Source: Bacillota bacterium (GTDB lineage: Bacteria; Bacillota; Clostridia; Peptostreptococcales; Anaerovoracaceae). Taken from it: a DNA stretch of 64,000 nucleotides. The DNA lies in the NCBI GenBank assembly GCA_905372035.1, contig CAJPNN010000002.1, forward strand, positions 1,497-65,496, in the 5' to 3' direction. Below the pieces are notes generated by a model that saw only the letters and a list, made by a program, of their open reading frames with translations, was not told the origin of the DNA and searched no databases. How positions within the stretch are numbered: position 1 is the stretch's first letter; every line of letters starts with the position of its first letter. Of this stretch, positions 1 to 64,000 are shown piece after piece. A program made the translations under genes and the position numbers.

Positions 1-183
1 GCAGAAACTTTTAATAGATGGCAAAAGGAAATACTTAATGCATTTAAATTCCATCTTACCAAGGGCTTTACGGAAGGGTGTAATAATCGAATCAAAGTAA
101 TTAAGAGAGTTTCTTATGGCTTTAAAAATTTCGAGAGGTTTAGAAAAAAGATACTCCATAGTCTATATAAAAGCAGTGCTTAA
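1..183 (+). mobile_element. ISL3-family transposase, C-terminal fragment (the 5' part lies left of the window)
   Basis: Frame 1 is open from base 1 and reads AETFNRWQKEILNAFKFHLTKGFTEGCNNRIKVIKRVSYGFKNFERFRKKILHSLYKSSA, stop at 181-183. The TEG.NN.IKV.KR..YGF.NF..FR..IL pattern is the conserved C-terminal block of DDE_Tnp_ISL3 transposases. It is absent from the ORF track because there is no start codon in the window. Confidence 0.7.
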
Positions 184-357
184 GCATTCGACTTTTGTTT
201 TATCAGATTTCATAAATTTTATAATAAAGAGAAAACTCATAAGGCTTATTGATAAGCTCTATATTTTCTTACCATTTTTTTGAATATAAGCCGGTATTTT
301 TATTTGTAAAATATCATAAAAGCTAAATATGGTGAATGTATTTTAACAATAAACGAA

Positions 358-383
358 AATCACCGAATTTTACTCCGGTGATT
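358..383. terminator. 8-bp stem hairpin (AATCACCG / CGGTGATT, 10-nt loop) with T-rich flanks on both strands. Possible bidirectional intrinsic terminator for the transposase and/or nifJ.
   Basis: Stem arms at 358-365 and 376-383 read directly. The plus strand continues CTACATTTTTATCAT. The minus strand continues TTCGTTTATTGTT. It lies 110 nt downstream of the nifJ stop. Confidence 0.45.
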
Positions 384-493
384 CTACATTTTTATCATAT
401 TTGCGGCACTACCCCAACATTTGACATAGAACCGTTTATGTAATAAAAATTGGGGAATATTAAAAATCTCATAAATTCTCTACAAAACTATTG

Positions 494-4039
<3,546 letters not shown>

Positions 4040-4664
4040 TTAAAATTACCATATTTTCCCTCACGCATATAAGCTTATTCCAATAAGATATAACTTTTTG
4101 ACACATTAGTAAAGTAATTTTTTCAAAGAATCCTGTATACAAATTTGATTAACCGAATATTTTAAGGTATGTTTTTCCCGTCACTGCAAGCTCTATATTC
4201 GTTCCAACGATCTTAAAGTGCATGTCATTATATCACCGCACTCATATAAAAACAATCCTGAAAACGGCAAGTGAAACGGTTTTTTAGGATATTTTATATA
4301 GGTAATACGCAGATTATACACTCCCTTACGGTAAGATTCCTTATTTGCATATAAATTATCAACTTTTTACTATAATTTTTTTATTTAAAGTAATATAATT
4401 TTTATTACCTTATATATATATTTTCTTATGCAAACTTTCACTTTTTCAAAATTATATTTCTTAAAACTCTATATTTTTTATAATTTTTACGGTTAGTTAC
4501 GTTTAATCGCTATAAAAAGTAAATTTATTTGATGTTAAATTTTAAAAAATGTGTACTATCAATATTGTATATGTTAAAATATTGTCAGTGATTATACCGT
4601 TATAATTATTGTGACGGTTAGACTACATATATGCTATATATTGCTGAGAGGAGGAAAATTTTTA

Positions 4665-5975
4665 ATGAACCGTAAGCACTTGAACAGTATTCATGTTAAC
4701 CATAACAAAAATACTGAAAAATGCTCTACCGAAATCATGCCTGTACCCGACAAAGTGTACATATCAATGTCACAACACATAGGTGCACCTTGCAAGCCTC
4801 TTGTTGCAAAAGGGGATGAAGTTAAAGTCGGACAAGTTATAGGTGACAGTGACGCTTTTGTCAGCGCACCTATACATTCCAGTGTCTCAGGTAAGGTGGT
4901 CGGCATTGAAGAAGCTCGTTCGGCTGCGGGCGGCGTGGATCAGCTTGTCGTTATAGAAACCGACAAGAAACAGGAGGTGGCTGAAACTGTAAAACCTCCG
5001 GTGGTTTCAGGGAAAGAAGACTTTATAAAGGCTGTAAGAGACAGCGGTCTTGTGGGTCTCGGCGGAGCATCATTCCCCACACATGTAAAATATAACCCTA
5101 AAAATCTTGACGAGGTCGATACTCTGATAGTAAATGCGGCGGAATGTGAACCTTTCATCACATCAGATCACAGGCTTATGCTTGAAGATACCCGAAACAT
5201 AATTGACGGTATTCTTACAGTCATGAAATATTTGGATCTGAAAAAAGCATATATAGGCGTTGAAAGTAATAAACCTGACGCTATCGAAAAACTGAAAGAA
5301 GAGATAACGAAAAGCGGTCATCCCGAAATAGAAGTAATAACGCTCAGATCCAGATACCCTCAAGGTGCTGAGCGTGTAATGATTTATGAAATAACCGGGA
5401 AACACATGGATGCCGGCGTTCTTCCCGCACAGCTCGGGATCATTCTTTCAAATGTAACTTCGATTGCATTTATAGGAGAATATTTTAAAACGGGCATGCC
5501 GCTTATTGCAAAGCGGATAACCGTTGACGGAGATGCCGTAAACTCTCCTAAAAATATAATCGTTCCTATAGGTACAAAAATTTATGATATCATCAATTTT
5601 TGCGGCGGATATAAAAGTGAACCTAAAAAAATAATAATGGGCGGACCGATGATGGGGCGTGCAATTTTCAGTGACAACCTGCCTCTCGTCAAAAATAACA
5701 ATGCTATTTTAGCGTTCACAAAAGATAAAGCCGATATTCAAATGGAAACCCAGTGTATAAACTGCGGCAGATGTCATCATGCCTGTCCTTTCAAATTGAT
5801 GCCTACCGCACTCAGTAATGCTATGGAACAGCGTGATGCCGACAGGCTCAAAAAACTTAAAGTTATGTCATGTATGGAATGCGGCAGCTGTGCTTATGTA
5901 TGTCCTGCTAAACGTCCTCTCGGATTTAACAATAAACTGGGAAAAGCTATTCTAAAGGAGGCAGAGAGTAAATGA
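4665..5975 (+). CDS. rnfC: Rnf electron-transport complex subunit C
   Basis: RnfC-like N-terminus (SQHIGAPCKPLVAKGDEVKVGQ), GLVGLGGASFPTHVK, and two 4Fe-4S motifs (CINCGRCHHACP, CMECGSCAYVCP). Start placed at the ATG at 4665 behind GAGAGGAGG. The ORF-track start at 4611 has no SD. Confidence 0.9.
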   Translation: MNRKHLNSIHVNHNKNTEKCSTEIMPVPDKVYISMSQHIGAPCKPLVAKGDEVKVGQVIGDSDAFVSAPIHSSVSGKVVGIEEARSAAGGVDQLVVIETDKKQEVAETVKPPVVSGKEDFIKAVRDSGLVGLGGASFPTHVKYNPKNLDEVDTLIVNAAECEPFITSDHRLMLEDTRNIIDGILTVMKYLDLKKAYIGVESNKPDAIEKLKEEITKSGHPEIEVITLRSRYPQGAERVMIYEITGKHMDAGVLPAQLGIILSNVTSIAFIGEYFKTGMPLIAKRITVDGDAVNSPKNIIVPIGTKIYDIINFCGGYKSEPKKIIMGGPMMGRAIFSDNLPLVKNNNAILAFTKDKADIQMETQCINCGRCHHACPFKLMPTALSNAMEQRDADRLKKLKVMSCMECGSCAYVCPAKRPLGFNNKLGKAILKEAESK

Positions 5976-6937
5976 GCATAAACACAAATGATAATTTAAT
6001 CGTTTCGTCATCTCCGCATCTGGTCGATGACATAACCACTTCAAAGATTATGACTTATGTGCTGATCGCCCTTTTCCCGGCGTTGGTCGTTTCCGGCATA
6101 GTCTTCGGACCGAGAGCGATAATTCTTACTCTGGTTTGTGCAGTTTCGTCAGTCTTGTTTGAATACCTGTTCAACAAGATTACAAAGCGCAGTCAGACTA
6201 TATCGGATAGAAGTGCAATCGTTACAGGTGTACTTTTAGCATTCAACATACCGTCAAATTTTCCGTATTGGATGGCAATAATAGGATGCTTTGTAGCTAT
6301 CGTAATTGTAAAATGTTTATTCGGCGGCATAGGACAAAACTTTGCGAACCCCGCTCTGGTTGCTCGTATAGTCCTTTTTATATCATTTGCCACAAACATG
6401 ACGAGTTGGCCTGTTCCCGGTGAAAGAATTTTACTTGCATCGGATGCAAAAACCGCTGCAACTCCTCTGGGTCTTTTGCAGCACGGGGATTTTGACAACA
6501 TGCCTTCAAACATGAGTCTGTTCCTCGGAACGATCGGAGGTTCAATGGGTGAAGTAAGCGCTTTGGCATTGCTTATCGGAGGCCTTTTCCTTATATGGAA
6601 AAAGGTCATAAGCCCTATAACTCCTGTTTGTTTTATAGCGGTCGTTGCCATATTTGCTCTTCTTGCCGGACAGGATCCTGTTTTCCACGTTTGTGCCGGA
6701 GGTGTTATGATAGGTGCATTTTTCATGGCGACCGATTATGCGACAACTCCCATAACAAATTTGGGTAAAGCGATTTTCGGAATAGGCTGCGGATTTTTAA
6801 CGATGTCAATCCGTCTGTTCGGTTCATATCCTGAAGGAGTTTCTTTTGCTATAGTTATTATGAACATGTGTACTCCTTTGATCGATATGGCTTGTCAGAA
6901 AAAATTATACGGGGGTGCTGAAAAAAATGAAAAATAA
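5972..6937 (+). CDS. rnfD: Rnf complex subunit D (polytopic membrane protein, FMN attachment region TAATPLG)
   Basis: 321-aa hydrophobic ORF. Its ATG overlaps the rnfC stop (ATGA), with AGGAGG upstream. DAKTAATPLGLL matches the RnfD/NqrB flavinylation region. Confidence 0.9.
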   Translation: MSINTNDNLIVSSSPHLVDDITTSKIMTYVLIALFPALVVSGIVFGPRAIILTLVCAVSSVLFEYLFNKITKRSQTISDRSAIVTGVLLAFNIPSNFPYWMAIIGCFVAIVIVKCLFGGIGQNFANPALVARIVLFISFATNMTSWPVPGERILLASDAKTAATPLGLLQHGDFDNMPSNMSLFLGTIGGSMGEVSALALLIGGLFLIWKKVISPITPVCFIAVVAIFALLAGQDPVFHVCAGGVMIGAFFMATDYATTPITNLGKAIFGIGCGFLTMSIRLFGSYPEGVSFAIVIMNMCTPLIDMACQKKLYGGAEKNEK

Positions 6938-7496
6938 TGCAAACTTCAAAGAAAATGTAGCCCCTGCTCTTGTATTGTTCATAATATGCCTTGTCGTAAC
7001 TTTCGCTTTGGCTGCTACCGACACTGCAACCACACCTAAAATCGCGGCTATAAAAAAAGCCAATGCGGACGCTGCAAGAGCTGTCGTACTATCTTCCGCC
7101 AAGGAAAACGGTAAAGCGGAATTTAACGAATACAAGGGGAAACTTGTTGACGGTGTAATTGAGTGTTATACTGCAAAAAATAAGTCGGGAATTGCCATAA
7201 CCGCTCAGGCACCGAGTTTCGGCGGACTGATAACGGTTATGGTGGGTATAGATAAAGACGGCAAAGTAAAAGGCGTAACGGTAACCGATCACAAAGATAC
7301 TCCCGGACTCGGGACGCTTGCAATGGATGCCGGATATCTGAAACAATATAATAATTGTAAAAAAGCGAATGCAGACAATATAAAAGATGACGGCGAGATC
7401 AAGGCAATAACCGGTGCTACCATTTCATCAAACGGTATATACCAATCGGTACGCCATGCTCTTGCACAATACAAAGAAATGGGAGGTGTTAAGTAA
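6915..7496 (+). CDS. rnfG: Rnf complex subunit G (FMN-binding)
   Basis: N-terminal TM helix, DTPGLG and the flavinylation motif ITGATISS. The start is ambiguous between the GTG at 6915 and the ATG at 6927. Confidence 0.88.
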   Translation: MLKKMKNNANFKENVAPALVLFIICLVVTFALAATDTATTPKIAAIKKANADAARAVVLSSAKENGKAEFNEYKGKLVDGVIECYTAKNKSGIAITAQAPSFGGLITVMVGIDKDGKVKGVTVTDHKDTPGLGTLAMDAGYLKQYNNCKKANADNIKDDGEIKAITGATISSNGIYQSVRHALAQYKEMGGVK

Positions 7497-8305
7497 TGAA
7501 CAAGATAAGCATAATTACTAAAGGCATCATAAAAGAAAATCCCGTTTTGGTATTATTGCTCGGAACTTGCCCTTTCCTCGCTACAACGACTTCCGCATTT
7601 AACGGACTCGGAATGGGTGTTTCAACTACGGCGGTTTTAATCTGCTCCAACGTGGTAATTTCTCTCTTAAAAAAAGTTATTCCGGACAAAGTTCGTATAC
7701 CTTGCTATATAGTTGTGATAGCGGGATTCGTAACTGTAGTTCAGATGCTTTTGAAAGCCTATTTACCTGCACTTGATAAATCTTTGGGATTATTTATTCC
7801 TTTGATAGTTGTAAACTGCATTATACTCGGCAGAGCTGAAATGTTTGCAAGTAAAAACACGGTTTTCGATTCATTGTTGGACGGACTTGGCATGGGGCTC
7901 GGATTTACTTTCGCACTGTTTATGATGGGAGCTATAAGAGAACTTTTAGGTTCCGGAGCAATTTTAGGTTTCGGTGTTATACCTAAGGCTGTCGCTCCTA
8001 TGACGATATTTATGCTTGCACCGGGCGGGTTCTTCGTTTACGGATGCCTTGTTGCGGCAATAAATTATTTATCAAACGGAAGAGCTATAAAGAAAAAAGA
8101 TTTCAGCTGTGATGCCTGCGGTGCTTGCGGCGGATGTTGCGGCGGCGATGCAAATGCGGACAGCGATGTTGCGAGCGCAGCCGCGGCGGATAAAGCTTCT
8201 CCTGCTTCCGATTCGAATACAGGGGAATATAAAGCTGTAATAACTGCTCCTGATGCTTCCGACAGCACCGTCGGTGCTGATGACAAGAAAGGAGGTCGGG
8301 AATAA
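7496..8305 (+). CDS. rnfE: Rnf complex subunit E with an unusual Cys-rich, Ala/Ser/Asp-rich C-terminal extension of about 70 aa
   Basis: NqrD/RnfE-like core (ENPVLVLLLGTCPFLATT, LGLFIPLIVVNCIILGRAE). The ATG overlaps the rnfG stop, behind GGGAGG. The tail starts near 8075 and carries CDACGACGGCC at 8108-8140. Confidence 0.88.
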   Translation: MNKISIITKGIIKENPVLVLLLGTCPFLATTTSAFNGLGMGVSTTAVLICSNVVISLLKKVIPDKVRIPCYIVVIAGFVTVVQMLLKAYLPALDKSLGLFIPLIVVNCIILGRAEMFASKNTVFDSLLDGLGMGLGFTFALFMMGAIRELLGSGAILGFGVIPKAVAPMTIFMLAPGGFFVYGCLVAAINYLSNGRAIKKKDFSCDACGACGGCCGGDANADSDVASAAAADKASPASDSNTGEYKAVITAPDASDSTVGADDKKGGRE

Positions 8306-8895
8306 TGAAAGAAATGATCATGATACTCATAAGTGTCGTTCTTGTTAACAATTTCGTTCTTTCACAATTTTTAGGTGTCTGCCCGTTCTTAGGCGTTTCA
8401 AAAAAACTTGATTCCGCCGTTGGAATGAGCGCCGCCGTTACTTTTGTAATGGTTCTTGCTACGGCAGTTACATGGCCTGTTATGCATCTGATATTGGTAC
8501 CTCAGAAAATAGCATATTTGCAAACGGTTGTATTTATACTTGTAATCGCATCTCTCGTGCAGTTGGTAGAAATGATCCTTAAGAAACATTCACCCGGGCT
8601 GCACAAGTCCTTAGGTGTTTATCTGCCTTTGATAACTACAAACTGTGCGGTTTTGGGTGTAGCTATAACCAATATAGATAAGGATTTTTCCTATCTTCAA
8701 TCTCTTGTAAATGCTTTCGGTGCAGGTTTGGGCTTCCTTGTTGCCATGTCGCTTTTTGCCGGCATAAGGGAAAAGATTCAATATAACAATTTTCCTAAGG
8801 CTTTCCAAGGTATTCCTTACGTACTCGTTGCAGCATCTATTCTGTCACTTTCCTTTATGGGATTTGCCGGTATAGTTGACGGTTTATTTAAGTAG
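8305..8895 (+). CDS. rnfA: Rnf complex subunit A
   Basis: 196-aa RnfA/NqrE-like core (NNFVLSQFLGVCPFLGVS, LGVYLPLITTNCAVLG), with GGAGG upstream. Confidence 0.9.
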   Translation: MKEMIMILISVVLVNNFVLSQFLGVCPFLGVSKKLDSAVGMSAAVTFVMVLATAVTWPVMHLILVPQKIAYLQTVVFILVIASLVQLVEMILKKHSPGLHKSLGVYLPLITTNCAVLGVAITNIDKDFSYLQSLVNAFGAGLGFLVAMSLFAGIREKIQYNNFPKAFQGIPYVLVAASILSLSFMGFAGIVDGLFK

Positions 8896-8907
8896 GGAGG
8901 TGCTGAA

Positions 8908-9780
8908 ATGAATTATTTAATTCCGGTCGTGGTGGTTGCACTTATAGGTCTGATTGCGGGAATAATACTTACTATATTCTCAAAGCTTATGGCTGTAAGT
9001 GTAGATGAACGTGTAGCCTTGATAAGAGAAGTTTTACCGGGTGCAAACTGCGGAGCTTGCGGTTTTGCAGGCTGCGATGATTATGCCGCAGCGTTGGGTT
9101 CCGATTCGGACGTCGCTCCCAATCTCTGCCCTCCGGGAGGTACTTCGGTCGCTGCACAAATAGCTGAAATATTAGGAGTGGATGCGGGTTCAACCGAAGC
9201 AAAATATGCGGAAGTTCTTTGCAAAGGTTCATGCGAACATACAAAACCTCTTATGGAGTATCAGGGTATAAAAACCTGTAAGGCCGTAAAAAACTTCTTC
9301 GGCGGACATGGAAGTTGCCGCTACGGTTGTCTCGGATTCGGTGACTGCGTGACGGCTTGCCCGTATGATGCCATCCACGTTGTCGACGGTGTCGCTATAG
9401 TTGACAGAAATAATTGCGTGGGCTGCGGACTTTGTGTAAAAGCTTGTCCTAACGATATAATACAGATCGCTCCGGGTAAAAATCTTATATACGTGGGATG
9501 CAGCAATCAGGATAAAGGCGGCGTTGCGAGAAAAACCTGCGGGGTTGCATGCATAGGCTGTATGAAATGTGTTAAAGCCTGTAGATTTGATTCTATAAAG
9601 GTTGAAAACAATCTTGCATATATAAACCCTGAAACTTGCAGAAACTGTACCATGTGTGTAAAAGAATGTCCTACAGGTGCTATCATGCAGCTTCCTCGTC
9701 CTAAAAAGCCTGCTGCGAAAACACAAACGGCAAAACCTCAGCCTTCACAACCTGAAAATCAACAGGTTGCAAATGCATAG
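8908..9780 (+). CDS. rnfB: Rnf complex subunit B (N-terminal TM helix, Cys cluster and several 4Fe-4S ferredoxin domains)
   Basis: TM helix, CGACGFAGCDDYA, then repeated CxxCxxCxxxCP motifs (CVGCGLCVKACP, CIGCMKCVKAC, CRNCTMCVKECP). SD GGGAGG. The gene order rnfCDGEAB is the clostridial type. Confidence 0.9.
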   Translation: MNYLIPVVVVALIGLIAGIILTIFSKLMAVSVDERVALIREVLPGANCGACGFAGCDDYAAALGSDSDVAPNLCPPGGTSVAAQIAEILGVDAGSTEAKYAEVLCKGSCEHTKPLMEYQGIKTCKAVKNFFGGHGSCRYGCLGFGDCVTACPYDAIHVVDGVAIVDRNNCVGCGLCVKACPNDIIQIAPGKNLIYVGCSNQDKGGVARKTCGVACIGCMKCVKACRFDSIKVENNLAYINPETCRNCTMCVKECPTGAIMQLPRPKKPAAKTQTAKPQPSQPENQQVANA

Positions 9781-9803
9781 TAAAAATACATTAACTGTTA
9801 ATA

Positions 9804-9842
9804 AAAAACACCGGTGCCGCCTTGCTGTCCGGTGTTTTTTTC
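9804..9842 (+). terminator. intrinsic terminator of the rnf operon
   Basis: AAAAAACACCGG - 14-nt loop - CCGGTGTTTTTTTT, 24 nt after the rnfB stop. Confidence 0.8.
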
Positions 9843-9984
9843 CTTTGCTTATAAGGATATTGGAAAATCAACACTTTTATGCTAAAATGTTTAGCAGCGG
9901 ACATATTTGATCTCAGTAATCAATAATCCATTTAATTGTCGACCGTTTATTCATAAATCTATTGATTTAAAGGGGTATTTAACA

Positions 9985-10392
9985 TTGGCAGATTATAAAA
10001 GCAATAAACCTAAAATTAGAGATATCATAAAAAAAGGCGATATAATCCTGGCGGTTTTTTTTATAATTGCCGGCCTTGTTCCCATGTTTTTTATGTTTCA
10101 AAACGAAGAACCGGGTCACAATATAAATGTAAGTGTGAATTCTAAGCATTATGGAAGTTATTCTTTGGATAAAGACCGTACGATCAAGATCAAACAGCCG
10201 AACGGCCATATAAATATAATTGAAATAAAAAATGGAAAAGCATATATGAAATATTCCGATTGCAAGAATCAAAACTGCGTACATCAGGGGAAAATAAATT
10301 CAAACAATCAAAATATAGTTTGTCTTCCCAACAAGGTTATGGTAACTGTAGATTCCGATAAAAAACAGGAATTTGATTCCGTTTCGAAATGA
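9985..10392 (+). CDS. NusG domain II (DUF1312)-containing membrane protein
   Basis: Short N-terminus, one TM helix (ILAVFFIIAGLVPMFFMF), then a beta-rich domain ending DCKNQNCVHQGKI...IVCLPNKV, the pattern of NusG_II family proteins. Start taken as the in-frame TTG at 9985 behind AAAGGGG. The ORF-track start at 9907 is only 65 nt past the rnf terminator and has no SD. Confidence 0.6.
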   Translation: MADYKSNKPKIRDIIKKGDIILAVFFIIAGLVPMFFMFQNEEPGHNINVSVNSKHYGSYSLDKDRTIKIKQPNGHINIIEIKNGKAYMKYSDCKNQNCVHQGKINSNNQNIVCLPNKVMVTVDSDKKQEFDSVSK

Positions 10393-10531
10393 TTTTTAAG
10401 AAATGATTTTTTCATAGATAAATTATTTCTAATTAGAAAATAATTTTCAGTATAAAATGGATAATTCCTCTATCGGCTGTAAGGGATATTAACCATAAAT
10501 ATATTGTAGAAGAGCAGAAAGGTATATATAA

Positions 10532-11056
10532 GTGGAGAACAAAAACTTTACAAATCGTATAGCCTTATGTGGTATATTTACCGCACTGGCTTTAATATTT
10601 TCATATGTGGAGGCAATTGTCCCTCTCCCTCTCGGTGTCCCCGGCATAAAAATGGGATTTGCCAATATAATAATAGTCGTAGCTCTTTATACTATGGATG
10701 CAAAAACCGCATTCGCTATAAATATACTCAGAATAATAATCGCAGGACTTCTCTTCACGGGCGTTTTCGGTATGCTTTATTCACTTGCAGGCGGAATATT
10801 AAGCTTTTTATCCATGCTGATTATAAAAAAAATAAAGTATTTCAGTATACTCGGTGTAAGTATCTCCGGCGGTGTTGCACATAATTTAGGACAAATTCTG
10901 ACTGCAGCTCTAATAATAAGCAATATAAAAATGTTCGTATATTTTCCTGTTTTAGTCCTGTCGGGAGTTGTAACGGGTACGATCATAGGCTTTATCTCAC
11001 TTAACATCATAAATATTCTTCCCGCTTCAATAAAAGTACGCTTACATCGTTTCTAA
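10532..11056 (+). CDS. Gx transporter family protein (Hpre_diP_synt_I / heptaprenyl diphosphate synthase component I-like membrane protein)
   Basis: 174-aa polytopic ORF with LIFSYVEAIVPLPLGVPGIKMGFANIIIVVALY and GGVAHNLGQIL, as I remember this family. GTG start behind AGAAAGG. It usually partners NusG_II proteins. Confidence 0.6.
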   Translation: MENKNFTNRIALCGIFTALALIFSYVEAIVPLPLGVPGIKMGFANIIIVVALYTMDAKTAFAINILRIIIAGLLFTGVFGMLYSLAGGILSFLSMLIIKKIKYFSILGVSISGGVAHNLGQILTAALIISNIKMFVYFPVLVLSGVVTGTIIGFISLNIINILPASIKVRLHRF

Positions 11057-11088
11057 CCTTATTATTTCAGCGAGTTCGGTACAAGTTT

Positions 11089-12087
11089 TCAAAGTTTCAA
11101 CTTAATCTCATCCTTCGTACACAAAAGTGCAACCAAAACCGATTTTATACTGTGCATTCGGTTTTCAGCCTGATCAAAAACAATAGAATTTTTTCCCCTG
11201 AAAACATCATCTGTTACTTCTCTTATATCTATGCCCTTCTCCATCCAATGTTTTGCCGTTTCTGTTTCAAAATCATGAAATGCCGGCAGACAGTGCATAA
11301 ATTTCACATCAGAATTTCCTGTTTTATCAAGCATATTTTGATCTACCTGATAAGCTTTTAAAAGCTCGACTCTATCCGGGGTTTTGTGTTCTTCTCCCAT
11401 AGATGCCCAAATATCCGTGTATATAACATCTGCACCTTTAAGTGCTTTCGGATCATCGGTAATGCTGACATTTCCACCTGCAAGCATAACCTTTTCCAAT
11501 ATCTCCTTATCCGGTTCCAGCGATTTCGGACCGAAAGCAACCATCTCATATCCGAACTTACATGCCCCGTACATGAGTGCATATGACATATTATTTCTTA
11601 TATCTCCGGTAAATACCAACTTTACATTTTCAATAGGTTTATTCACTTCCTCTTCAATAGTCATAACATCCGCAAGTACCTGTGTAGGATGATCCATATC
11701 CGTAAGCCCGTTCCAAACGGGAACACCTGAATATTTCGCCAAATCTTCAACTATTTTTTGTTCAAATCCTCTATATTCTATGCCGTCAAAAAATCTTCCG
11801 AGAACTTTTGCCGAATCTTCCAATGATTCTTTTTTCCCTATCTGTGAGCTTTTACTGTCTAAAAATGTGACATTACCGCCTTCATCATGCACCGCAACTT
11901 CAAACGAGCCTCTCGTCCTTGTAGAGGTTTTTTCAAACAACAGTACTATATTTTTCCCTTCCAGTAAGTTTCCTGTTCGTCCCGCTTTTTTCGCCGCCTT
12001 TAATTTGTGTCCGAGTTCTATGAAATATTTAGCTTCACTCTTTGTAAAATCCATAAGTGTTAAAAAGCTTCTTCCTTTAAGTTCCAT
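11089..12087 (-). CDS. argF: ornithine carbamoyltransferase
   Basis: 332 aa with STRTR, HPTQ, DIWASMGEE and FMHCLPAFH motifs. Confidence 0.92.
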   Translation of the reverse strand: MELKGRSFLTLMDFTKSEAKYFIELGHKLKAAKKAGRTGNLLEGKNIVLLFEKTSTRTRGSFEVAVHDEGGNVTFLDSKSSQIGKKESLEDSAKVLGRFFDGIEYRGFEQKIVEDLAKYSGVPVWNGLTDMDHPTQVLADVMTIEEEVNKPIENVKLVFTGDIRNNMSYALMYGACKFGYEMVAFGPKSLEPDKEILEKVMLAGGNVSITDDPKALKGADVIYTDIWASMGEEHKTPDRVELLKAYQVDQNMLDKTGNSDVKFMHCLPAFHDFETETAKHWMEKGIDIREVTDDVFRGKNSIVFDQAENRMHSIKSVLVALLCTKDEIKLKL

Positions 12088-12260
12088 TGTATCACCTTCC
12101 CGTCATTTTCCGCTATTTTTATGTGATTGGCTTATACTCCCAAACAAGTTGAGAGCATCCTGCTTGCAAGCTATGTAGCTGTATAAGTTTTAACCGTTTT
12201 TAGTAAACAAGTATAATTATACTTGTTTTACTTAGTATTATAGAATATTTACGTATAAAT

Positions 12261-12292
12261 ATCAATATAAATGTATAAATATTTATATTGAT
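12261..12292. promoter_or_regulatory. perfect 12-bp inverted repeat ATCAATATAAAT-N8-ATTTATATTGAT upstream of argF. Candidate ArgR/AhrC-type operator.
   Basis: Arms at 12261-12272 and 12281-12292 read directly. It sits about 175-205 nt upstream of the argF start. Adjacent ARG-box-like half sites are AGAATATTTACGTA at 12242-12255 and TCAATATAAATGTA at 12262-12275. Confidence 0.3.
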
Positions 12293-12380
12293 GCTCTCAA
12301 TTCATTCTTAAATTAATTTCACTTGTTAAAAAACTTATCTGCAGGTATAATCCCTTCTTCTTTGACAGTTAATTTAACTT

Positions 12381-12422
12381 AAAAACCGGCAAACGCTCCA
12401 ATAAGCGGCTCCGCCGGTTTTC
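12381..12422 (-). terminator. intrinsic terminator downstream of the DUF1836 gene
   Basis: AAAACCGGC ... GCCGGTTTT arms with a structured loop. On the minus strand it is followed by TTTTTAAG. It lies about 105 nt past the stop at 12528. Confidence 0.6.
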
Positions 12423-12527
12423 TAAATGCTTTTAATTTATTGTATCTGCGCTACTTCTTCAAGTCCCTGATAATTTTTTTCATATTTTTTTCGGGGATTA
12501 TCTCAGTATCGGAAGCAATCTTTTCTT

Positions 12528-13139
12528 CTATTTTTTTCTTTCGCTCTTCTTTTTATTATCAATGAAATATTCATTTAAAAGCTTTCTTGCCATAAGTCTG
12601 TAAGCGTTGGATTGAATTGCTAAAATAAGTATCACGCCCATTATTTCGTGGGCATCATCATCTGATGTTCCCATCTCTTCCATTACCGCTTTTACATATT
12701 CTATATCTTCATGTATCTGATTTGTCATTTGCAATATCTCTTTGTCCCGGCTTCTCAAAAGACTGTCATAAAGACCTTCCATATCGTATTGTTCCTCAAG
12801 AATTGATTCATGATTTTCAACAAATGACTTAAACAAAACTTTCATCTCATCCATCTGGAAAATACTCTTCAACTGAAAAATCATGTTCAATATAACCATA
12901 TGCTCCTTGTTATATTTTTTATTCTCCGGTTTCGGAAGTACTTTGTGCTTTACGTAGTTACTTACCATTGACTTTGTAAAAACATCCTGTTCTTTTTCTT
13001 TATATACTGCCAGCTCTTTGTTGAGTAGTGATACAACCTGATCCATATAAAGTTCCACTTCCGGCATCTCATCAGGCAAAAGTAATCCGGTTTTCGCATA
13101 TTTATCCATAACCTGATTTAAAAATTCTTCATATCTCAT
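12528..13139 (-). CDS. DUF1836 domain-containing protein
   Basis: 203 aa with LYMDQVVSLLNKEL...TKSMVSNYVKHKVLPKPENKKYNKEHMVILNMIFQLK, the DUF1836 signature as I recall it. Strong SD AAGGAGG. Confidence 0.7.
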   Translation of the reverse strand: MRYEEFLNQVMDKYAKTGLLLPDEMPEVELYMDQVVSLLNKELAVYKEKEQDVFTKSMVSNYVKHKVLPKPENKKYNKEHMVILNMIFQLKSIFQMDEMKVLFKSFVENHESILEEQYDMEGLYDSLLRSRDKEILQMTNQIHEDIEYVKAVMEEMGTSDDDAHEIMGVILILAIQSNAYRLMARKLLNEYFIDNKKKSERKK

Positions 13140-13302
13140 AATATAATGTTCCTCCTTAATTTAAATTTTCGGAATATGAGCCTCCTCTTTTTTCGGTTTT
13201 CATTTATTATATTATAAGTTTTTAAATATCCGATGTCAAGGTTGTAGCGTCCTCCCAAGCTCTTAAATATTGAATATAGAACTTTTTATGCCCGATTTAT
13301 GT

Positions 13303-13346
13303 TAAAAACAAAACTGTTATCACCATATCATCATACGGGATAACAG
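13303..13346 (-). terminator. intrinsic terminator downstream of the THUMP methyltransferase gene
   Basis: Minus strand: CTGTTATC - 17-nt loop - GATAACAG followed by TTTTGTTTTT. Arms at 13314-13321 and 13339-13346. Confidence 0.65.
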
Positions 13347-13384
13347 CTTTAAATCATTTTTTATATTTTATGTGACACTATAAT

Positions 13385-14524
13385 TTATTTTACCCTCTTT
13401 ACAGGTTTTATTCCGGGATTCTGATAATAACACGTTTCTATCATTCCGTTAAAAAGCTTTCTTCTTCTCGCTGCATTTCCGAAAGTTTCTTCAAAGCTTT
13501 TATCCGCCGTTATAACATATATTGACCATGTCGGATTTGCATGTTGCTTTTTTGCCAACATATCATACAGCTTTCCGAGTTTGGCCTTATCGCCTATTCT
13601 CTCACCGTATGGAGGATTTGTCACCAATACCCCGTAGTTGCCTCGGAGCTCTACACTTTGTGCATTCATAACTTTGAACTTTATACTGTCTTCAACGCCC
13701 GCCTCTATTGCATTTTCCCTTGCTGCAAATATTGCTCTCTTATCGATATCCGTTCCCAGGATATTCAGCTCAGTATCATAATCAATTGCAGCAAAAGCCC
13801 TTCTTCTCTCTTCTTTCCAAAGCTTTTTAGGTATGCACTCCCAATTTTCAGCCGCAAAATTCCTAGAAACTCCCGGGGCTATATTCCTTGCCATAAGTGC
13901 CGCTTCTATCGCTATCGTCCCCGATCCGCAAAACGGATCTGTCAAAGGCTTATCCTTACGCCATACGGAAAGATAAAGCAATCCGGCTGCCAACGTTTCT
14001 TTTATCGGCGCCGGAACATTTTTCACTCTATATCCTCTTTTATGAAGTCCCGCTCCGCTTGTATCAAGCGTAACCGTCACCCTGTCCTTAAGTAATGTAA
14101 GTTTGACGACAAACTCGGCACCTGTTTCCGGAAATTCGGAAACGGCGTAAGTTTCCGCAAGTCTTTCAATTATAGCTTTTTTGCCTATGCTTTGACATCC
14201 CGGAACGCTGTGAAGCTGAGATTTCACCGATGTTCCCGTCACAACTATCCTGCTGTCGAACGTAAACCATTGCTCCCATGCAATAGCCTTTACCTGCTGA
14301 AAAAGTTCCTCAAAAGTTTTTGCATGAAATTCGGCAAGCTTTATCAGTACTCTGTCGGCACACCTAAGCCAAAGATTCGAACGAACAACACCCCTCTCAT
14401 CCGTCATATATGTTATTTTTCCGTTCTCAGAAGATAAGATCGGATATCCCAAGCTTTCAACTTCCCTTTTTACGACTGCTTCAAGCCCGAACGTGCTTGT
14501 TGCAATAACTTCCAATTTACTCAT
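13385..14524 (-). CDS. THUMP domain-containing class I SAM-dependent RNA methyltransferase (RlmL/YpsC-like, UPF0020)
   Basis: 379 aa. N-terminal THUMP-like region, DPFCGSGTIAIEAA SAM motif and NPPYGERIG catalytic motif. Confidence 0.8.
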   Translation of the reverse strand: MSKLEVIATSTFGLEAVVKREVESLGYPILSSENGKITYMTDERGVVRSNLWLRCADRVLIKLAEFHAKTFEELFQQVKAIAWEQWFTFDSRIVVTGTSVKSQLHSVPGCQSIGKKAIIERLAETYAVSEFPETGAEFVVKLTLLKDRVTVTLDTSGAGLHKRGYRVKNVPAPIKETLAAGLLYLSVWRKDKPLTDPFCGSGTIAIEAALMARNIAPGVSRNFAAENWECIPKKLWKEERRRAFAAIDYDTELNILGTDIDKRAIFAARENAIEAGVEDSIKFKVMNAQSVELRGNYGVLVTNPPYGERIGDKAKLGKLYDMLAKKQHANPTWSIYVITADKSFEETFGNAARRRKLFNGMIETCYYQNPGIKPVKRVK

Positions 14525-14622
14525 CTATACTAAGCACCTCTATGCCTCCGTCTTTCGTAAATACAATATCCCGCAAAAAACCGACAAATCCTGCATTGTA
14601 GATTTTACGCACAATACCCTTG

Positions 14623-15645
14623 CTACATGAGACCTTTCTTTTGATTAAGCTGATTTTTTTCGATCAGGTCTATTGAATTCAATGCTTTTCCGGTTCCTAC
14701 AGCTACGCATGACGTCGCATCTTCAGCCACGATTACATCAATTCCGGTCCTTTCCTTTATTCTTCTATCCATACCTTTGAGCATAGCTCCGCCGCCTGTA
14801 ATCACTATTCCGCTGTTGCTTATGTCCGCCGAAAGCTCCGGCGGTGTTTTCTCAAGAACGGCATGAACCGTATCACAAATAATCTGTAGAGGCTCATCAA
14901 GAGCTTCAAGCATTTCCTCCGAAGATATTTCAACGGACTTCGGAAGTCCTGTCACCAGATCTCTTCCTTTACACTCTTTTACTATCTTTTCTTCATCGTG
15001 GAACGCTGTTCCGATCGTCATTTTCATTTCTTCTGCGGTTCTTTCACCTATATAAAGTTTATGCTTGTTTTTCATATATTTTACAATTGCCTCATCAAAT
15101 TTATCTCCCGCTATTTTGACAGATGCACTTGTAACTATTCCACCAAGGGAGATAACCGCAATATCGGTAGTTCCTCCGCCTATATCTATGACCATAATTC
15201 CATCCGGCTTTGCAATATCAAGCCCCGCACCTATAGCTGCCGCAATCGGTTCTTCCATAAGATAAACAGCTTTTCCGCCTGCCTGAACGGCTGCTTCTCT
15301 CACAGCTCTTTTTTCCACTTCCGTAACTCCGCTGGGAACGCACACCATTATTCTGGGTTTGAAAAACTTTCCGCTGCCGCACGCTTTTCTTATGAAATAT
15401 TTCAGCATTCTCTCAGTTATATTGTAATCGGAGATCACACCGTCTCTAAGAGGCCTCACCGCAACAATGTTTGCAGGTGTTCTTCCGAGCATCTGCCTCG
15501 CTTCTTCTCCCACCGCCAAAATCTCATCGTTATCTCTGTTTATTGCAACAACCGACGGTTCATCAAGCACAACTCCTTTTCCTTTTATGTACACAAGTAC
15601 ATTTGCCGTACCCAAATCGATTCCTACTTCTGCTGAAAAACCCAC
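14623..15645 (-). CDS. mreB: rod shape-determining protein MreB/Mbl family
   Basis: GIDLGTANVLVY, DIGGGTTDIAV and ITGGGAML actin-fold motifs. The GTG at 15645 lies 8 nt after GAGGGAG. The ORF-track GTG at 15654 abuts the SD. No mreC or mreD lies next to it. Confidence 0.88.
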   Translation of the reverse strand: MGFSAEVGIDLGTANVLVYIKGKGVVLDEPSVVAINRDNDEILAVGEEARQMLGRTPANIVAVRPLRDGVISDYNITERMLKYFIRKACGSGKFFKPRIMVCVPSGVTEVEKRAVREAAVQAGGKAVYLMEEPIAAAIGAGLDIAKPDGIMVIDIGGGTTDIAVISLGGIVTSASVKIAGDKFDEAIVKYMKNKHKLYIGERTAEEMKMTIGTAFHDEEKIVKECKGRDLVTGLPKSVEISSEEMLEALDEPLQIICDTVHAVLEKTPPELSADISNSGIVITGGGAMLKGMDRRIKERTGIDVIVAEDATSCVAVGTGKALNSIDLIEKNQLNQKKGLM

Positions 15646-15722
15646 GAATATCACTCCCTCTGTATTTATTTATATCCTCATACATTATATATTATATGTC
15701 TATATTTTGGCAACATATTCCG

Positions 15723-16217
15723 CTACCTGTTGTCCACTTTTTCCGGATATAAATCGTGGTTCGCCAATCTGTCCTCCGCTATCTTTTCCCATTTTGTTCC
15801 CGACTTGCCGTAATTGCAATAAGGATCTATAGAAATTCCTCCTCTGGGCGTAAATTTACCCCATACTTCAATATATTTAGGATCCATAAGTTTTATAAGG
15901 TCTTTCATTATAATATTCATACAGTCCTCATGAAAATCCCCATGGTTTCTGAAGCTCAACAAATATAATTTCAAAGATTTGCTTTCAACCATCTTTACCT
16001 CAGGAACATATGAAATATATACAGTTGCAAAGTCCGGCTGCGAAGTTATCGGACAAAGGCTTGTAAATTCGGGACAATTAAACTTTACAAAATAGTCATT
16101 CTCCCGGTGCTTATTCTCAAAGGTTTCAAGAAGTTCGGGATTATATTGAAACTCATACTTTATGTTTTGATTTCCCAACATGTTCAAATTTAAATCTTCT
16201 CTCATATCAATCTCCAT
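15723..16217 (-). CDS. queF: NADPH-dependent 7-cyano-7-deazaguanine (preQ0) reductase, type I
   Basis: [42 protein letters not shown] and [13 protein letters not shown]. Start uncertain among the ATGs at 16241, 16217 and 16205. 16217 has GAAGGCGG upstream. Confidence 0.9.
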
Positions 16218-16286
16218 TCCGCCGCCTTCGCCCTGCGGCATAAACAGTAATAAAAATATCGACGTACTCCGCTTTCTTTTACACTG

Positions 16287-16772
16287 TTACTCTCCCGCTT
16301 TGTTTTCCAACACCTTAACCAACACAACACCTAATATGCCGGGCACGATCTGCCCCGCACAAACGCTGGCTGCCAATGTCCAATACGGTACTCCGAGTAT
16401 TTTAGACAACCAGATAGGAACAATAAGTCCCGGTCCCGCTATAATAGGTATCGCAATCAGGTATACAGGCAGCCTGCATCTTCTTATCAAATATATAAGT
16501 GACGAGGTTATGACACCTACAACAAATCCCCCGACAGTATCAAATATTCCCATCCCGCCTAAAAGCATATTGGATATTGAGTTGGACAGCCCTAAAGGTA
16601 AAATCAAAAATGGGAATAGATACGCTGTTGAATATATTGCGGTAGCAACTCTTATTTGCAGAAATCCGAAAGCTATGCCCTGTGTTATCATCATCACAAC
16701 AACATATACAGCCATAATGATCGCCGATATGGTCACTTTTTTTGTCTTTGACATCTCAATCTTTTTATTCAT
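16287..16772 (-). CDS. queT: queuosine-precursor transporter QueT (ECF S-component-like)
   Basis: Polytopic protein with IRVATAIYSTAYLFP and IFDTVGGFVVGVITS as in the QueT family, directly upstream of queF. The ATG at 16772 is preceded by AATGGAGGACCTT. The longer ORF-track N-terminus (to 16838) lacks an SD and runs through the G-rich leader. Confidence 0.8.
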   Translation of the reverse strand: MNKKIEMSKTKKVTISAIIMAVYVVVMMITQGIAFGFLQIRVATAIYSTAYLFPFLILPLGLSNSISNMLLGGMGIFDTVGGFVVGVITSSLIYLIRRCRLPVYLIAIPIIAGPGLIVPIWLSKILGVPYWTLAASVCAGQIVPGILGVVLVKVLENKAGE

Positions 16773-16960
16773 AAGGTCCTCCATTAAAAGTATATTTGCA
16801 GTCCTGCCACAACCCCCACCCCGTACTGATAATATCAAGGCTTAAAAATCAAGCAAAATAATCATTTATAGTTAAGAATTTCGGACCTGCATATATAAAG
16901 TAAACACTCTAAAATCCAAGGACCTGCATTGCATATGCAATTTATATTTTACATACAATA
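16773..16960 (-). promoter_or_regulatory. structured queT-queF leader. Candidate preQ1-responsive riboswitch or SD-sequestering element, class not assignable by eye.
   Basis: Minus strand: 10-nt direct repeat ATGCAGGTCC (plus-strand GGACCTGCAT at 16883-16892 and 16920-16929). Its AGGUCC(UU) is complementary to the SD region GGAGGACCU at 16774-16782. Also a G-rich segment ACGGGGUGGGGGUUGUGGCAGGACUGC, a 12-bp palindrome TTGCATATGCAA at 16929-16940, and a possible promoter (TTGATG at 16970-16975, 18 nt, TAAAAT at 16946-16951). Confidence 0.4.
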
Positions 16961-16974
16961 TCACTTTTACATCA

Positions 16975-17006
16975 ATAAAATAAAAGGTGGAAAACACCAC
17001 CTTTTT
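16975..17006 (-). terminator. intrinsic terminator after carB
   Basis: Minus strand: AAAGGTGG-TGTTTT-CCACCTTT followed by TATTTTATTG. Arms at 16983-16990 and 16997-17004, about 127 nt past the carB stop. Confidence 0.7.
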
Positions 17007-17131
17007 AAAAACACAAAAACAAAAGCAATATGCTCATTCTCCTAGTTTTATTTATAGACAGGATGGTTGCGAACTGTCTTATTGAATTATATTTGCTCTA
17101 TGATTATACGATAAAATTATGGAAAAAGCAA

Positions 17132-20100
17132 TCAGATTTTCCCTATATCAATCATTTCGCACTCCTCAATATCTTTTTCCATAAGCAAACAGTTGACAAG
17201 TGCATCCGCCGTATCGAGTGAAGTTAAACAGGCGATGTTTCTCTCTATAGCTTTTCTTCTCATTTTAACCGATCGCATCGCAGGTTTTCTTCCTATTTTG
17301 GACGTTGAAACTACAAAATCCACATCTCCCGAATCAAAAAGCTCCGTAGTGTTGGGCGACGGTTCATCATCCTTGTTCACTATATCACAGGAAACTCCAT
17401 GCTCCCTGAGATATTCTCCCGTATTTTCGGTGGCAGTTATCGTATAGCCGAACTTCATAAATTTTTGTGCGATTTCAACAACTTCCGGTTTATCCTCATC
17501 TTTCACCGTTATGAGGACCGTATTGCCGACCTTCGTTAAATCATACCCTGCCGCTACAAGTCCTTTGAACAGTGCCGTTTCAAAATCTTTTGCTATCCCT
17601 AAAACCTCTCCTGTGGATTTCATCTCCGGTCCCAAATGATTGTCGGCATCAAGCAGCTTGGGGAAGCTGAACACGGGAACTTTGACCGCAACATAATCGG
17701 CCTCTTTTGCAAGCCCGCTTTCATATCCCATATCCTTAAGTTTTTCACCCAACATAACCCTTGTTCCGAGTTCAACTACAGGTATGTTCGTCACTTTACT
17801 TATATAAGGCACCGTTCTTGATGACCTCGGATTTACTTCTATGACGAAAAGTTCTCCATCATAAAGTACATATTGAATATTTACAAGTCCCATAACACCG
17901 AGCTCTTTTGACAGTCTTCCGGTATAATCGACAACTTTATTTTTAACGTTTTCAGATAACGTTTGCGGCGGATAAACTGATATTGAATCTCCGGAGTGAA
18001 CACCTGCTCTTTCTATATGCTCCATGATTCCGGGAATCAAAAAATCATCTCCGTCACACACCGCATCAACCTCTATTTCCGTACCCATCAGATATTTATC
18101 GATTAAAACGGGATTTTCAAGTTTCGACGCAGTTATTATATCCATATACTCTATAACATCATCTCTGCTGTATGCAATTATCATGTTTTGTCCTCCGAGT
18201 ACATATGACGGTCTCAAAAGTACCGGATATCCCAGGTCATCCGCCTCAATCACGGCTTCCTCCGTGCTCATCGCCATTTTTCCGTTCGGCCTCGGAATTT
18301 TGCATTTTTCAAGGAGCATATCAAATCTTTCCCTGTCTTCCGCCTCATCTATGCTGTCTCCCGATGTTCCCAGAATCTTTATGCCTTTTTCCATAAGAAA
18401 TTTAATGAGTTTTATAGCGGTTTGCCCTCCGAACTGCACAACCACACCCCACGGTTTCTCAGTTTCTATAACCGATTCCACATCTTCCGCCGTAAGCGGT
18501 TCAAAGTACAGTCTGTCTGAAATATCGAAATCCGTTGAAACCGTTTCAGGATTGTTATTTACAATTATCGCCTGATATCCGTGTTTTTTTAAAGCATTCA
18601 CACAGTGAACCGAACAATAATCAAATTCTATCCCCTGCCCTATCCTTATAGGCCCCGAACCGAATACCAATATTTTTTTTCTGTTGTCGATATGTTCTTC
18701 TATAAACTCTTTCGCTTCATTGTCTTCATCAAATGTCGAATAAAAATACGGTGTCTCCGCTTTGAACTCCGCCGCACAGGTATCTACCATCTTGTATGAT
18801 GCGAACAACTTCTCGGGAAGTTTGTGTCCCGAAAGTTTTTTGATCGTGGAATTCAAAAATCCCATATCTTTAGCTCTCTTATATTTCTCTTGCGTCAGTT
18901 CCCCACAGGATATATCCTGCTCCATTTCTATCAGGTTTTTTAATTTATATAAAAACCATCTGTCTATCTTTGTAATGTTGAAAATTTCATCTATTCCTAT
19001 GCCTCGTTTTATAGCTTCATATACCACGAATATTCTCTCATCATCACAATTATACAAAAGCGCCTTTATCTCTTCTTCTCTTTTATCCCTCAGCTTGGGC
19101 AAGTTGAGGGAATCAAGCCCCAGCTCTATGGACCTTACCGCTTTCATAACAGCTTGCTCGAAACACGTTCCTATCGCCATGACTTCCCCGGTTGCTTTCA
19201 TCTGTGTTCCCAGACTCCTTTTCGCATATACAAACTTGTCAAAAGGCCATTTAGGGAATTTTACCACTATATAATCGATTGCAGGTTCAAAACACGCATA
19301 TGTATTCCCCGTAACATTATTTAAAATTTCATCAAGAGTATACCCTATCGCAATCTTTGATGCCACTTTAGCTATCGGATAACCCGTAGCTTTTGATGCC
19401 AATGCCGATGATCGTGATACTCTCGGATTTACCTCTATGACCCCATACTCGAAGTTCTCCGGATTCAATGCGAATTGACAGTTGCATCCCCCGCATATTT
19501 CAAGACTTTGTATTATTTTTATAGCGGAGCTTCTGAGCATTTGATATTCTTTATCGGCCAAAGTCACCGCCGGTGCCACCACGATTGAATCTCCCGTATG
19601 CACACCTACAGGATCAAGATTTTCCATTGAACAAACAGTTATGGTGTTGTTTTTTGAATCCCGTATAACCTCAAACTCTATCTCTTTCCATCCCGACACA
19701 CATTTTTCAACCAAAATCTGCGTTATAGGACTTAACCTGAGCCCCGTACTTGCAATTTGCTTAAGCCTTTCTTCATTTTCCGCAATACCTCCTCCGGTAC
19801 CTCCGAGCGTGTATGCCGGTCTTACTATCACGGGATATCCTATCTCACGTGCATAATCAAGAGCTGATTTCGTATCGTTTACCACTTTTGAAGGAATTAC
19901 AGGTTCACCTATGCTCTCCAACATGTTTTTGAAAAGCTGCCTGTCTTCAGCTTTGTCGATAATATCGGGATCCGCACCTAAAAGCTTTACGTTATTCTCA
20001 TCCAGGAATCCGTCTTTTGCGAGCTGCATACAAAGAGTCAACGCAGTCTGACCGCCAAGGGTTGACAATATGCTGTCCGGCTTCTCAAGCTTTATTATTT

Positions 20101-20326
20101 TTTTCACGACAGCCAAAGTGAGCGGCTCTATATAAACCTTATCCGCCATGGTTTTATCCGTCATGATCGTCGCCGGATTTGAATTTATCAGAATAACTTC
20201 AAGCCCTTCTTCTTTAAGGGTTCTGCACACCTGTGTTCCCGCATAATCAAATTCTGCCGCCTGCCCTATAACTATCGGTCCGGAACCTATGACCAAAACC
20301 CTTTTTATATCACTTCTCAACCCCAT
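17132..20326 (-). CDS. carB: carbamoyl-phosphate synthase large subunit
   Basis: 1064 aa. IKRVLVIGSGPIVIGQAAEFDYAG start, two ATP-grasp halves and an MGS-like C-terminus. Overlaps the carA stop by 17 nt. Confidence 0.95.
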   Translation of the reverse strand: MGLRSDIKRVLVIGSGPIVIGQAAEFDYAGTQVCRTLKEEGLEVILINSNPATIMTDKTMADKVYIEPLTLAVVKKIIKLEKPDSILSTLGGQTALTLCMQLAKDGFLDENNVKLLGADPDIIDKAEDRQLFKNMLESIGEPVIPSKVVNDTKSALDYAREIGYPVIVRPAYTLGGTGGGIAENEERLKQIASTGLRLSPITQILVEKCVSGWKEIEFEVIRDSKNNTITVCSMENLDPVGVHTGDSIVVAPAVTLADKEYQMLRSSAIKIIQSLEICGGCNCQFALNPENFEYGVIEVNPRVSRSSALASKATGYPIAKVASKIAIGYTLDEILNNVTGNTYACFEPAIDYIVVKFPKWPFDKFVYAKRSLGTQMKATGEVMAIGTCFEQAVMKAVRSIELGLDSLNLPKLRDKREEEIKALLYNCDDERIFVVYEAIKRGIGIDEIFNITKIDRWFLYKLKNLIEMEQDISCGELTQEKYKRAKDMGFLNSTIKKLSGHKLPEKLFASYKMVDTCAAEFKAETPYFYSTFDEDNEAKEFIEEHIDNRKKILVFGSGPIRIGQGIEFDYCSVHCVNALKKHGYQAIIVNNNPETVSTDFDISDRLYFEPLTAEDVESVIETEKPWGVVVQFGGQTAIKLIKFLMEKGIKILGTSGDSIDEAEDRERFDMLLEKCKIPRPNGKMAMSTEEAVIEADDLGYPVLLRPSYVLGGQNMIIAYSRDDVIEYMDIITASKLENPVLIDKYLMGTEIEVDAVCDGDDFLIPGIMEHIERAGVHSGDSISVYPPQTLSENVKNKVVDYTGRLSKELGVMGLVNIQYVLYDGELFVIEVNPRSSRTVPYISKVTNIPVVELGTRVMLGEKLKDMGYESGLAKEADYVAVKVPVFSFPKLLDADNHLGPEMKSTGEVLGIAKDFETALFKGLVAAGYDLTKVGNTVLITVKDEDKPEVVEIAQKFMKFGYTITATENTGEYLREHGVSCDIVNKDDEPSPNTTELFDSGDVDFVVSTSKIGRKPAMRSVKMRRKAIERNIACLTSLDTADALVNCLLMEKDIEECEMIDIGKI

Positions 20327-21431
20327 TATTTTGTCTCCTTTTTGAAGTCTTCATCATATCCATGAACTTATCGAATAAATACTGCGTATCATTGGGTCCC
20401 GCACACGCTTCCGGGTGAAATTGCACCGTAAATGCGTTTTTTTTCTCATAAATCAATCCTTCACAGCTCCCGTCATTTACATTTATATGACTTACCTGAC
20501 AAAGCCAGTGCGGAATAGAGTCGCTCATTACAGCATAACCGTGATTTTGACTTGTTACGAATACTCTCTCTTTGATTTTATCCAAGACAGGCTGATTTGC
20601 TCCTCTGTGTCCGTATTTCAGTTTTTCCGTCTTGATGCCGTTCGCCAGTGCGAACAACTGATGCCCCAGACATATACCTAAAATCGGAAGATCAAGTTCC
20701 ATAACTTCCTTTAGAATTTCTATCGCCTCATCGTTGTCCTCAGGGTTACCCGGTCCGTTTGAAAGCATTATGCCGTCCGGAGCAAGCGACATAAGCTTTG
20801 AAACCGGAGTGTTGTACGGTACGATCGTCACTTTTGCCCCTCTTTTATTTAAGCTCCTCAATATATTTTTTTTGTATCCGTAATCATAAAGCACAACATT
20901 ATATTCGGAATTTTCGACATCATACTCATATATATCCGTGACCGAAACCTTAGGCACGGCATCTGTAATTGAATACTCTTTTATTTCATCCAAAAACTGT
21001 CCTATGTTCCCGGGAAGCCTTGTGCATATCGCTCCGTTCATGGTTCCGCATTCCCTCAATTTTTTTGTTACCGCACGAGTATCCACCCCTGATATTCCTA
21101 TTACTCCCTCTTTTTTAAGATACTCGTCTATGTTGTATTTGCTCCTGAAATTTGACGGTTCTTTGCACCATTCTCTTACAATATATCCTCTCGTCCAGCA
21201 TTTTGACGACTCTGTATCATGATCATTAAGACCGTAGTTGCCTATAAGCGGAAATGTCTGCATGACAAGCTGTCCGAAATAACTCGGATCCGTCAGGGTT
21301 TCCTGATAACCCGTCATAGATGTATTGAAAACCACTTCTCCCACAGCAGTTCCTTTTGCGCCTACACTATATCCCTCATACAGTGTTCCGTCCGCTAAAA
21401 TCAAATATGCCTTGTCTTCATATTCTTTCAA
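20310..21431 (-). CDS. carA: carbamoyl-phosphate synthase small (glutaminase) subunit
   Basis: 373 aa. VFNTSMTGYQETLTDPSY, GICLGHQL catalytic Cys, QFHPEA. Confidence 0.93.
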   Translation of the reverse strand: MKEYEDKAYLILADGTLYEGYSVGAKGTAVGEVVFNTSMTGYQETLTDPSYFGQLVMQTFPLIGNYGLNDHDTESSKCWTRGYIVREWCKEPSNFRSKYNIDEYLKKEGVIGISGVDTRAVTKKLRECGTMNGAICTRLPGNIGQFLDEIKEYSITDAVPKVSVTDIYEYDVENSEYNVVLYDYGYKKNILRSLNKRGAKVTIVPYNTPVSKLMSLAPDGIMLSNGPGNPEDNDEAIEILKEVMELDLPILGICLGHQLFALANGIKTEKLKYGHRGANQPVLDKIKERVFVTSQNHGYAVMSDSIPHWLCQVSHINVNDGSCEGLIYEKKNAFTVQFHPEACAGPNDTQYLFDKFMDMMKTSKRRQNNGVEK

Positions 21432-21452
21432 AATGCTCCCGTCCTTTCCATA

Positions 21453-22631
21453 CTACTCACATGCTTTGAGCAAAATCTCCAGCCCCTTATCAATCTCTTC
21501 AATCGAAATATTGAGCGGTGGCAGGAGCCTGACTTTGTCCTTTGCCGTAAGTGCCAATACTCCCATCTCAATTCCTTTTTTTACAACTTCCGATGACGAT
21601 TTGTTTTTTGCTCTGAATCCTACCATAAGTCCCAATCCCGAAACATCTGCAACCGTTTCATCATGTTGTTTTAAAAAGCTTTTTATATAATCTCCTTTAT
21701 TTTTCACTTCCTCATACAATTTGTGATCCAGTCTTTTAAGTACACTCTCCACACTTGCCGAAACCGGCGGACTCCCGCCGAACGTTGTTCCGTGGTCTCC
21801 ATATCCCAAAACATTCGCCGTCCTTTCGGCAAAAAGACATGCTCCCACAGGAAGCCCGCCTCCGATACCCTTTGCCATCGTCACAATGTCAGGATTCAGT
21901 CCGTAAATGTGCGAACATAAAAATGCTCCGCATCTTCCCGCACCCGTCTGGACTTCATCTATTATCAGAAGAATGTCTCTTTCTTTACAGATTTCTTCCA
22001 CTTCTTTCACATAGCTTTTATCGATCGGAATCACACCGCCCTCTCCCTGTATAAGTTCAAGCATGATTGCGACAGTGTTTTCTCCTATATTTTCTTTGAG
22101 CATCTGCAAATCGCTTGCATCTACATATTTTATTCCGTCAAGAAACGGCATAAAGTCTTTATGATACTGTTCTTGTCCCGTTGCCGTTATGGTTGCCATC
22201 GTTCTTCCGTGAAAAGAATTCTTAAGAGTTATAATCTCATGTTTTTCCGGTCCGAAGTTATCATGTCCATATTTTCTTGCAGTTTTTATCGCCGCCTCAT
22301 TCGCTTCCGCACCTGAGTTGCAAAAAAACACTTTTTTCATATTCGCCTTTTGAGTAATAAGCTCGGCGGCTCTTATCTGCGGTTCGGTATAGAACAGGTT
22401 CGACGTATGAGTAAGCAAATTTAGCTGCTCCGTAACGTCCGCAATCATTTTTTCATCGGAAAAACCGAACACATTGACTCCGATTCCCGAAGTCAGATCT
22501 ATATATTCCTTATCATTTTCATCATAACATTTTGCACCCTTTCCTCTTTTTATCAATAAGGGGAATCTCTTATATGTGGATGCCGTATATCGCTCTTCTC
22601 TGTCCGTTATATCTTTCAAAGTAACCGTCAT
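21453..22631 (-). CDS. argD: acetylornithine aminotransferase (class III PLP aminotransferase)
   Basis: 392 aa. FFCNSGAEANEAAIK, LLIIDEVQTGAGRCG, and its position inside the arg operon. Confidence 0.88.
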   Translation of the reverse strand: MTVTLKDITDREERYTASTYKRFPLLIKRGKGAKCYDENDKEYIDLTSGIGVNVFGFSDEKMIADVTEQLNLLTHTSNLFYTEPQIRAAELITQKANMKKVFFCNSGAEANEAAIKTARKYGHDNFGPEKHEIITLKNSFHGRTMATITATGQEQYHKDFMPFLDGIKYVDASDLQMLKENIGENTVAIMLELIQGEGGVIPIDKSYVKEVEEICKERDILLIIDEVQTGAGRCGAFLCSHIYGLNPDIVTMAKGIGGGLPVGACLFAERTANVLGYGDHGTTFGGSPPVSASVESVLKRLDHKLYEEVKNKGDYIKSFLKQHDETVADVSGLGLMVGFRAKNKSSSEVVKKGIEMGVLALTAKDKVRLLPPLNISIEEIDKGLEILLKACE

Positions 22632-22671
22632 ATACTTTCAACCTGTCCTCTCTGTTCTATTAACGTGTACG

Positions 22672-23472
22672 TTATTCTTCAAAAAATCGTGTTCCCGCAT
22701 ATTCCCCAAGTGCCGCAGCCATAAGCTGCTCCGGTTTTTTACCGTTTATTATAACCGCACTTTTTATGCCCAATTCAAGTGCTTCCATACAGCTTTTAAC
22801 TTTAGGAATCATACCGCCCGCAATCACACCGCTGTCAATCATTTCTTCTGCTTTTTTTACACTCAGTTCCGATATCAAACTTTCAGGCAAATCTTTGTCA
22901 AGAAAAACTCCGTCCACATCCGTCATAAATATCACTCTTTCGGAATTAACGGCAGCTCCTATATGCCCCGCAACCATATCCGCATTTATATTATATGCTT
23001 GCCCGTGGATGTCATATCCCACACTTGATATGACCGGTATATATCCGTTATTCAGCGCCAGCTCTATGACATCGCTTTGAATCGAACTCACTTTTCCTGC
23101 AAACCCGAGCTCTTTATCATCACTATATCTCACGGCCTTTATCATGCCTCCGTCCGCTCCCGAAAGCCCTATTGCCCTGCTTCCCAAGCTTTCTATTTCC
23201 GCCGTCAATCCTTTGTTCACGCTGCCGCAAAGCACCTGAATCACAACTTCCATAGTGTCTTTATCCGTACAGCGAAGCCCTTTCAAAAATCTGCTTTCCC
23301 GTCCACGTTCATTCAGAGCTTTATTTATATACGGTCCGCCGCCATGCACCAAAACGGGGATTATCCCTTTGTTTTTAAGTTTAACTGCCGCCGCAAGAAC
23401 TTTCTTTCTTATATCAGGCTCCGTCATTGCATTTCCGCCATATTTTATAACAACACTCTTTTGCATGTTCAA
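22672..23472 (-). CDS. argB: acetylglutamate kinase
   Basis: 266 aa. VIKYGGNAM, VLVHGGGP, NINADMVAG. Confidence 0.9.
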   Translation of the reverse strand: MNMQKSVVIKYGGNAMTEPDIRKKVLAAAVKLKNKGIIPVLVHGGGPYINKALNERGRESRFLKGLRCTDKDTMEVVIQVLCGSVNKGLTAEIESLGSRAIGLSGADGGMIKAVRYSDDKELGFAGKVSSIQSDVIELALNNGYIPVISSVGYDIHGQAYNINADMVAGHIGAAVNSERVIFMTDVDGVFLDKDLPESLISELSVKKAEEMIDSGVIAGGMIPKVKSCMEALELGIKSAVIINGKKPEQLMAAALGEYAGTRFFEE

Positions 23473-23644
23473 ATTTCAACTCCTGTTTTTATTTGAGCGC
23501 TCAAACCGGGGTTTAACTCTCCCTGTCCGAGAATTTTATTCAGCTACATATTCTGTAATCCACAAGCACTTCGTCATCAAGGATACCTTATCAATGAATT
23601 CCGCTTAAATTTAAGGTACGTAATCTCCGTTTATCCTATTAACT

Positions 23645-24865
23645 TTAGGTTCTGTAATCTCCGTTTATCCTCACATATTCATAGCTCAGATCACAGCCCC
23701 ATGCCTTTGCATCATACAGTCCCTGGTTAAGATCTATATCCACAAAAATTTCATCGTCCGTCAATATTTCAGCCGCCATATCTTCATCAAATTCATAATA
23801 GCTGCCATCTTTACATACCAATATGCTCCCGATTTTCGATCTTAAATATACATCCACAAAATTTATGTCAAAATCCGCCCCGGAATAACCTACGGCACAG
23901 AGTATTCTCCCCCAGTTCGCATCTTCTCCGAATATCGCCGATTTGAAAAGTGTAGAAGTTATTACCGCTTTTGATATCCTTCTTGCAATTTGTTTATCGG
24001 GCGCCTTTGTGACCGTACATTCTATCATTTTCGTCGCCCCTTCTCCGTCTTTGACCACCCCTTTGGCAAGCTGTTTTGTAAGGGTCGCAAGCGCATCGCA
24101 AAAAGTTCTGTAGTTTTCGTCTTCCGTATCTATAAGGATGTTTTCAGCCATACCGTTTGCCATCAGACATACCGTATCATTAGTCGAAGTATCCCCGTCA
24201 ACACTGATCTGATTAAAACTGTCTTTTATGTCTCTATTCAAAGCTTTTTGAAGCATCTCGGGAGTGATATCGGCATCCGTTGTTATAAAGCAAAGCATTG
24301 TAGCCATGTTGGGGTGTATCATCCCCGATCCTTTTGCAACTCCGCCTATTTTCACTTCTTTTCCTGCAATTTTAAAACTGTATGCCGCTTCTTTTTTTAC
24401 GGTATCCGTCGTCATTATCGCATGTGCGAAATCATCCGAACCCGTATACGAAAGTTCCTTAACGGCTCTCGGAACTCCCTCTTCAAAGGTTTCGAATTTC
24501 AAAGGTTCTCCTATTACTCCCGTGGAGCTCACAAAAACATCTTCTTTTTTTATATCCAAAACTTCCGCAAGCAATCTGCATGTATTCTCCGCAACTTCAA
24601 TACCGTTTACCGCACACGTATTCGCATTTCCGCTGTTGCATATAACAGCCCTGATCTTTCCGTCCTTTATATGTTCTTTATCTACCGCAATCGGTGCTCC
24701 CTTAACTTTATTCTGTGTGAAAACTGCCGCAACACTGCATTCTTTATCACTGACGATTATACCCAAATCTTTTTTATCTCTGTTTTTTCTAAAGCCGCAG
24801 TGTATTCCCGATGCCATATATCCTTTCGGAGCACATATGCCTCCGCCTATTTTACTTATATCCAT
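23645..24865 (-). CDS. argJ: bifunctional ornithine acetyltransferase / N-acetylglutamate synthase
   Basis: 406 aa. KGSGMIHPNMATMLCFITTDA contains the ArgJ autoproteolysis site (A|TML). C-terminus YVRINGDYRT. Confidence 0.92.
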   Translation of the reverse strand: MDISKIGGGICAPKGYMASGIHCGFRKNRDKKDLGIIVSDKECSVAAVFTQNKVKGAPIAVDKEHIKDGKIRAVICNSGNANTCAVNGIEVAENTCRLLAEVLDIKKEDVFVSSTGVIGEPLKFETFEEGVPRAVKELSYTGSDDFAHAIMTTDTVKKEAAYSFKIAGKEVKIGGVAKGSGMIHPNMATMLCFITTDADITPEMLQKALNRDIKDSFNQISVDGDTSTNDTVCLMANGMAENILIDTEDENYRTFCDALATLTKQLAKGVVKDGEGATKMIECTVTKAPDKQIARRISKAVITSTLFKSAIFGEDANWGRILCAVGYSGADFDINFVDVYLRSKIGSILVCKDGSYYEFDEDMAAEILTDDEIFVDIDLNQGLYDAKAWGCDLSYEYVRINGDYRT

Positions 24866-24965
24866 ATCCGTCTCCTTTCACATTCAGCATATTCAGCACC
24901 TATAAAAGGCTTTCTTCTTCAGGGGTCACATTGCCGTTGAACTCCCGCATCTGTTTCCATCATCC

Positions 24966-25886
24966 CTACAAAAGACCTTCTTCTTCAGAAATTCCGAGCA
25001 TAATATTCATACACTGAACAGCTGCTCCCGAAGCTCCTTTCCCTAAATTGTCATATAGCGTATTTATACAAAACCTTTCGTCATTACCCGAAACCCAAAG
25101 CATGAGCCTGTTTGAACCGCTCATATAGTCAGACGGTATCATATCCATGCCTTCCGGCGACATTTCAAGTACTTCGATCATTTTACTGTCTGAATATCTG
25201 TCTTTATATATCTCCGTAAGACCTTTAATTCCGATCGCTTCTTTCATAATTGTTTTTTCGAGAGGCACAATAACCTGCATACCTGAATAATAATTTGCAA
25301 CAACAGGTGTGAATATAGGATATCTGTCTATCTTCGCCATTTTTTTCATTTCCGGAAGGTGTTTATGCATTTGCCCCTGTGCATACTGTTGCGGAGCCGT
25401 AAAGTTTCCTTCATGATATTTTTTTATAAGTCTCTTTCCGCCTCCGCTGTATCCGGTAATCGAAGTGCATGAAAAAGCATGGTCTTTAGGTACTATACCG
25501 TTGTCCGTAAGCGGTCTTAAAGATAAAATAAATCCCGTAGCATGACACCCCGGAGATGCTACCCTGAAAGCATTTCTTATTTTAGCCCTCGCATCCGCTT
25601 CAAGCTCCGGCATACCGTAAACCCATTTATCATCTGTTCTGTGTGCGGTAGATGTATCTATTATTTTTGCATTTTCCGGTGCAAGTTTCGCAATTTCTTT
25701 TGCTGCATCGTCCGGAAGACAAAGAAAAGTTATATCCGCTTTTTCTATATATTCCAATCTTTTGTCAAGGTTTTTTCTATCTCTGTCATCAATCTTTAAA
25801 ATTTCGAAATCATTTCGATCCTTAAATCTTTCAAATATTTTAAGACCGGTGGTTCCCTCCTGCCCGTCTATAAAAATTTTATACAT
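24966..25886 (-). CDS. argC: N-acetyl-gamma-glutamyl-phosphate reductase, short (type 2) form
   Basis: 306 aa. IFIDGQEGTTGL, SPGCHATGF active-site Cys region. First gene of argCJBD-carAB. Confidence 0.88.
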   Translation of the reverse strand: MYKIFIDGQEGTTGLKIFERFKDRNDFEILKIDDRDRKNLDKRLEYIEKADITFLCLPDDAAKEIAKLAPENAKIIDTSTAHRTDDKWVYGMPELEADARAKIRNAFRVASPGCHATGFILSLRPLTDNGIVPKDHAFSCTSITGYSGGGKRLIKKYHEGNFTAPQQYAQGQMHKHLPEMKKMAKIDRYPIFTPVVANYYSGMQVIVPLEKTIMKEAIGIKGLTEIYKDRYSDSKMIEVLEMSPEGMDMIPSDYMSGSNRLMLWVSGNDERFCINTLYDNLGKGASGAAVQCMNIMLGISEEEGLL

Positions 25887-25948
25887 ATCCTGCTCCGACC
25901 TCCCATTACAATAATTATACTCTATCTTATGATAAAATCAATAGTTTT

Positions 25949-25986
25949 TGTGAATATTTATTATTTTTATTGTATATTTATAAATT
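25949..25986. promoter_or_regulatory. two adjacent ARG-box-like sites upstream of argC. Candidate ArgR/AhrC operator.
   Basis: TGAAT-ATTT-ATTAT at 25951-25964 is one mismatch from the TGAAT-W4-ATTCA core. TGTAT-ATTT-ATAAA at 25971-25984 lies 20 nt further. They sit 65-100 nt upstream of the argC ATG. Confidence 0.35.
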
Positions 25987-26142
25987 GTTTTTAAGCTCAT
26001 TATATATGTTATACAAAAAAAATTACGCTTATCTTGTGCACTTCCACTACACTACATTATTTATATATAAAAAACCTAAAGCGGGGACACCTTGTTACAT
26101 GCTATCTTCTTCTCCCGGTTTAAAAAGGCTTTTTATAGAACA

Positions 26143-26175
26143 AGCGGGGACACCTTATCGTATGGTGTCCCCGCT
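26143..26175 (-). terminator. 12-bp GC-rich hairpin 37 nt downstream of the giant gene stop. Probable terminator or insulator before argC.
   Basis: AGCGGGGACACC (26143-26154), 9-nt loop, GGTGTCCCCGCT (26164-26175). The only strong GC stem in an AT-rich spacer. The U-tract directly after it on the minus strand is poor (UUGUUCUAU). Confidence 0.55.
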
Positions 26176-26211
26176 TTATATCTGTACCTCTTTTACTTTA
26201 TAGTTGATACT

Positions 26212-29200
26212 TTATACATACTGAACCGGCTTTTTCCTGTTCACATCGTTAACATCTCTGTTATCTATTACGAACATCTTCTTGCCCATATGAGTAACAA
26301 GATATGTCAGATCTTTAAAGTCTACAACTCCGTCCTGGTTAAAGTCACAGTCAGCTCTATTCACTGTTACCGTTGCCGTAACCATAGCAGGCGCTCTGTT
26401 CATTCCTTCTCCGACAACTACTTTGGTGACTGAAATTGCAACTTTATCACCTTCGACTTCGACGGAAGCTTCAAGTTTATCAACTTTAGAAACATCATCA
26501 GTTTTTTCATCAAGTACATTTAAAGCATTTTCAGCAGTGACGTTGTCCGTGTCTGATTTAATATCAGTTGCAACAACACTTTCAAGTACTACCGACGTTC
26601 TTTCAATTCCGCCAATGCTTGTCGTCTTTATGATCGCTCCGGTGTCTTCGTCATAGGTTACGGTTACGGTATTCTGACCGTCCATGATCTTTCTGAACGC
26701 TTCCAGATCGGTTTCGTCTATAACATCTTTGCTGTCACCCGCATCTACAACATTTCCCGGCATCAAATCGAGCATTCCGAAGTCATACATAGCCTTAGCA
26801 AAAGTTCTTCCTATTTCGATATTGACGATCTTAAGCTTCAGATATCCCTTACGCTCTATTTCCATGCTGTAAGTTCCTTCCTGTCTAGGCTGTATCTCAA
26901 ATGCTCCGTCGGCTCCCACTTCATAATCCATAGCTATTCCGTCTTTTCCTGCAACAACCTGATTTCCTGAAGAATCAAATAACCTTATAACGGAACTTGC
27001 ATCCGGACCGTAAAGTCTAACCTTTCCTTTGATATACGTCTGTACGACAGCCTCCGATGCGGCAGTGTCTCTGATTACCGTAACTACATACTGACCCTTT
27101 CCGCCCGGATCACTTCCGGAAGCAGGCTTGTTTATTTCAAATATAAACTTGAACTCTTTTGTAGCAAGATCCAGATCAAACGCCTTTTTCATTTCTCTTA
27201 CCGACAATAACTTGTGTGCACTCTCTCCGTCTTTCTTCATAGAAAGATCCGCATCATCATTGCCCAGTATTGTAAATTCGATGTTTGTTTCAAGTGCTCC
27301 GACCTTTACCTTATAATCTCTCTTAAGCGGATCGAATCCCGGAATAAGTTTCTTGTAATCATCGTCAGGATCATCATCCGTAACGGAAATATCGGCCAGA
27401 TAAGCTGTATTCGCATATACTATCTCTACCATATACGTAGAAGGTGTAGTGCCTCCTCCTCCAACCGTCAGGAATACGAAGTTTCTCGTATCGTCTTCCG
27501 AAACAGGTACTTTTACAATCTTATTGTTCGAGTTTCCTGCGATATCCGTGCCGTTATAATTTACAACCACATTATCGGCAGGATTCTCCGCTACAGCCTT
27601 GAGATTTATCTCCTTCGTTCCTCTCTTGACGATTATCTTATGGTTCTTCGATTCAGGGTTGAATATGAAGTTTCCAATCTCTTCACCGTCGGTATAAGTA
27701 GGAACCAAGCTTTCAAGTCTTGCATTTCCGAACTTTCTCGCCTCTCTTGTAATCACGATCTCATAATTTCCGATCTTTCCTGTATTGTCAACAGCCTTCA
27801 GACGTATTACCGCTCTTGCATCATCATCTGCGAGGAAGTCTGCCGGAAGAACAAGATCCGGACTCTCAGCACCGCTTATTAACGGAATCTCTCTTCCGTC
27901 AGGAAGTACGGCACTTATTCTGTCGTCTGCGTTCTTTGCCGTTGCCGTGATCTTCACACTTCTATCCGTATAAGATATTACGGCTTCATATCTTCCTTTA
28001 CCTTCCGTGAACTTAGGTTTAAGTTCATATAATCCGTCTCCTTCCGCCGTTTCATCAGTCATTTTAAGATCCTGAAGTTCTATTTGAAGAATCGGCTCAT
28101 CGGTTCTCTCAACATGTAATCTGTAGTCTCCATGCTTTCCTTTTCCGTCATGGATTCTTACTACTACTTCAAAGTTCTTCCTATTGAGATTAAGACCTGT
28201 AAATGTTCTTGTATTTCCTCTTACGAAGTCTCCTCCGTCAATACTCATTTCGACATATCCGTCGCTGTATCCTATCTCGGAGTTTACGGTAAATTCTGTA
28301 GTATTGTTCGAAATCTTAACCGCATAATCTCTCAAAGTCTCCTTGAATTCAGGCTCCATAACGGCGTCTTGTACCCAGATCCTGTTCGCAATAGGAGAAT
28401 CGGTATTATAAACTTTCACATTATACTCGTTTATGTTTTCATAGCCGTTAGCGGAGAACTTCGTAATTCTGAACTTGAATACCGAGTAACCTTTTACCTT
28501 ATCTATGTTCTGTTCTATCATGCTTCCCAGATCTTCGACTACGGAATAAACTCCGTTTTCTTCGTTATAAAGCTCGATGAAACTGTTTTCGGTATCAGGT
28601 TCTGCAAACATATAAACCTTCTCACCGCCATTTGTTGCAGCATACTCGAACTTTTTCTTATCGAAGTTCGGTATCAGATCATTAGACGTAATCGTAGATC
28701 CGTCGTTGTTAAGCATTATCTTACTGATATACGGCTCAAACGGTTTATCCTTATCTTTATCAAGATAAAGAACATATACTTCTTCTGAAACCTTATCGCC
28801 TGATACCGCTCTTATATCAAATCTGTCTCTATCAGTATTTATCTTAACCGTGACAGCTTCTCCCGACTTGATCTTTTTGCCGTTTATGAAGTAATCCTTG
28901 CCGTCACCTGCTTGACCTACAGTAATCTTGGCACTTTCCGCACTTCTTGCAATTATTGCATTGCCTGCATTCTCCGTAGTTGCAAAGTCATATGTCGCAT
29001 TCTCTACCGCAATCTGATTTATGAGCTTTGTCTTAGGCTTATCCATCAGTGTCAACGAATACCTCTGTACCGAATTTCCGTTTGTAACGGTAACGATCGT
29101 CGTCTTCGTCTGTCTCGATGTAAAGTCTATAGTTCCCGCTCCGCTTATTTCCGCTCCGTCGGCTGCCGCACTTACCTTAAGCTCAACTGTGCTCATCGAC

Positions 29201-32200
29201 TCAGGAACGTAAGCGTAATAATTAATCTCTCTTGTATTGAATACTGTTGTAAGCTCTACATTTGAGAGTTCAAATCCCTTGAGATCAACATTTTTACCGC
29301 TCAGATCTCTTCTTGATACGGATAATGTATATGTTGATGATGCAACCGTCGCATTGCTGTCTTCAAAGACTTCTATTCTCAAATTCTTATTCGTCGTACC
29401 TGATATATCCACCTGCATATAATCGGTTCCGCTGAACACCTGTCCGTTTATCTTGACAACGTTCTTAGCTTCAAGTGCTGTAGGAAGTACTCCTATGGTT
29501 TTTACTCCGTAAGGAACCGTTACATAATAGCTGCTCTGATCCGTCCTGAATACAGGCGCCATAGTTCCTTTATCCACACTCAGATTCACAAGCTTAGCGT
29601 TATGATCTTCTGTAGGTCTTATTACTTTCACAATATAGTGAACCTTAGTATTCTGAGTCCCCATAGCGGCAGTTCCTTTAAGCACCACGTCTATGAAGGT
29701 TTCTCCATAATTAAGCTCCAGGTTCTGACTTTGTGCACCGCTCAGCACAGGCATATTGTTTATCGTTATATTCGATCCCGAATAAGGTATCAAATTGATA
29801 AAGTTTGTATCGGCATCCACCTTAACCTCATAATACTTGATATCCGAAGCAAACAACGGTGTAAGCTTATACTTGGCCTGCTTAACCTTGAGGTCGTCAA
29901 GTTTCACAGTTCCCGGTTTTTCAACGTCGGATCTGTTCACAATTATTGTGTACCACTTATTGTTGCCGTTATTGTCTTTAACCTCAACAATAATCTCATG
30001 GTCTCCCACTGTATTTAACGGAACGGTATATTTATTTCCTGCACCCGCATTAGCCTTATTTATAAGGACAGTGCTTCCAACGCTGTTAGGCAGAGTTACC
30101 TTAATATCTACAGAATCCTCACTGTTAGGAACGTTGAGGTAATAGCTGTTCACATTTTCCTTAAACGGAGGTGTAAGTTCATACCTGGTTCCCGCCTTGT
30201 TAAATGCTTCAATGTTTATTCCCTCGGCAACAGGATCATCCGTCTTATTTCTGAATACAGTTACAACATAATCTCTCGTTACTTTCGTTCCGTTCTTGTC
30301 AACAACAACTCTGAACTTAACAACCGACTCGCCGAATTTCACATTCTTATAGTTGAACACGTCTCCGGAGTTGACATCCATAACCTTCGTTCCGTCTACA
30401 TAAACTTCTACATGTCCGCTGTCAGGTGCTCTCATGATAGGAGTGAACCAAATATCTTGTGCATCGGCAGGATATGTTATGTAGTAGTTGGAAATATCAC
30501 TGTTGAATATAGGTGCAAGTGTTCCTCTCTTGTCGTGTTTCAAATCTACAAGTTCTGCCGTATAAGGCTCAACCGCTTTGTTTATATTGAGTACATAAAC
30601 CTTCTTCGCACCCTGTACTTCGCAAGTTATAACTATTCTGTTGTTTCCGGAAACAAGACGTATTCCGTTAGTCTTTATGAATCCTAATCCTTCTTCATCA
30701 TAGTCCCATGCTTCTGATCTCACCGAAATTACAGCCTTGTCATCCTTCGCCTCTATAGTGAGAGCGAGTTCCTCAACCTTGTTTGTAACCGACAGATTAT
30801 AACTTGTTATATTGCTGTCGAACAACGGTGATATTGACGCAACGTTTGTAGTTATACTCTTAAGGAGCGGATCTCCAACAACAAAATCAGTTTTTTCTTC
30901 AGCTTTTCTGTTTATTGTCAAGCTGTAGTATTTCTTTATAGTAGGCTTTTCTCCCGCATCTGCATTCACCAATGCCTCTATCAAATATACGTTATCGCCT
31001 ACATCAAACGTAATTTCTGTCGGGATTCCCGAATTTATGTTATTCTGCAAAGTCCATGTCTTTCTATCGTTCTCAAGCTTATAAAGTTTAGTGACAACGC
31101 TTGCTCCTACATCTCCTACAACCGCTGTGAGTTTGTCTTTTGTGACATTATTCTCAACCGTTGCAAAATAGTTACCGTCCTTTATACCTTCACTGAAATC
31201 TCTCGTAAGTTCAGTTTTCTCCAAACTTATGCTTGTAAGCCAATCAGTATCAGGATTCAGGTTGGACTCTTTATCTTTTCCGAAGATCACCGTATACTCC
31301 GCCAAAGGTACTCCTGATGATGTTCCCTTGTACTGTACCGAGAATACAACTCTCACTTCATCATTCGCATGTAACTGCTTGTCGATCAATACCAGAGAAC
31401 CGTTGCCGCTATCAGCTTGCTCACCGTTGACTATCTTCTTGTAGAACAGCTGGTATTGCTGATCTATAGGTGTAGCTTCAACGAAAACAGGGTCCGTTTT
31501 TTCATTCAGTTTCGAACTTATCGGCATATAATATGTCTGTATATTCTTGTCGAACATAGGTACAAGGTGATGATATCTGCGATCTTTTTCCTTTTCTCCG
31601 GTATAAACTCTCAAGTCTTTGAGCAGAGATGCCTTTGCCGGAAGCTTAAAGTTCACTCTCACCTTATAGATATTGGTCACTGTCTTATCTTCGGATGTAA
31701 CCTCAATCTCCATAATATTTATGCCCGGTTTTAAATTCTTAAGCGTAAACTCCGTAGTATTTCCAAAGCTGTTTACCGATGTATTATCTCTTATCTTTAT
31801 CGTAGCTTTAGGATGTTTTGCAGCTATCTTGTTAAACTTGACGCTGTCTTTTTCGACCGTCATCTCATAAACTTTGTTCTTAGGATCGAAGTCAGGTTTG
31901 ATCTTTGTCTCCGAACCGACATCAAGGTCAGATAACTCCGCTTCGTTTGAAAGTCTCTTTATGAGCAAGTCATAAGGTTTTTCAATTCCGCTTGCTTTAT
32001 CCTTAACCACAATCTTCACAAGAGATTCATTCTTTGAAGCATCGATAAGAATTCCGCCGGTAAATCTCTTCTCTGTTCCGGTATCAGGATTTTTATAGCT
32101 TCCCACACCGACTTTGACCTGTTTACCTTCTTTCATAGTCGTTATTCTTATCTTCGGTGAAAGTTTGAGATAAGGAATACCGATCTCAAATCTGTTCTCC

Positions 32201-35200
32201 GCACTGTTCCATGTAGCTGATATAGGATTTGCATACTTAAGCGCACTGTTCACAGGCGATGAAGGATCGAATGTTCCGTCTCCCGCATCCATGTAAACGC
32301 TCAGTATATCTCCGTCAGCTTCCACGACCTCCAGTTTGTAATTTTTTTCAACGACTACCGAACCGTCCGTTACAGCTACTTTAACAGCTACCTCGTTAAC
32401 ATTGCCCGGTATATTCTTTGTATCCATCTCCATAACGGCATAGTCTCCCGGATTTGAAATTACACCGTTATTCAGAGTTGCAACAGCCCTCGGATCATTT
32501 CCTCTTACTTTTATCTCAGCTTTCGATCCCGGAACCACATATGCCCTGAATGTATTATTTCCTACATATGCGGCGTTGTTTCCGTTAACGAGTACATCTT
32601 TTAAATCTACATCTATAGGTTTTCTGTAAATCGTAAGTTTGTAAGTCTCTACCGTACCGTTCTCACTCGTAACTCTTATTTCAAAGTTGTTCGAACCGTA
32701 AGCCAGAGAAACTTTTTCATTAATTTCTACAAGCTCGGATCCTATCTGATATTTATCAACACCGTTTCTGAATCCTAACAGAGTAACTCGGGTTCCCGCC
32801 CCTACGTGATCATGGTTCGCTCTTGCGTGTATCACGGCTTCTTTGTTATATGATTCCACATCCAGTGTATATCCTTTGACTTCAGGCTTAAACTCAGGCT
32901 CTATGTTATGGTCTTTAACACTGAGCTCCCTTAATGTCGCATCTGACGACGTTTTATGTATCACTACATAATATGTCTTAACAAAATTAGGAACCATCAG
33001 ATATACAGGTATTCTGGTATAGTCGTTTGAAACCTTTACATGTGCAGATACATGTTCTCCGCTGTCCTTTTGAAGAACTTCCACTCCGTTACCGAGAGGT
33101 TCCGCGTCACCGATCTTGATCTTTGTAGGATAGTTTGCAGCATCCAGACCTAACGATGTAAAGTATGCATCTACCGCCTTCTTGGTTTCAAGAGCCCATG
33201 CGGAAATATCGAATTCATTAACATCTTCGTTAAGTTCAACTTCATACTCGAGTATATCTTTTTTATACACTCCGTTCTTGAACGGTGCCGGTACACTGCT
33301 TCCTTTCTTCGTAACCTGAAGTCCGTCAAGGAATACATCCGCAGGTACATAGTGTATATAAAGCTCATAGTAAGATGATGATCCTGCTGTAATAGTTATG
33401 TTGAATCTGTTTGTTTCCGGAGGCATAGGATTGTCATCCTTCTTCCTCTCCAATCCGCCTACGGTAGCCTTGAGTCTTCCTGTTGAAGGATCAATTCCTC
33501 TCCATTCATTATCTGCACCGCCTGCCTCTTTGACTCTTACCATCTCTATCATTGAATTCTTATTAACTGCATAAATTTCAACATTTGCAGTTCCTTTGTC
33601 CGTACCGTTATGCTTAGGACTTCCATAAGAATATGCCTCGTATTTCACTCTTCCGTCAGCAGTTCCGTACTTAACGGCTTTGTGACCGTCAACATAGATC
33701 ACACCGAGGTTATTATCCTCCTGATCCTTTTTAACCGATACGGTATATTCTTTTATAAATTGTCCCGCCGCATCATAAACCTTTACAGGGAAGTTCGTAA
33801 GAACCCCGCCGCTCAGCGGAACTTTAGCCGTAGCAATCGGTCTGTCCACAGTAATCTTCTGCAATGCTCCGCCGTTTATAGAAAGCTGATATCCCTTCTC
33901 TCTATCCGCTACGGTAACTTCAACGTTCGCACTGTTTACGTTGAACGGAAGCGCATTCCTTCTGATATATGTATTTCCCGCTCTTTCAGTTATTTCATTG
34001 TTTACTCTGACTATGAGTTCATAATCATAAGTGTACTTTGAAAGATATAACTTGTATTGACTCTTCGCTCCCGACGGCGCCTGTACAACAACATTCACTT
34101 CCGTCACGAGAGAACTTGTAAGAGCCACTTCCGTTATATACTCACCCTTTCCGTCAGGATTTGCAACACCCTCTATACTGATTACGGCTTCAGGGTTTTT
34201 AGGAACAATCTTAACCGTAGCCTTTTCAGCAGGATGTGCCGCATCCTTGTTAGGAACGGATGCAAAATATGTAGTAAGACCTGTAACTGCTGCCGATTTA
34301 AATCTTTCTACAGGGTCGTCCACGCCCTTTACAAACATATCCTTTATCTCTGTTCCGTCAGGTATGCTGACAGCTCTGAGATAATAATCCTGTTCCGCTC
34401 CGCCTGTCTTTGAAATAACCTTTATCTTGAGGACGTATTCACTCTTGTCCGTAAGCATTCCTATCTTCTGTCCGAAACGAAGCTCACCTTTGACCGATTC
34501 ACCTGTAAGCGTCTTCATATCTTCATCGTAAAGCTGTATGATCGTGTCCGGATCTTCCGTCACAACTCTGAACGTAGCCGCTTCGGAACCCATAGGCATT
34601 TCCGCAACGTACTCGTTCATCTTAACAGGTGTAGCAGTAACAGGTGTAAGCATCATAGTTCCGGCAACTTGAGCTTTTGCCTCAACTATCTTAAGCGCTA
34701 TATTGTTTGAAGCCTTTTCGATGAACAGTTTATAGTTCATAGTGGCTCCGTCTTTAGCCGTAACTTTTACCGGAAGTACAATATTATCCGAACTCATGAA
34801 CGCCGTAGCATCGGCTTCACCGTTTCCGCTGCCTAAAACGGCTCCGTCCTGACTTATATCAATCTTGGAATCGCCGAAGTTTGTCTGCGTCTTGATATAA
34901 GCATACTTAACTACAGGATTTACGAACTTCTGATAGTTGTCTACCGTACGTTCTTCTCCGTCTATCACTTCTTTTGTCGTATTCTTAAATGAAGCTCTCT
35001 TATAGGTTCCGTTCTTTGTCTCCGCAACATTGAATACAAGCTGCAAGTCTGACCTTATTTCTTCCGGCTTAAGTCTTCTGATCTTAAGCTTTGTTTCTTT
35101 AATCTGATCAGGATCACCGGTAACGGAGTTCGAATCTTTTGATCCTACGTTTATTGAGAACTCTCTTTCATTACCTACAAGGATATCGTCAAAGCTAAGG

Positions 35201-38200
35201 TCTTCATATGTATCAGTATTCTTAACAAAAGGTCTGCTTCCGGAAACAAGCTGTATAAATTCTCCTTCTGCAAGAGTCGTAGCGCTCAAGTTACCCTTAA
35301 GCTCTCCGCTTCCTATATCTATGCTGAACTCATAATGATTATTCGGATTGACTTTTGCAAGACGTCCGTTCAGCTTAACTTCTTTAACCTTAAGTTCACT
35401 TGTTTTTCTGTGAAGAACTATGTTGTATGTTGCAGGTGTAGTATCGTTAGGAGTACTCTTTACCTGAACGGAATACGCCTTAGGTCCGTTTGCAAATTCA
35501 TCCTTGTCAAACGGCAGATTCACCTCGAGTTTGCTCTGTGCGGTGAAATCTCCATGTGGGAGACTCATACTTAAAACTGCTCCCGGATCATCCGCAATTA
35601 TATTCACAGGTACTATCTGTGAAGCATAAGGAACATCAATATCGATACGCTTGTTAACGTGATCTACTTTTCTTATAGTTTCAACCACTTCCCCGTTGCT
35701 GTTTTTAAGCTCTACCTTAAGTATCTTCCTGTTTTCGGATATTCTCTTTACCCTTACAACATAATCTTTACCTTCGGATTTTCCTGTTGCCATCTCGTCC
35801 TGAGATCTTACTTTGAAGTGGAAATCATAGCTTTGTCCCGGCTTCAAATTATTTATAAGCAGAGTCTTCTCTCCTACTTCATATTCATTCTTTCCGTTTA
35901 TATCCACTCCCGCATATTCATGATCCGCCTTGACTTTGATTTCAATAGTTCTGATATCATTTCCTATCTCGGCGACATACATGTTCTCTGCAGGGTCGAA
36001 GCTTGCAGGTGATGCAGAATCAAGTTTTCCCGCAGGTGCCACCCATACGTTCTTAACTTTTCTGTTATCATCCACCGTTCTGTAAATATCCAGTCTGTAT
36101 AACTTTCTAACACCTGTTTCGGATGTTACGGACATGGATACCGTTACAGGATTTTCGGAATTGGCATCTTTCGTATCGTAACTGTAGCTTGATCTGTAAG
36201 CAAGCTGCGGACTAGGATTTACAATTCCCGGTTCAAGTTCACCGTTCTCATCGGCGAGTCTTACAACAGTTTTTTCCGTATGCGTCTGAGCCTGGGCGGT
36301 AACATAAGTCTTGATATTCTTTTCAACTGAAAGCCTGTAGTCTTCACTTGATACAAAACCCTTATATACCGTTATCTTTTCTCCGGTAAAGCCGTCAACA
36401 TCTTCACCCGACTGAACAGCTCTTGTCGTATTCACACCTCTTATCTCTATAAACTCAATATTATTGTTAACTGAGGATACATCGATATGAAGTATATTGT
36501 CGCTTACTTTACGTCCTTCACTGCTTTCATCCTCTGAAATTACAGTATAAGGAATATCGAGATGCTTCTCTCCTTCTTTTATAGGAACAAGTATGCCCTT
36601 CACCCTGTCATTAGGATCGTCCGTTGCCCCTACATAAGTTTTACCTTTAAATACTATCTTGGCCTTAGGTGCAACCGTCTTCAAATACACGAGTGCATAT
36701 TTTCCTGCAAGAGGTTTACCGTCCAGATCTACCTGATCCAGTGCGGTTTCAGGCGTCTCAAATATATCAGTTATATGTTCATCCACTACGGTTTTCTTTC
36801 TGTACTCTTTGTTCACCGTAGATTCTCCGTAATCGATATCCGTATTCTGAGACTGTCTGTATATATGAACTCTGTAATAAGCCACCTGACCCGTCTTTGA
36901 TCTTGCAGTAAGTTCAAAGACGCTGTCTTCAGTATCTTCGGCAACCTGTGCCGGAGCGTTTATCGCAAGTTCCACATATGTATCATGAGCAAAGTCGTTG
37001 TTTATATAAACAGTTCCGCTCTGATCAGGCACATTGTTCATCAATGATACCACAGGTTCGTCTACACCGAGTGCATCCTTAAGTATCTTGAACCTTACGG
37101 TATTCGCATGCGATGACGGCACGCCGAAGTAGAAGTTGTTATAAACATGACCGTCAGCTTCAAGCTTAGGTATTGATTCTTTAATAGCAACATCATCTAC
37201 CACAGGAATTAATTTGTTATTATTTGATTTCTGTTTTATAAACAGATTATATGTAGCGACAGTTCCTATAACCCCGTCATCTCCGAGTGTCGGTTCATGC
37301 GGATTTGCAAGGTCGTTAGGTACTCCCACCTGCACTTTGACCATTGTCGTCGATGCATCTTCCGTATTAAGCGGAAGCACCTGGTAAGTATTCGTCGCCT
37401 TCACCCATTCAAGCCAAACTATATCAGGATCATCATTGGCATAGTTCGATGCCTTCCTCAGATATTCGGCATATGAACTGTCCGTACTTGCCGGCTTCTT
37501 AAGAACACCGATCCTTACATACATATCTCTAAGCGTAGTATTTGCAGTAACGCTCACATTGTCTTGCGGCAATATGTCTACATGATAAGCCCCGTCTCTA
37601 TATTCCGCATCCTGATTGCCTTGAAGCGCATTATAAATTATCAGGTTCTTGAGCGAAACATCAGCTTTATGTACGTGAAGCTTATGTGCCGCTATGGTAC
37701 CGTCCGTAGCTCTCACGCTTATATCTATGACAAACTCATTTGCCGCCATAGGAACATCTGTAAGTTTATCCTGATGCTCTTTATATGTCACATGGCTTCC
37801 GACTTTAACGCCTGCCATAAGTGATTTGGAAATCGCCTCAATATCCACAAGTGACGCCGTGGACGGAACCCAAACATGGTATTCACCGTCTTTAACCTGT
37901 GCCGCTTGTGAAGTTTCTTTTCCGTTTTCCTTATAATAAGCCTTTATGCTTTCAAGCTCGGTATTTGAAGTCTTCTTGTAAACCCTCAAATAAGATACTT
38001 TTATTTCCTTTGAGTCCTCACTCTTTGTCTTTATCTCAAATACCGTAACTTCTTTATCCGCAAGTCTGAATTTGTTTACGGACCATACGTTAAGATCCTG
38101 TTCAACAGGGTCCGGAGCGGTATCCATACCTCCCGTGATCTTTGCAAACGCATTTGCGGTTTCCGCATAAATATTTGTAATTACCGGTGTGCTGAAGTCG

Positions 38201-41200
38201 CTTACCGCATCCTTAAGTATGTATGTATAAACATCATGTTCCTTGCCGTTTATAGTTTCAACCTTCTTAGTATTTACAAGGTTTTCACTGTCATCCACCT
38301 TGAGGGTCTTGATGCTGTCGTCAAGGTTCTTTCTGGTTAATTTAACAGTATATCTCGTCACCTTAAGATCAGGATCCGTAACATCGATCGGAATGTAAAT
38401 ATCCTTTATCATAGTAGAAATTGCAAGCGAATTTATCGTCTGCTTATATGTGTCGTTATCTACTCTGTTGATCTTTAATATAGCATTCTTATTCAATGCT
38501 CCCGCACTTATTTTTATATGATCTGACGAATTTGAAATAATCATGTTGTAGGTGTTTGAAGCATCTTTTTTAAGCTCCGTTTCACCCGCACCCGCATCAA
38601 CCTTGACATAGTCAAGACCTGTCTGATAATCAGGTGTCCTTATGATCAGCTTATACGATGCGCTGCTCTGACCGTTACCCGATGTCACAACAATCCTGTA
38701 TTCATCAATCTTAAGTGCATCGATTTGAAGAGCATCATCGGACCAAACATTTGATATCCCGGACTTTGATACAAGCTCGTTATTGTCTTTATAAAGCTTG
38801 ACCGTACCCGCAGGTGCCTTTATCACAACTTTAGCCGTTGCATTCTCCATCGTAGGATAAGCCGACTCATCCAGATATGCTGTATATGCGCCGTTCTTAT
38901 ACTCTATAACGGTATCGTTTACAGCGACCTCATCAAGCCTTGCAACTCTGTTTTCTCTTGATATCACAAGGTCATAATTCTTCTTGGTATTGTCGGTTGC
39001 AACAACAGTTATTACTTTCTTTATTTCCTTCTGATCGAGAGGCAGAGAAACATCAGCGTTAAATTCTCCCACCTGAGAGTCGCTCACACCTTCAAGACTT
39101 ATCTTCGCTTTTTCGTTGCTCGACTTGATATAAAGTGCAAGATCCTTCAAATCATCTCTTACATAAAGCACATATTTGGTATTCTTGTCAGGATCCGTGC
39201 TTGAAACCTTGTTTGCAACAGTCTCGTCAGGTAAACCTTTCTGACCGATTACTTTGACGATTTCAGCATCGCTGTTTCTCTTAGCCATGGTTAAATCATA
39301 AACCGCCGTATCCGTTCCTCTTGACGCAACGATTTTATATTTGTTCACAGGATCGGTCAGGTTGGAAAGCGCTACGTCTATACTTTCCGCTCCGTCAGCT
39401 ATCGCATCAGGATTTCCGACTTTGTAAAGCTTCAAGTTTACATCGGAGGAATTTGCAACTACAGTAAGCTGCCCCTTTGTATCCGCTGCAGGCATCAAGG
39501 TATAGTAATCTCCCTTGCTGTCCTTTTCCACTTCTCTTGCGCTGTTTTGGCTTTCCGGCTTAAACAGTACGCTCGACAGGTTAAGACGATTATCCTGCTT
39601 CGTTATTATAAGTGAAGCGTTTACTTTCATATCATCTGTAAACGGATATGTGCTTACAACCAGCGGAACTACCGTTTCTCCTACACTATTGAGTTTTACC
39701 GATACGGTATCCTCATGGATCTTCTCCGCATTTCCCGCAATCTTAACTTTAGCCGCAGTACTTGAAGCTGTCAGTGTAACATCCGCCGCCGAAGCGTTAG
39801 GTTTAACCTGATAATAATATTTATCTCCCTGTTTAAGGGCATCATTTCCATTGACCTTTACATTCTTAATCGTGCTTATTCCCTTAACTATGAGCAGCTT
39901 ATAATCTTTCTTCGTTTTTCCGTCTCTTGCGGTCACGTTGAAAATAAGCTCCGTTACATTTCCTGCACAGTGACACGATGCCGTAAGCACTCCGTCAATT
40001 GAGTTTATTCCTTCGAACAGGATCTTCGACTGTGCATTGTTAGCCTTTATCTTAAGCAATCCGGTCAAAGTTTCAGGAGGAACGTTTACGATATAAGTGG
40101 ATTTATCCCAATCCGATATCTTGGCTTTCTTTCCTGCAAATTCAACCGACTGAATTCCCGTATCGGCTCCCTGAGACACACTTATTATTATTCTCTTAAC
40201 TTCGCTCTCAGCCGATCCGTCGGAAGCTGCCACCTTAAATCTGTATTCCGTATCTCCTACAGCATTTATCGGAAGATTTTCAAATATACTCAATCCCGTA
40301 CCGATCTTCGGTGCATTTTCCGATATTCCGTTACCCCAAAGTGTTATCTTTGAGAGTGCGCCTACAGGTTCTATTGAAATATCTACAGGCTTTCCTATCT
40401 CAACCTGTGCGGCAAATATGCCGTTTTTCTCTTCAATCTTTTTGCCGTCAACATGCAGACTCTTGATTCCTATCTTCTCCAGATCTCTGTAAACGTACAA
40501 AGTATAATCCTGCTGTGCATTTCCTGAAGATGATATTACTCTGAATCTGAATATATTAACAGGGTTTGATTCAGGATCACCGAGCTCTCTCGTTACATTG
40601 AGCTCCCCTTTAGCCTTCTCGCTCGTAGGCTGCTCATTTTCAAGCATAACGATATCCGCAAAACCGTTTTGAGTATTTATTCTTATCTTCGCAGGATTGC
40701 TGCTGAGCAAGTCGTTCGCATCAACTTTCGACGGTATGGAAATCTCATATATCGTAGGGTTGTTCGATCTCGCCTTTGCAGTTCCTCCGTTAACCGTTAC
40801 TCCTGTGAGTGCGGTATTGTTACTGTTCTTGAAGATCTTAACACTGTAATCTCTGAATGCATTAGGTGTTCTCTCGGCATCAACATACATTTCGGCGTCC
40901 ACTCTGAATCCGATAGCCGTCTGTTCTCCGATCGAAAGTTTGTAATCTTCGCCGTTATTGTTCCAATCTCCTGCCGGAACGGTAACCTTTACACCGTTGA
41001 CATATGTTATATATGCACGACTGTTTGCGACAAATTCTACAGGAAGCTTATTAAGGCTGTTATCAACCTTAAAGATGTATTCCTTTCCTTCGTTTATAAC
41101 ATCCGTACCTAAAACATTGTTCACTTTTACTCTATGAACCGAAATATCATCAGACATACCTCTCAACAGGAGATAACGTTTTCCTATAACCCCGCTGTGC

Positions 41201-44200
41201 GATTCTATTTCTATTCTGTAGTATTCTACAATTCCGAGTTTTACACCACCCTTTAAGATGAAGTTTCTCGTTCCGTCAGGCGCAGTGTCGTTATCCCATT
41301 CAGCCGCCTTGAGTACATCCGTATATTCCGCATCGTCATTAGGTGCAACAACTCTTCTTACACTCAATATCTTAGCGTTTTCATCATTAGGTCTGATCTC
41401 AATCTTGACATTTTTTTCAGGAACATACGAATCATACTGTATGTCTTTATCCATCTTTACGTTGAAGTGTGAAACTTCTCCTCTGTTTGTAACTATGCTC
41501 TTGAGAGAAACATCACCCTTCTTTCTGAGCATATTCAAACTGTAGGCTTTGATATCTCCGTTTTCGGCCCTTACTTCAACTGAATATTTACCTTTATTTT
41601 CATCGGCATTTATATTTCCTGCAAATGTCGAATCGTGCTGTGATGTCCAGTCGGAACCGATCCACGCTCCGGCTTTATCATAATATCCCACTCTCAAAGT
41701 AGCCTTGCTTGCAGGTACTACGGTCAATCCGAAGTCTTTGTTATCATCTCCGAAGTAGAATGAGTATACTTTATCTCCTGTCACAGGATCCTGTTTTTCC
41801 ATCGCAGGAACATTTGTAGTTGTCTCGAAGATCTTTAATATACCGTTATCTCCGCTCCTCCTTGTGAGGTTCAGAGTATACCAGCCTTTTCCGTTTACGG
41901 TTGCCGGCGTACCGTTTTGTGCCGTAACATAGATCTTTACAACAGCTGAATCTCCGTCAACATTTATAAGCTTTGATGTAACTTTGACATCTACAGGAGG
42001 ATTTGTCTCTATTCCGACCTTGGCAAAGTCATCTTCCGCTACTGCCTGGATATTTGCCTGCTTTTCTTCATATGACAAGTAACCTTCAAATGTATTTGTT
42101 GCGGTATTCCAAACAGCTTTTCTTCCGTTCACCTCAACCGTGATCTTCGTGCTTCCGCTCTTAGCCTTGAATATCAGCGGAACGATTCTTTCATAAGCCG
42201 AATCTTTAGCCTTGAGCCTGATATTAAACTTAAGTCCGTCAGGGTTGTTAGGATCAAGTTTTGAAATATCAAACCCTCTTACCACAAGCAGATTGCTTCC
42301 GCCGTTAGGTGCAACAATGTTTCCGTCAAGCGATCTTATCTCAGGAAGCGCATTTTCCGTAGCCTGGAGAAGCACGTCAGCCGATACTGCCCCGTTATCC
42401 ACATATGCTACATAGTTTCCTTTGCTGTCCGGTTTGATCACCGTACTGTTCACCTTAACTGAAGTCAAGCCCAAATCAAGATCGGAAACCGTCACATAAA
42501 TCTTGTACTCCTTGATATCTCCGCTCTGAGACTTAACCTTCATAGGTACTATAAACGTATCAGGGGTTCCGTCATTATTTGCATCAAATGTCTTGTTTGT
42601 GAGTACAACCCTCTTAGTATAAACTCCGTCGGCATCCACACTTGAGAAGTCACCGCCGTCTATACTTACCTCGGAAGTCTTATCTTCCGGTCTTACGCTC
42701 AGAAGCTCAGTATATATAAGCTTGTTCGGATCAGCCTTATCTACAGGTATAAACACATTATATATACCGTAAGGTTTACCGTTATGAGTTTCTAAAGACT
42801 CGGTCGTATCTTTGTTTTCGTAAGAAGTTCCGATATTTGCGATTACCTCTTTAACTGCCGTATTGTTGCTCTTCATTCTAAGCACCAATCTGTACTTTGC
42901 AGGTGTTTTATCGTCATCGCTCTTCTTAACCGTTATATTAACTGTCGTCTCTTTGCTCTCAAGAGCTCTGTAAAGATAAGTGTTAAGTTCTGCCGCCTGC
43001 CCCGTGTTCGCCTTGTTATTTACAGAAGCCGGTGAACCGTCCTTATCACTGTAACCGTCTATGGTAACTATATAGTTGTTGTTCGAAGCGATCGCCTTTA
43101 TGCCTGCATGTGACGCCTTTGCATCCACATACGCTTCATAAGAACCGTCATTCTTGGCAGTCGGCGCTTTTCCGTCAACCGTCAGAATAATTCCGTAATC
43201 CTGTGCAAGTCTCTTCAGAATCAATCCCGCAGCCACTGCAGAATTACTGTCTGTCGCTTCTTTATAAAGTTTGACGCCGATTTCTTTTTCACTTTCCGAA
43301 ACAGGCATATAAACCTTTTTCTCGTTCTTGGAAAGCTTTCTGTCTCCTCCGTCGATTTCAACATAATAGTTTATTAAAGTTCCCTCCGCTCCTACAAGTA
43401 ACTCCGAAGCATTAGGCAATACCGTGTCATATATGTAATTTGTTTCCGATACTGTAGGGTCTTTCGCTTTATCTCCGTTTACGGTAATCTTCTTTATCGC
43501 AGGAGCAGTCTCGTCTCCGATTATGGTAAGAGTTATAGTTCTCTTCGTATTTCCCGACTGAGATTTGATCTCAAACGTCAGAACCTTGTTTGCAGTCTGC
43601 AAGTCCATATCGGTTATAACATCACTGTATATACCCTGTTCATATCCCGAACCGTTAAGCTTAAGTATGCTTGCAAGTTCATCATATGTCTTTATCGTAA
43701 ATGCCGCAAACTTGGTAGTGTTAGGTATTTTTACCTCCCACTTGCTGTTATCGTTCGTCGGCTTAGCATAATACTGACCTACTTTTATGTAATCTATTTC
43801 GGTATTTTCGGACTTGGTCCTTATAACCAGATAATACGTTTTGCTCGTATAGCCGTCCTCCGCAGTAACAGTCACTCTGAACCTGTTTATATCGGACTTG
43901 GTATCAAGACTTACATCATCCCAAACTCCGCCACCTTTAACAGCCTTACCTATCTCTTCATAGCTGTATTCAACAGGTGATTTGCCCTTGGCCGGAATCA
44001 TTCTCTCCAGTTTTACCGTCGATTCAGGCTTCACGGAAATCAGGGTTATGTTCGCCTTGCTGTTAAGGACATTCGTATTTGCAATATATGTATAAGTATC
44101 CTTTGCACCCTTGGTGAGCGATGTTTCGTCAACCTTAACGGATGCCAGATCCATATTCAGATCCACCTTCTTGATTATAAGTTTATAGCCGTCTTCTTTT

Positions 44201-47200
44201 GTCAGCTTGTCCGATGCCGTAACGGATATAGGAACAGTGAACTCGTTACCCAGTTCCATAGGGTAGTTATTTCTTGTTCTTGCACCTGTAATATTATCAA
44301 TAGAGTCGTAAGCTCCGCCTATAAGTATCTCATGAACCTCATAGCTGTTAGGAGTTACTCTGATATCAGCTTTCGAAACGTCTCTTCCGACAACGATATT
44401 GTACTCAAGCGGATTGAGCTTATTGACAACAGCTTCTCTTGCAACTCCGTCAATGATAAGCTCCACTTTTGTAACTGCGGTGTCTCTCGCTGCGGTCTGA
44501 ACTATGATCTTGTAAGTCCTTATCGCACCGTTCTCGGCTTTCACATAGAACGGTATCTCCAATCCCTTATTGAGATCGGTTCCTGATATATCATATCCCG
44601 GCAGCATTATTTCATTGTTGTCGCTATATAAAGCACCATCCGAACCGAGAGGATTTGCAAATCTGTCAACCGCCACCTTTGCAAACGGACTGTTGGCTTT
44701 TATTCTTATAGGAAGTTTGCTCGTTCCCTCCGCAACCGAAACTACATAAGCTCCTTTTGCCGTATTATAACCCACAGGTCTGTCCATATCATTTATTCTG
44801 ACAAGTTTAACATACCCGTTAGGATCAATAGTATTATCATTTGATTTCGGTACTATTCTCAGCTTATAAATCTTTGTCGCCACTCCCTCTTCGGAAACAA
44901 CTTTTATTCTGACTACAGGCTGATCGTTCATCAGTTTAATAGTCTTTAATGCCCTGTTCGTCTCCGAAGGATCAGTATTTTCATTTACGAAATCTGCAGG
45001 AACGGTTCCGTTTGCGATACCGTCGTTTATAGTTACAGTAGCGGAAGGAGATGTTGCAACAACTTCAATCTGTACAGTTGCTCCGTTATTTATATCCTCC
45101 TGATCTACACCGAGATAGTAATCATACTCCGAAACTCCCTCAGGCGCTTTGACCGGCTTACCCGCATATTTAACATTTGAGATCTCTCTTATAGTATAGA
45201 TAGACGTATCGGAAGAAGCCGCCTCGATTATAAGGTTGTATTCCTTAACAGGATCTATTCCGTCAGGACTCTTAACCGATATCTTTGTTACAGTTTCCTT
45301 TGCTCCCGTCGCAGGATCCACCAGAGTAAAGTTCTTATAGACAACTGACGGTGCTTCGCCCGTTACGAGAGTGTCTTCTTCAGGCTTCTTGTAATCTCCC
45401 TCATCTCCTACTCTTATATATGCATCTTTGTTGTTAGGAATTACTTTGATCCATGCGCCTTCTTTATCATAAGGAACTTTTACTCTGTAAGTTGACGTAT
45501 TCGCATCATATTTTGCAATTTGCTTTCCTGATGTCGTCTGTACTATAACTCCGTCATTTATTATCGTCTTATCCTTTGAAAGTTTCTTGATCTTTACTGT
45601 AAATGTCTTCGTTGTTCCGTCCTGAGCTCTTACATGTATATACTTAACCGTAGCTTCAGGTTCATTTGCCTTGACATCCTTCATTTCCGCCTTGTTCCCG
45701 GCTCCGTTTGCGATTTCAAACGTCTTGCTGTCGGAAATCGTCACTGCCGCAAATTTATCTTTAGTTTCAGCAGTAAGAGTTCTCACCGTATTGTCCGATC
45801 CGTCGGCTGAACGAGGCAACAAGAAATCATAGGTGCTTTCATCGGCATCTAAATTCAGCTTATGTTCACCGAATTTCACATCCAGGTCGACATTTGAAGA
45901 CTGCCTTATAACTATGATCTTATAAGTAGCCTTGGCATAAACACCTGTAACGCTGTCATGTACTTTCGGTGTAACGGTAGCAAAATATGTAATTTCATTC
46001 TGGAGAAGCTCTTCTTCAACGGTTGCGGAAGGTGCTCCCGCAGCATTCTTGGCCGTGTCTTCATTCTTATCCAACGCGATAAGTGCTCCTCTTGCCATAG
46101 GGTTTGCATTAAGCCTTATCTTCTCGACTTTGCCTTTGACTTTTACTATATAAGCATCTTTCTCATAGTCATAAACCGCTTTAAATTCTTCTCCTGCAGC
46201 TCCTGTAGCTTTTATTATTTCATCAGCTTTAACTTCTCCCAACCTGTTGTCGGAATCCTCATTGTACAACCTTAGGATATATCTGTTGCCGTCATTTGCC
46301 GACTCTCCGTCAGGAATAACGTGTATATCTATATCCTGAGTTCCGTCAGGCCCGAAGTTCACTCTGATATTCTGAATGCTCGCATTGAGCGAAGGCGCTG
46401 TATCTCCTATCTTGATATATGATCCGTATGTAGCCGTAGTAACCATAACTCTTGCGGAATCCGCCGTCTTGTCCACCTTATAGCGATAGATTCCCTGAAC
46501 TCCCGGCATCTTCTCTTTCTTCACATAGTTGGCATTTACGTATACCATAGGATCTTCAGCTTTTGAAAGTCTGTGTATTCTCAAAGTATATTGAAGACCT
46601 TCGTTTCCTCCCGCCTTAAGCTGGACCACAGCCGTATCCGTTCCGCTCTTATCCGCAAGAACAAAGTCAGGATATACCCCGTTCACAACCTTGGAATAAT
46701 CCAAATCTCTGTTAGGCGCAGCCGCTTTATACTGAACCTGTGCCTCACTGAGTTCTCCTATTGTTGTAATATCCACCGACTTAACGTCTTCCGGAAGATA
46801 AACATCATAGTGAAGATCATCCGTCATAACGGCTCTGTAAGTCTTTCCGTTTGCAACGCCCTTGCTTGTTGCCGTGATCTCTTTGATAGCCGTAGCCGCC
46901 TTCTTCTTATAAATAGTAAGCAGATAGCTCATGCTCTTATTATTATCCGCAGTTATATTTATAGGAACGGTGACCATCTTATCGTTTTCATTAAGAGTCA
47001 CTGTCTGAACATCAAAGTTCTTAGGATGTTTATGCGCCTCATCATGATCCGCATTTACCTTCTTGTTGTTTACCGAAATGGTAGATGCAAATCCACCCTC
47101 TCCGTAAACATATATCTTGAGGTTTTGTGTAGCATCATCTACAACGGTAAAGTACTGGTTCGTATTTCCTATTTGTATAGCATTCTTTATACTCGTTATG

Positions 47201-50200
47201 CTGCCGTCTTTAAACTTCGTATGATCAGCCATATAATCTATGCCGCTTTGAGATGTATCTATCTTAAGGGCTTTAAGGCTTACATCTTCCGAAAGTATCG
47301 TAGCGACAAGTTTATATATTCCGTCATAATAGTTGATATTATCAGTTTCATCATGATCATCAGGTCCGTCAGGAATACCCGCATTGTGTATCCTTATATA
47401 GAACATCTCTCTGATCTTGCTGACAGGAACGTCCGTGAACTCGAAGTACCCTTTGTACTTATCTCCCGGCGTGGAGTTCTTAGATTTATTTCCTATAGGC
47501 GTTCCGTTCTTATCCTGAAGCGTAATATCATCCGTATTTACCTTACTCTTAACACGAATTACGGACTTATCTCCCTCAACCATAACCTGAACGCCGTAAA
47601 TTCCTTTTATACCCTTCAAGTTGTAGATTATATTTCCGTTAGGAAGAACTGTCTTTTCATATTCGTCGCTGTCAAGGAATCCCTTTGTAACAGCGTCATT
47701 TACCGCAAGATCCTTAGCCACGACGTGTTCCATGATGATCTTGTCAGGTCTGATCAGATCAGGATTTACCACCTGTATCTCAGCCTTTGCAACATAACCT
47801 GAAACTTTATCGGTTATAGTAAGAAGTGCGGTACCCTCTTTAACTCCGAGGAGCTTCTTATTGTCAATCTGTCCTGTATTAGGATCATTAAAGAATCTTG
47901 CTATATTACCTGTTCCGGCATTAGCACCGTGAACATCTTTCTCATCCGTTATCTCCCATTTATATTCTGTCGCATTCGGTTCTATATCTCTGAACATATT
48001 GAACCTTGATGCCGTAAATTCAACATTTTCGGTTCCACCTGCAGCAATTCTGAAGCTTTCAGGCATTATCTTCATCTGTTTTCCGCTGACTAAAACAGGA
48101 GAATATTTATATGAGTCTTCAACATTTGTGAATTCTCCGCTTTCTCCGCTCTCTCCATTACCGAGCTGACCTTTATCGTTTACACCGAACGAGTACAGAT
48201 AACCGTCATTCTTGAGTACATATGAAGCTGCTCCTCCGGCCGCAATGAATATCGCATTTCTGTTGAAATATGTAACCTTAATCGGTTTTGTCTGCGAATA
48301 TCCCGTCTCTCCGTTCGCTCTTCCGACTCCGAGACGTCCGTAATCTCCGTCACCCCAAGCATATACATCGCCTTCTTCAGTCAATGCAATATTATGCGTA
48401 GCTCCTACATCAAGATCCAGTACGCCTCCGAGATCTTTCACAAGTGTAGGTCCGATCACAGGATTTTTATCCCCTGTTCCGAGCTGTCCTCTTGCATTAT
48501 CTCCCCAAGCTATAACTCTTCCGTCATTAAGGAGTGCCAAACTGTGTGACAAACCGTTATATACTCTGCTTATCTGACCCTCGAACTGACCCATATTTAT
48601 TCTTATAGGTGATCTGTAGCTCTGGTTACTGTGTTCTTCGGAACTGATCTGCTTGTTGTTGTTAGCTCCCCAAGCCCATACAGTTCCGTCATATCTCAGA
48701 ACTATGTTGCAGTTTCCGCCTGCGCCGAAACTTATATCAATGATCTTGTTTATACTCTTCACTCTTACCGGAACTCTTTCGAAATCCTTCATAGATCCGG
48801 TTCCGAGCTGACCGTGACTGTTATCTCCGAATGTATAGATATCGCCTCCCCCGGTCAGAATCACGCTGTGATCTCTTCCGCCGAGAATCTTTCTTACATT
48901 TGAGATATTAGGAAGCATGGTCGGTGTATATATAGCATTTTCGAGACTGTCAAGACCTGTCTGACCTCTCTGGTTCGATCCCCATACATAGACTCTTCCG
49001 TCCGCATCAATTGCCAATGAATGGAATTCTCCCGCAGCTACCGAAACGATCTTCTTTCCTCTCAGTGCTATGATTTCCGTAGGTTCGCTCTTGTTTCCGA
49101 GAACATTATTTCCGAGACCCAGCTGACCGTAAGCATTTCCACCCCATGACCAAACCGTTCCGTCCGCTCTTATCGCAAGCACATGTGCATTACCCGCGGC
49201 AACCATAGGCATAGCCTTGAATTCTTCAGGGATTACCCTTACTATACATCTCGACTTCATTCCGCCTTTTTCAACGATAAGCTTTGCAACACCCGGATTT
49301 CTCGCAGTTATGTTTCCTAACGGATCCACTATCGCAACTTCCATGTTGCCTATTGTAAATTCCGCTTTCGTATTGTTTGAAACTACATCGCCGAATATGT
49401 TGAAGTCATTTCCGCTGAAAGTCTTAACGAGATATTGTTCTCCGACTCTTAACAGGATCTCCGATTCCTTTATAAGTTGTTTTCTCTCGCCTATTCTTAC
49501 AGGTACATCGCTTAGGGTTTCGTTGAATTCTAAGTCCGCTCCCTGAGAATAGTCACCGAATCCGTATACATTTCCGGCATTATCCACGGCAACACTGTAT
49601 CCCGTTCCCGCACTTACTGATGTCAATACGATGTTGTCATCTGTAAACTTGGTATTTCTGATAAATGCACTCTTATTTAATTTATCGCCTACTCCGAGCT
49701 GTCCGTAATTATTCGCTCCCGAAACATATGCTTCTCCGTCTCTGTTCATAGCGACGGTATAATCTTCACCTGCGGAAACCTCGGAAATATATGTGAGCGT
49801 ATCCACCTTGGAAGGTGTCGACGAACTTCCTTCTCTTCCGAGTTGTCCTTTGTCATTCTTTCCGAATGTAATGAGATCTTCTCTGAATGTGACAACCGCA
49901 CTGTGAGCTCCGCCCGCACTTATCGCTACCGCCGAGCTTACCTTGCTTACCTTTGCAGGTCTGTAGATATATGTAGAAGCACCTTCCACTCCAAGTCTTG
50001 CATTTTCATAATTTCCTGCCGCATAAACTTCACCCGTAGATCTTAAGAACAATGAGTGTTCATTTCCTGCGGATATGGCAGTTACACTGTTTATAGGTAC
50101 AAGTGCAGGTTCTTCAAGGTATACGAGGTTATCCGAAATTCCGAGCTGACCTCTGCTGTTATCTCCCCAGCTGTAAACGTTTCCTCTCTTATCAAGCGCA

Positions 50201-53200
50201 AGGTTGAACTCATTTCCTGCCGAAATTTCAATTATATCCTTAAGTCCCGCAATCTTTGTAAAGCTGTTTGTAACACGTCCTTTTACAGTTCCGGTAAACC
50301 ATACGTTACCTTCGCTGTCAAGTGCGAGGCTGTGCATTCCTCCTGCGGCAACCGCCTTGAATTTAACACCGGAAGGTGTAACATTAACCGGTTCGTCACA
50401 GTTATCGGTGTTGCCTGTGCCGAGCTGTCCGGAATTATTTATTCCCCATGCCCAAAGCGTGCCGTCATATTTAACTGCAACGGAATGTCCCGCTTTTGTA
50501 ACAGCATCAGGCCTGAATGTCGTTCCTGCCGGTACTTTTTCAGGAAGCACAACTACCTTGATGTATGCCTCTTTATGTGTATATGCAGCTTCAGTAACAT
50601 TGATGTAACTTACCCCTTCTTTAACTGCCGCCATCTGTCCGGTATTCATCTCAACAGTCGCTACCGACATATTGCTTGACTTATAGTTAAATTCCTGTGC
50701 CGCAGTCTCGTTATTAAGAAGGTTGAAGAGTCCGAAAGCACCTTTGAGCTTCTTCTGATCTCCCTTTCTCAGATAGATTGTACCGTAAAGCGGAGTATCC
50801 GTTTCATCAAGAATCGTAACTTCGCTTCCGCCTACAATCACAGGCTCATTTCTGTCTATTCTTGTGGAATCTCCGATCTGACCTTCTTCATTTGCACCGC
50901 TCATCCAAACCGTACCGTTACCTTCTACGGAAGCAATGTTTCTGTAGCCTGCAAATATGGAGATGTTGCTCTTCTCATTTCTGTTCTTCGTAGGAACATA
51001 CCTGCTGTCGGTATTTCCCGTTCCGAGCTGACCGTTGCTGTTTATACCCCAAGTATATACTTTTCCGTCGGAAAGTATCGCTGCCGAAGTATAATCGCCC
51101 GCCGCTATATCTTTTACATCCGAAATGGAATCTATCAGCTTAGGTGTCCAAACATCATGCCAGTCACCGTTACCGAGCTGTCCGTAATATCCTTTTCCGT
51201 ATGACCAAACACGTCCGTTTACATCAAGTGCAAGCAGATGATCTTTTCCTGCCGCGATCTTTATAATCGGAACACGTTGTTTATTTTGATCTTTAAAGCC
51301 CATAAGCTTCTTAGGTACGGCGTTGTTCGTCAATGTCCAAACATCTCCGCCCGCTGTAAGTGCATAGTTTCTGCTTATGTCTCTTATATTATCCGTATAA
51401 TTGAATCTTGAAGCCTTATTCCTGTTTCCGAACGCTTCTCCGAATACATAAACTTTGCCGTCTTCGGTGAGAAGCATTACACTGTTGTCAAATGCACTGA
51501 TTTTTGAAACTCTTATGTCCGCTCCGAATTCATGTCCGTCCGTTACGACTTTCTGAATTCCCGTAACTTTTCTGTCTTCAATTCCCGCACCTAACTGTCC
51601 GTATGTATTATCTCCGAACGAATATACTTTTCCGCTCTCGGAAACTGCATAAGTGGCATTCTTACCTGCCGCTATATATTTTATTATCTCTTTTATCGGC
51701 TGACTTCCGCCCGCACTTATAACGACTTCTTTTATTGCTCCTCCCGCCGCGTCATGTCCGAGCTGACCGTTACTGTTATTGCCCCAAGTCCAAAGTGTAC
51801 CGTCCGCCTTAAGTGCTACAGTATGAGTGTTTCCTACAGCAATCATAGGATATGCGGTCTTTCCTGTTACGACAACTGTCAGATATCCTTTCGCACTGCT
51901 TGTGGCACTCGTCACTTCAAGTATTGCAACTCCTTCTTTAAGAGCCCTTACTTTAGTATCCGCTCCGTTGGTCTTCAAAACATCCGAATTCTTGGAATTG
52001 ATTACGTATGCGCCTAATTTTTTACCGTCCTTTAAGAGGTTTATACTCTCCGACTCGGAAACCGTGATCATATCCTTGATATCCACGTCGTTATTTGCAT
52101 CTACAGGGAGCTTTATCGAATTAGGAACTGCCGATATACTGTTCTTTCCTGCAATCACAGGTACATAGGAATCATCCGTATCTTCATTACCGAGCTGCGA
52201 GTAATTGTTCCAACCGAAACTCCAAACATATCCGTCAACTTTGGAAGTTACGGAATGTCCGTAACCCGCCGCTATCTTCTCGATCTTATCCGCACCTACA
52301 TTAGGGTAAGTGGAAACCTGTGCAGGTTTCAATGTCTCCGAATAAACGTTTTCATTTCCTACCTGTCCCTTATCGTTCAGACCCCAAGCGTAAACCTTTC
52401 CGTCTTTTGAAAGTGCAAGACTGTATCTATATCCTGCCGATATTCTCTTGAGTGAAGGAAGCGCAGTATTGTCATTTGCCTCCGTTATCTTCCTTGCATT
52501 GTTTCTTCCTTTCTTCTCGCCGTCACCGAGCTGTCCGTAGTCACTGTTACCGAACGTCCAGAGTGCACCGTCTTCGTCGAGTGCGAGCGTATGGTTATTG
52601 CTTGAAGAAAGTTCGGTTATATTGGCAAGATCGCTCTTTCTTAAAACTACAGTTTCTTTTATGTCCGCAGGAACCACCCAAACAGTCTCATCCGACTTGA
52701 GTGCATATCCTCCTGAAATCGAAACCGTTCTGTTCAACAATGAAAGAAGTATCGGTGTACCTCCGAAGCTCGTTCCCGAACCTCCGATTTCATTTCCGAA
52801 CGCATATACGTTACCGTTGTTATCAACGGCATAACTGCTTGTTTCACCCGTTCCGAGTTCAGCAAACTCAATATCGTCAACACCGCTTATCATTGCAGGC
52901 TTTGACTGATCGCCCGATCTTCCGAGCTGTCCTTTGTCATTCAGTCCCCACGACCATACATGACCTTTGTTATCAAGTGCCAATACATGACTTCTTCCTG
53001 CTTTTATCTTAGTTATATATGTATCAGGATCATTTCCGAATACGATATTCATAGGGAATATTCTGTTCTCCGTCGATCCGTCTCCAAGCTGTCCGACATC
53101 ATTCTTACCCCAAGCATATACCGTTCCGTTAGCTCTCAAAATCACGGTAAAGCCTTCTCCCGACGCAACATCGGGACTTGCAAGATACTTAACCGTTCCC

Positions 53201-56200
53201 GCATCGGCTCCGAGAACCGTAACTTCGCATATAGCATTCTTACCCTTTGCGCTTACTACAACCTTTGTCTTGCCCGCAGCAACAGGAACAAGTTTTCCGT
53301 TTTCGACTCTTACTACCGATTCGTCAAGACTTCTCGCACTTATGCTCGCTGTGCTGTCAACATCTTTATATACGTTGAAGAACAGATTGTATCTTCCCGT
53401 AATATCCTTGAGATCATTATCTCCCACTTTTATCGTTATATGATATTTATCCAAGTCGATATAATCTCCTCCGACTTTGACCGGATAAATATTCTGTACC
53501 ATAGTCTCATCTCCGAGCTGTCCGCTTGTGTTTGCACCCCAAGCATAAACATCTCCGTTTTCAAGTATGGCAAGTGAATGTGCGTTTCCTGCACCTATTC
53601 CGCCGACCTTTGCACCGGTATCCTTAGGCACTGAAATCTTCACAGGTGTTGCTCTGTTTGCAAGTACTCCGTCTCCGAGTTTACCGTTCAAAGCGCTTCC
53701 CCATGTATAGATGTTTCCGTCCATATCGGTAACGATTATCTGACTGTCTCCCGCATCCGATCCGCCGATCGCTATATTGTCAATATTCTTCATAGCGGCA
53801 TGCGTCGCATCTTCTATCAGATATGGCGTATTGCACACATCCATACCTGCCGCATTCACATTGTTAACCTGTGAAGAACTGTTGTCTCCCCAGATAACCG
53901 CATTTCCGTCATCAAGTACGGCAGCCATATTCATAGCTCCGCCGACAAGTTTATTTGCATTCTTTATGTTCTTAACTCCGACTATCGTAGCCGAATACGA
54001 ACTTGTACTTCCGTCACCGAGTTGTCCCTTACTGTTGTCTCCGAAGCTCCAAACGCTTCCGTCTCCGAGGACCAAAGCTCCGCTTCTATATGAGGCCGCA
54101 ATTTCAACGGCGCCTCTTACAACTCCGCTTCCGCCTTTACCCTTTACAAGCTCAGGAGTAGGATGCTGAGATCCGTCTATAGTATTAAGTCCCAGTTGTC
54201 CGTGAGTGTTTCTTCCCCATGAATACACCCTTCCGTCCGCATCAAGAGCAAGTGCGAAGCTGTCACCCGCTTTTATATCCACAATGCTGCTTATCGCTGT
54301 GATCTTAATCGGCATATTTCTGCTGCCATAGTAGTAGTTGCTGTAACCAAGCTGTCCGTAACTGTTGAGACCCCATGAATAAACGTTTCCGTCCGCATCA
54401 AGAGCCAGTGCAAAATCCGTTCCGGCAGCTATCTTTATTATATTCTTGAACTCAAATATCTCGCCCTGATACTTGCTTTCATATTTTGTAACTTTTTGCG
54501 GCAACACAGCCTGAGGGGTACTGTTTGCGATTCCAAGCTGTCCCGCTCTGTTAAGTCCCCAAGTCCAAACCGTGCCGTCCGCCTTGAGGGCTACCGTAAA
54601 GTCTTTTCCCCCTACAACCTGAGGATTTGTAAATCCGTCAGAAACTATTATCTTGCACGATATAGTCTTTCCTGTCACATTGTCTTTCGCTATAACGCTT
54701 GTTTCACCGTTTTTCAATCCTGTAACGGTTACTTCTCCGTTATTTCCCGCATTTATTGATGCAATCCTCGAGTTCAGCACTCTCCATGAAATTGATGATG
54801 ACTGCGCAATTTCTCCGAATACGAAGAACGGTTTTCCGTCGTTTTCAACGGTAACTTTATCACTCTCATTCGGTTTTACTCTGATGAGTTTCTTCGAAAT
54901 CTTAAGAGGAACACTTCCTACAACTGTAGGATATGTCTGATTTCCTCCCACCGTTCCGTCTCCAAGCTGACCCAGATTGTTTGCACCCCAAGAGAATACG
55001 CCTCCGAGCTCATTTATAGCCAGTGCATATCTTCCTGTTGACGCCGATGTCACATACATAATATTTTTAATCGGCTCACCTGTTATATTGTCCTTGAGCA
55101 CTTTTGCAGCAAGCGAATAATTTCCGCCTACAACAGTGTTTCCAAGCTGTCCCTGATCATTTTGACCCCAGCTCCAAATCGTTCCGTCATGAGCAAGTGC
55201 AAAGCTTCCTCTAACGGTTGCGGCTACAGAAGCTATACCTGTCAGATCCGCCTTATTGTCAGGTGTTCTTACCGGAACAGCATATAAGTTGTAGTAATCG
55301 TATTTTCCGTTTCCGATGGCTCCTTCCGCATTATATCCCGAGCTTAAAACTCTATTTTTAAACTGTTTTGAAGGATCTTCTCCCGGAGGCAGTTCTTTAT
55401 CAAACTCATAAACGTTCAGTACGGTATGATGTTCTCCTACTGCAACATGGGATACTCCTTTTATCGGTCCCTGATTCTTTCCTTTTTGTGCAAGCTGTAC
55501 TCTCGATTTCGTTGACTGTTCGCCCGTGGATAATTCTCCATAGTTGTTATATCCGGCACCGAGAACCGTTGCATCCTTATTCAGAATACTCATCCTATAT
55601 CTGTTCGGATAAGCCTCGAATGCATTATTTACACCGGCAACTTTCGTAGGAGTATACATTACTCCTCCTGATAAAGTTCCGAGCTTATAATAGTCGTTTC
55701 CTCCCCAAGCGTATGCCGTACCTTTTTCGGTTACTGCAACCGCTGAATAGTAATCAGCCGAGATCGAAACGATCTTTCCTGTCTTTTCATCGCCGAGGAA
55801 ACCTGTTCCGCCCACACCTTTTACCTGAACAGGTGCATGCTGATTATATCTCGCTCCGGTACCCTGTCCCAAAGCGCCGTTTCCGTCATTATATCCCCAA
55901 GCGTAAACCGTGCCGTCTTTCAAAAGTGCAAGAGCGAAGTAATCTCCCGCAGCGATGTCTTTTACATCCTTAAGCGGCTGACCGTTCGACATAACCACCT
56001 GTACAGGTGAAAGAACTTCTTTCTTGCTCTCGTCGTTTATTCCGAGCTGTCCATATTCGTTATTTCCCCATGTCCATACGGTTCCGTCGGCCTTGAGCGC
56101 CATTCCGAAGCTTCCGCCTGCAACAGTTTTAGGGAATACCGGATTCTCTATATTAAGATCTGCCGGAAGTACTTTTATCTGGCATATTCCATACAATCCC

Positions 56201-59200
56201 GATTCTTTATCATAAAGAACTATCTTAGCTTCTCCCGGTTTGTGGTAAGTCAACTTATGAAGCGAATCGTTCGATATCGAAACCACGTCAGGATTTGTAG
56301 ACGCAGCTCTTATCGCAACATCTCCTAAAGGTATGTCGTCACCGAACACATTGAATCCGGACGTTACCGTTGCATGAAGCTTGATACCTTCATCGCCTAC
56401 CTTAACGAGCAATCTGTTGTCAGGTATACCCGAAACAATCATGCGCCTTACGCCTGCCGTAGTAGGTTTGCTGTATGATTCGAAGCTTCCGTTACCTATC
56501 TGTCCGTTTGCTCCGAGTCCCCATACATATACATTTCCTTCTCTTGATATTGCTGCGGAGTTGGACGCCATATCACTCGTAGCCACATATATGGCCTTAT
56601 TGAAAGGTTTATCCTCTTCTTCCGCTTTTACCTTGCCGAACTCATATTTATGGGCATTGTCACCCGTTCCGAGCTGTCCGTACGCATTGTTTCCGGAAGA
56701 GTAGATATTTCCGAAGCTTGCCTTTGTCTCATCGTCAAATACATCGTTGCTTATAAGGGCGAGCGTACTCATTCCTCCGTCAAGCATAACGACGTCTTTA
56801 AGTGACATTGCCGTAGGCGCTACATTATAGGCCTGTCTTCCGAGCTGTCCTTCAACGCTTCTTCCCCAACCTATAACCTGATTATCGCTTGTTATGGCAA
56901 ATGCGCTTCCGTGACCTGACGCTATTGCAACGGCTTTCAGACCGTCTCCTATATTAACCGCCTGTATCGCCTCTCTCTTGGCTTCTCCATATTCGCCGTA
57001 ATCAGCTATACCCATAGCGTATACGGTACCGCTTGCAGAAAGCATATATGAAGTTCTTATCGTATTTGCGGATATCGCAATTATATCGGCTACAGGAATC
57101 TTAACAGGCAGAGTAAACTCTCCCGCACCGGTTTCCGAAATCTGTCTGCCGTTATTTATACCGAATCCGTAAACTTCATTTTTATCCGATAATGCCAGTG
57201 TGAATCCGTAACCTTCATATCCGCCGGCACTTACCTTAACTATCTTTATATTGTTATCCGTAAAGAATTTTACTTCTTCAGGTGTATCCAAATTCTTCTT
57301 AGGGTTTCCGTGACCGAGCTGACCGTAGTTGTCACATCCCCAGGTATATACTTTTCCGTCAGCCGTAGCCGCCACAACATAGTTGTGTCCTGCGGACAAG
57401 CTGACAACACCGTCCATAACCTTTTGAGGTGCGGTCTCTATGCCGCCCGTATATCCGAGACCGAGCTGACCGTAATCGTTAAGTCCCCATGAATATACTT
57501 CTCCGTTGGCTTTCAGCGCAACGGTAAACTCATGTCCCACATCCACGGACGGATAAGTTATGAATTTCTTGGTAACCGTCTTATCATCCGGAACAACGAG
57601 TACTTTTATAAATAACTCTTTAGTTTCTCCGCCGTCAGGTTTTATAGATATCTTTATAAATGTCTGTCCTACACCCGTTGCGGAAATTTCCCCGTCATTT
57701 TTCACGGTTGCAACCGCAGCGTTACGACTTTCGTAAGAAATGCTCACGTTAGGCTGTTGCATTTCTTTTATAACGTTGAACGTAGGGTTCACGGATGCAA
57801 GATCCGCCGCGGAGTATTTAGCGTCTTTTCTGAGCAATATCTCATGCTTAGCCGCACCTACAGACATCTCTCCGCCAACCTTCACAGCCGTATTCGTTTT
57901 ATCAACAATCTCGGAATTTCCGAGCTGAATATTTCTGTTTTCGCCGTAAGCCCACAGTGTACCGTCTTCCGCAATTGCAATTACATGCTTTCCACCCTTG
58001 GAAACCGCAGCACCTATCACTTTGCCCAGAGGTTTTCCGCTGTCTTTTGCCAATGCTTCAAACGTAACCGCCGCAGAAGTGGAATTTGCGAATTTTCCGT
58101 TTCCGAGCTGTCCGCTTGTTCCTTCTCCCGACATCAGAAGCTTACCGTTTTCATCTATCGTATAAACCGTATCACTTCCGCCCATGACTACGATATTGTC
58201 TCTTCCGGTCATAGTCTCAGGACGAGCGAGCACTCCATTTTTAGCCGACAACATATAGTTTGCGTTATTTCCGAAACCGTAGATCTTGCCTGTTATATCC
58301 TCGTTAGGTTTCTCATTGTTTTCAAGCATGTATGTTATCGCCATACCGTTCTTATCTGCGGCTCCGATTCCCATAGCGGAGTTTGTGAGAGGAACGGTTG
58401 TCGGATATGCTTCTCCCGTGTTTCCGATACCGTATTCATAGTTTCTGTTCGATCCCATAACGGCTACCGCACCGCTATTTTTGAGAACATATAAAGTATT
58501 TCCTTTTCCTACGGCGATATCTCTACCGTCCGTTATAGGAAGAAGTTTAGGAACCTTATACATAGTCTCATCGGATTTAGCCAACTGTTTATATGTATTG
58601 TCACCGAATGCATAAATCTTTCCGTCAGAAGCCAGCGCTACCGCAAAGCTGCTGTTTTCATCGCTTCCGCCCGCCTGTATCGCCACTATGTTTGATAAGA
58701 ACTCCGTTCCGCTTTCCTGTTCTCCCTTCAGAACTTTAACCGGAACATTGCTGTTATCGGTCTTATCCGTTCCTAACTGTCCTTTATGATTTCTTCCCCA
58801 TGACCATACGTTGCCGGATTTATCCAAAGCGAGCATAAACTCATGTGCCGCCGCAATCTTTATAATGTTTGACAGCCCCGACACTTTTTCAGGGTATGTG
58901 GTATTTCCGTTATAGCTTCCGTTTCCTAACTGTCCGTAGTCGTTGTTACCCCATATCCATACGGTTCCGTCCGCTCTTAACGCTGCCGAGAATTTATTTC
59001 CCAAAGCGACCTGAGGGAACGCCTTTGCCCCCGACGGAGCGACTTCAACCTTAATAGCCGCCGTAGACACGGAATCTCCTACAATATTTACTATTACATA
59101 AGTGGTTCCCACTCCTACAGCAGTTATTTTACCGCTTCTCGGATCCACTTTAACTATATCTTCTTTTCCGTTCCATGTCTGCCAGTTGAACTCGGCTTCC

Positions 59201-62200
59201 ACTCCCGTTCCCGTCGAAACGTCGAACAGATTGAACGAATCTTTAACAGGCTTATTAGGAGTTTCTTCTCCGCCTACGCTGAGCGAGTACAGATATTTAT
59301 CCATTGTGAGATAGGATTTTCCTACTCTCTCAGGTTCTCCTACGGTTTGAGTTCCTCCTATACCGAGTCTTCCCGCATAGTTGTTACCCGTTGCCCAAAG
59401 ACTTCCGTTTTCTTTTATGATAAACGTCGATGATATTCCGTCACCGAGTGAAACCGCCGTGCTGACAGCATCGTTAAACGGCGCTCCCTGCACATCGGAT
59501 TTACCCGCATGCATGTTCTTGACTTCATCGCTGTTTATCATTGTTTCGCCGAGACCCATAGGATATCTGTATCCCGCAGAACCCGTTACATAAACTTTAC
59601 CGTCGGTCTTGATCATCGTGGAATATCCGCGCGTCACGGTCCCCTGTATAGGGAAATTGCCTTCCGCATCTTTTGACAGAGCTTCTACTTTTGTAGGAAG
59701 GTTCAAAGTGGCGGCATTATTTCCGAGGCCTCCTTCTCCGTTCCATCCCCACATATATACTTCTCCGTCTATAGTAGTTACCATGCAGTTGTGCCATCCG
59801 AAGGTTGCAAAGATTACCTGCTTGTTGAGAACCGGAGCCACCGCTCTGTATCCGGAATCTACACCGTCACCTTTTGCGCCATAACCCGAATATCCCCAAA
59901 TTCTCAAGGATCCGTCATCAAGTACCGCTCCTGAATGGTGTGCAACGGTATCTGCTACCAGACTTCTTATCTTTCCTATAGTTCCGTTGTTCTTACTTAC
60001 ATTTACCGGTATTTTTATAATTGTATTTCCGCCTATGCTCGGATCGAGCGCCTGACAATAGTTCCTTCCGAAAGCATAGAGATTACCTTCTCTGTCCATA
60101 GCAAATGAAGTTGCGGCATAATCTCTATATCCGGCCGCTCCTATCTGAACTATGTTCTTAAGTCTCGAATCAGGGTTGTTTGAGCTGTAATCAACTCCTA
60201 CAACCTGCTTTGCAAGCGGTGCTACATTATTATCGCCCGATTTGTCATCACCTAAAGCTCCGATTCTTCCGTAACCCCAAGCGAACACTCTTCCGTATTT
60301 GTCGAGTGCCAAGCTGTGATCATATCCTGTCGCTATGCTTACAATATCCGTAAGCTTTATAGCATCCGTTCCTATAGTTCCGTTTCCGTTTTCATCACCT
60401 ATCTCAAGTCTCATAACCTGAACATGGAACTCGGAATTTCCGCCTACAGTTCCGTTTCCGAGCTGTCCTACGGAATTATCACCGAAGCTCCAAACGGTTC
60501 CGTCCGCCTTAAGCGCCAGTGTAAATGCATGCCCCGCTTTAACGACAGGGTTTGCAATAAAGTTGCTGTTCTTAGGTATTACATTTATTTTAATGTAGCC
60601 TACTCCGCCTTTTTCGGTATCTTTAACTACTATGTATGCAAGTCCTGTTCTGAGCAGACTGATTTTTCCGGTATTTTTATCCACCGTTGCGACTTTTTCA
60701 TTTAAGGAAGTGAATTCCAAGGTGTTAGGCGCATATCCCGAATCTCTCAAAACGTTAAACGCTTCATTCCCTAAAATTTTACTCTTATCTATATTAACCA
60801 CATCTCCGACCTGTAACGCCGAAACAACAGTATCATCTTTCAAGAGTACCGCTCCGTCATATATCCTTACAGTCTGAGATGTTCCGTCTCTGTCAAGTGT
60901 TGCAAACTTAATCTTAAGATGAGGGTTTCCGTTATTTAAAACTCTTACAGGCGTCAACCTCGAAGTTACGCTGCCGTCACCAAGCTGACCTGCGTCGTTA
61001 AGACCCCACGTAAATACATTACCGTTCATCTTTATAGCTGCAGCGTGATATCCCTGTCCCGACATGCCTAAAGACATAACAGCTCCGAGTTTTTCTTCTC
61101 CTGTTTCTCCTCCTGCAACTTCCATAGGAGTTCCCATAACGTCTCCGGTTTTACCTGTTCCCCATTCGCCGTTATGACCATAGCCCCATGAAAGTACTCT
61201 GTCCATCATCTTTTTCTCGGTAACTGCCGGAGTTCCCGGATCCGTTCCCGAGCCCGGTACCGCAGGGGTAACGATTACTTCGACCTCTCCGTACTGCCTT
61301 GCATATCCCGAGTCGGCTATTGTCGAAAGTTCGACAATCTTACTCAGCATCGTCTTTTCCGGAACAAGCGCGCTTCTGCTCTCAACCTTTCCGTTTGCAA
61401 GCATTCCGTTACCGTTCCAGCCCCATGCATATACGTCTCCGTCTTTATCGAGAGCCATTGCTCCGCTTTGCCAACCGCTCACCTGTACTATATTTTTAAG
61501 TGTCTTTTCTTCTCCTACACCCTTTACCATCATAGGCACATTGACATTAGATGCATGACCTATTCCCAAATGTCCCGAATCGTTATGTCCCCATCCGTAA
61601 AGTGTTCCCGTTTCCGTTATCGCATAACCTCTCGCAACGGCATATCCATGATTATTCAAGCCTGCCGCCGCAATGGAAACTATCTTATTTATGTGCTGCT
61701 TATGGGTATCTCCTCCTACAACCAAAACAGGCAGCTTGCTGTTTTCATTTGTTGCATTTCCGAGCTGACCATACGCATTTCCGCCCCAAGTGTATACTCT
61801 TCCGTCTTTTGCAAGAGCCATTGAGAATGTCGGACCTGCACGCACTTCCACTATATTTCTGAGAATGTCTTTGCCTGTAGGATCCTTAACCTGAACAGGT
61901 GACAAGATGACAGCTTCTCCGTCGTTTCCGACCTGCCCCAAAACGTTATCTCCCCATGACCAAATTGTTCCGTCATTTGAAAGTGCAAGTACATGTGCTC
62001 TTATACCGCTCCTGTTGGCTCCACCTGTCGAAATCATGATGATATTTCCAAGCGGTTTACCTCCGTTCATTACCTGAATCGGTGTAACGGAGTTGTCTTT
62101 CGTTCCGTTGCCGAGCTGACCTGTCGCATTATTGCCCCAAGTCCATACAGTTCCGTCCGCCTTTAACGCTACCGTATTATATCTTCCTACCGCAACCTGC

Positions 62201-64000
62201 GGAACTGCTACCGCACCTGCCGGTTTGATTCCGACTTTAATTATTTTAATAAAGTCCATACCGTCAGCAGAAACTATAATATTGGTTATTCCATATCTGC
62301 CGTTTGCATTAGGTGTAACCACACCGTTTTCATCGACCGTTGCAAGGCTCTTATCCGTGCACTCAAACTTAACCTTTGAAGTATCAAGGTTGTAGTCCGT
62401 CTTTTCCTTATAAAGATTAAATCCGTGTATAATCTCTGCGGTGATCTTTGATTTGTTTATCTCCAGTTTCTGATCCACCGCAATATATACATGTGAAGGA
62501 AGCGGATTGAACTTGTCATATTTTCCGCCCGTGATCGGTGTTCCGTCTTTTGTGATGTTGGCCCAGTCAGTTACAAACGTCTTGTCGGATATATGTCCAA
62601 CCTCCACAGGCTTCGTATTCGGAACAGTATTAGGTGACCCGTCACCAAGCTGACCATAGTTATTAAGTCCCCACATTACTACAGTTCCGTCAGGCCTTAC
62701 TCCCCCTGACACATGTGACCATGTAGCAGTATCAATTTGCACAAGTCCATCTAAACTATCCAATCCTTTTTTTATGGCAGTTGTCGCTGTTGCACCCGTT
62801 CCTGCCTGTCCATATGCACTATATCCGCCCCCATAAAACTTACCGTCTCTGCCTATCCCTGCTATCCATTGGGAGGCAGCTCCATTAGCATTTCCTAATG
62901 AAAACGCTTTCAATTCTGTCTGAAATTTAGATTTGATAGGTGTCGATATGTTCTGTTCACTATCTCCTGTAGGATGTACATTGTCATATCCCCAGATGTA
63001 TATGTTTCCTTTTTCTGTTAAAGCCCCAAATAAATTGTATCCAACAGGCTCAGAATCTGCAACACTTATATCTACTACTGTTTCTATATACTTCTTTGAT
63101 ACAGGTGAAATTTCATCTCCATCCTTTCCTTTTAGTACCTGTATAGGTGAAGATGATACACCTGTCAAGCCATCTCCTAAACTTCCATGTTGTAACTTTG
63201 AAATTCCAGATCCCCAAGTAAATACCGTACCATTCGATTTTAAGGCTATATCTGCACACATCGAAATTTCTACTTCTACTATATCTCCAAGCTGAGTTGT
63301 TCCTGCCTGTCCTCCCGCAACAGGTGTCGCTACATTTACATGTCCTTCTTTTCCTATCCCTAATCTGTAATAATCGTTATTTCCCCATGTCCATAGATTT
63401 CCATCTTTATCTATAGCAAATACTGCTCCCGGTCCTGAAAATACAGCAACAGCATCATTAAATGTGGCACCGCCTGCTTTTACTACACTATTTGTAGGCA
63501 CAAGCTTTTCTACATTTGTGCCGTCTCCTATTCTTCCATCTCCATTATATCCCCAGCACTTTACCGTTCCGTCGGAAAGCAGTGCTACACTCCCTATATC
63601 ATTTGCCGCTACATCTATTATGCCTTCAAGTCCTTCTACCTTAACAGGCGCTGTTGAGTTTACTTTTGTTCCGTTTCCTAACTGTCCATAGTTATTCAGT
63701 CCCCATGTCCATACTGTTCCGTCTGATTTTAATGCAACTGTATGATTTGATCCTATAGCTATCTTCGGCATCGCTACAGTTCCCGCCGGCTTTATCTTTA
63801 CCACTATCATTGTCTGCCAGCCGGATTCACTATCCTTTATTATTATCTTTGTACTTCCATATCTTTTATTATTATTTGGCTTTACTACTCCATCTCCATT
63901 AACTGTTGCTATAGATTCATCCATGGATTTAAACTCAAGACTTCCTACATTAACAGGGTCTGATATGGAAATCAAATTAAATCCACTACTCTTTTTTATC
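26212..64000 (-). CDS. giant modular extracellular protein, 5'-truncated by the window (more than 12,590 codons): (Big_2 + RCC1 propeller) x at least 11, about 60 cadherin-like beta-sandwich units, CarboxypepD_reg-like domain, dockerin-like C-terminus
   Basis: Stop-free frame 26215-63999. The ORF-track M at 63975 is a TTG inside a Big_2 domain. The 8 codons upstream (IKKSSGFN) are also open and match the FN(L/V/I)F/Y element that precedes Big_2 in other modules. Recurrent, divergent domain signatures run through the whole frame. Stop TAA at 26212-26214. Confidence 0.92.
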   Translation of the reverse strand, partial: IKKSSGFNLISISDPVNVGSLEFKSMDESIATVNGDGVVKPNNNKRYGSTKIIIKDSESGWQTMIVVKIKPAGTVAMPKIAIGSNHTVALKSDGTVWTWGLNNYGQLGNGTKVNSTAPVKVEGLEGIIDVAANDIGSVALLSDGTVKCWGYNGDGRIGDGTNVEKLVPTNSVVKAGGATFNDAVAVFSGPGAVFAIDKDGNLWTWGNNDYYRLGIGKEGHVNVATPVAGGQAGTTQLGDIVEVEISMCADIALKSNGTVFTWGSGISKLQHGSLGDGLTGVSSSPIQVLKGKDGDEISPVSKKYIETVVDISVADSEPVGYNLFGALTEKGNIYIWGYDNVHPTGDSEQNISTPIKSKFQTELKAFSLGNANGAASQWIAGIGRDGKFYGGGYSAYGQAGTGATATTAIKKGLDSLDGLVQIDTATWSHVSGGVRPDGTVVMWGLNNYGQLGDGSPNTVPNTKPVEVGHISDKTFVTDWANITKDGTPITGGKYDKFNPLPSHVYIAVDQKLEINKSKITAEIIHGFNLYKEKTDYNLDTSKVKFECTDKSLATVDENGVVTPNANGRYGITNIIVSADGMDFIKIIKVGIKPAGAVAVPQVAVGRYNTVALKADGTVWTWGNNATGQLGNGTKDNSVTPIQVMNGGKPLGNIIMISTGGANRSGIRAHVLALSNDGTIWSWGDNVLGQVGNDGEAVILSPVQVKDPTGKDILRNIVEVRAGPTFSMALAKDGRVYTWGGNAYGQLGNATNENSKLPVLVVGGDTHKQHINKIVSIAAAGLNNHGYAVARGYAITETGTLYGWGHNDSGHLGIGHASNVNVPMMVKGVGEEKTLKNIVQVSGWQSGAMALDKDGDVYAWGWNGNGMLANGKVESRSALVPEKTMLSKIVELSTIADSGYARQYGEVEVIVTPAVPGSGTDPGTPAVTEKKMMDRVLSWGYGHNGEWGTGKTGDVMGTPMEVAGGETGEEKLGAVMSLGMSGQGYHAAAIKMNGNVFTWGLNDAGQLGDGSVTSRLTPVRVLNNGNPHLKIKFATLDRDGTSQTVRIYDGAVLLKDDTVVSALQVGDVVNIDKSKILGNEAFNVLRDSGYAPNTLEFTSLNEKVATVDKNTGKISLLRTGLAYIVVKDTEKGGVGYIKINVIPKNSNFIANPVVKAGHAFTLALKADGTVWSFGDNSVGQLGNGTVGGNSEFHVQVMRLEIGDENGNGTIGTDAIKLTDIVSIATGYDHSLALDKYGRVFAWGYGRIGALGDDKSGDNNVAPLAKQVVGVDYSSNNPDSRLKNIVQIGAAGYRDYAATSFAMDREGNLYAFGRNYCQALDPSIGGNTIIKIPVNVSKNNGTIGKIRSLVADTVAHHSGAVLDDGSLRIWGYSGYGAKGDGVDSGYRAVAPVLNKQVIFATFGWHNCMVTTIDGEVYMWGWNGEGGLGNNAATLNLPTKVEALSKDAEGNFPIQGTVTRGYSTMIKTDGKVYVTGSAGYRYPMGLGETMINSDEVKNMHAGKSDVQGAPFNDAVSTAVSLGDGISSTFIIKENGSLWATGNNYAGRLGIGGTQTVGEPERVGKSYLTMDKYLYSLSVGGEETPNKPVKDSFNLFDVSTGTGVEAEFNWQTWNGKEDIVKVDPRSGKITAVGVGTTYVIVNIVGDSVSTAAIKVEVAPSGAKAFPQVALGNKFSAALRADGTVWIWGNNDYGQLGNGSYNGNTTYPEKVSGLSNIIKIAAAHEFMLALDKSGNVWSWGRNHKGQLGTDKTDNSNVPVKVLKGEQESGTEFLSNIVAIQAGGSDENSSFAVALASDGKIYAFGDNTYKQLAKSDETMYKVPKLLPITDGRDIAVGKGNTLYVLKNSGAVAVMGSNRNYEYGIGNTGEAYPTTVPLTNSAMGIGAADKNGMAITYMLENNEKPNEDITGKIYGFGNNANYMLSAKNGVLARPETMTGRDNIVVMGGSDTVYTIDENGKLLMSGEGTSGQLGNGKFANSTSAAVTFEALAKDSGKPLGKVIGAAVSKGGKHVIAIAEDGTLWAYGENRNIQLGNSEIVDKTNTAVKVGGEMSVGAAKHEILLRKDAKYSAADLASVNPTFNVIKEMQQPNVSISYESRNAAVATVKNDGEISATGVGQTFIKISIKPDGGETKELFIKVLVVPDDKTVTKKFITYPSVDVGHEFTVALKANGEVYSWGLNDYGQLGLGYTGGIETAPQKVMDGVVSLSAGHNYVVAATADGKVYTWGCDNYGQLGHGNPKKNLDTPEEVKFFTDNNIKIVKVSAGGYEGYGFTLALSDKNEVYGFGINNGRQISETGAGEFTLPVKIPVADIIAISANTIRTSYMLSASGTVYAMGIADYGEYGEAKREAIQAVNIGDGLKAVAIASGHGSAFAITSDNQVIGWGRSVEGQLGRQAYNVAPTAMSLKDVVMLDGGMSTLALISNDVFDDETKASFGNIYSSGNNAYGQLGTGDNAHKYEFGKVKAEEEDKPFNKAIYVATSDMASNSAAISREGNVYVWGLGANGQIGNGSFESYSKPTTAGVRRMIVSGIPDNRLLVKVGDEGIKLHATVTSGFNVFGDDIPLGDVAIRAASTNPDVVSISNDSLHKLTYHKPGEAKIVLYDKESGLYGICQIKVLPADLNIENPVFPKTVAGGSFGMALKADGTVWTWGNNEYGQLGINDESKKEVLSPVQVVMSNGQPLKDVKDIAAGDYFALALLKDGTVYAWGYNDGNGALGQGTGARYNQHAPVQVKGVGGTGFLGDEKTGKIVSISADYYSAVAVTEKGTAYAWGGNDYYKLGTLSGGVMYTPTKVAGVNNAFEAYPNRYRMSILNKDATVLGAGYNNYGELSTGEQSTKSRVQLAQKGKNQGPIKGVSHVAVGEHHTVLNVYEFDKELPPGEDPSKQFKNRVLSSGYNAEGAIGNGKYDYYNLYAVPVRTPDNKADLTGIASVAATVRGSFALAHDGTIWSWGQNDQGQLGNTVVGGNYSLAAKVLKDNITGEPIKNIMYVTSASTGRYALAINELGGVFSWGANNLGQLGDGTVGGNQTYPTVVGSVPLKISKKLIRVKPNESDKVTVENDGKPFFVFGEIAQSSSISWRVLNSRIASINAGNNGEVTVTGLKNGETSVIAKDNVTGKTISCKIIVSDGFTNPQVVGGKDFTVALKADGTVWTWGLNRAGQLGIANSTPQAVLPQKVTKYESKYQGEIFEFKNIIKIAAGTDFALALDADGNVYSWGLNSYGQLGYSNYYYGSRNMPIKITAISSIVDIKAGDSFALALDADGRVYSWGRNTHGQLGLNTIDGSQHPTPELVKGKGGSGVVRGAVEIAASYRSGALVLGDGSVWSFGDNSKGQLGDGSTSSYSATIVGVKNIKNANKLVGGAMNMAAVLDDGNAVIWGDNSSSQVNNVNAAGMDVCNTPYLIEDATHAAMKNIDNIAIGGSDAGDSQIIVTDMDGNIYTWGSALNGKLGDGVLANRATPVKISVPKDTGAKVGGIGAGNAHSLAILENGDVYAWGANTSGQLGDETMVQNIYPVKVGGDYIDLDKYHITIKVGDNDLKDITGRYNLFFNVYKDVDSTASISARSLDESVVRVENGKLVPVAAGKTKVVVSAKGKNAICEVTVLGADAGTVKYLASPDVASGEGFTVILRANGTVYAWGKNDVGQLGDGSTENRIFPMNIVFGNDPDTYITKIKAGRSHVLALDNKGHVWSWGLNDKGQLGRSGDQSKPAMISGVDDIEFAELGTGETSSYAVDNNGNVYAFGNEIGGSGTSFGGTPILLSLLNRTVSISGGYALKSDETVWVVPADIKETVVLRKSDLANITELSSSNNHTLALDEDGALWTFGNSDYGQLGDGEKKGRNNARKITEANDNTALPSLKRISAGYRYSLALSKDGKVYAWGLNDKGQVGNENVYSETLKPAQVSTYPNVGADKIEKIAAGYGHSVTSKVDGYVWSFGWNNYSQLGNEDTDDSYVPVIAGKNSISAVPNSIKLPVDANNDVDIKDMITVSESESINLLKDGKKLGAYVINSKNSDVLKTNGADTKVRALKEGVAILEVTSATSSAKGYLTVVVTGKTAYPMIAVGNTHTVALKADGTLWTWGNNSNGQLGHDAAGGAIKEVVISAGGSQPIKEIIKYIAAGKNATYAVSESGKVYSFGDNTYGQLGAGIEDRKVTGIQKVVTDGHEFGADIRVSKISAFDNSVMLLTEDGKVYVFGEAFGNRNKASRFNYTDNIRDISRNYALTAGGDVWTLTNNAVPKKLMGFKDQNKQRVPIIKIAAGKDHLLALDVNGRVWSYGKGYYGQLGNGDWHDVWTPKLIDSISDVKDIAAGDYTSAAILSDGKVYTWGINSNGQLGTGNTDSRYVPTKNRNEKSNISIFAGYRNIASVEGNGTVWMSGANEEGQIGDSTRIDRNEPVIVGGSEVTILDETDTPLYGTIYLRKGDQKKLKGAFGLFNLLNNETAAQEFNYKSSNMSVATVEMNTGQMAAVKEGVSYINVTEAAYTHKEAYIKVVVLPEKVPAGTTFRPDAVTKAGHSVAVKYDGTLWAWGINNSGQLGTGNTDNCDEPVNVTPSGVKFKAVAAGGMHSLALDSEGNVWFTGTVKGRVTNSFTKIAGLKDIIEISAGNEFNLALDKRGNVYSWGDNSRGQLGISDNLVYLEEPALVPINSVTAISAGNEHSLFLRSTGEVYAAGNYENARLGVEGASTYIYRPAKVSKVSSAVAISAGGAHSAVVTFREDLITFGKNDKGQLGREGSSSTPSKVDTLTYISEVSAGEDYTVAMNRDGEAYVSGANNYGQLGVGDKLNKSAFIRNTKFTDDNIVLTSVSAGTGYSVAVDNAGNVYGFGDYSQGADLEFNETLSDVPVRIGERKQLIKESEILLRVGEQYLVKTFSGNDFNIFGDVVSNNTKAEFTIGNMEVAIVDPLGNITARNPGVAKLIVEKGGMKSRCIVRVIPEEFKAMPMVAAGNAHVLAIRADGTVWSWGGNAYGQLGLGNNVLGNKSEPTEIIALRGKKIVSVAAGEFHSLAIDADGRVYVWGSNQRGQTGLDSLENAIYTPTMLPNISNVRKILGGRDHSVILTGGGDIYTFGDNSHGQLGTGSMKDFERVPVRVKSINKIIDISFGAGGNCNIVLRYDGTVWAWGANNNKQISSEEHSNQSYRSPIRINMGQFEGQISRVYNGLSHSLALLNDGRVIAWGDNARGQLGTGDKNPVIGPTLVKDLGGVLDLDVGATHNIALTEEGDVYAWGDGDYGRLGVGRANGETGYSQTKPIKVTYFNRNAIFIAAGGAASYVLKNDGYLYSFGVNDKGQLGNGESGESGEFTNVEDSYKYSPVLVSGKQMKIMPESFRIAAGGTENVEFTASRFNMFRDIEPNATEYKWEITDEKDVHGANAGTGNIARFFNDPNTGQIDNKKLLGVKEGTALLTITDKVSGYVAKAEIQVVNPDLIRPDKIIMEHVVAKDLAVNDAVTKGFLDSDEYEKTVLPNGNIIYNLKGIKGIYGVQVMVEGDKSVIRVKSKVNTDDITLQDKNGTPIGNKSKNSTPGDKYKGYFEFTDVPVSKIREMFYIRIHNAGIPDGPDDHDETDNINYYDGIYKLVATILSEDVSLKALKIDTSQSGIDYMADHTKFKDGSITSIKNAIQIGNTNQYFTVVDDATQNLKIYVYGEGGFASTISVNNKKVNADHDEAHKHPKNFDVQTVTLNENDKMVTVPINITADNNKSMSYLLTIYKKKAATAIKEITATSKGVANGKTYRAVMTDDLHYDVYLPEDVKSVDITTIGELSEAQVQYKAAAPNRDLDYSKVVNGVYPDFVLADKSGTDTAVVQLKAGGNEGLQYTLRIHRLSKAEDPMVYVNANYVKKEKMPGVQGIYRYKVDKTADSARVMVTTATYGSYIKIGDTAPSLNASIQNIRVNFGPDGTQDIDIHVIPDGESANDGNRYILRLYNEDSDNRLGEVKADEIIKATGAAGEEFKAVYDYEKDAYIVKVKGKVEKIRLNANPMARGALIALDKNEDTAKNAAGAPSATVEEELLQNEITYFATVTPKVHDSVTGVYAKATYKIIVIRQSSNVDLDVKFGEHKLNLDADESTYDFLLPRSADGSDNTVRTLTAETKDKFAAVTISDSKTFEIANGAGNKAEMKDVKANEPEATVKYIHVRAQDGTTKTFTVKIKKLSKDKTIINDGVIVQTTSGKQIAKYDANTSTYRVKVPYDKEGAWIKVIPNNKDAYIRVGDEGDYKKPEEDTLVTGEAPSVVYKNFTLVDPATGAKETVTKISVKSPDGIDPVKEYNLIIEAASSDTSIYTIREISNVKYAGKPVKAPEGVSEYDYYLGVDQEDINNGATVQIEVVATSPSATVTINDGIANGTVPADFVNENTDPSETNRALKTIKLMNDQPVVRIKVVSEEGVATKIYKLRIVPKSNDNTIDPNGYVKLVRINDMDRPVGYNTAKGAYVVSVAEGTSKLPIRIKANSPFAKVAVDRFANPLGSDGALYSDNNEIMLPGYDISGTDLNKGLEIPFYVKAENGAIRTYKIIVQTAARDTAVTKVELIIDGVAREAVVNKLNPLEYNIVVGRDVSKADIRVTPNSYEVHEILIGGAYDSIDNITGARTRNNYPMELGNEFTVPISVTASDKLTKEDGYKLIIKKVDLNMDLASVKVDETSLTKGAKDTYTYIANTNVLNSKANITLISVKPESTVKLERMIPAKGKSPVEYSYEEIGKAVKGGGVWDDVSLDTKSDINRFRVTVTAEDGYTSKTYYLVIRTKSENTEIDYIKVGQYYAKPTNDNSKWEVKIPNTTKFAAFTIKTYDELASILKLNGSGYEQGIYSDVITDMDLQTANKVLTFEIKSQSGNTKRTITLTIIGDETAPAIKKITVNGDKAKDPTVSETNYIYDTVLPNASELLVGAEGTLINYYVEIDGGDRKLSKNEKKVYMPVSESEKEIGVKLYKEATDSNSAVAAGLILKRLAQDYGIILTVDGKAPTAKNDGSYEAYVDAKASHAGIKAIASNNNYIVTIDGYSDKDGSPASVNNKANTGQAAELNTYLYRALESKETTVNITVKKSDDDKTPAKYRLVLRMKSNNTAVKEVIANIGTSYENKDTTESLETHNGKPYGIYNVFIPVDKADPNKLIYTELLSVRPEDKTSEVSIDGGDFSSVDADGVYTKRVVLTNKTFDANNDGTPDTFIVPMKVKSQSGDIKEYKIYVTVSDLDLGLTSVKVNSTVIKPDSKGNYVAYVDNGAVSADVLLQATENALPEIRSLDGNIVAPNGGSNLLVVRGFDISKLDPNNPDGLKFNIRLKAKDSAYERIVPLIFKAKSGSTKITVEVNGRKAVWNTATNTFEGYLSYEEKQANIQAVAEDDFAKVGIETNPPVDVKVTSKLINVDGDSAVVKIYVTAQNGTPATVNGKGWYTLNLTRRSGDNGILKIFETTTNVPAMEKQDPVTGDKVYSFYFGDDNKDFGLTVVPASKATLRVGYYDKAGAWIGSDWTSQHDSTFAGNINADENKGKYSVEVRAENGDIKAYSLNMLRKKGDVSLKSIVTNRGEVSHFNVKMDKDIQYDSYVPEKNVKIEIRPNDENAKILSVRRVVAPNDDAEYTDVLKAAEWDNDTAPDGTRNFILKGGVKLGIVEYYRIEIESHSGVIGKRYLLLRGMSDDISVHRVKVNNVLGTDVINEGKEYIFKVDNSLNKLPVEFVANSRAYITYVNGVKVTVPAGDWNNNGEDYKLSIGEQTAIGFRVDAEMYVDAERTPNAFRDYSVKIFKNSNNTALTGVTVNGGTAKARSNNPTIYEISIPSKVDANDLLSSNPAKIRINTQNGFADIVMLENEQPTSEKAKGELNVTRELGDPESNPVNIFRFRVISSSGNAQQDYTLYVYRDLEKIGIKSLHVDGKKIEEKNGIFAAQVEIGKPVDISIEPVGALSKITLWGNGISENAPKIGTGLSIFENLPINAVGDTEYRFKVAASDGSAESEVKRIIISVSQGADTGIQSVEFAGKKAKISDWDKSTYIVNVPPETLTGLLKIKANNAQSKILFEGINSIDGVLTASCHCAGNVTELIFNVTARDGKTKKDYKLLIVKGISTIKNVKVNGNDALKQGDKYYYQVKPNASAADVTLTASSTAAKVKIAGNAEKIHEDTVSVKLNSVGETVVPLVVSTYPFTDDMKVNASLIITKQDNRLNLSSVLFKPESQNSAREVEKDSKGDYYTLMPAADTKGQLTVVANSSDVNLKLYKVGNPDAIADGAESIDVALSNLTDPVNKYKIVASRGTDTAVYDLTMAKRNSDAEIVKVIGQKGLPDETVANKVSSTDPDKNTKYVLYVRDDLKDLALYIKSSNEKAKISLEGVSDSQVGEFNADVSLPLDQKEIKKVITVVATDNTKKNYDLVISRENRVARLDEVAVNDTVIEYKNGAYTAYLDESAYPTMENATAKVVIKAPAGTVKLYKDNNELVSKSGISNVWSDDALQIDALKIDEYRIVVTSGNGQSSASYKLIIRTPDYQTGLDYVKVDAGAGETELKKDASNTYNMIISNSSDHIKISAGALNKNAILKINRVDNDTYKQTINSLAISTMIKDIYIPIDVTDPDLKVTRYTVKLTRKNLDDSIKTLKVDDSENLVNTKKVETINGKEHDVYTYILKDAVSDFSTPVITNIYAETANAFAKITGGMDTAPDPVEQDLNVWSVNKFRLADKEVTVFEIKTKSEDSKEIKVSYLRVYKKTSNTELESIKAYYKENGKETSQAAQVKDGEYHVWVPSTASLVDIEAISKSLMAGVKVGSHVTYKEHQDKLTDVPMAANEFVIDISVRATDGTIAAHKLHVHKADVSLKNLIIYNALQGNQDAEYRDGAYHVDILPQDNVSVTANTTLRDMYVRIGVLKKPASTDSSYAEYLRKASNYANDDPDIVWLEWVKATNTYQVLPLNTEDASTTMVKVQVGVPNDLANPHEPTLGDDGVIGTVATYNLFIKQKSNNNKLIPVVDDVAIKESIPKLEADGHVYNNFYFGVPSSHANTVRFKILKDALGVDEPVVSLMNNVPDQSGTVYINNDFAHDTYVELAINAPAQVAEDTEDSVFELTARSKTGQVAYYRVHIYRQSQNTDIDYGESTVNKEYRKKTVVDEHITDIFETPETALDQVDLDGKPLAGKYALVYLKTVAPKAKIVFKGKTYVGATDDPNDRVKGILVPIKEGEKHLDIPYTVISEDESSEGRKVSDNILHIDVSSVNNNIEFIEIRGVNTTRAVQSGEDVDGFTGEKITVYKGFVSSEDYRLSVEKNIKTYVTAQAQTHTEKTVVRLADENGELEPGIVNPSPQLAYRSSYSYDTKDANSENPVTVSMSVTSETGVRKLYRLDIYRTVDDNRKVKNVWVAPAGKLDSASPASFDPAENMYVAEIGNDIRTIEIKVKADHEYAGVDINGKNEYEVGEKTLLINNLKPGQSYDFHFKVRSQDEMATGKSEGKDYVVRVKRISENRKILKVELKNSNGEVVETIRKVDHVNKRIDIDVPYASQIVPVNIIADDPGAVLSMSLPHGDFTAQSKLEVNLPFDKDEFANGPKAYSVQVKSTPNDTTPATYNIVLHRKTSELKVKEVKLNGRLAKVNPNNHYEFSIDIGSGELKGNLSATTLAEGEFIQLVSGSRPFVKNTDTYEDLSFDDILVGNEREFSINVGSKDSNSVTGDPDQIKETKLKIRRLKPEEIRSDLQLVFNVAETKNGTYKRASFKNTTKEVIDGEERTVDNYQKFVNPVVKYAYIKTQTNFGDSKIDISQDGAVLGSGNGEADATAFMSSDNIVLPVKVTAKDGATMNYKLFIEKASNNIALKIVEAKAQVAGTMMLTPVTATPVKMNEYVAEMPMGSEAATFRVVTEDPDTIIQLYDEDMKTLTGESVKGELRFGQKIGMLTDKSEYVLKIKVISKTGGAEQDYYLRAVSIPDGTEIKDMFVKGVDDPVERFKSAAVTGLTTYFASVPNKDAAHPAEKATVKIVPKNPEAVISIEGVANPDGKGEYITEVALTSSLVTEVNVVVQAPSGAKSQYKLYLSKYTYDYELIVRVNNEITERAGNTYIRRNALPFNVNSANVEVTVADREKGYQLSINGGALQKITVDRPIATAKVPLSGGVLTNFPVKVYDAAGQFIKEYTVSVKKDQEDNNLGVIYVDGHKAVKYGTADGRVKYEAYSYGSPKHNGTDKGTANVEIYAVNKNSMIEMVRVKEAGGADNEWRGIDPSTGRLKATVGGLERKKDDNPMPPETNRFNITITAGSSSYYELYIHYVPADVFLDGLQVTKKGSSVPAPFKNGVYKKDILEYEVELNEDVNEFDISAWALETKKAVDAYFTSLGLDAANYPTKIKIGDAEPLGNGVEVLQKDSGEHVSAHVKVSNDYTRIPVYLMVPNFVKTYYVVIHKTSSDATLRELSVKDHNIEPEFKPEVKGYTLDVESYNKEAVIHARANHDHVGAGTRVTLLGFRNGVDKYQIGSELVEINEKVSLAYGSNNFEIRVTSENGTVETYKLTIYRKPIDVDLKDVLVNGNNAAYVGNNTFRAYVVPGSKAEIKVRGNDPRAVATLNNGVISNPGDYAVMEMDTKNIPGNVNEVAVKVAVTDGSVVVEKNYKLEVVEADGDILSVYMDAGDGTFDPSSPVNSALKYANPISATWNSAENRFEIGIPYLKLSPKIRITTMKEGKQVKVGVGSYKNPDTGTEKRFTGGILIDASKNESLVKIVVKDKASGIEKPYDLLIKRLSNEAELSDLDVGSETKIKPDFDPKNKVYEMTVEKDSVKFNKIAAKHPKATIKIRDNTSVNSFGNTTEFTLKNLKPGINIMEIEVTSEDKTVTNIYKVRVNFKLPAKASLLKDLRVYTGEKEKDRRYHHLVPMFDKNIQTYYMPISSKLNEKTDPVFVEATPIDQQYQLFYKKIVNGEQADSGNGSLVLIDKQLHANDEVRVVFSVQYKGTSSGVPLAEYTVIFGKDKESNLNPDTDWLTSISLEKTELTRDFSEGIKDGNYFATVENNVTKDKLTAVVGDVGASVVTKLYKLENDRKTWTLQNNINSGIPTEITFDVGDNVYLIEALVNADAGEKPTIKKYYSLTINRKAEEKTDFVVGDPLLKSITTNVASISPLFDSNITSYNLSVTNKVEELALTIEAKDDKAVISVRSEAWDYDEEGLGFIKTNGIRLVSGNNRIVITCEVQGAKKVYVLNINKAVEPYTAELVDLKHDKRGTLAPIFNSDISNYYITYPADAQDIWFTPIMRAPDSGHVEVYVDGTKVMDVNSGDVFNYKNVKFGESVVKFRVVVDKNGTKVTRDYVVTVFRNKTDDPVAEGINIEAFNKAGTRYELTPPFKENVNSYYLNVPNSEDSVDIKVTLPNSVGSTVLINKANAGAGNKYTVPLNTVGDHEIIVEVKDNNGNNKWYTIIVNRSDVEKPGTVKLDDLKVKQAKYKLTPLFASDIKYYEVKVDADTNFINLIPYSGSNITINNMPVLSGAQSQNLELNYGETFIDVVLKGTAAMGTQNTKVHYIVKVIRPTEDHNAKLVNLSVDKGTMAPVFRTDQSSYYVTVPYGVKTIGVLPTALEAKNVVKINGQVFSGTDYMQVDISGTTNKNLRIEVFEDSNATVASSTYTLSVSRRDLSGKNVDLKGFELSNVELTTVFNTREINYYAYVPESMSTVELKVSAAADGAEISGAGTIDFTSRQTKTTIVTVTNGNSVQRYSLTLMDKPKTKLINQIAVENATYDFATTENAGNAIIARSAESAKITVGQAGDGKDYFINGKKIKSGEAVTVKINTDRDRFDIRAVSGDKVSEEVYVLYLDKDKDKPFEPYISKIMLNNDGSTITSNDLIPNFDKKKFEYAATNGGEKVYMFAEPDTENSFIELYNEENGVYSVVEDLGSMIEQNIDKVKGYSVFKFRITKFSANGYENINEYNVKVYNTDSPIANRIWVQDAVMEPEFKETLRDYAVKISNNTTEFTVNSEIGYSDGYVEMSIDGGDFVRGNTRTFTGLNLNRKNFEVVVRIHDGKGKHGDYRLHVERTDEPILQIELQDLKMTDETAEGDGLYELKPKFTEGKGRYEAVISYTDRSVKITATAKNADDRISAVLPDGREIPLISGAESPDLVLPADFLADDDARAVIRLKAVDNTGKIGNYEIVITREARKFGNARLESLVPTYTDGEEIGNFIFNPESKNHKIIVKRGTKEINLKAVAENPADNVVVNYNGTDIAGNSNNKIVKVPVSEDDTRNFVFLTVGGGGTTPSTYMVEIVYANTAYLADISVTDDDPDDDYKKLIPGFDPLKRDYKVKVGALETNIEFTILGNDDADLSMKKDGESAHKLLSVREMKKAFDLDLATKEFKFIFEINKPASGSDPGGKGQYVVTVIRDTAASEAVVQTYIKGKVRLYGPDASSVIRLFDSSGNQVVAGKDGIAMDYEVGADGAFEIQPRQEGTYSMEIERKGYLKLKIVNIEIGRTFAKAMYDFGMLDLMPGNVVDAGDSKDVIDETDLEAFRKIMDGQNTVTVTYDEDTGAIIKTTSIGGIERTSVVLESVVATDIKSDTDNVTAENALNVLDEKTDDVSKVDKLEASVEVEGDKVAISVTKVVVGEGMNRAPAMVTATVTVNRADCDFNQDGVVDFKDLTYLVTHMGKKMFVIDNRDVNDVNRKKPVQYV
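26311..26346 (-). other. dockerin / EF-hand-like Ca-binding segment 2 of the giant protein
   Basis: DFNQDGVVDFKD followed by LTYLVTHMGKK matches the D-x-N-x-D-G-x-(I/V)-x-x-x-D + helix pattern of dockerin repeats. It starts 44 aa from the C-terminus. Confidence 0.5.
26677..26760 (-). other. dockerin / EF-hand-like Ca-binding segment 1 of the giant protein
   Basis: PGNVVDAGDSKDVIDETDLEAFRKIMDG. An Asp-rich loop followed by an amphipathic helix, as in a dockerin repeat, but with a longer loop. Confidence 0.35.
26809..27033 (-). other. CarboxypepD_reg-like / Cna-B-like small beta-sandwich near the C-terminus of the giant protein
   Basis: IKGKVRLYGPDASSVIRLFDSSGNQVVAGKDGIAMDYEVGADGAFEIQPRQEGTYSMEIERKGYLKLKIVNIEIG fits the I.G.V...a.V.l.d.sG......t...G.F.i.....G.Y.l.i...Gy pattern. 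Confidence 0.5.
27075..47760 (-). repeat. array of about 60 divergent cadherin-like beta-sandwich units (PF12733-like), 100-125 aa each
   Basis: I counted about 61 unit-closing strands of the form Y-x-[LIV]-x-[LIVF]-x-[RK] by eye (YTLRIHR, YKLRIVPK, YKLTIYRK, YSLTINRK, YVVTVIRD and others). C-terminal units carry the canonical L-x-x-L-x-V...L-x-P-x-F...Y-x-x-x-V opening, for example LRELSVKDHNIEPEFKPEVKGYTLDV. Confidence 0.75.
47760..64000 (-). repeat. tandem array of at least 11 modules, each one Big_2 Ig-like domain followed by an RCC1-type multi-blade beta-propeller
   Basis: Each module has (S/T)xxxxVATVDxxGxV...G Big_2 text, then a first blade such as HTVALKADGTVWTWGxNxxGQLGxG, then further blades with GxNxxGQLG. 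First blades lie at about 63770, 62210, 60560, 59020, 57560, 56140, 54630, 53180, 51855, 50515 and 49215. The period is about 1300-1650 nt. A terminal Big_2 lies at about 47760-48090. Confidence 0.85.

Follow-up and report, generated by a model that had tools for sequence, protein, structure and literature searches.

A giant clostridial protein of propeller and Cadherin-like arrays with an X-module-dockerin homologue at its C-terminus: a probable cell-surface fibre

The window, that is the whole stretch of 64,000 nucleotides that was analysed, carries the C-terminal part of one giant gene on its minus strand (Table 1). Translation gave 12,595 sense codons without a stop between positions 63999 and 26215, followed by a stop codon at 26212–26214, and the frame continues open up to the window edge at 63999. 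Over the same span, the two other minus-strand frames contain 945 and 1,142 stops. The probability of 12,595 stop-free codons, calculated from the base composition, is about 1e-378. The listing of open reading frames gives the gene as 26212..63975 (-) with a TTG start; this TTG, the ninth codon of the open frame, falls within the first Big_2-like linker (aa 6–71; residues are numbered from the first codon of the open frame in the window). The part encoded in the window corresponds to a protein of about 1,363 kDa with a pI of 5.4. A preliminary description, made from the letters of this DNA, had reported a frame free of stops from 26215 to 63999 that could not be due to chance and a TTG at 63975 inside a Big_2 domain with open codons upstream. 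Both statements were borne out.

The same description had placed the true N-terminus beyond base 64000, and this is supported by an independent 131,678-bp ENA contig of the same species, NODE_60_length_131678 of ERZ26867812, which contains the gene in full, roughly between record positions 33,500 and 77,800 (about 44 kb), with a call of 14,725 aa. Compared with the 12,595 aa in the window, this call leaves about 2,130 N-terminal residues beyond the window, and the true N-terminus lies about 6.4 kb past its edge. A domain with catalytic or membrane-anchoring function could lie in these N-terminal residues. A Logan assembly also contains an open frame of at least 12,151 aa. An exact 58-mer of the right end of the window had no match in genome contigs or metagenome contigs, and aa 1–600 matched only generic RCC1 proteins (26–35% identity) in genome and metagenome contigs. 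In the protein homologue search, none of the matches listed exceeded about 1,400 aa; the N-terminal query again retrieved only generic RCC1 proteins, and the C-terminal 440-aa query retrieved one identical 342-aa fragment among the matches listed. Among the matches listed in the representative-protein search, none was longer than 7,235 aa, and the window's protein was absent.

Table 1. Features of the giant gene and its protein, with positions in the window
Feature	Residues (aa)	Position	Strand	Evidence
Giant gene, C-terminal 12,595 codons and stop		26212..63999	-	Frame translation, ORF listing, full length in sister strain
Head array	1-5295	48115..63999	-	Pfam and local HMMs
Transition segment	5296-5610	47170..48114	-	One more Big_2-like stretch, then ~200 aa unmatched
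Stalk, tandem Cadherin-like beta-sandwich (PF12733)	5611-12310	27070..47169	-	Pfam, local iterative HMM, self-BLAST
X-module-like beta-sandwich, CarboxypepD_reg-like	12320-12405	26785..27042	-	Pfam (sub-threshold), PDB matches
First dockerin repeat, degenerate, GNVVDAGDSKDVIDETDLEAFRKIMD		26680..26784	-	Alignment with relatives, family XDoc HMM
Insert of ~107 aa between dockerin repeats, without family match		26359..26679	-	Pfam, alignment with relatives
Second dockerin repeat, canonical Ca-binding loop DFNQDGVVDFKD and helix		26275..26358	-	Alignment, PDB matches
Perfect 13-bp GC-rich hairpin, ~38 nt past stop codon		26142..26176	-	Fold z = -5.2

The open frame is a single, real gene, as the preliminary description had held; it is functional and under purifying selection. 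Six other assemblies of the same species (99.4–99.5% identity) overlap the tail of the gene, and in all six this part is intact and adjoined by argC, so that the two genes are neighbours in 6/6 places examined. In the shared tail, pN/pS values of 0.055–0.118 were obtained, and the last 9.7 kb of the gene, in which the X module and the dockerin are encoded, are under strong purifying selection. Internal repeats of the protein share at most about 50% identity by self-BLAST. At the DNA level, repeats within the gene are no longer than 98 nt, with 60–86% identity. Since long DNA repeats are absent, there is nothing to mislead an assembler, and collapse or expansion of the assembly was rejected for this reason. 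That the frame arose from faulty or chimeric assembly, or represents a decaying pseudogene or more than one gene, is hardly credible: the assemblies compared are all short-read metagenome assemblies and three assemblies end inside the gene (window positions 31417–31565), but against this stand the length of the stop-free run, the absence of long repeats, the agreement of independent assemblies (ENA and Logan), the pN/pS of about 0.06–0.12 and a coherent domain order common to eight relatives.

The neighbouring genes are housekeeping genes, and no cohesin or SLH gene was found within the window. Identical copies of argC occur on at least 22 contigs and in 38 index blocks. Among named organisms, CarB is closest to its counterparts in Sinanaerobacter (81%) and Anaerovorax (79%), and by this sequence similarity it places the host, an uncultured anaerobic bacterium of the Clostridia, in the Anaerovoracaceae. 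The hairpin downstream of the stop codon was not called by a consensus terminator scan, and its T tail is weak; it is probably the gene's own terminator.

The head array consists of 11 seven-bladed RCC1-like beta-propellers, in which 75 blades were detected. In ten cases, a Big_2-like Ig domain of about 65 aa stands N-terminal to the propeller, starting at aa 6, 526, 1080, 1588, 2073, 2548, 3057, 3536, 4424 and 4865, and the resulting Big_2-propeller module has a period of 440–555 aa. With a local blade HMM and blades of about 50–55 aa as the basis for counting to seven, exactly seven blades were found in nine of the ten modules delimited by Big_2; the interval aa 3536–4424 corresponds to two propellers, with 12 blades detected. 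In Pfam, aa 1–4400 matched WD40_RLD (1755 bits), RCC1 (1124 bits) and RCC1_2 (974 bits), all with E = 0, and further RCC1-type matches reach aa 5295; all three propeller families (PF00415, PF13540 and PF25390) scored above their gathering scores. Matches to Big_2 (PF02368; gathering score 22.8 bits; E 1.7e-12) reached 47.5 bits at aa 3040–3116 and 26.1 bits in the piece 49915–51414. The remaining Big_2 copies are below the Pfam threshold, and a local HMM recovers all ten (E 1e-18 to 1e-26). In the transition segment, no Pfam family was matched except for a trailing RCC1 blade. The whole protein contains at least 11 propellers, and probably about 15.

The stalk contains 48 confident Cadherin-like copies with a period of about 110 aa, as found by a local iterative HMM. 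These copies are less than 30% identical to one another. About 12 more domain-sized gaps in the stalk gave weak matches only; together with the confident copies, they bring the number of Cadherin-like domains to about 60 in total. The Pfam match to the Cadherin-like family reached 270 bits over aa 8401–12595 (E 7e-82), and the gathering score of 24.2 bits was exceeded in 13 of the 14 500-aa pieces that cover aa 5196–12195. The RCC1 propeller, Big_2 and Cadherin-like domains recognized in the preliminary description are thus confirmed by Pfam, and the domain periodicity that it had noticed is seen both in the blade counts and in the spacing of the stalk domains.

The protein ends 20 aa past the second dockerin repeat. 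For this region, CarboxypepD_reg and dockerin-like domains had been proposed at the outset, a claim that stood in part. Neither domain passes its Pfam threshold alone. CarboxypepD_reg was sub-threshold on the X module (E 0.009–0.016). Dockerin_1 gave no Pfam match on the native C-terminus and reached 22.4 bits, against a cutoff of 22.9, after the insert was removed in silico. Two adjacent F-hands were not found either, as the first loop is degenerate, the repeats are about 107 aa apart and the native sequence is below the Dockerin_1 cutoff. The part that stood is the similarity of the C-terminus to X-module-dockerin (XDoc) dyads in profile searches. With the C-terminus alone as the query, a phmmer search of the PDB retrieved 4wi0_B/4u3s_B, chains of the ScaA XDoc, which aligned over two colinear stretches (E 0.006). 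A profile built from the window's module and eight relatives matched 4wi0_B/4u3s_B at 5e-14 and 2b59_B at 1.3e-9. The same-family XDoc profile also matched 3kcp_A, 5g5d_B and 5k39_B, with the XDoc matches in the PDB ranging from 5e-14 to 1e-7, and the profile matches cover the X module and the dockerin both.

On the giant protein, the family XDoc HMM matched aa 12354–12572 only. A phmmer search with the C-terminal 296 aa against 146 representative proteins gave no match, so that the homology to the XDoc of the relatives is visible with a profile only. The X module and the second, canonical Ca loop are kept across a family with members less than 50% identical. AF2 models of the C-terminus had a pLDDT of 42 from the single sequence and 51 with the eight relatives; the X module was the sole part at pLDDT 65–80 and is all beta. 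Foldseek ranked 4u3s_B second and 4wi0_B fifth for the low-confidence C-terminal model, which is only weak corroboration because the models are poor. Judged from the profile matches, the C-terminus is a homologue of the type-II XDoc dyad. Binding of the dockerin to a cohesin may be prevented by the degenerate first Ca loop and the split of about 107 aa.

Eight relatives of 4,700–7,200 aa were found (P0155, P0177, P0170, P0187, P0197, P0205, P0214 and P0288). By local HMMs, they share with the giant protein the order of a Big_2/RCC1 array, a Cadherin-like array, an X module and a dockerin. Unlike the window's protein, these relatives are half the size, contain 12–22 Cadherin-like domains by the same HMM that finds 48 in the giant protein, mostly carry a Peptidase_M23 domain and, except for P0187, have a short dockerin insert. 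This insert is about 12 aa long in relatives such as P0155, which passes Dockerin_1 with 29.6 bits, but about 60 aa in P0187. The M23 domain is located at the C-terminus in seven of the eight relatives and is apparently active, with intact HxxxD and HxH motifs; its presence hints that the family may do more than adhere and interact with the cell wall. P0170 ends without M23, and the giant protein also has no C-terminal Peptidase_M23. Six of the eight relatives have a complete N-terminus, and all six begin with a basic stretch, a hydrophobic stretch of 17–20 residues and a small-x-A motif, which, read by eye, makes them signal-peptide-like. A DUF1565/pectate-lyase-like beta-helix is present at the N-terminus of P0177.

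In the 12,595 aa encoded in the window, Pfam gave no catalytic family, the LPxT[GAS] motif is absent, and the mean Kyte-Doolittle value exceeds 1.6 in none of the 19-residue windows (no TM-like segment). Sortase anchoring was rejected, as LPXTG is absent. The lack of a catalytic domain, claimed earlier, therefore holds for the window part, yet close architectural relatives carry the M23 peptidase. The earlier reading of the protein as a fibre or adhesin fits the architecture and is strengthened by the XDoc anchoring dyad at the C-terminus. With a probability of roughly 0.6, the protein is a secreted, non-enzymatic, cell-anchored giant surface fibre or adhesin of about 14,700 residues and about 1.6 MDa.

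For such a fibre, we infer export, anchoring polarity and adhesive function as follows. Export would probably proceed through Sec by means of an N-terminal signal peptide beyond the window, as suggested by the relatives. The C-terminal X module and dockerin would then leave the cell last. By homology to the CipA and ScaA scaffoldins, the XDoc would probably dock on a cohesin that belongs to a partner protein bound to the wall; in cellulosomes, XDocs provide the link to the cell surface via type-II cohesins (PMC5141474). The approximately 60 Cadherin-like domains would form a stalk a few hundred nanometres long, which would keep the propellers away from the cell; these number at least 11 and probably about 15, and each would sit on a Big_2 domain. 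As the heads of the fibre, they would bind in a multivalent manner to a putative ligand, e.g. a polymer, the surface of a host or a partner cell.

A rather unlikely alternative is that the protein is released and forms a giant matrix or biofilm scaffold, in which the dockerin either cross-links to secreted cohesin proteins or is a non-functional relic. It is favoured by the atypical dockerin, with its degenerate first repeat, its insert and its score below the Pfam cutoff, by the lack of a cohesin or SLH gene nearby in the window and by the lack of a TM segment or LPXTG in the window part, whereas the conservation of the X module and the canonical second Ca loop in so divergent a family and the strong purifying selection on the C-terminal 9.7 kb with the XDoc argue against it.

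It is unlikely that the polarity of the protein is reversed, with an uncleaved N-terminal signal-anchor holding the protein and the XDoc, together with M23 in the relatives, forming the distal working end. The family would then reach over a long distance to dock onto the walls of other cells or to cut them, and the window's protein would have lost the peptidase. Surface proteins of Gram-positive bacteria usually carry their heads at the N-terminus and are anchored by the C-terminus, and the window's protein has no M23 domain. In the six complete N-termini of the relatives, the hydrophobic stretch closes with a small-x-A motif typical of signal peptidase (by eye), although a stretch of this length could also be an anchor and seven of the eight relatives end in a peptidase with intact motifs. 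Also, all characterised XDocs fix their bearer to the producer's own surface (PMC5141474), even though giant proteins have been tied to cell-wall degradation (West-Roberts et al., 2023; bioRxiv 10.1101/2023.11.21.568195).

A cellulosome-like scaffoldin that organizes enzymes, which would end in a C-terminal XDoc as CipA and ScaA do, is very unlikely and was rejected, as no cohesin (PF00963) or CBM match was found in the 12,595 aa and the propellers and Cadherin-like domains are no known enzyme docking sites. Sinanaerobacter and Anaerovorax, the nearest named relatives of the host, are not known as cellulolytic, which also speaks against a scaffoldin.

The cohesin-dockerin system is known almost only from polysaccharide-degrading complexes. 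It is possible, if doubtful, that it also mounts megadalton propeller fibres on non-cellulolytic, amino-acid-fermenting Clostridia (Peptostreptococcales). The family, most of whose members end in an apparently active M23 peptidoglycan peptidase, might then be a long-reach apparatus that engages other cells, be it for attachment to syntrophic partners or for an attack on the walls of competitors, and the window's protein might be its largest, peptidase-free and purely adhesive derivative. If true, the role of cohesin and dockerin would widen from the organization of enzymes to the mounting of giant adhesins, and a handle would be gained on how uncultured Anaerovoracaceae contact partners or surfaces. 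Proteins of more than 10,000 residues are rare, and hardly any of them has been characterised, so that a clean, assembly-robust and selection-constrained case is a useful reference. The analysis also provides a testable anchoring hypothesis, with an XDoc-cohesin pair outside any cellulosome, and a small family that joins RCC1 propeller arrays, Cadherin-like stalks, dockerins and M23 peptidases. The case recurs in many samples, as indicated by the number of contigs (at least 22) with an identical argC, beside which the giant gene was found in all six places examined.

Among known systems, the XDoc scaffoldins (CipA/ScaA and CipB of C. thermocellum and ScaA of A. cellulolyticus; 2b59, 3kcp, 4u3s, 4wi0, 5g5d and 5k39) resemble the window's protein in being huge, non-catalytic repeat proteins in which a beta-sandwich X module at the C-terminus leads directly into a Ca-binding dockerin of two repeats. 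In contrast to them, the window's protein has no cohesins or CBM, its dockerin is split by about 107 aa with a degenerate first loop, and alone it matches the PDB at E 0.006. The giant repeat adhesins, such as the RTX adhesins MpIBP, LapA and SiiE and the staphylococcal Ebh, are, like the window's protein, acidic and cysteine-poor, and share its design logic, in which tens of Ig-like spacers hold binding modules hundreds of nanometres out. They differ in how they are secreted and anchored, by a T1SS and a retention module in the outer membrane or by a TM segment at the C-terminus, whereas the window's protein has no RTX repeats and has RCC1 propellers as its binding heads.

Large and giant RCC1-type proteins of gut Clostridia were described in 2023 (West-Roberts et al., bioRxiv 10.1101/2023.11.21.568195, section 12). 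The RCC1-type giants reported there belong to the Oscillospiraceae, have at least 30,000 aa and consist of a single repeating domain throughout, while the 'large' class of Clostridia proteins, with 10,000–30,000 aa, is said to include dockerin repeats; the word 'cadherin' is absent from that paper. The window's protein is similar to the RCC1 type in that it comes from the class Clostridia, is very long, purely repetitive and propeller-rich, has no TM anchor and is predicted to be extracellular. It differs in belonging to the Anaerovoracaceae, in its length of 14,725 aa and in its bipartite layout, in which a propeller/Big_2 array is followed by about 60 Cadherin-like domains and an XDoc end. 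Membership in the Oscillospiraceae RCC1-type giants was thus rejected on family, size and layout, and the protein fits the looser 'large' class. As large RCC1-type proteins of Clostridia have been described since 2023, the window's protein belongs to a known class; it is no new kind of thing, and is a striking case of the very large clostridial proteins already described.

The product of the giant gene on the minus strand is very probably a giant fibre or adhesin that is secreted and non-enzymatic (probability about 0.85). The window part of the protein (1,363 kDa, pI 5.4, 17 cysteines) comprises a head array, a transition, a stalk and a C-terminal module (table). In the head array, ten Big_2-like domains, 441-888 aa apart, were located with a linker HMM made from the giant protein itself, and a blade HMM detected 75 RCC1 blades. 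Nine modules have exactly seven blades between successive linkers, and one module of double length has twelve, which gives 11 seven-bladed propellers in the window. Along the stalk, an iterated local HMM resolved 48 domains that recur about every 110 aa, and about 12 domain-sized gaps match the same Cadherin-like HMM only weakly; the stalk is estimated from sequence at about 60 highly divergent beta-sandwich domains. The preliminary description had named Big_2, RCC1 and cadherin-like domains in periodic arrangement, had recognized no catalytic domain and had proposed a fibre or adhesin. The Pfam matches and the regular spacing agree with it, no catalytic Pfam family was found in the window part, and its interpretation as a fibre or adhesin was essentially right.

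Features of the giant gene, its protein and the surrounding window (aa numbering of the window part, aa 1-12595)
Feature	Position	Strand	Evidence or remark
Stop-free frame of giant gene	26215-63999	minus	12,595 codons
Stop codon	26212-26214	minus	
Called start, TTG	63975	minus	codon 9
Head array	aa 1-5295		RCC1, RCC1_2 and WD40_RLD E = 0; Big_2 1.7e-12 (Pfam)
Transition	aa 5296-5610		about 315 aa; one further Big_2-like stretch, remainder without family match
Stalk	aa 5611-12310		Cadherin-like PF12733 above Pfam cutoff in 13 of 14 500-aa pieces
C-terminal module	aa 12354-12572		single match region of an HMM of the relatives' module
Contig ends, loci L004 and L006	31417		
Contig end, locus L003	31565		
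Post-stop hairpin region	26069-26176	minus	
rnfCDGEAB operon region	494-12087		complete; adjoins PFOR gene
queT	16287-16838	minus	
PreQ1 riboswitch RF00522	17036-17082	minus	sub-threshold: 25.2 bits against gathering 39, E 0.0055 (501-nt search)

Two further families suggested earlier for the protein, CarboxypepD_reg and Dockerin_1, were recovered in part. In the last 276 aa, CarboxypepD_reg is matched only below threshold (E 0.009-0.016), and Pfam finds no dockerin family in the native sequence. The Ca-binding repeats are about 107 aa apart; after in silico removal of the insert of about 107 aa, Dockerin_1 reached 22.4 bits, short of its 22.9-bit cutoff. The top PDB sequence matches of the C-terminus, 4wi0_B and 4u3s_B (E 0.006), are the X-module-dockerin dyad (XDoc) of Acetivibrio cellulolyticus ScaA in complex with ScaB cohesin. 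The alignment to them is colinear and in two parts, one covering a beta-sandwich and the other a Ca loop plus helix. Cellulosomes are tethered to the cell surface by XDocs (PMC5141474). A nine-module profile, made from the giant protein and eight relatives, matched 4wi0_B/4u3s_B at 5e-14, CipA 2b59_B at 1.3e-9, 3kcp_A at 4e-9, 5g5d_B at 9e-9 and CipB 5k39_B at 1e-7, the XDoc matches spanning both sub-modules. Through this family profile, the C-terminus is convincingly matched at the sequence level to solved XDoc dyads. Two AF2 models of the C-terminus had pLDDT values of 42 and 51, with moderate confidence in the X module alone, and Foldseek with a poor AF2 model ranked 4u3s_B second and 4wi0_B fifth.

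The eight relatives (P0155, P0177, P0170, P0187, P0197, P0205, P0214 and P0288) are cluster representatives of 4,687-7,235 aa from a protein-representative search, among whose listed matches the giant protein is absent and the longest is 7,235 aa. All eight show the same domain order: a Big_2/RCC1 array, 12-22 Cadherin-like domains, a beta-sandwich and a dockerin. In P0155, the tail is matched by CarboxypepD_reg (3.5e-4), Dockerin_1 (8e-7, above cutoff) and Peptidase_M23 (3e-25). A C-terminal M23 domain with intact HxxxD and HxH motifs, apparently active, is present in every relative except P0170. The dockerin repeats are separated by roughly 12 aa in P0155 and roughly 60 aa in P0187, against about 107 aa in the giant protein, so the split dockerin of the latter is the extreme of a family trait rather than an oddity. 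The six relatives with complete N-termini open with basic residues, followed by 17-20 hydrophobic residues and a small-x-A motif; these were read by eye as putative Sec signal peptides. At the P0288 locus (L167, 10001-24064), a separate 1,140-aa RCC1/Big_2 gene lies about 300 bp upstream; the pair is probably one gene broken by a stop or frameshift. Giant RCC1 genes are also open across two whole loci of GTDB MAGs, L026 (1-18949; 6,316 aa, nine Big_2 linkers, about 40% identity to the protein P0154), from a goat-duodenum Clostridia MAG, and L050 (1-11687; 3,895 aa), from a 173-kb contig of an Oscillospiraceae MAG.

The most economical model, by analogy with CipA, ScaA and Gram-positive surface proteins, is a Sec-exported, XDoc-anchored, propeller-displaying fibre, which is somewhat favoured. 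The protein would be exported by Sec with its N-terminus leading, and its XDoc would dock onto a cohesin of a wall-bound partner, as in CipA and ScaA. The stalk would extend roughly 240 nm, at a generic 4 nm per Ig-like domain that is assumed rather than measured, and would display a multivalent set of binding heads, namely the 11 propeller/Big_2 modules of the window, with a probable total of about 15 in the full-length protein. This yields a testable hypothesis of cohesin-dockerin anchoring. The window part contains no TM-like stretch or LPXTG. Release as a matrix protein, its dockerin being a relic or used in cross-linking, is unlikely. Reversed polarity, in which the XDoc, with M23 in the relatives, would form the distal working end, is slightly less likely again; M23 is missing from the giant protein, as from P0170. 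A cellulosome-type scaffoldin would carry such an XDoc, but no cohesins were found in the window part, and this reading is therefore very improbable.

That the giant frame is an artefact or pseudogene is hardly credible; it is one real gene. The second-longest open frame anywhere in the window (64,000 nt, 41.7% GC) has 1,181 codons, the remaining two frames of the same strand contain 945 and 1,142 stops, and the probability of such a stop-free run, computed from base composition, is ~1e-378. The limits of the frame given in the preliminary description were exact, and its arguments that chance could not explain the run, that the called start is internal and that the true N-terminus lies beyond base 64000 were borne out. 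The called TTG falls within a Big_2-like domain, and the frame is open up to and past the window edge. The gene is internal to ENA contig ERZ26867812 NODE_60 (131,678 bp), where its call is 14,725 aa long. The window therefore covers the C-terminal 85% of the protein, with ~2,130 N-terminal residues beyond it. A Logan contig shows 12,151 aa of uninterrupted frame before the contig ends. No internal match of the protein (150-aa tiles, self-BLAST) exceeds about 50% identity, and such matches are almost absent from the C-terminal 7,300 aa; the longest DNA repeats (30-98 nt, 60-86% identity) are all the RCC1 blade motif. Repetition exists only at the protein-domain level, leaving nothing for a short-read assembler to collapse or invent. 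The protein of the neighbouring argC gene is identical on at least 22 contigs (ENA, Logan, JGI, NCBI), and an intact giant-gene tail adjoins argC in all six fetched loci, whose 99.4-99.5% identity to the window indicates separate strains rather than one assembly repeated. Over 5.2-9.7 kb shared with the window, changes are overwhelmingly synonymous (pN/pS 0.055-0.118), so the reading frame is under purifying selection. Three independent assemblies of the same species break off inside the gene within 150 bp of one another, where no DNA repeat of at least 30 nt occurs; a difference between strains in the number of domains may be the cause of these clustered ends.

A perfect 13-bp GC-rich hairpin lies 3' of the stop codon. 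Its 3' arm, GGTGTCCCCGC, has a second copy at 26091-26081, followed by a T-run, so that two alternative pairings are available to one 5' arm. The fold z of a 156-nt segment is -5.2; a consensus terminator scan made no call in the hairpin region. A promoter-like site (TTGATT-16-TATAAT) is found upstream of argC, and with the hairpin it makes the giant gene look like a transcription unit of its own.

Outside the giant gene, the window contains chromosomal housekeeping genes (PFOR, rnfCDGEAB, a NusG-II protein gene, argF, rlmL, mreB, queF, queT, carAB and argDBJC), argF and the arg/car cluster being downstream of it. Such ordinary anaerobic Firmicute surroundings indicate a core chromosomal region and not a mobile element. 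The sub-threshold PreQ1 riboswitch match lies directly upstream of queT and queF; at gathering thresholds, Rfam found nothing in the whole window. CarB shares 81% identity with that of Sinanaerobacter chloroacetimidivorans, 79% with that of Anaerovorax odorimutans and 74-77% with those of Anaerovoracaceae MAGs, relatives placed in the order Peptostreptococcales, class Clostridia; the host is thus an uncultured Anaerovoracaceae species, and it recurs across many public samples.

In the terminology of West-Roberts et al. (bioRxiv 10.1101/2023.11.21.568195), a protein is 'large' from 10,000 aa upward and 'giant' from 30,000 aa upward. The same study described RCC1-type giant genes of Oscillospiraceae from gut metagenomes, without a TM anchor and predicted to be extracellular, as well as further Clostridia proteins in the 10,000-30,000 aa range, some of which contain dockerin repeats. 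Assignment to the RCC1 type was rejected, since the protein comes from another bacterial family, differs in size at 14,725 aa and is bipartite instead of a single repeat. A Cadherin-like stalk, an XDoc terminus and an M23-bearing sister family are not mentioned in that study. The protein falls within the broad kind of large Clostridia proteins described there, and it is well supported that the gene is real, an unusually large surface-fibre gene of a class already on record.

Follow-up and report, generated by a model that had tools for sequence, protein, structure and literature searches.

Tens of tandem Ig-like domains serve as reach-extending rods in SiiE, MpIBP, the LapA-type BIg arrays and the Ig arrays of titin. 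Neighbouring domains are of low identity in titin and SiiE, whereas the repeats of MpIBP are near-identical. RCC1-type giant proteins of Clostridia (Oscillospiraceae), with RCC1 along their whole length, were described from gut metagenomes by West-Roberts et al., who also noted dockerin repeats on giant Clostridia proteins and associated giant genes with adhesion and with degradation of the cell wall (bioRxiv 10.1101/2023.11.21.568195). Cadherin-like domains have 0 occurrences in the text of that preprint. Neither the domain family nor the general architecture of the locus analysed here is new; the novelty lies in an unusually long member. We consider it probable that its array of 61 tandem PF12733 domains is the stalk (extender) of a giant extracellular clostridial protein, composite, ancient and mainly a long spacer.

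The window (the whole stretch of 64,000 nucleotides that was analysed) contains a giant ORF whose frame is open to base 64000 without an in-frame stop, with the N-terminus lying beyond the window (Table 1). On contigs cut at their ends, the same gene has been called at 12,150-12,171 aa, and the ends of all public contigs found fall inside it. DNA repeats in the RCC1 half were considered as the cause of the contig breaks and rejected (only 40-85-nt matches at ~76-90% identity). The JGI metagenomes contained no exact match to a 37-mer taken from the window edge. Pfam analysis of the N-terminal half gave PF25390 with 1971 bits over 20 stretches, as well as PF00415 and PF02368. By eye, ~11-12 propellers were counted, with Big_2-like spacers about equally numerous; only 2 Big_2 stretches were significant in Pfam. 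RCC1 accounts for ~43% of the visible giant protein and the PF12733 stalk for 55%. The gene has arg/car, rnf and PFOR genes as neighbours, and CarB was 70-75% identical to its counterparts in metagenome-assembled Clostridia genomes. By these similarities the host is likely of Clostridia origin and nearest to Oscillospiraceae/Ruminococcaceae metagenome-assembled genomes. The protein with the 61-unit stalk is predicted to be surface or secreted, with >12,500 residues and >1.3 MDa, from uncultured gut-type anaerobic Clostridia.

Table 1. Positions of the features of the giant gene, counted from the first base of the window.
Feature	Position	Strand	Basis
Giant ORF, 12,587 aa	26212..63975	minus	ORF translation
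N-terminal half: repeated RCC1-like beta-propellers, Big_2 domains in spacers	47761..63975	minus	Pfam and translation
Whole array, 61 tandem PF12733-type Ig-like beta-sandwich units	27076..47760	minus	custom HMM tiling, Pfam PF12733
Block 1, aa 5406-10339: 43 divergent L-x-P-x-F-less units, 42 of them defined by HMM and one degenerate	32959..47760	minus	custom HMM, Pfam
Units 7-9, aa 6130-6495, three consecutive beta-sandwiches	44491..45588	minus	AlphaFold2
Degenerate 61st unit with inserts, aa 8769-8913	37237..37671	minus	HMM E = 0.0035 alone, opening half only; closing YNLFIKQ by eye
Block 2: 18 more canonical PF12733 units, aa 10340-12300	27076..32958	minus	custom HMM, Pfam
C-terminal 287 aa: weak CarboxypepD_reg-like beta-sandwich, then dockerin-like module	26215..27075	minus	Pfam, P0038 tail
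First dockerin-like loop-helix, aa ~12410-12432, ...DSKDVIDETDLEAFRKIMDG	26680..26748	minus	alignment to P0038, P0123
Second dockerin-like Ca-loop and helix, aa 12544-12566, DFNQDGVVDFKDLTYLVTHMGKK	26278..26346	minus	Pfam, alignment

The array occupies aa 5406-12300 of the giant ORF, and its 6,895 aa agree with the roughly 6,900 aa of the preliminary description. An iterated custom HMM of 114 positions, built for the array units, gave 60 matches in this region (53 at i-Evalue <1e-3), with 35 of the 59 junctions between matches no longer than 3 residues. The sole large gap in this tiling (aa 8769-8913) is filled by the degenerate unit of Table 1, bringing the total to 61, the number that had been reached by eye. 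Unit length, previously put at 100-125 aa, was borne out for most units (envelopes mostly 95-125 aa), but the full range was 70-129 aa and two insert-bearing units measured ~145-168 aa by eye. The Y motif said to close every unit was strongly enriched, with 37 occurrences of the strict form Y-x-[LIVMF]-x-[LIVMF]-x-[RK] in the array versus 3 in the preceding 5,400 aa, but the strict form was not found in each unit; the closing Tyr itself was kept in 86-94% of aligned units. The 61 units exceed the maximum of 46-53 seen among the best 150 profile matches in a search of 1.84 billion representative proteins, placing the array among the longest runs of non-identical Ig-like domains in any bacterial protein seen.

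Pfam PF12733 (gathering cut-off 24.2 bits) scored 111.1 bits in aa 5406-8826 with 0 individually significant stretches, 63.7 bits in aa 8827-10339 with 1, and 234.8 bits in aa 10340-12300 with 7. The family was thus recognised collectively in most block-1 units, as a summed score. HHalign of block 1 against block 2 gave a full-length match (probability 96.4%, E = 1.4e-9). A profile search with the block-1 type returned 7,418 representative proteins, 571 of them at E <=1e-30, and the three top matches that were scanned with Pfam proved to be PF12733 arrays, having 33, 22 and 9 significant stretches, respectively. When PDB sequences were searched with profiles of the two unit types, neither yielded a significant match. 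A word-index homology search, whose index is coarse for these sequences, gave no match with units 7-8 and one 867-aa PF12733 protein only with units 49-53.

AlphaFold2 was run with alignments built from paralogous units, non-overlapping triples being used for the tri-unit model. Unit 7 was modelled with 9 strands and no helices (pLDDT 78.5, pTM 0.71), and the model of units 7-9 (pLDDT 74.9, pTM 0.63) showed one beta-sandwich after another, units 7 and 8 being joined by ~5 residues of linker. No unrelated fold was assigned. Foldseek matched the tri-unit model to Ig-like, cadherin and titin tandem domains (E about 1e-7), and the single unit gave a weak best match (E = 4e-3, TM about 0.4). Because the single-unit match was weak, the modelled fold is taken to be a generic Ig-like beta-sandwich rather than specifically cadherin. 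Interdomain Ca-binding motifs of classical cadherins are DxNDN, DxD and LDRE. No Pfam match to PF00028 (classical cadherin) was found in the array, and the conserved columns contained no cadherin-type acidic Ca clusters; D/N-rich columns were single only, in the linker, in the D-G turn that precedes the last strand and at a second D-G-type position in block 2. The earlier identification of the units as PF12733-type beta-sandwiches was supported by Pfam, HHalign, the profile search and AlphaFold/Foldseek together.

Of the 18 units located at aa >=10340 (window <=32958), 13 had the L-x-P-x-F element, and all 42 HMM units upstream lacked it, in agreement with the reported presence of this element at 27-34 kb and its absence at 40-47.7 kb. 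The L..V.V strand and the Y...V element were found in both blocks. With a canonical PF12733-like HMM, units 43-60 scored a mean of 24.8 bits versus 9.7 bits for units 1-42 (Mann-Whitney p = 5e-4), and with the same HMM there was no trend inside the blocks (Spearman -0.06 and -0.14). The proximal-to-distal gradient of the preliminary description is therefore a two-block step with no slope within either block, and gradual decay was rejected in its favour. Nor can the absence of L-x-P-x-F toward the propellers, described earlier as a loss, be read as local decay, since units of this type form the entire stalk of RCC1-bearing relatives.

Pairwise protein identity among the units averaged 15.5% (maximum 33%) and stayed at 0.15-0.17 for separations of 1 to 30, independent of distance along the array. 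Block duplication was ruled out by this flat profile and by the lack of any pair above 33%. At the DNA level, blastn gave no non-self matches between units at E <=1e-3, the array held no unit-period tandem repeats, and direct repeats were 25-34 nt, at chance level only. The strong DNA-level difference between units that had been noticed by eye was thereby upheld. Strong divergence of neighbours is expected in long tandem-domain proteins because it reduces misfolding between neighbours. Over the last 8.65 kb, six independent metagenome contigs were 99.5-99.7% identical and free of indels, and their comparison gave pN/pS of 0.04-0.10. Two distant orthologues were aligned: P0038 was collinear with aa 8657-12449 at 29% identity, P0025 aligned with aa 6449-10535 at 30%, and units in orthologous positions were 25-46% identical.

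Very long repetitive genes are often misassembled, and the cutting of all public contigs found inside this gene might likewise hint at an artefact of assembly or annotation, such as a repeat that was collapsed or expanded, or at a pseudogene. We regard this as very improbable in view of the lack of DNA-level repeats able to collapse, the 37.8 kb without stop codons, the low pN/pS, the collinear distant orthologues and the agreement of six independent assemblies, which for the C-terminal 8.65 kb already refutes it. Since the two distant orthologues align unit by unit, the array is ancient, with unit order kept at ~29% identity and each unit under purifying selection. The earlier view of an old, maintained array rather than a recent amplification or artefact was sustained by the divergent units, collinear orthologues, pN/pS and agreeing contigs. 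With no DNA homology between units, a conserved order and strong purifying selection, the array offers a clean natural case of the maintenance of a very long tandem.

The C-terminal 287 aa gave Pfam matches to PF13620 (E = 0.012) and EF-hand_1 (E = 0.023), and Dockerin_1 (PF00404) was not matched in the C-terminus of the giant protein even at E <=10. A type I dockerin (PF00404) consists of two tandem Ca-binding loop-helix segments of ~22 aa; here two dockerin-like halves are split by an insert of ~110 aa. The tail of P0038 was 41% identical to this module. The tails of three relatives scanned with Pfam contained CarboxypepD_reg and Dockerin_1, the latter with 29.3-29.8 bits (cut-off 22.9) in the homologous tails of 2 of the 3, and one tail (P0032) also contained Peptidase_M23. 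In the C-terminus as scanned, the giant protein had no M23 domain. The C-terminus (...THMGKKMFVIDNRDVNDVNRKKPVQYV*) had neither LPXTG nor a hydrophobic stretch, which together with a basic tail mark a sortase-anchored surface protein. A genome search of GTDB with the C-terminal 563 aa gave no relative. The C-terminus may tentatively be described as a dockerin-like module that is weak and split; it is at most a candidate anchor, and this dockerin-like end suggests attachment to a cohesin partner.

Sixteen of the best 150 profile matches had RCC1 followed by 15-23 units. The layout of these relatives is signal-anchor, RCC1 propellers, 15-23 units, a CarboxypepD_reg-like domain and a dockerin, to which some add an M23 peptidase at the C-terminus. 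In the giant protein the stalk is a composite, with ~43 L-x-P-x-F-less units typical of RCC1-dockerin(-M23) stalks followed by 18 canonical PF12733 units, joined by linkers of roughly 5 residues. Judged from architecture, the main role of the array would be that of a long spacer, with a length of ~0.25 um if one domain measures ~4 nm. It would separate the N-terminal RCC1 propellers, as candidate binding heads, from the C-terminal CarboxypepD_reg-like and dockerin-like module, which may plug into a cohesin-bearing partner.

The units could instead be lectin/CBM-like, forming a multivalent carbohydrate-binding surface on which divergence reflects different glycan specificities. Fusions of PF12733 to glycoside hydrolases, SLH and discoidin domains are frequent, and a carbohydrate-binding role is proposed in its Pfam description. 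The very large inter-unit divergence and a Glucodextran_B match in two canonical PF12733 array proteins fit such a role, but the conserved columns were alternating hydrophobic core positions, two Tyr, the D-G turn and one D/N in the linker, with no conserved surface patch. Together with the modest identity of positional orthologues (only 25-46%) and the failure of Pfam to find any glycoside hydrolase or CBM family in the protein, this makes a carbohydrate-binding surface an improbable alternative to a passive stalk. A different objection concerns orientation: an N-terminal signal-anchor may hold the protein at the cell, with the stalk projecting the dockerin-like module outward and, in relatives, also an M23 peptidoglycan peptidase, to dock on or attack other cells. 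The complete relatives P0013, P0030, P0032, P0044, P0110 and P0121 have a Lys-rich and then hydrophobic N-terminal segment, and beside the Dockerin_1 and Peptidase_M23 of the P0032 tail, M23-type motifs were seen by eye in the tails of P0044 and several others. The published connection between giant genes and both adhesion and the degradation of cell walls points the same way (bioRxiv 10.1101/2023.11.21.568195). Against this reversed arrangement, the giant protein has no M23 domain and its N-terminus lies beyond the window, and in the relatives the N-terminal segments could be signal peptides that are cleaved off. Cellulosome dockerins, moreover, usually attach their carrier protein to a scaffold. 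We rate the reversed arrangement as possible but rather unlikely.

A broader proposal is offered as speculation that we ourselves doubt. The L-x-P-x-F-less units may represent a distinct, unnamed PF12733 subfamily that is specialised as the stalk in a clade of clostridial long-reach proteins. Such proteins, made of a signal-anchor, RCC1 propellers, the stalk, a dockerin and in some cases M23, would tether or attack neighbour cells. Within this clade the giant gene would be derived: its peptidase would have been lost, the joining of two unit types would have tripled its stalk to 61 units (about 0.25 um), and its dockerin would have been split. If true, Gram-positive gut bacteria would possess a tether or scaffold between cells whose length is without precedent among them.

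Compared with known PF12733 arrays (P0003, P0009 and P0045), the giant protein has the same domain family in the same tandem head-to-tail order. Some of these proteins likewise combine propellers at the N-terminus with a long array and, at the C-terminus, a module for sorting or attachment: P0003 has 33 units with NHL propellers and a CHU_C sorting signal, P0009 has 22 units and P0045 about 53. In the giant protein, by contrast, two thirds of the units lack L-x-P-x-F and are individually below Pfam significance. The tandem Ig-like layout is common to the giant bacterial adhesin extenders and titin, and Foldseek matched tandem fragments of titin and cadherin, but the domains here are PF12733, not BIg or I-set, and have no conserved inter-domain acidic Ca clusters. 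The giant protein further differs from the adhesin extenders in its Gram-positive-type Clostridia origin and in a dockerin-like end instead of type 1 secretion (RTX), and its ~15% identity between units contrasts with the near-identical MpIBP repeats. The RCC1-stalk-CarboxypepD_reg-dockerin(-M23) proteins P0013, P0032, P0044, P0110 and P0121 have the same module order and the same L-x-P-x-F-less unit type, but carry 15-23 units and in some cases end in M23, versus 61 units, no M23 and the ~110-aa dockerin insert in the giant protein. P0038, which matched unit by unit, and P0025 are its closer orthologues. The Oscillospiraceae RCC1-type giants resemble it in Clostridia origin, giant size, predicted extracellular location and many RCC1 propellers; they are essentially RCC1 with no membrane anchor, whereas over half of the protein is PF12733 stalk here. 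The picture of RCC1-type giants in gut Clostridia thus gains at least one lineage that is more than half PF12733 stalk and has a dockerin-like end.

The open reading frame of the giant protein (modules listed below) had no in-frame stop up to the window end, and upstream of the listed TTG start it encoded IKKSSGFN to the window edge (63976-64000, minus strand). Because the frame is open there, the protein is longer than 12,587 aa, its true N-terminus lies outside the window, and any signal peptide or anchor at that end is not in the window.

Positions of the giant gene and its modules (window coordinates unless marked aa)
Feature	Position	Strand	Remarks
Giant ORF	26212-63975	minus	12,587 aa
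RCC1-like beta-propellers, many	aa 1 to ~5300	minus	Pfam PF25390 1971 bits, 20 stretches; PF00415; PF13540
PF12733 "Cadherin-like beta sandwich" array (stalk)	27076-47760 (aa 5406-12300)	minus	sole Pfam family detected there
C-terminal tail, 287 aa	26215-27075	minus	weak Pfam matches: CarboxypepD_reg E = 0.012, EF-hand_1 E = 0.023
Dockerin-like loop-helix segments, two	aa ~12410-12432 and 12544-12566	minus	~110-aa insert between

In the propeller half (window 47761-63975, minus strand), counting by eye gave about 11-12 RCC1 propellers, with a Big_2-like spacer ahead of each. Pfam placed Big_2 domains in the spacers between propellers, with only 2 significant stretches, alongside weak matches to HL_N-beta (hyaluronate lyase N-terminal). 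GC content was 0.44-0.465 in this half versus 0.40-0.42 in the stalk. It fell from 0.455 to 0.415 in the final 2 kb of the window.

A unit HMM seeded with six clean units was iterated until stable at 114 positions. It gave 60 matches in the stalk region (53 with i-Evalue <1e-3), tiling aa 5441-12300 almost without gaps, and 35 of the 59 junctions were at most 3 residues long. The one large gap, aa 8769-8913, was filled by an insert-bearing degenerate unit (E = 0.0035 in a search on its own), giving 61 units, exactly the number that the preliminary description had estimated by eye. The strict closing motif occurred 37 times in the stalk, with 3 occurrences in the 5,400 aa ahead of the stalk, and its Tyr was kept in 86-94% of aligned units. 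The units had also been described as strongly divergent; in the unit-by-unit matrix that had been proposed, pairwise identity over match columns averaged 15.5% (maximum 33%) and showed no dependence on how far apart the units lie. There were no near-identical DNA repeats: blastn found no non-self matches, unit-period tandem repeats were absent, and short direct repeats were at chance level only. The array as first observed is thereby confirmed.

PF12733 scored 111, 63.7 and 234.8 bits in three sub-regions of the stalk (Pfam cut-off 24.2), with 0, 1 and 7 individually significant stretches, respectively. Alignments of the units lacking L-x-P-x-F (A1) and of canonical-looking units (A2) were homologous over their full length (HHalign probability 96.4%, E = 1.4e-9). 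HMMER searching of 1.84 billion representative proteins with the A1 profile returned 7,418 matches at E ≤1e-3 and 571 at E ≤1e-30, many of them proteins of 2,000-7,800 aa with 20-48 matched stretches. All three top matches scanned with Pfam were PF12733 arrays; one had 33 units together with NHL propellers and a CHU_C sorting signal, and one terminated in dockerin and M23 domains. For unit 7, with an alignment of 55 paralogous units as input, the AlphaFold2 model was an all-beta domain (pLDDT 78.5, pTM 0.71), and its Foldseek matches were weak and uniformly Ig-like sandwiches. Consecutive units 7-9, modelled with 16 non-overlapping paralogous triples, formed three sandwiches (pLDDT 74.9, pTM 0.63), units 7 and 8 being joined by a linker of ~5 residues, and matched tandem Ig, cadherin and titin fragments at E ~1e-7. 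Profile searches of PDB sequences with either unit type detected no solved structure. The conserved columns comprised core hydrophobics at alternating positions, two Tyr, a D-G turn preceding the final strand and one D/N in the linker; the classical-cadherin Ca cluster was not found among them, and PF00028 had no Pfam match in the stalk. The units are PF12733-family beta-sandwiches with an Ig-like fold, "cadherin-like" in the Pfam sense only. Pfam scores, HHalign, the profile search and the structural models agree on this, and the main structural interpretation of the preliminary description is correct.

That description had also proposed a signature gradient along the array. L-x-P-x-F was indeed confined to propeller-distal units, with 13 of the final 18 (aa ≥10340, window ≤32958) carrying it versus 0 of the first 42, but the change is a step between two subtypes. 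A canonical PF12733-like HMM, built from units of two Pfam-verified arrays (P0003 and P0009), gave mean scores of 24.8 bits for units 43-60 and 9.7 bits for units 1-42 (Mann-Whitney p = 5e-4), and neither block showed an internal trend (Spearman -0.06 and -0.14). The data fit two blocks meeting at aa ~10340 (window ~32958); gradual decay in the direction of the propellers was rejected. The stalks of RCC1-bearing relatives contained L-x-P-x-F-less units only, and in the closest orthologue, P0038 (5,996 aa), the motif was likewise found only in the last ~10 units. The pattern suggests a composite array and not an eroded one.

P0038 was collinear with giant aa 8657-12449 at 29% identity, and a second orthologue, P0025, was 30% identical over aa 6449-8254 and 8283-10535. 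Giant units 22-60 paired in order with P0038 units 5-47, and units 12-44 with P0025 units 4-37; the pairs were 25-46% identical versus the 15.5% background. This ordered pairing shows that the array and its unit order were in place before these lineages diverged. In independent metagenome assemblies, at least 20 contigs encoded an ArgJ protein identical to the one downstream of the giant. Every one of these contigs also carried the giant gene but ended inside it, with the called protein reaching at most 12,171 aa. Samples with the ORF include DRR582136, SRR27599793 and ERZ21659798. Six of the contigs, compared over the final 8.65 kb of the gene, were 99.5-99.7% identical to the window with zero indels, and their differences gave pN/pS of 0.04-0.10; for this part, an artefact or pseudogene is excluded. 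With the ordered orthologue units and this pN/pS, the claim of an old, maintained array stands. Three independently assembled Logan contigs (L003, L004 and L006; 52,190-52,249 bp) broke at nearly one point in the giant gene (near window ~62.7 kb), inside the first visible propeller; the RCC1 half of the window contained no long DNA repeat that would account for the break.

The genes flanking the giant were housekeeping genes (argC/J/B/D, carA/B, queF, mreB, rnfCDGEAB, PFOR) and point to an anaerobic Clostridia chromosome. In window 494-12087 lay the whole rnfCDGEAB operon, PFOR and a gene of the aspartate/ornithine carbamoyltransferase family with OTCace domains. The 26 kb downstream of the giant gene contained no genes for cohesins, sortases or secretion. 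CarB was 70-75% identical to that of uncultured metagenome-assembled Clostridia genomes, mostly animal-gut Oscillospiraceae/Ruminococcaceae; neither this comparison nor a GTDB genome search with the C-terminal 563 aa found a close species representative.

Among the best 150 profile matches, 16 had RCC1 propellers followed by 15-23 units. Complete RCC1-stalk relatives begin with a Lys-rich stretch followed by a hydrophobic segment, a predicted signal peptide or signal-anchor. Pfam found CarboxypepD_reg and Dockerin_1 in all three relatives' C-terminal tails scanned (18-30 bits; cut-off 22.9) and Peptidase_M23 in one (P0032). HxxxD...HxH motifs of the M23 peptidoglycan peptidase type were seen by eye after the dockerin, at the ends of the RCC1-stalk relatives P0032, P0044, P0022, P0030, P0106, P0110, P0121 and P0040 (Pfam-confirmed in P0032 only). 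The giant's tail shares 41% identity with the homologous tail of P0038 and resembles a CarboxypepD_reg-like sandwich joined to a dockerin. The insert splitting its dockerin-like Ca-loop/helix halves is acidic and Thr/Val-rich; in P0123, another stalk protein whose tail is related, the halves are adjacent. Unlike some RCC1-stalk relatives, the giant has no M23 peptidase; its tail also had no LPXTG and no hydrophobic end.

The best reading is that the stalk would act as a long extender parting the RCC1 propeller battery from the dockerin-like attachment module. An Ig-like domain is ~4 nm long, and at that length the stalk would span ~0.25 μm. The preliminary description had the stalk hold the propellers away from a C-terminal anchor, which would make the dockerin end cell-proximal. 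It also proposed that the stalk may be rigid and that its units may bind carbohydrate. The N-terminus may instead be the anchor, with the stalk projecting the C-terminus outward, as suggested by the M23-tipped relatives, whose motifs also suggest a stalk-delivered lytic enzyme. The profile match P0003 (4,166 aa, likely Bacteroidota) is laid out in an analogous way: it pairs NHL beta-propellers with 33 PF12733 units and carries a CHU_C signal for type IX secretion, so that the propeller-stalk-sorting-signal design recurs with other propellers and sorting systems.

RCC1-type giant proteins of Oscillospiraceae have been described from human, mouse and rabbit gut metagenomes in a preprint about giant genes, which also reports that other giant proteins of Clostridia bear dockerin repeats and proposes roles in adhesion or predation (bioRxiv 10.1101/2023.11.21.568195). 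Cadherin-like domains are absent from the text of that preprint (0 occurrences). PF12733 itself receives little discussion in the literature searched, with passing mentions in 5 papers. The giant's array adds an unusually long and composite example to a known class of domain arrays, within the known class of giant clostridial proteins.

Follow-up and report, generated by a model that had tools for sequence, protein, structure and literature searches.

Evidence for a type II-like XDoc with a split dockerin at the C-terminus of a giant RCC1 and cadherin-like protein of uncultured Clostridia

How might a very large protein be held at the cell surface when it displays none of the familiar anchors? 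The question is raised by a giant open reading frame in the window, as we call the whole stretch of 64,000 nucleotides analysed here. The frame stays open up to the end of the window and the protein is therefore at least 12,595 aa long. RCC1 propellers with Big_2 domains take up approximately 5,300 aa of it, Cadherin-like (PF12733) sandwiches the next 7,000 aa or so, and an X-dockerin (XDoc, an X-module joined to a dockerin as in cellulosomes) forms the C-terminal end. Pfam scans of all 12,595 aa returned RCC1/WD40_RLD, Big_2, HL_N-beta and Cadherin-like domains only, and no SLH, cell-wall-binding, sortase-signal or cohesin domains. Within the window the protein contained no LPXT[GAN] motif and no hydrophobic segment, the highest 19-residue Kyte-Doolittle mean being 1.39 (usual threshold ~1.6). 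These motif, hydropathy and Pfam scans agree, for the visible part, with a preliminary description of this DNA, according to which LPXTG, SLH, wall-binding repeats and a hydrophobic tail are lacking. Since the N-terminus lies off the window, the absence of a sortase, SLH or transmembrane anchor holds for the visible part only, and a different anchor could be located at the missing N-terminus. A terminator scan 3′ of the stop codon of the giant gene found none. The 21 other genes of the window include genes for arginine biosynthesis and carAB, MreB, Rnf and PFOR; ArgC, encoded next to the giant gene, had its best match among GTDB representatives at 53% (Sinanaerobacter, Acutalibacteraceae MAGs), which places the lineage outside those representatives.

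Table 1. Positions in the window of the giant open reading frame and of the parts of its 281-aa C-terminal tail.
Feature	Position	Strand	Description
Giant open reading frame	26212..>63999	minus	at least 12,595 aa; N-terminus beyond the window
X-module, seven-stranded Ig/transthyretin-like sandwich	26767..27045	minus	tail residues 5-97; assigned by alignment with the X-modules of 4wi0_B, 2b59_B and 5k39_B and by Foldseek matches
Dockerin repeat 1	26677..26766	minus	extended 16-residue Ca loop NVVDAGDSKDVIDETD and helix 1 (ETDLEAFRKIM)
Insert in the inter-repeat linker	26347..26676	minus	110 aa
Dockerin repeat 2	26278..26346	minus	canonical loop DFNQDGVVDFKD and helix 3 (LTYLVTHMG)
C-terminal extension	26215..26277	minus	21 aa (..IDN....NR....Y.); family-specific
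Stop codon	26212-26214	minus	

Our analysis of the C-terminal tail (Table 1) supports its identification as a homologue of type II XDocs in which the dockerin is split by an insertion. Two duplicated loop-helix (F-hand) segments are present, namely PGNVVDAGDSKDVIDETDLEAFRKIMDG (residues 12414-12441, at 26677-26760) and DFNQDGVVDFKDLTYLVTHMGKK (26278-26346), both of them predicted Ca2+ sites; the coordinates first given for the two loops, the 110-aa insert and the 21-aa tail proved exact when re-checked. As first delimited, the two motifs lie 110 aa apart, and the short linker that characterises dockerins, typically ~8-23 aa between the repeats (PMC5141474), was thus not found. Repeat 1 aligns with the first F-hand of the ScaA XDoc, and its Ca loop is lengthened by four residues just where that of the ScaA type II dockerin is (PMC5141474). 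The repeat 1 loop is atypical (N at position 1, extra residues), and Ca2+ binding there is therefore uncertain. The loop of repeat 2 fits the canonical D-x-N-x-D-G-x-x-D-x-x-D pattern, is followed by a helix, and aligns with the second F-hand of 4wi0_B (EF-hand_1 E=0.033). The preceding sandwich had been described as a CarboxypepD_reg-like domain. Its Pfam match is sub-threshold (E=0.006-0.016, 16-17 bits, cut-off 32.3), but the fold assignment is right, because the X-modules of type II XDocs look so: they resemble the Ig-like domain of carboxypeptidase D and stabilise the dockerin for cohesin binding (PMC5141474). Being an X-module, the sandwich is part of the docking unit. The tail ends in a 21-aa extension in which nine relatives share N266 without exception and retain the NR..Y pattern; it lies past the end of the alignment of the family profile with 2b59_B.

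The dockerin signal in the tail appeared only with the insert removed or with profiles. Comparison with Dockerin_1 and EF-hand models, as the preliminary description had advised, gave a divided answer: the intact tail had no match to Pfam Dockerin_1 (PF00404) even at E<=10, whereas the insert-free 89-aa sequence matched positions 8-52 of the 57 in the profile with 26.0 bits (E=1.1e-5; cut-off 22.9 bits), so that the family score is reached only after splicing. On the spliced sequence Dockerin_1 outscored the EF-hand models, and the EF-hand pair (PF13499, PF00036) remained below its thresholds (EF-hand_1 14-15 bits vs 25.4; EF-hand_7 12.6-13.5 vs 30). Against structures, the intact tail was aligned at E=0.0055, in two collinear segments, with 4wi0_B and 4u3s_B, both chains of the ScaA XDoc, and the spliced tail matched the Acetivibrio cellulolyticus ScaA XDoc 4wi0_B in a single piece comprising the X-module and both repeats (E=4.1e-5). 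A family profile made from nine spliced members had as its top matches 4wi0_B (1.2e-13), 4u3s_B, 2b59_B (1.9e-12), 3kcp_A, 5g5d_B and 5k39_B, each in one continuous alignment over X-module and dockerin. These are all type II XDocs (E=1e-13 to 1e-6) and ranked above type I dockerins; the type I dockerin initially taken as the reference has to be replaced by the type II XDoc. The type III XDoc of Ruminococcus flavefaciens CttA/ScaB, considered as a candidate for the nearest relative, was rejected, since it was absent from the sequence and fold matches and type II XDocs filled the top ranks.

Structure prediction points in the same direction. The AlphaFold model of the tail was based on an alignment of 11 sequences, in which relatives were entered full-length. 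Its pLDDT was mostly ~77-90 in the X-module (with one 10-residue block at 62) and 77-89 in repeat 2 and the 21-aa tail, and below 50 for nearly all of the insert (segments 130-141 and 145-232); the helices of the two repeats were modelled at H115-125 and H247-255. In a Foldseek search against the PDB the top seven matches of this model were all type II XDoc chains, three of them aligned over 267-269 columns across the insert, with target-normalised TM-scores of 0.63-0.66 and an rmsd of 8-9 Å. A second model, of the small relative P0006 with a linker of ~45-60 aa, had a pLDDT mostly of 85-95 (88-95 over most of the C-terminal extension, lower at the last residues) and retrieved the same top matches with TM-scores of 0.61-0.68. 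For an antiparallel packing of the F-hands into one module that rests on the X-module, both models are predictions only, with TM-scores of 0.61-0.68 but an rmsd of 6-9 Å. The modelling proposed in the preliminary description thus did yield XDoc matches across the insert, although, with 11 aligned sequences and an rmsd of 8-9 Å, the predicted packing of the two halves rests on TM-scores.

An exhaustive representative search revealed a family of such modules in uncultured Clostridia, placed at the end of cadherin-like and RCC1 giant proteins. The order X-module, repeat 1, variable insert, repeat 2 and conserved tail recurs at the ends of cadherin-like giant proteins; one relative is possibly longer than 31,000 aa. 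Nine divergent relatives with unrelated inserts have all kept the X-module, the two dockerin halves and the tail, and the linker, ranging from ~10 to ~430 aa, is a hot spot of insertion throughout the family. In the relatives the Dockerin_1 profile is matched over its first half by repeat 1 and over its second half by repeat 2; P0014 and P0021 have a canonical GDV(D/N)xDG in repeat 1, and that of P0021 matches profile positions 1-23. The nearest relative, P0005, has the same two repeats ~10 aa apart and is unsplit. Together with the Dockerin_1 match of the spliced sequence, the one-piece XDoc alignments and the models, it favours a split dockerin over the isolated EF-hand loops between which the preliminary description had left the choice. 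The same C-terminus, with 0-3 substitutions, was recovered in seven independent metagenome assemblies, and the module is therefore not an assembly artefact; these strain variants are too alike for a comparison of selection on insert and repeats. The locus occurs in ERZ21659798, DRR582136, DRR582184, DRR582188, SRR27599745, SRR27599793 and SRR31188332. When the tail, the family profile and P0006 served as queries, word-indexed homologue searches found only self-matches and P0027.

Thr, Val, Asp and Glu abound in the 110-aa insert (residues 128-237 of the tail), which has one aromatic residue and is flanked by TVTVT and TATVTV. Searched alone it had no match in Pfam, and phmmer at maximum sensitivity gave only non-significant scores against the rest of the giant protein and against the inserts of relatives, which rules out that it was copied from elsewhere in the protein or is kin to those inserts. 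As 31% of its residues are hydrophobic and beta-hairpins are predicted, albeit with low confidence, the insert may be a small folded domain with a function of its own and not a passive loop; it might otherwise serve as a passive spacer. The longer inserts of relatives, up to ~430 aa, are for the most part acidic and Ser/Thr-rich, and probably disordered.

The explanation that we favour, with a probability of roughly 60%, is that the tail is a type II-like XDoc with a looped-out insert and rejoined halves, which tethers the giant protein through the type II-like cohesin of a wall-anchored protein. The Ig/transthyretin-like X-module would pack against a dockerin of two Ca2+-binding loop-helix (F-hand) motifs, and the insertion of ~100 aa in the linker would loop out of the fold, so that the two halves would still form one dockerin. 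If CipA, CipB and ScaA are taken as analogues, the most likely partner of the XDoc would be a type II-like cohesin carried by a wall-anchored protein whose gene lies elsewhere, bound through a non-covalent and Ca2+-dependent contact, and the giant RCC1/cadherin-like protein would be tethered by its C-terminus. We infer Ca2+ binding, a cohesin partner and anchoring of the giant protein at the cell surface; a C-terminal anchoring that would need a cohesin encoded elsewhere is consistent with all observations. In the type II systems characterised so far the XDoc forms the cell-proximal end and binds anchoring scaffoldins, and Clostridium thermocellum CipB is an example of a non-scaffoldin protein attached via a C-terminal XDoc (PMC5141474). 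No cohesin (PF00963) was found in the 21 other genes of the window, in the giant protein, or in the genes flanking four relatives (L089, L090, L092 and L093). The N-terminal domain of P0006, which we considered as a possible cohesin, had no sequence match in Pfam or the PDB and was modelled by AlphaFold with a pLDDT of ~30. Only ~26 kb of the genome outside the giant gene were examined, and the absence of a cohesin therefore means little.

Many dockerin-like modules were reportedly found by Peer et al. in 2009 in genomes that lack cohesins, and many non-cellulosomal dockerin-like modules may act without such a partner, as a cap or as another kind of binder. A genuine XDoc fold of this sort, serving as a Ca2+-stabilised cap or binding to a polymer of the wall, to a further copy of the giant protein or to a host ligand, strikes us as rather unlikely for the present module, but it comes closest to the favoured explanation. 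It would agree with the cohesin-free regions searched and with the position of relatives next to further dockerin proteins of a non-cellulosomal kind, an S8 protease among them, and the conserved 21-aa tail, which is missing in solved XDocs, could form a different interface. Beyond the small amount of flanking sequence, it is opposed by the homology itself, which points specifically to the type II XDoc dyad that binds cohesins and extends to the X-module, known to stabilise the dockerin for this binding (PMC5141474). We consider it improbable that the module is a working cohesin-binding XDoc that does not anchor the protein to the producing cell, the protein being held by its N-terminus or secreted and the XDoc plugging into another scaffold, cell or assembly. 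The N-terminus beyond the window would leave room for such an arrangement, the several dockerin proteins in relatives suggest a larger network, and the cited XDocs end scaffoldins or scaffoldin-like proteins that hold other partners too, but the type II XDocs characterised so far are cell-proximal and bind anchoring scaffoldins (PMC5141474), and RCC1 giant proteins of such a kind, described in Oscillospiraceae, are reported to be without transmembrane anchors (bioRxiv 10.1101/2023.11.21.568195). Isolated EF-hand-like loops, or a decayed dockerin disrupted by the insertion and devoid of docking function, are disfavoured as very improbable: the failure of the intact sequence against Dockerin_1 with only EF-hand_1 as a match, the non-canonical loop 1 and an insert far exceeding described linkers (longest 37-45 aa in a survey of R. 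flavefaciens; PMC2930009) speak for them, but halves, X-module and tail are kept in nine divergent relatives despite unrelated inserts, the module hardly varies among seven assemblies, removal of the insert brings the sequence above the Dockerin_1 cut-off, and the likeness of the models to whole XDocs extends over both sides of the split.

Among known systems, the A. cellulolyticus ScaA XDoc (4U3S, 4WI0) ranked first by sequence and by profile and stood among the leading matches by fold. ScaA and the giant protein share the four-residue extension of the first Ca loop, and in both the XDoc forms the C-terminal end of a surface protein that is very large and non-enzymatic. However, the linker of ScaA is short and insert-free where that of the giant protein holds 110 aa, and ScaA lacks the conserved 21-aa C-terminal tail of the family. 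ScaA is moreover a cohesin-bearing scaffoldin with known partner cohesins (ScaB; ScaD and ScaF are also named as anchoring scaffoldins), whereas the carrier here is an RCC1/cadherin-like giant without cohesins. The XDocs of C. thermocellum CipA and CipB (2B59, 3KCP, 5G5D, 5K39, 5M0Y; profile E 1.9e-12 to 1.6e-6) were likewise among the top fold matches, and CipB is comparable as a non-scaffoldin protein of unknown function that is attached by an XDoc. Their first loop has the canonical length of 12 residues as opposed to 16, the CipB linker has 23 residues that form a small helix (PMC5141474) as opposed to ~110 aa, and their organisms are cellulolytic with known SLH-anchored type II cohesins. 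The group 1 dockerins of R. flavefaciens also have a long inter-repeat region, with an insertion sequence in group 1b (PMC2930009), but it measures 37-45 aa compared with 110 here and up to ~430 in relatives, and these dockerins are enzyme-borne, without an X-module and not the closest sequence matches.

Two further groups are likened here by their description (bioRxiv 10.1101/2023.11.21.568195). In the 'Dockerin-type' giants of Omnitrophota predicted dockerin-like helices are also split by an insert, but in their case a CBM35-like barrel with a confident fold is inserted, and the unit is repeated many times inside the protein, unlike the single terminal XDoc with a low-confidence, hypervariable insert found here in a different phylum. 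The RCC1-type giants of Oscillospiraceae are carriers of the same kind, extracellular and from gut Clostridia; they are described as a single repeating domain, and a cadherin-like half and a terminal XDoc are unmentioned in the preprint.

Taken together, the family might represent a distinct class of split XDocs in which the linker is an insertion platform (~10-430 aa) for inserts with their own function, and which serves as the anchor of a non-cellulosomal cohesin-dockerin system, a joint reading that we offer tentatively and regard as doubtful. The platform may include a short conserved ..YDE(D/N).. island, and the inserted tract may act as a glycosylated or acidic brush, as a Ca2+ reservoir or as hidden length that is released under force. 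A dockerin linker can hold ~10 to ~430 residues while both putative Ca2+ halves stay conserved. Since the intact sequence gave no match, standard Dockerin_1 scans miss such modules, which matters for annotation, and the linker might be of use for engineering because this very strong connector between proteins seems to tolerate insertions there. RCC1-type giants reported without a recognisable anchor would gain a concrete mechanism of attachment through a terminal type II XDoc, and the question of their surface attachment becomes a direct search for the cohesin partner. Cohesin-dockerin anchoring would then extend from cellulosome scaffoldins to non-cellulolytic, giant adhesin-like proteins, and, if this is true, a split-XDoc system would keep on the cell surface of uncultured gut Clostridia proteins that rank among the largest known in bacteria.

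The C-terminal 281 residues of the giant protein are homologous to the X-module-dockerin dyads (XDocs) that bind type II cohesins, and both halves of the dockerin as well as the tail extension are conserved among relatives around unrelated inserts. The Dockerin_1 and EF-hand scan came out differently for the two forms of the tail. Intact, it gave no match whatever to Dockerin_1, and its Pfam matches, to CarboxypepD_reg (E=0.016) and EF-hand_1 (E=0.033), were both sub-threshold, but with the insert cut out the 89-aa remainder scored 26.0 bits on Dockerin_1 (E=1.1e-5, cut-off 22.9) in a single stretch over profile positions 8-52 of 57 that covered both repeats. Against solved structures, the alignment of the intact tail to 4wi0_B and 4u3s_B (E=0.0055) was broken into two collinear segments, one over the X-module and one over the second repeat; that of the spliced tail to 4wi0_B (E=4.1e-5) ran unbroken from the X-module through both repeats. 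When nine family members were spliced likewise and combined into a profile, it matched 4wi0_B (1.2e-13), 4u3s_B (1.3e-12), 2b59_B (1.9e-12), 3kcp_A, 5g5d_B and 5k39_B, all of them type II cohesin-binding X-dockerins (A. cellulolyticus ScaA; C. thermocellum CipA and CipB), with type I dockerins well behind at about 1e-4.

Repeat 1 (NVVDAGDSKDVIDETD) exceeds the canonical loop by four residues, an extension also described for the first loop of the ScaA type II dockerin (PMC5141474). Two distant relatives, P0014 and P0021, carry a canonical GDV(D/N)xDG at its position, and therefore repeat 1 descended from a dockerin repeat. The preliminary description located these elements and read their peptides exactly. 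It also placed a CarboxypepD_reg-like domain before the loops. Since the type II X-module is a seven-stranded sandwich that resembles carboxypeptidase D in its Ig-like domain (PMC5141474), the fold label was right, but the domain is part of the docking unit and no independent spacer.

Parts of the split X-dockerin tail and dockerin proteins encoded beside relatives
Feature	Position	Strand	Remark
Loop-helix 1	26677-26760	-	
Insert, 110 aa	26347-26676	-	
Loop-helix 2	26278-26346	-	
Tail extension, 21 aa	26215-26277	-	family-conserved
Stop codon	26212-26214	-	
Peptidase_S8 + Dockerin_1 protein	L093:4640-6598		Dockerin_1 E=3e-9
435-aa dockerin protein	L092:1570-2877		

From an alignment of 11 sequences, AlphaFold2 modelled the tail with pLDDT values of mostly 77-90 in the X-module, 63-77 in repeat 1 and 77-89 in repeat 2 and the tail extension, whereas the insert stayed below 50 almost throughout. 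In a Foldseek search of the PDB the top seven matches of this model were all type II XDoc chains, and 5k39_B, 4u3s_B and 5m0y_B aligned over 267-269 columns, across the insert, with target-normalised TM-scores of 0.63-0.66. In the model of the relative P0006, pLDDT values were mostly 85-95 in the X-module, in both repeats, in the linker, which was predicted as helices, and over most of the tail; its top matches were the same (TM 0.61-0.68). The two halves are thus predicted, as far as TM-scores indicate packing, to reassemble into one dockerin. The 21-aa extension was modelled confidently as short strands and may act as an added buttress or interface; solved type II XDocs stop before that point.

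A word-indexed protein search with the tail returned nothing beyond self-hits. When 1.84 billion representatives were searched exhaustively, 24 proteins passed E<=0.001. Nine of them are built alike: behind cadherin-like repeats and a 'KVKVIRD' junction come the X-module, repeat 1, a variable insert and repeat 2, and the conserved tail that closes them has an invariant N and an NR..Y pattern. The linker measures about 10 aa in the closest relative (P0005, ~43% identity), about 45-60 aa in P0006, about 108-110 aa in the window protein and 254-432 aa in other members. In most relatives the inserts hold 24-35% Asp+Glu, up to 38% Ser+Thr and just 10-15% hydrophobic residues, a composition that suggests disorder. 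The inserts of the window protein (31% hydrophobic, one aromatic residue) and of P0021 (29% hydrophobic, 8% aromatic) could have some structure. Similarity of the window insert to the rest of the giant protein or to other inserts was undetectable. Low-complexity inserts of P0007, P0010 and P0017 keep an island V(L/M)(G/A)(A/V)YDE(D/N/V) after a poly-Ser tract, with a variant AAYEDEN in P0009, and VTVTYDEDTG at the start of the window insert (26638-26676) resembles it; the island could be a linear motif or a piece of the dockerin linker helix. The insert ends (26368-26383 and 26656-26671) encode VTATV and TVTVT and form a 16-nt inverted repeat at the DNA level (88% complementary, 272 nt apart), probably a by-product of Thr-Val codons; in the protein the two ends could form a beta-ribbon stalk by pairing.

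The carrier ORF runs on the minus strand from 26212 to the window edge (63975-63999) with its frame still open, and encodes at least 12,595 aa, the N-terminus lying off the window. By Pfam it comprises about 5,300 aa of RCC1/WD40_RLD propellers with interspersed Big_2, then about 7,000 aa of Cadherin-like (PF12733) sandwiches. The reported lack of a sortase signal or SLH anchor was borne out: Pfam detected no cohesin, SLH, wall-binding or sortase-signal domain over these residues, LPXTG is absent, and the highest 19-residue hydrophobicity mean is 1.39. Seven independent metagenome assemblies carry this C-terminus with 0-3 substitutions, and it is therefore no assembly artefact. The contigs of other samples, about 52 kb in length, end in every case within the RCC1 part, and their products are cut at 12,150-12,171 aa. 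Neighbouring genes are housekeeping (argC/J/B/D/F, carAB, queF, mreB, rnfCDGEAB, pyruvate:ferredoxin oxidoreductase). The DNA comes from an uncultured organism within the Clostridia, whose ArgC (argC, 24966-25886) has a best match of 53% among 185,579 GTDB species representatives (Sinanaerobacter and Acutalibacteraceae MAGs). A near-identical locus in at least seven assemblies together with an ArgC match of at most 53% points to a recurrent, unrepresented Clostridia lineage. At L089:1-22783, on a 114-kb ENA contig, 294 nt separate P0010 (4,260 aa, same split XDoc end) from a called 27,395-aa gene upstream of it; the two may be one gene for more than 31,000 aa, broken by a stop codon or sequencing error.

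The tail is very probably an XDoc homologue carrying a linker insertion, and we put the fuller statement, which adds cohesin-mediated anchoring, at roughly 0.6. By analogy with type II systems (PMC5141474), the X-module would stabilise the dockerin, helices 1 and 3 would form the cohesin-binding face, and the dyad would bind a type II-like cohesin of a wall-anchored protein in a Ca2+-dependent manner, tethering the giant protein's C-terminus; the insert would leave the linker on the side opposite that face, like a spacer. The window genes, the giant protein and the genes beside relatives on four loci (L089, L090, L092, L093) were scanned for cohesins, and none was found. An XDoc fold without a cohesin partner is a less likely but real alternative, since the scan covered only a small part of the genome. 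Relatives adjoin other non-cellulosomal dockerin proteins on L092 (two in tandem) and L093, again with no cohesin seen nearby; the Peptidase_S8-dockerin and 435-aa neighbours indicate a broader dockerin repertoire in those lineages. That a functional XDoc plugs the protein's distal end into some other assembly, and not onto the producer cell, is in our judgement improbable. Two isolated EF-hand loops, the other option left by the preliminary description, or decayed ones are scarcely credible: conservation across the family contradicts them, and so do the tests by splicing, profile and fold, which favour the split dockerin of that description. Two small secreted proteins, P0006 (L088) and P0027 (L092:2858-4186), begin with a common domain about 230 aa long (73% identity); the P0006 copy is joined to the split XDoc, the P0027 copy to another kind of sandwich plus a canonical unsplit dockerin. 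This domain had no Pfam or PDB sequence match and an AlphaFold pLDDT of about 30; that of P0006 could be a candidate cohesin.

The evidence supports sharpening the split-dockerin reading to a type II X-dockerin with a hypervariable linker insertion that ends a giant RCC1/cadherin-like family. Its roughly 110 aa exceed the 23 residues of the CipB linker (PMC5141474) and the longest inter-repeat region of an earlier survey, 37-45 aa in R. flavefaciens group 1 (PMC2930009). Split dockerin folds have a precedent in Omnitrophota giant proteins, where a predicted dockerin-like fold has its helices around an inserted CBM35-like barrel (bioRxiv 10.1101/2023.11.21.568195), a case of another kind. CipB of C. 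thermocellum, a protein of unknown function with a C-terminal XDoc (PMC5141474), is a precedent for an XDoc on a non-scaffoldin carrier. RCC1-type giant proteins of Oscillospiraceae from gut metagenomes 'lack transmembrane anchor regions' (bioRxiv 10.1101/2023.11.21.568195), and an XDoc would supply the anchor that such proteins lack. Standard Dockerin_1 scans overlook split XDoc modules, and the dockerin linker is a site that accepts hundreds of inserted residues. For giant proteins without a known anchor, the XDoc tail offers a testable anchoring mechanism.

Follow-up and report, generated by a model that had tools for sequence, protein, structure and literature searches.

For a bacterial genome, few investments are larger than a giant repeat protein, and to our knowledge none of the RCC1-type giant proteins has a known function. 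Giant RCC1-type genes with predicted extracellular products have been described in gut Clostridia (Oscillospiraceae), and it has been argued that they help a cell to adhere to other cells and to prey on them (West-Roberts et al., bioRxiv 10.1101/2023.11.21.568195). RCC1 propellers do not count as a recognised adhesive domain: a survey of fibrillar adhesins (Monzon et al., 2021, PMC8286594), which lists Big_2 as a stalk domain, makes no mention of RCC1. The protein characterized in this work is a further member of the giant RCC1-repeat proteins, a class that has been described before and is common in sequence databases.

We analysed a 64,000-nt stretch of DNA (hereafter, the window), of which more than half is occupied by a single giant ORF (Table 1). 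On ENA contig ERZ26867812 NODE_60, whose sequence shares 99.5% identity with the window across 20.9 kb, the product called for this gene has 14,725 aa; ~2,138 aa of this product fall upstream of the window edge, and the gene start lies ~44 kb away from argC. The RCC1 array on which the preliminary description centred is only the N-terminal ~40% of a larger protein, whose Cadherin-like remainder had been overlooked. Six long ORFs on the plus strand (46573-47802, 50056-50679, 52960-53577, 57757-58494, 27214-27882 and 28132-28788) lack any Pfam match and were dismissed as antisense shadows of the giant ORF, and no Rfam family matched anywhere in the window at gathering threshold.

Table 1. Features of the giant gene within the window; for the units, residues refer to the blade cluster.
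Feature	Position (nt)	Strand	Ig domain (nt)	Seven-blade propeller (nt)	Residues (aa)	Remarks
Single giant ORF	26212-63975	-				12,587 aa in window; no in-frame stop up to window edge
Unit 1	62572-63975	-	63757-63975	62572-63756	74-468	Ig domain cut by window edge
Unit 2	60913-62571	-	62191-62571	60913-62190	596-1021	Pro-rich insert at 61222-61269
Unit 3	59296-60912	-	60538-60912	59296-60537	1147-1560	One weak blade match, E 0.021
Unit 4	57853-59295	-	59005-59295	57853-59004	1658-2041	
Unit 5	56446-57852	-	57541-57852	56446-57540	2146-2510	
Unit 6	54895-56445	-	56122-56445	54895-56121	2619-3027	
Unit 7	53446-54894	-	54613-54894	53446-54612	3122-3510	AlphaFold2-modelled
Unit 8	52129-53445	-	53164-53445	52129-53163	3605-3949	HMM covers blades 3-4 partly
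Unit 9	50809-52128	-	51838-52128	50809-51837	4047-4389	Blades 3-4 partial by HMM
Unit 10	49537-50808	-	50500-50808	49537-50499	4493-4813	Most compact propeller; two blade matches partial
Unit 11	48097-49536	-	49198-49536	48097-49197	4927-5293	
12th Big_2-like Ig domain	47716-48096	-	47716-48096			Last domain of the array, without a propeller after it; can be aligned with the 11 preceding spacers
~57 tandem Cadherin-like domains	27055-47196	-			5594-12307	PF12733-type beta-sandwiches, ~100 aa each
C-terminal module	26215-27054	-				CarboxypepD_reg-like domain and two Ca-binding loop motifs

The genes around the giant ORF (argCJBD, carAB, argF, mreB, rnf and PFOR) are all core metabolic or housekeeping genes and mark it as a chromosomal gene; on the same grounds, an origin in a phage, a plasmid, another mobile element or a defence island was excluded. 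Its stop codon lies 325 nt from argC, with no terminator-like site found between the two genes. The best named matches of CarB are Sinanaerobacter (81%) and Anaerovorax (79%), both Anaerovoracaceae, while Oscillospiraceae reach 71-72%; this places the host, an uncultured anaerobe of gut type, in Clostridia and near Anaerovoracaceae. The GTDB representative genomes lack the source species: the best match had 31% identity along the entire query, and 43% was the ceiling for the best segment of any locus. With a 2,400-aa protein query, too, no match exceeded 43% identity. JGI metagenome contigs did not contain an exact 67-mer taken from the end of the window, and a protein-pattern scan of the same contigs yielded distant relatives only.

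The array comprises 11 tandem units (48097-63975, minus strand), each consisting of a Big_2-type Ig domain followed by 7 RCC1 blades. With a blade HMM derived from this protein, we detected 77 blades, which fall into exactly 11 clusters of 7 with spacers of 94-127 aa between them; across the rest of the protein there was no match at E<0.01, the single sub-threshold match being located at aa 9707-9745 (E 0.13). The blade counting per module proposed in the preliminary description thus returned 7 blades in each of the 11 units and, together with the Ig-like spacers, recovered the 11 Big_2 + RCC1 modules described there. Unit lengths of 424-553 aa agree with the period of 430-550 aa given earlier, and the start formerly placed at 47760 was about right, as the array ends at nt 48097 and the 12th Ig-like spacer reaches 47716. 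Scores above the curated cutoffs for Pfam WD40_RLD (2027 bits in 21 stretches, cutoff 150), RCC1 (1313 bits in 40 stretches, cutoff 21.7) and RCC1_2 (1127 bits in 39 stretches, cutoff 22) place the protein among the RCC1-like repeat beta-propellers (PF00415 / PF13540 / PF25390). No NCBIfam family was found for one unit, for the segment following the array or for the C-terminus.

The signature GxNxxGQLG, reported previously, was counted exactly 31 times and the shorter GQLG 36 times; the Pro-rich insert TPAVPGSGTDPGTPAV noted in unit 2 was located at aa 903-918. The first blade, VALKADGTVWTWG, had been called almost invariant: it is indeed the best conserved, as pairwise scores average 45 bits here vs 7-26 bits at the remaining blade positions, but the exact form VALK.DGTVW is present in 3 units only. 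A colinear whole-unit alignment revealed that conservation between units is nearly all structural, being concentrated in Gly residues and the GxNxxGQLG motif. For 22 of the 77 blades, the best match of blade k was blade k of another unit (~10 expected), a mild enrichment, with blade 1 drawing most of the matches; the colinear alignment is better evidence for whole-propeller duplication than these blade-to-blade best matches. The earlier proposal that the array continues past the window edge is half borne out: the ORF does run on and the first Ig domain is cut, and further propellers may lie upstream.

Taken one by one, the spacers gave weak matches to Big_2 (PF02368), 7 of the 12 at E<1 and the best at 8.7e-07; the unit 1 spacer matched at E 0.048. 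Three of the 12 score better with HL_N-beta, whose best Pfam stretch (aa 3551-3580) sits in the unit 8 spacer. On the whole protein, Big_2 scored 69.6 bits against a cutoff of 22.8; two stretches were significant, and the best lies in the unit 10 spacer. Searched against the PDB, a profile of the 12 spacers matched Big_2-type Ig domains of NUP210 (6.5e-16), a phage short tail fibre, teneurin-like proteins, the S-layer protein Sap and intimin. The PDB matches of this profile and the Big_2 matches bear out the view that the intervening segments are Ig-like and of Big_2 type. Further, the ~90 residues ahead of the propeller are all-beta in both AlphaFold2 models, those of units 7 and 10.

These two of the 11 units were modelled, the structures being predictions from an alignment of the 11 paralogues. 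Unit 7, an average unit, gave a pLDDT of 81.5 and a pTM of 0.86, and unit 10, the most compact and weakest unit, 87.7 and 0.90, respectively. In Foldseek comparisons with UVR8, the target-normalised TM-score (TMt) was 0.87-0.88 for unit 7 and 0.81-0.84 for unit 10 (rmsd about 2 A), with an rmsd of about 2-3 A over 350-390 columns for both models; against full UVR8, HERC2 and RCC1 propellers, TMt ranged from 0.78 to 0.88. Both models therefore superpose on complete seven-bladed RCC1-like propellers, the outcome anticipated when an AlphaFold check of propeller closure was suggested. Each unit is accordingly predicted, from the models of units 7 and 10, to be a Big_2-type Ig domain joined to a closed seven-bladed RCC1-like propeller.

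Downstream of the array, PF12733 was detected in all ten ~770-aa pieces of the Cadherin-like region. Internal BLAST of aa 5290-12587 found weak repeats only; an iterated HMM built from the protein resolved 57 domains, with linkers mostly of 4-20 aa. The C-terminal module carries a degenerate Ca-binding loop (26704-26745) and a canonical one, DxNxDGxVxxxDL (DFNQDGVVDFKDL), at 26308-26346, parted by an insert of ~120 aa (119 residues, aa 12425-12543). Only sub-cutoff Pfam matches were obtained for this module (EF-hand_1, E 0.021; CarboxypepD_reg, E 0.036), Dockerin_1 (PF00404) had no match in the giant protein at E<=1, and the two adjacent Ca-binding F-hand repeats of ~22 residues that mark a type I dockerin were not found. 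The equivalent region of the database relative P0152 contains CarboxypepD_reg, Dockerin_1 (29.6 bits, cutoff 22.9) and Peptidase_M23 (3.2e-25). Examination of the C-terminus disclosed no M23 peptidase, LPXTG motif, C-terminal TM helix or hydrophobic tail; furthermore, no SLH domain is present in the protein as read, and no cohesin partner was seen. The dockerin-like module, split and degenerate, may be the anchor, although we make this assignment weakly.

A unit profile search retrieved 301,618 proteins at E<=0.001. Of the best 150 cluster representatives, 115 carry 35 blades or more, 32 carry 56 or more, and two reach 85-88. The premise of the preliminary description, that a protein normally has one or a few RCC1 propellers, does not hold for bacteria in view of these many-bladed relatives and of the giant RCC1 genes already in the literature. 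The Big_2 + propeller unit is matched end to end in database relatives (profile positions 4-465), in which blade clusters number as many as 14, five or more blades being present in 6-11 of these, and the Cadherin-like arrays are similar. Relatives such as P0152 (7,235 aa), P0157 (6,737 aa), P0161, P0163, P0167, P0171 and P0172 share the domain order signal/TM, (Big_2-RCC1)n, Cadherin-like array, CarboxypepD_reg, Dockerin_1 and Peptidase_M23, the last being found in many, not all, of them; at the N-terminus of P0152, P0157, P0161, P0163 and P0167, a hydrophobic helix comes directly after a stretch of basic residues. In contrast to the giant protein, these relatives are half the length, with only 24-28% identity to it, and most end with a canonical dockerin and an M23 peptidase.

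Closer counterparts were found as fragments from related uncultured species, cut by contig ends but colinear with the giant protein unit for unit: P0453/P0454 (42-43% identity), P0422 (38%), P0424 (36%), P0189 (32%) and P0154 (31%). In-register alignments scored 1191, 1045 and 785 bits at 42, 38 and 36% identity, vs no more than 352 bits at 25-29% off register, and P0189 scored 1585 bits in register vs at most 470 off register; overall, in-register alignments outscore shifted ones 2-3 times. The unit 4 spacer is recognisably orthologous to spacers of P0154, P0424 and P0453. Units are closer to their positional orthologues (36-42% identity) than to their paralogues (25-31%); they arose by ancient duplication, have diverged since, and retain their positional orthology from species to species. 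In P0424, which aligns in register, the first propeller is the orthologue of unit 1 and is preceded by a signal peptide and then ~770 aa of low complexity, rich in T, S and E; in P0154, seven more blade clusters lie upstream.

From the signal peptide of P0424 and the N-terminal helices of the relatives, we infer that the giant protein is secreted. Most likely, it would serve outside the cell as an adhesin-like fibre of great length whose propeller region is multivalent, and we consider it probable that a giant Sec-secreted propeller/Cadherin-like protein of known class, working as an adhesin-like fibre, explains the locus as a whole. Such a fibre would be several hundred nanometres long and act like a fibrillar adhesin, with the Cadherin-like array as the stalk and the dockerin-like end attaching to a surface partner of the producer, which would probably be of the cohesin type. 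The propeller chain at the far end would offer many weak binding sites in series, and this multivalency could confer avidity for targets of a repetitive nature, for example layers of glycan or protein on mucus, a particle or another cell. The highly multivalent ligand binding proposed in the preliminary description would fit this picture. Different specificities of individual propellers, also suggested there, are consistent with positional orthology, although old duplication alone would give the same pattern. A stronger version seems doubtful to us, namely that at least 11 propellers each have their own ligand, with identities kept across species, in a single-chain lectin-like or protein-binding panel on a ~quarter-micrometre stalk, attached through a non-cellulosomal cohesin-dockerin pair in an amino-acid-fermenting member of Anaerovoracaceae; if true, it would make the protein a multi-specific, not merely multivalent, adhesin.

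An artefact was also considered, either mis-assembled repeats or a decaying pseudogene with an accidental long ORF. Assembly errors are common in repeat arrays, the sequence comes from a metagenome and no isolate is among the closest matches; however, a 37.8-kb uninterrupted ORF cannot arise by chance, and the gene is intact and indel-free in 6 independent assemblies, each 99.4-99.5% identical to the window. Samples that carry the species include ERZ26867812, SRR27355674, ERR1422698, DRR582263 and JGI 3300013753. The only repeated DNA in 47760-64000 consists of stretches of at most 85 bp at 76-81% identity, so that assemblers cannot confuse the units. Synonymous changes are in excess over nonsynonymous ones (24:5, 35:7 and 42:18) along the C-terminal 9.7 kb, indicating purifying selection on the giant gene as measured on its Cadherin-like and C-terminal part. 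With colinear orthologues in other species as well, an artefact is effectively refuted. A real gene might nevertheless encode a structural matrix, sheath or S-layer-associated scaffold, that is, a biofilm matrix or envelope spacer in which the propellers have no specific ligands. The protein is made entirely of repetitive beta-rich domains, propeller conservation is limited to fold-determining residues, the spacer profile also matches Sap domains, and the most conserved blade, blade 1, adjoins the Ig domain, suggesting a structural interface over a ligand site. We nonetheless regard a scaffold as unlikely, as the identity of units is kept between species more than generic filler needs, and a single-copy 44 kb gene is a costly route to bulk matrix.

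Less likely still is a contact-dependent cell-wall-attacking device, in which the propellers and beta-sandwiches would hold the target cell while an enzymatic domain degrades its wall. Many relatives do end in an apparently intact M23 peptidase (HxxxD ... HLHFE motifs) directly after the dockerin, and roles in both adhesion and predation have been argued for giant RCC1 genes (bioRxiv 10.1101/2023.11.21.568195). The giant protein, however, lacks M23 and stops ~30 aa past its last Ca-binding loop, shortly before argC; no enzymatic Pfam or NCBIfam match was found within the 12,587 aa in the window, so an enzyme or toxin could sit only in the ~2,138 aa upstream. The adhesin-like fibre remains our preferred reading.

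By itself, the finding reveals no new kind of system, but it provides a good case for follow-up, as the diverged units allow a clean assembly, the gene recurs in several independent metagenome samples and purifying selection is apparent. The two-part layout, a propeller array plus a Cadherin-like stalk, suggests which end binds and which anchors. If the propellers are binding modules, RCC1 propellers would join the bacterial adhesive domains, and a widespread family of >300,000 database proteins would be explained.

Compared with known systems, the units share the seven-bladed fold (target-normalised TM-score 0.72-0.88) and the blade motif with eukaryotic RCC1, UVR8, the RLDs of HERC1/HERC2 and RPGR, at about 20-28% identity. 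Those proteins, however, have one to three propellers and are intracellular, acting on GTPases, chromatin or ubiquitin ligase partners, and nothing suggests nucleotide-exchange activity in the giant protein. With the fibrillar adhesins it shares great length, secretion and a tandem Ig-like/beta-sandwich stalk (57 tandem Cadherin-like plus 12 Big_2-like domains) opposite a distinct non-stalk region. Pfam and motif searches of the 12,587 aa found no recognised adhesive domain or surface anchor (LPXTG or others), and here the putative binding region is, in contrast to those adhesins, an array of at least 11 large domains. The giant RCC1 genes of Oscillospiraceae are the nearest parallel, sharing a size of >10,000 aa, an origin in Clostridia, many seven-blade propellers, a predicted extracellular location and a metagenomic source. 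Whereas those proteins reportedly consist of one repeating domain over their whole length, the one described here comes from a host nearest to Anaerovoracaceae by CarB (79-81%) and is built in two parts, with RCC1 repeats confined to aa 1-5293 of 12,587, followed by the ~57-domain Cadherin-like array and a dockerin-like end.

All features of the preliminary description fall within a single minus-strand open reading frame, and therefore belong to one protein, read from position 63975 downwards; no in-frame stop was found in the final 25 nt between this position and the window end. A blade HMM, built on the protein's own GxNxxGQLG sites over three iterations and run along all 12,587 residues, recovered 77 blades as 11 clusters of seven with a spacing of 94-127 aa, and gave zero matches at E below 0.01 in the rest of the protein. 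Pfam scores were far over the curated cutoffs for WD40_RLD (2027 bits), RCC1 (1313) and RCC1_2 (1127), and the proposed array of eleven modules is thus borne out, with units of 424-553 aa numbered from the window edge. The Pro-rich insert reported in the second module was located in unit 2. The first blade had been called almost invariant, which is too strong, since the exact form VALK.DGTVW occurs in only 3 units; it is nevertheless the most conserved, with a mean of 45 bits between blade-1 copies versus 7-26 bits at other blade positions. The G+C content of the ORF is 0.44-0.465 over its RCC1 part (48-62 kb) versus 0.40-0.42 over the Cadherin-like one (26-48 kb), the step near 48000 being probably an effect of the Gly-rich blades.

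Features of the giant gene and its surroundings (window coordinates)
Feature	Position	Strand	Details
Giant ORF	26212..63975	minus	12,587 codons; frame open at window edge
Ig + propeller units 1-11	48097-63975 (twelfth Ig domain down to 47716)	minus	
Pro-rich insert, unit 2	aa 903-918	minus	
Tandem Cadherin-like (PF12733) domains	27055-47196 (aa 5594-12307)	minus	~57 domains of ~100 aa each; iterated HMM
C-terminal module	26215-27054	minus	split, degenerate dockerin look; two Ca-binding-loop motifs ~120 aa apart
Antisense ORFs inside the giant gene	46573-47802; 50056-50679; 52960-53577; 57757-58494	plus	205-409 aa
Flanking genes	494-25886		

Two of the 11 units were modelled with AlphaFold2 using an alignment of the eleven paralogues, namely the average unit 7 (pLDDT 81.5, pTM 0.86) and unit 10, the most compact and with the weakest HMM support (pLDDT 87.7, pTM 0.90). 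In Foldseek searches of the PDB with both models, whole seven-bladed RCC1-like propellers ranked first, UVR8 being matched with a target-normalised TM-score of 0.81-0.88 and an rmsd of 1.9-2.9 Å over 350-390 columns, followed by the HERC2 and HERC1 RLDs, RPGR and RCC1. The repeats close into seven blades in both predicted structures, which support the interpretation of the eleven units as propellers. Regarding the spacers, to which a twelfth Big_2-like Ig domain is added after the last propeller, Big_2 was detected at E<1 in only 7 of 12 when scanned singly (best 8.7e-07), and three preferred HL_N-beta, another Ig-like model. The description as Ig-like domains of the Big_2 kind is justified because the 12 spacers can be aligned with each other and their profile matches Big_2-type Ig domains in the PDB, including those of NUP210 (6.5e-16), phage short tail fibre, teneurin-like proteins, S-layer Sap and intimin.

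The assumption of one or a few RCC1 propellers per protein fails for bacteria, because large multi-propeller relatives abound. Among 1.84 billion cluster representatives, a profile of the Ig + propeller unit had 301,618 protein matches at E<=0.001, and the best 150 of these were all large multi-propeller proteins (1,464-7,235 aa). Counted with our blade HMM, whose bias towards the giant protein leads to undercounting in the others, at least 35 blades were present in 115 of these 150, at least 56 in 32, and 85-88 in two; the 77 blades in the window are near the top of this range, yet inside it. Some relatives carry back-to-back propellers without spacers (85 contiguous blades in P0155), and others regular seven-blade beads (ten clusters of 6-7 in P0160; eight of seven in P0174 and P0175). 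A subset including P0152, P0157, P0161, P0163, P0167, P0171, P0172, P0193 and P0245, among others, shares the full layout: a basic-hydrophobic signal or anchor at the N-terminus, Big_2-RCC1 units matched from end to end, then an extended array of Cadherin-like domains, CarboxypepD_reg, Dockerin_1 and, in most cases, an M23 peptidase. In the protein homology search the longest match was about 1.75 times the query (910 aa for 521 aa; 4,172 aa for 2,400 aa), so giant relatives are invisible to short queries and the lack of long matches to the 521-aa query is no evidence of rarity.

The 2,400-aa query recovered fragments of the closer relatives P0453, P0422 and P0424, which align in register with the giant protein at 42% (1191 bits), 38% (1045 bits) and 36% identity (785 bits), respectively, versus at most 352 bits and 25-29% identity when shifted by one or more units; likewise, P0189 scored 1585 bits in register versus at most 470 shifted. 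These differences indicate that the units had already diverged when these species separated and have remained individually distinct. In P0422 and P0424, a Cadherin-like segment (~aa 2210-2440 of P0424) is flanked by a cluster of five blades on one side and a lone blade on the other and appears to interrupt the equivalent of the third propeller, whereas unit 3 of the window has seven contiguous blades.

Six independent assemblies (ENA, Logan and JGI), found via the adjacent ArgC protein, are 99.4-99.5% identical to the window. In the longest (ENA ERZ26867812 NODE_60, 131,678 bp) the gene product is called at 14,725 aa, hence about 2,138 residues extend past the window edge. P0424, an N-terminal fragment, has a signal peptide, ~770 aa of T/S/E-rich low complexity and a first Ig domain that lines up with position 16 of the ORF in the window, unit 1 being its first propeller, while the more distant P0154 carries seven more blade clusters ahead of the equivalent point; the residues past the edge could correspond to either arrangement, so the array may or may not continue there as first described, and the claim of at least 11 propellers is safe as a lower bound. 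The P0424 gene (contig L167, 9168-18212 and upstream) is divergent from and adjoins L7Ae-rpsL-rpsG-fusA-tuf, a neighbourhood that may lie just past the window edge plus ~6.4 kb.

No indels were found across the C-terminal 5.2-9.7 kb common to the window and the near-identical contigs, and in three comparisons over the C-terminal 9.7 kb synonymous and nonsynonymous changes numbered 24:5, 35:7 and 42:18, an excess which, given that about three quarters of sites are nonsynonymous, argues for strong purifying selection. Repeated DNA within 47760-64000 is limited to stretches of up to 85 bp at 76-81% identity, and mis-assembly is not an issue because protein identity between the units is only 28-31%. 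That the gene is an artefact or pseudogene is extremely improbable. The antisense ORFs have no Pfam match and are most likely shadows of a strongly skewed coding strand.

The flanking genes encode PFOR, rnfCDGEAB, a NusG_II-domain protein, heptaprenyl diphosphate synthase component I, argF, a DUF1836 protein, a THUMP rRNA methyltransferase of RlmL type, mreB, queF/queT, carBA and argDBJC, an ordinary chromosomal core-metabolism region typical of an amino-acid-fermenting anaerobe. CarB shares 81% identity with its Sinanaerobacter chloroacetimidivorans counterpart, 79% with that of Anaerovorax odorimutans, 74-77% with Anaerovoracaceae-labelled MAG proteins and 71-72% with Oscillospiraceae; the host species is missing from the GTDB representative genomes. 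In Logan ERR1422698 (contig L083, 11241-14435), carB is split into two calls (456 and 597 aa, versus 1,064 aa), reflecting either a strain frameshift or an assembly error.

Downstream of the propellers, the PF12733 Cadherin-like beta-sandwich is the only Pfam family, present in every ~770-aa piece; these domains are very diverged and barely picked up by BLAST self-comparison. The final 330 aa contain a CarboxypepD_reg-like domain, below the Pfam threshold, ahead of a degenerate Ca-binding loop and a canonical one (DxNxDGxVxxxDL; DFNQDGVVDFKDL). Pfam reported no Dockerin_1 in this segment, EF-hand_1 alone being matched (E 0.021), and the protein has neither an LPXTG motif nor a C-terminal hydrophobic tail.

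The giant protein is secreted, intact and under selection, and from proximal to distal consists of at least 11 Ig + propeller beads, ~57 beta-sandwich domains and a Ca-binding dockerin-like end. This anatomy is nearly certain. The protein would act like a fibrillar adhesin, a function for which the chances are about even; anatomy and function taken as one statement are somewhat favoured. The propeller chain would give avidity for a repetitive target, and as Ig-like domains usually measure ~4 nm each, the Cadherin-like array alone would reach roughly 0.2 µm. Attachment of the dockerin-like end to a cohesin-type partner would be the simplest anchoring model, because the C-terminal module in relatives is a bona fide dockerin; this step is weak because the module is degenerate here.

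A role as structural matrix or sheath component is rather unlikely, and slightly less credit is due to a cell-wall-attacking device, which would agree with the M23 peptidase following the canonical Dockerin_1 of relatives, whereas the giant protein lacks this peptidase.

Compared with known systems, the adhesin-like reading finds Big_2 listed as a stalk domain in a survey of fibrillar adhesins that never mentions RCC1 (PMC8286594), and our literature search for RCC1 plus Big_2 arrays as such found no paper. Giant genes consisting mainly of RCC1 repeats, predicted to be extracellular and without transmembrane anchors, have been described from gut metagenomes, together with further giants from Clostridia that contain dockerin repeats and measure 10,000-30,000 aa (West-Roberts et al., bioRxiv 10.1101/2023.11.21.568195). 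The present protein fits the same kind as the RCC1-type giants; however, those carry one repeat type end to end and belong to Oscillospiraceae, whereas ours carries more than one and its host is nearer Anaerovoracaceae. Giant RCC1-repeat surface proteins are therefore a known kind, of which ours is a new example, uncommonly large and made of two parts.
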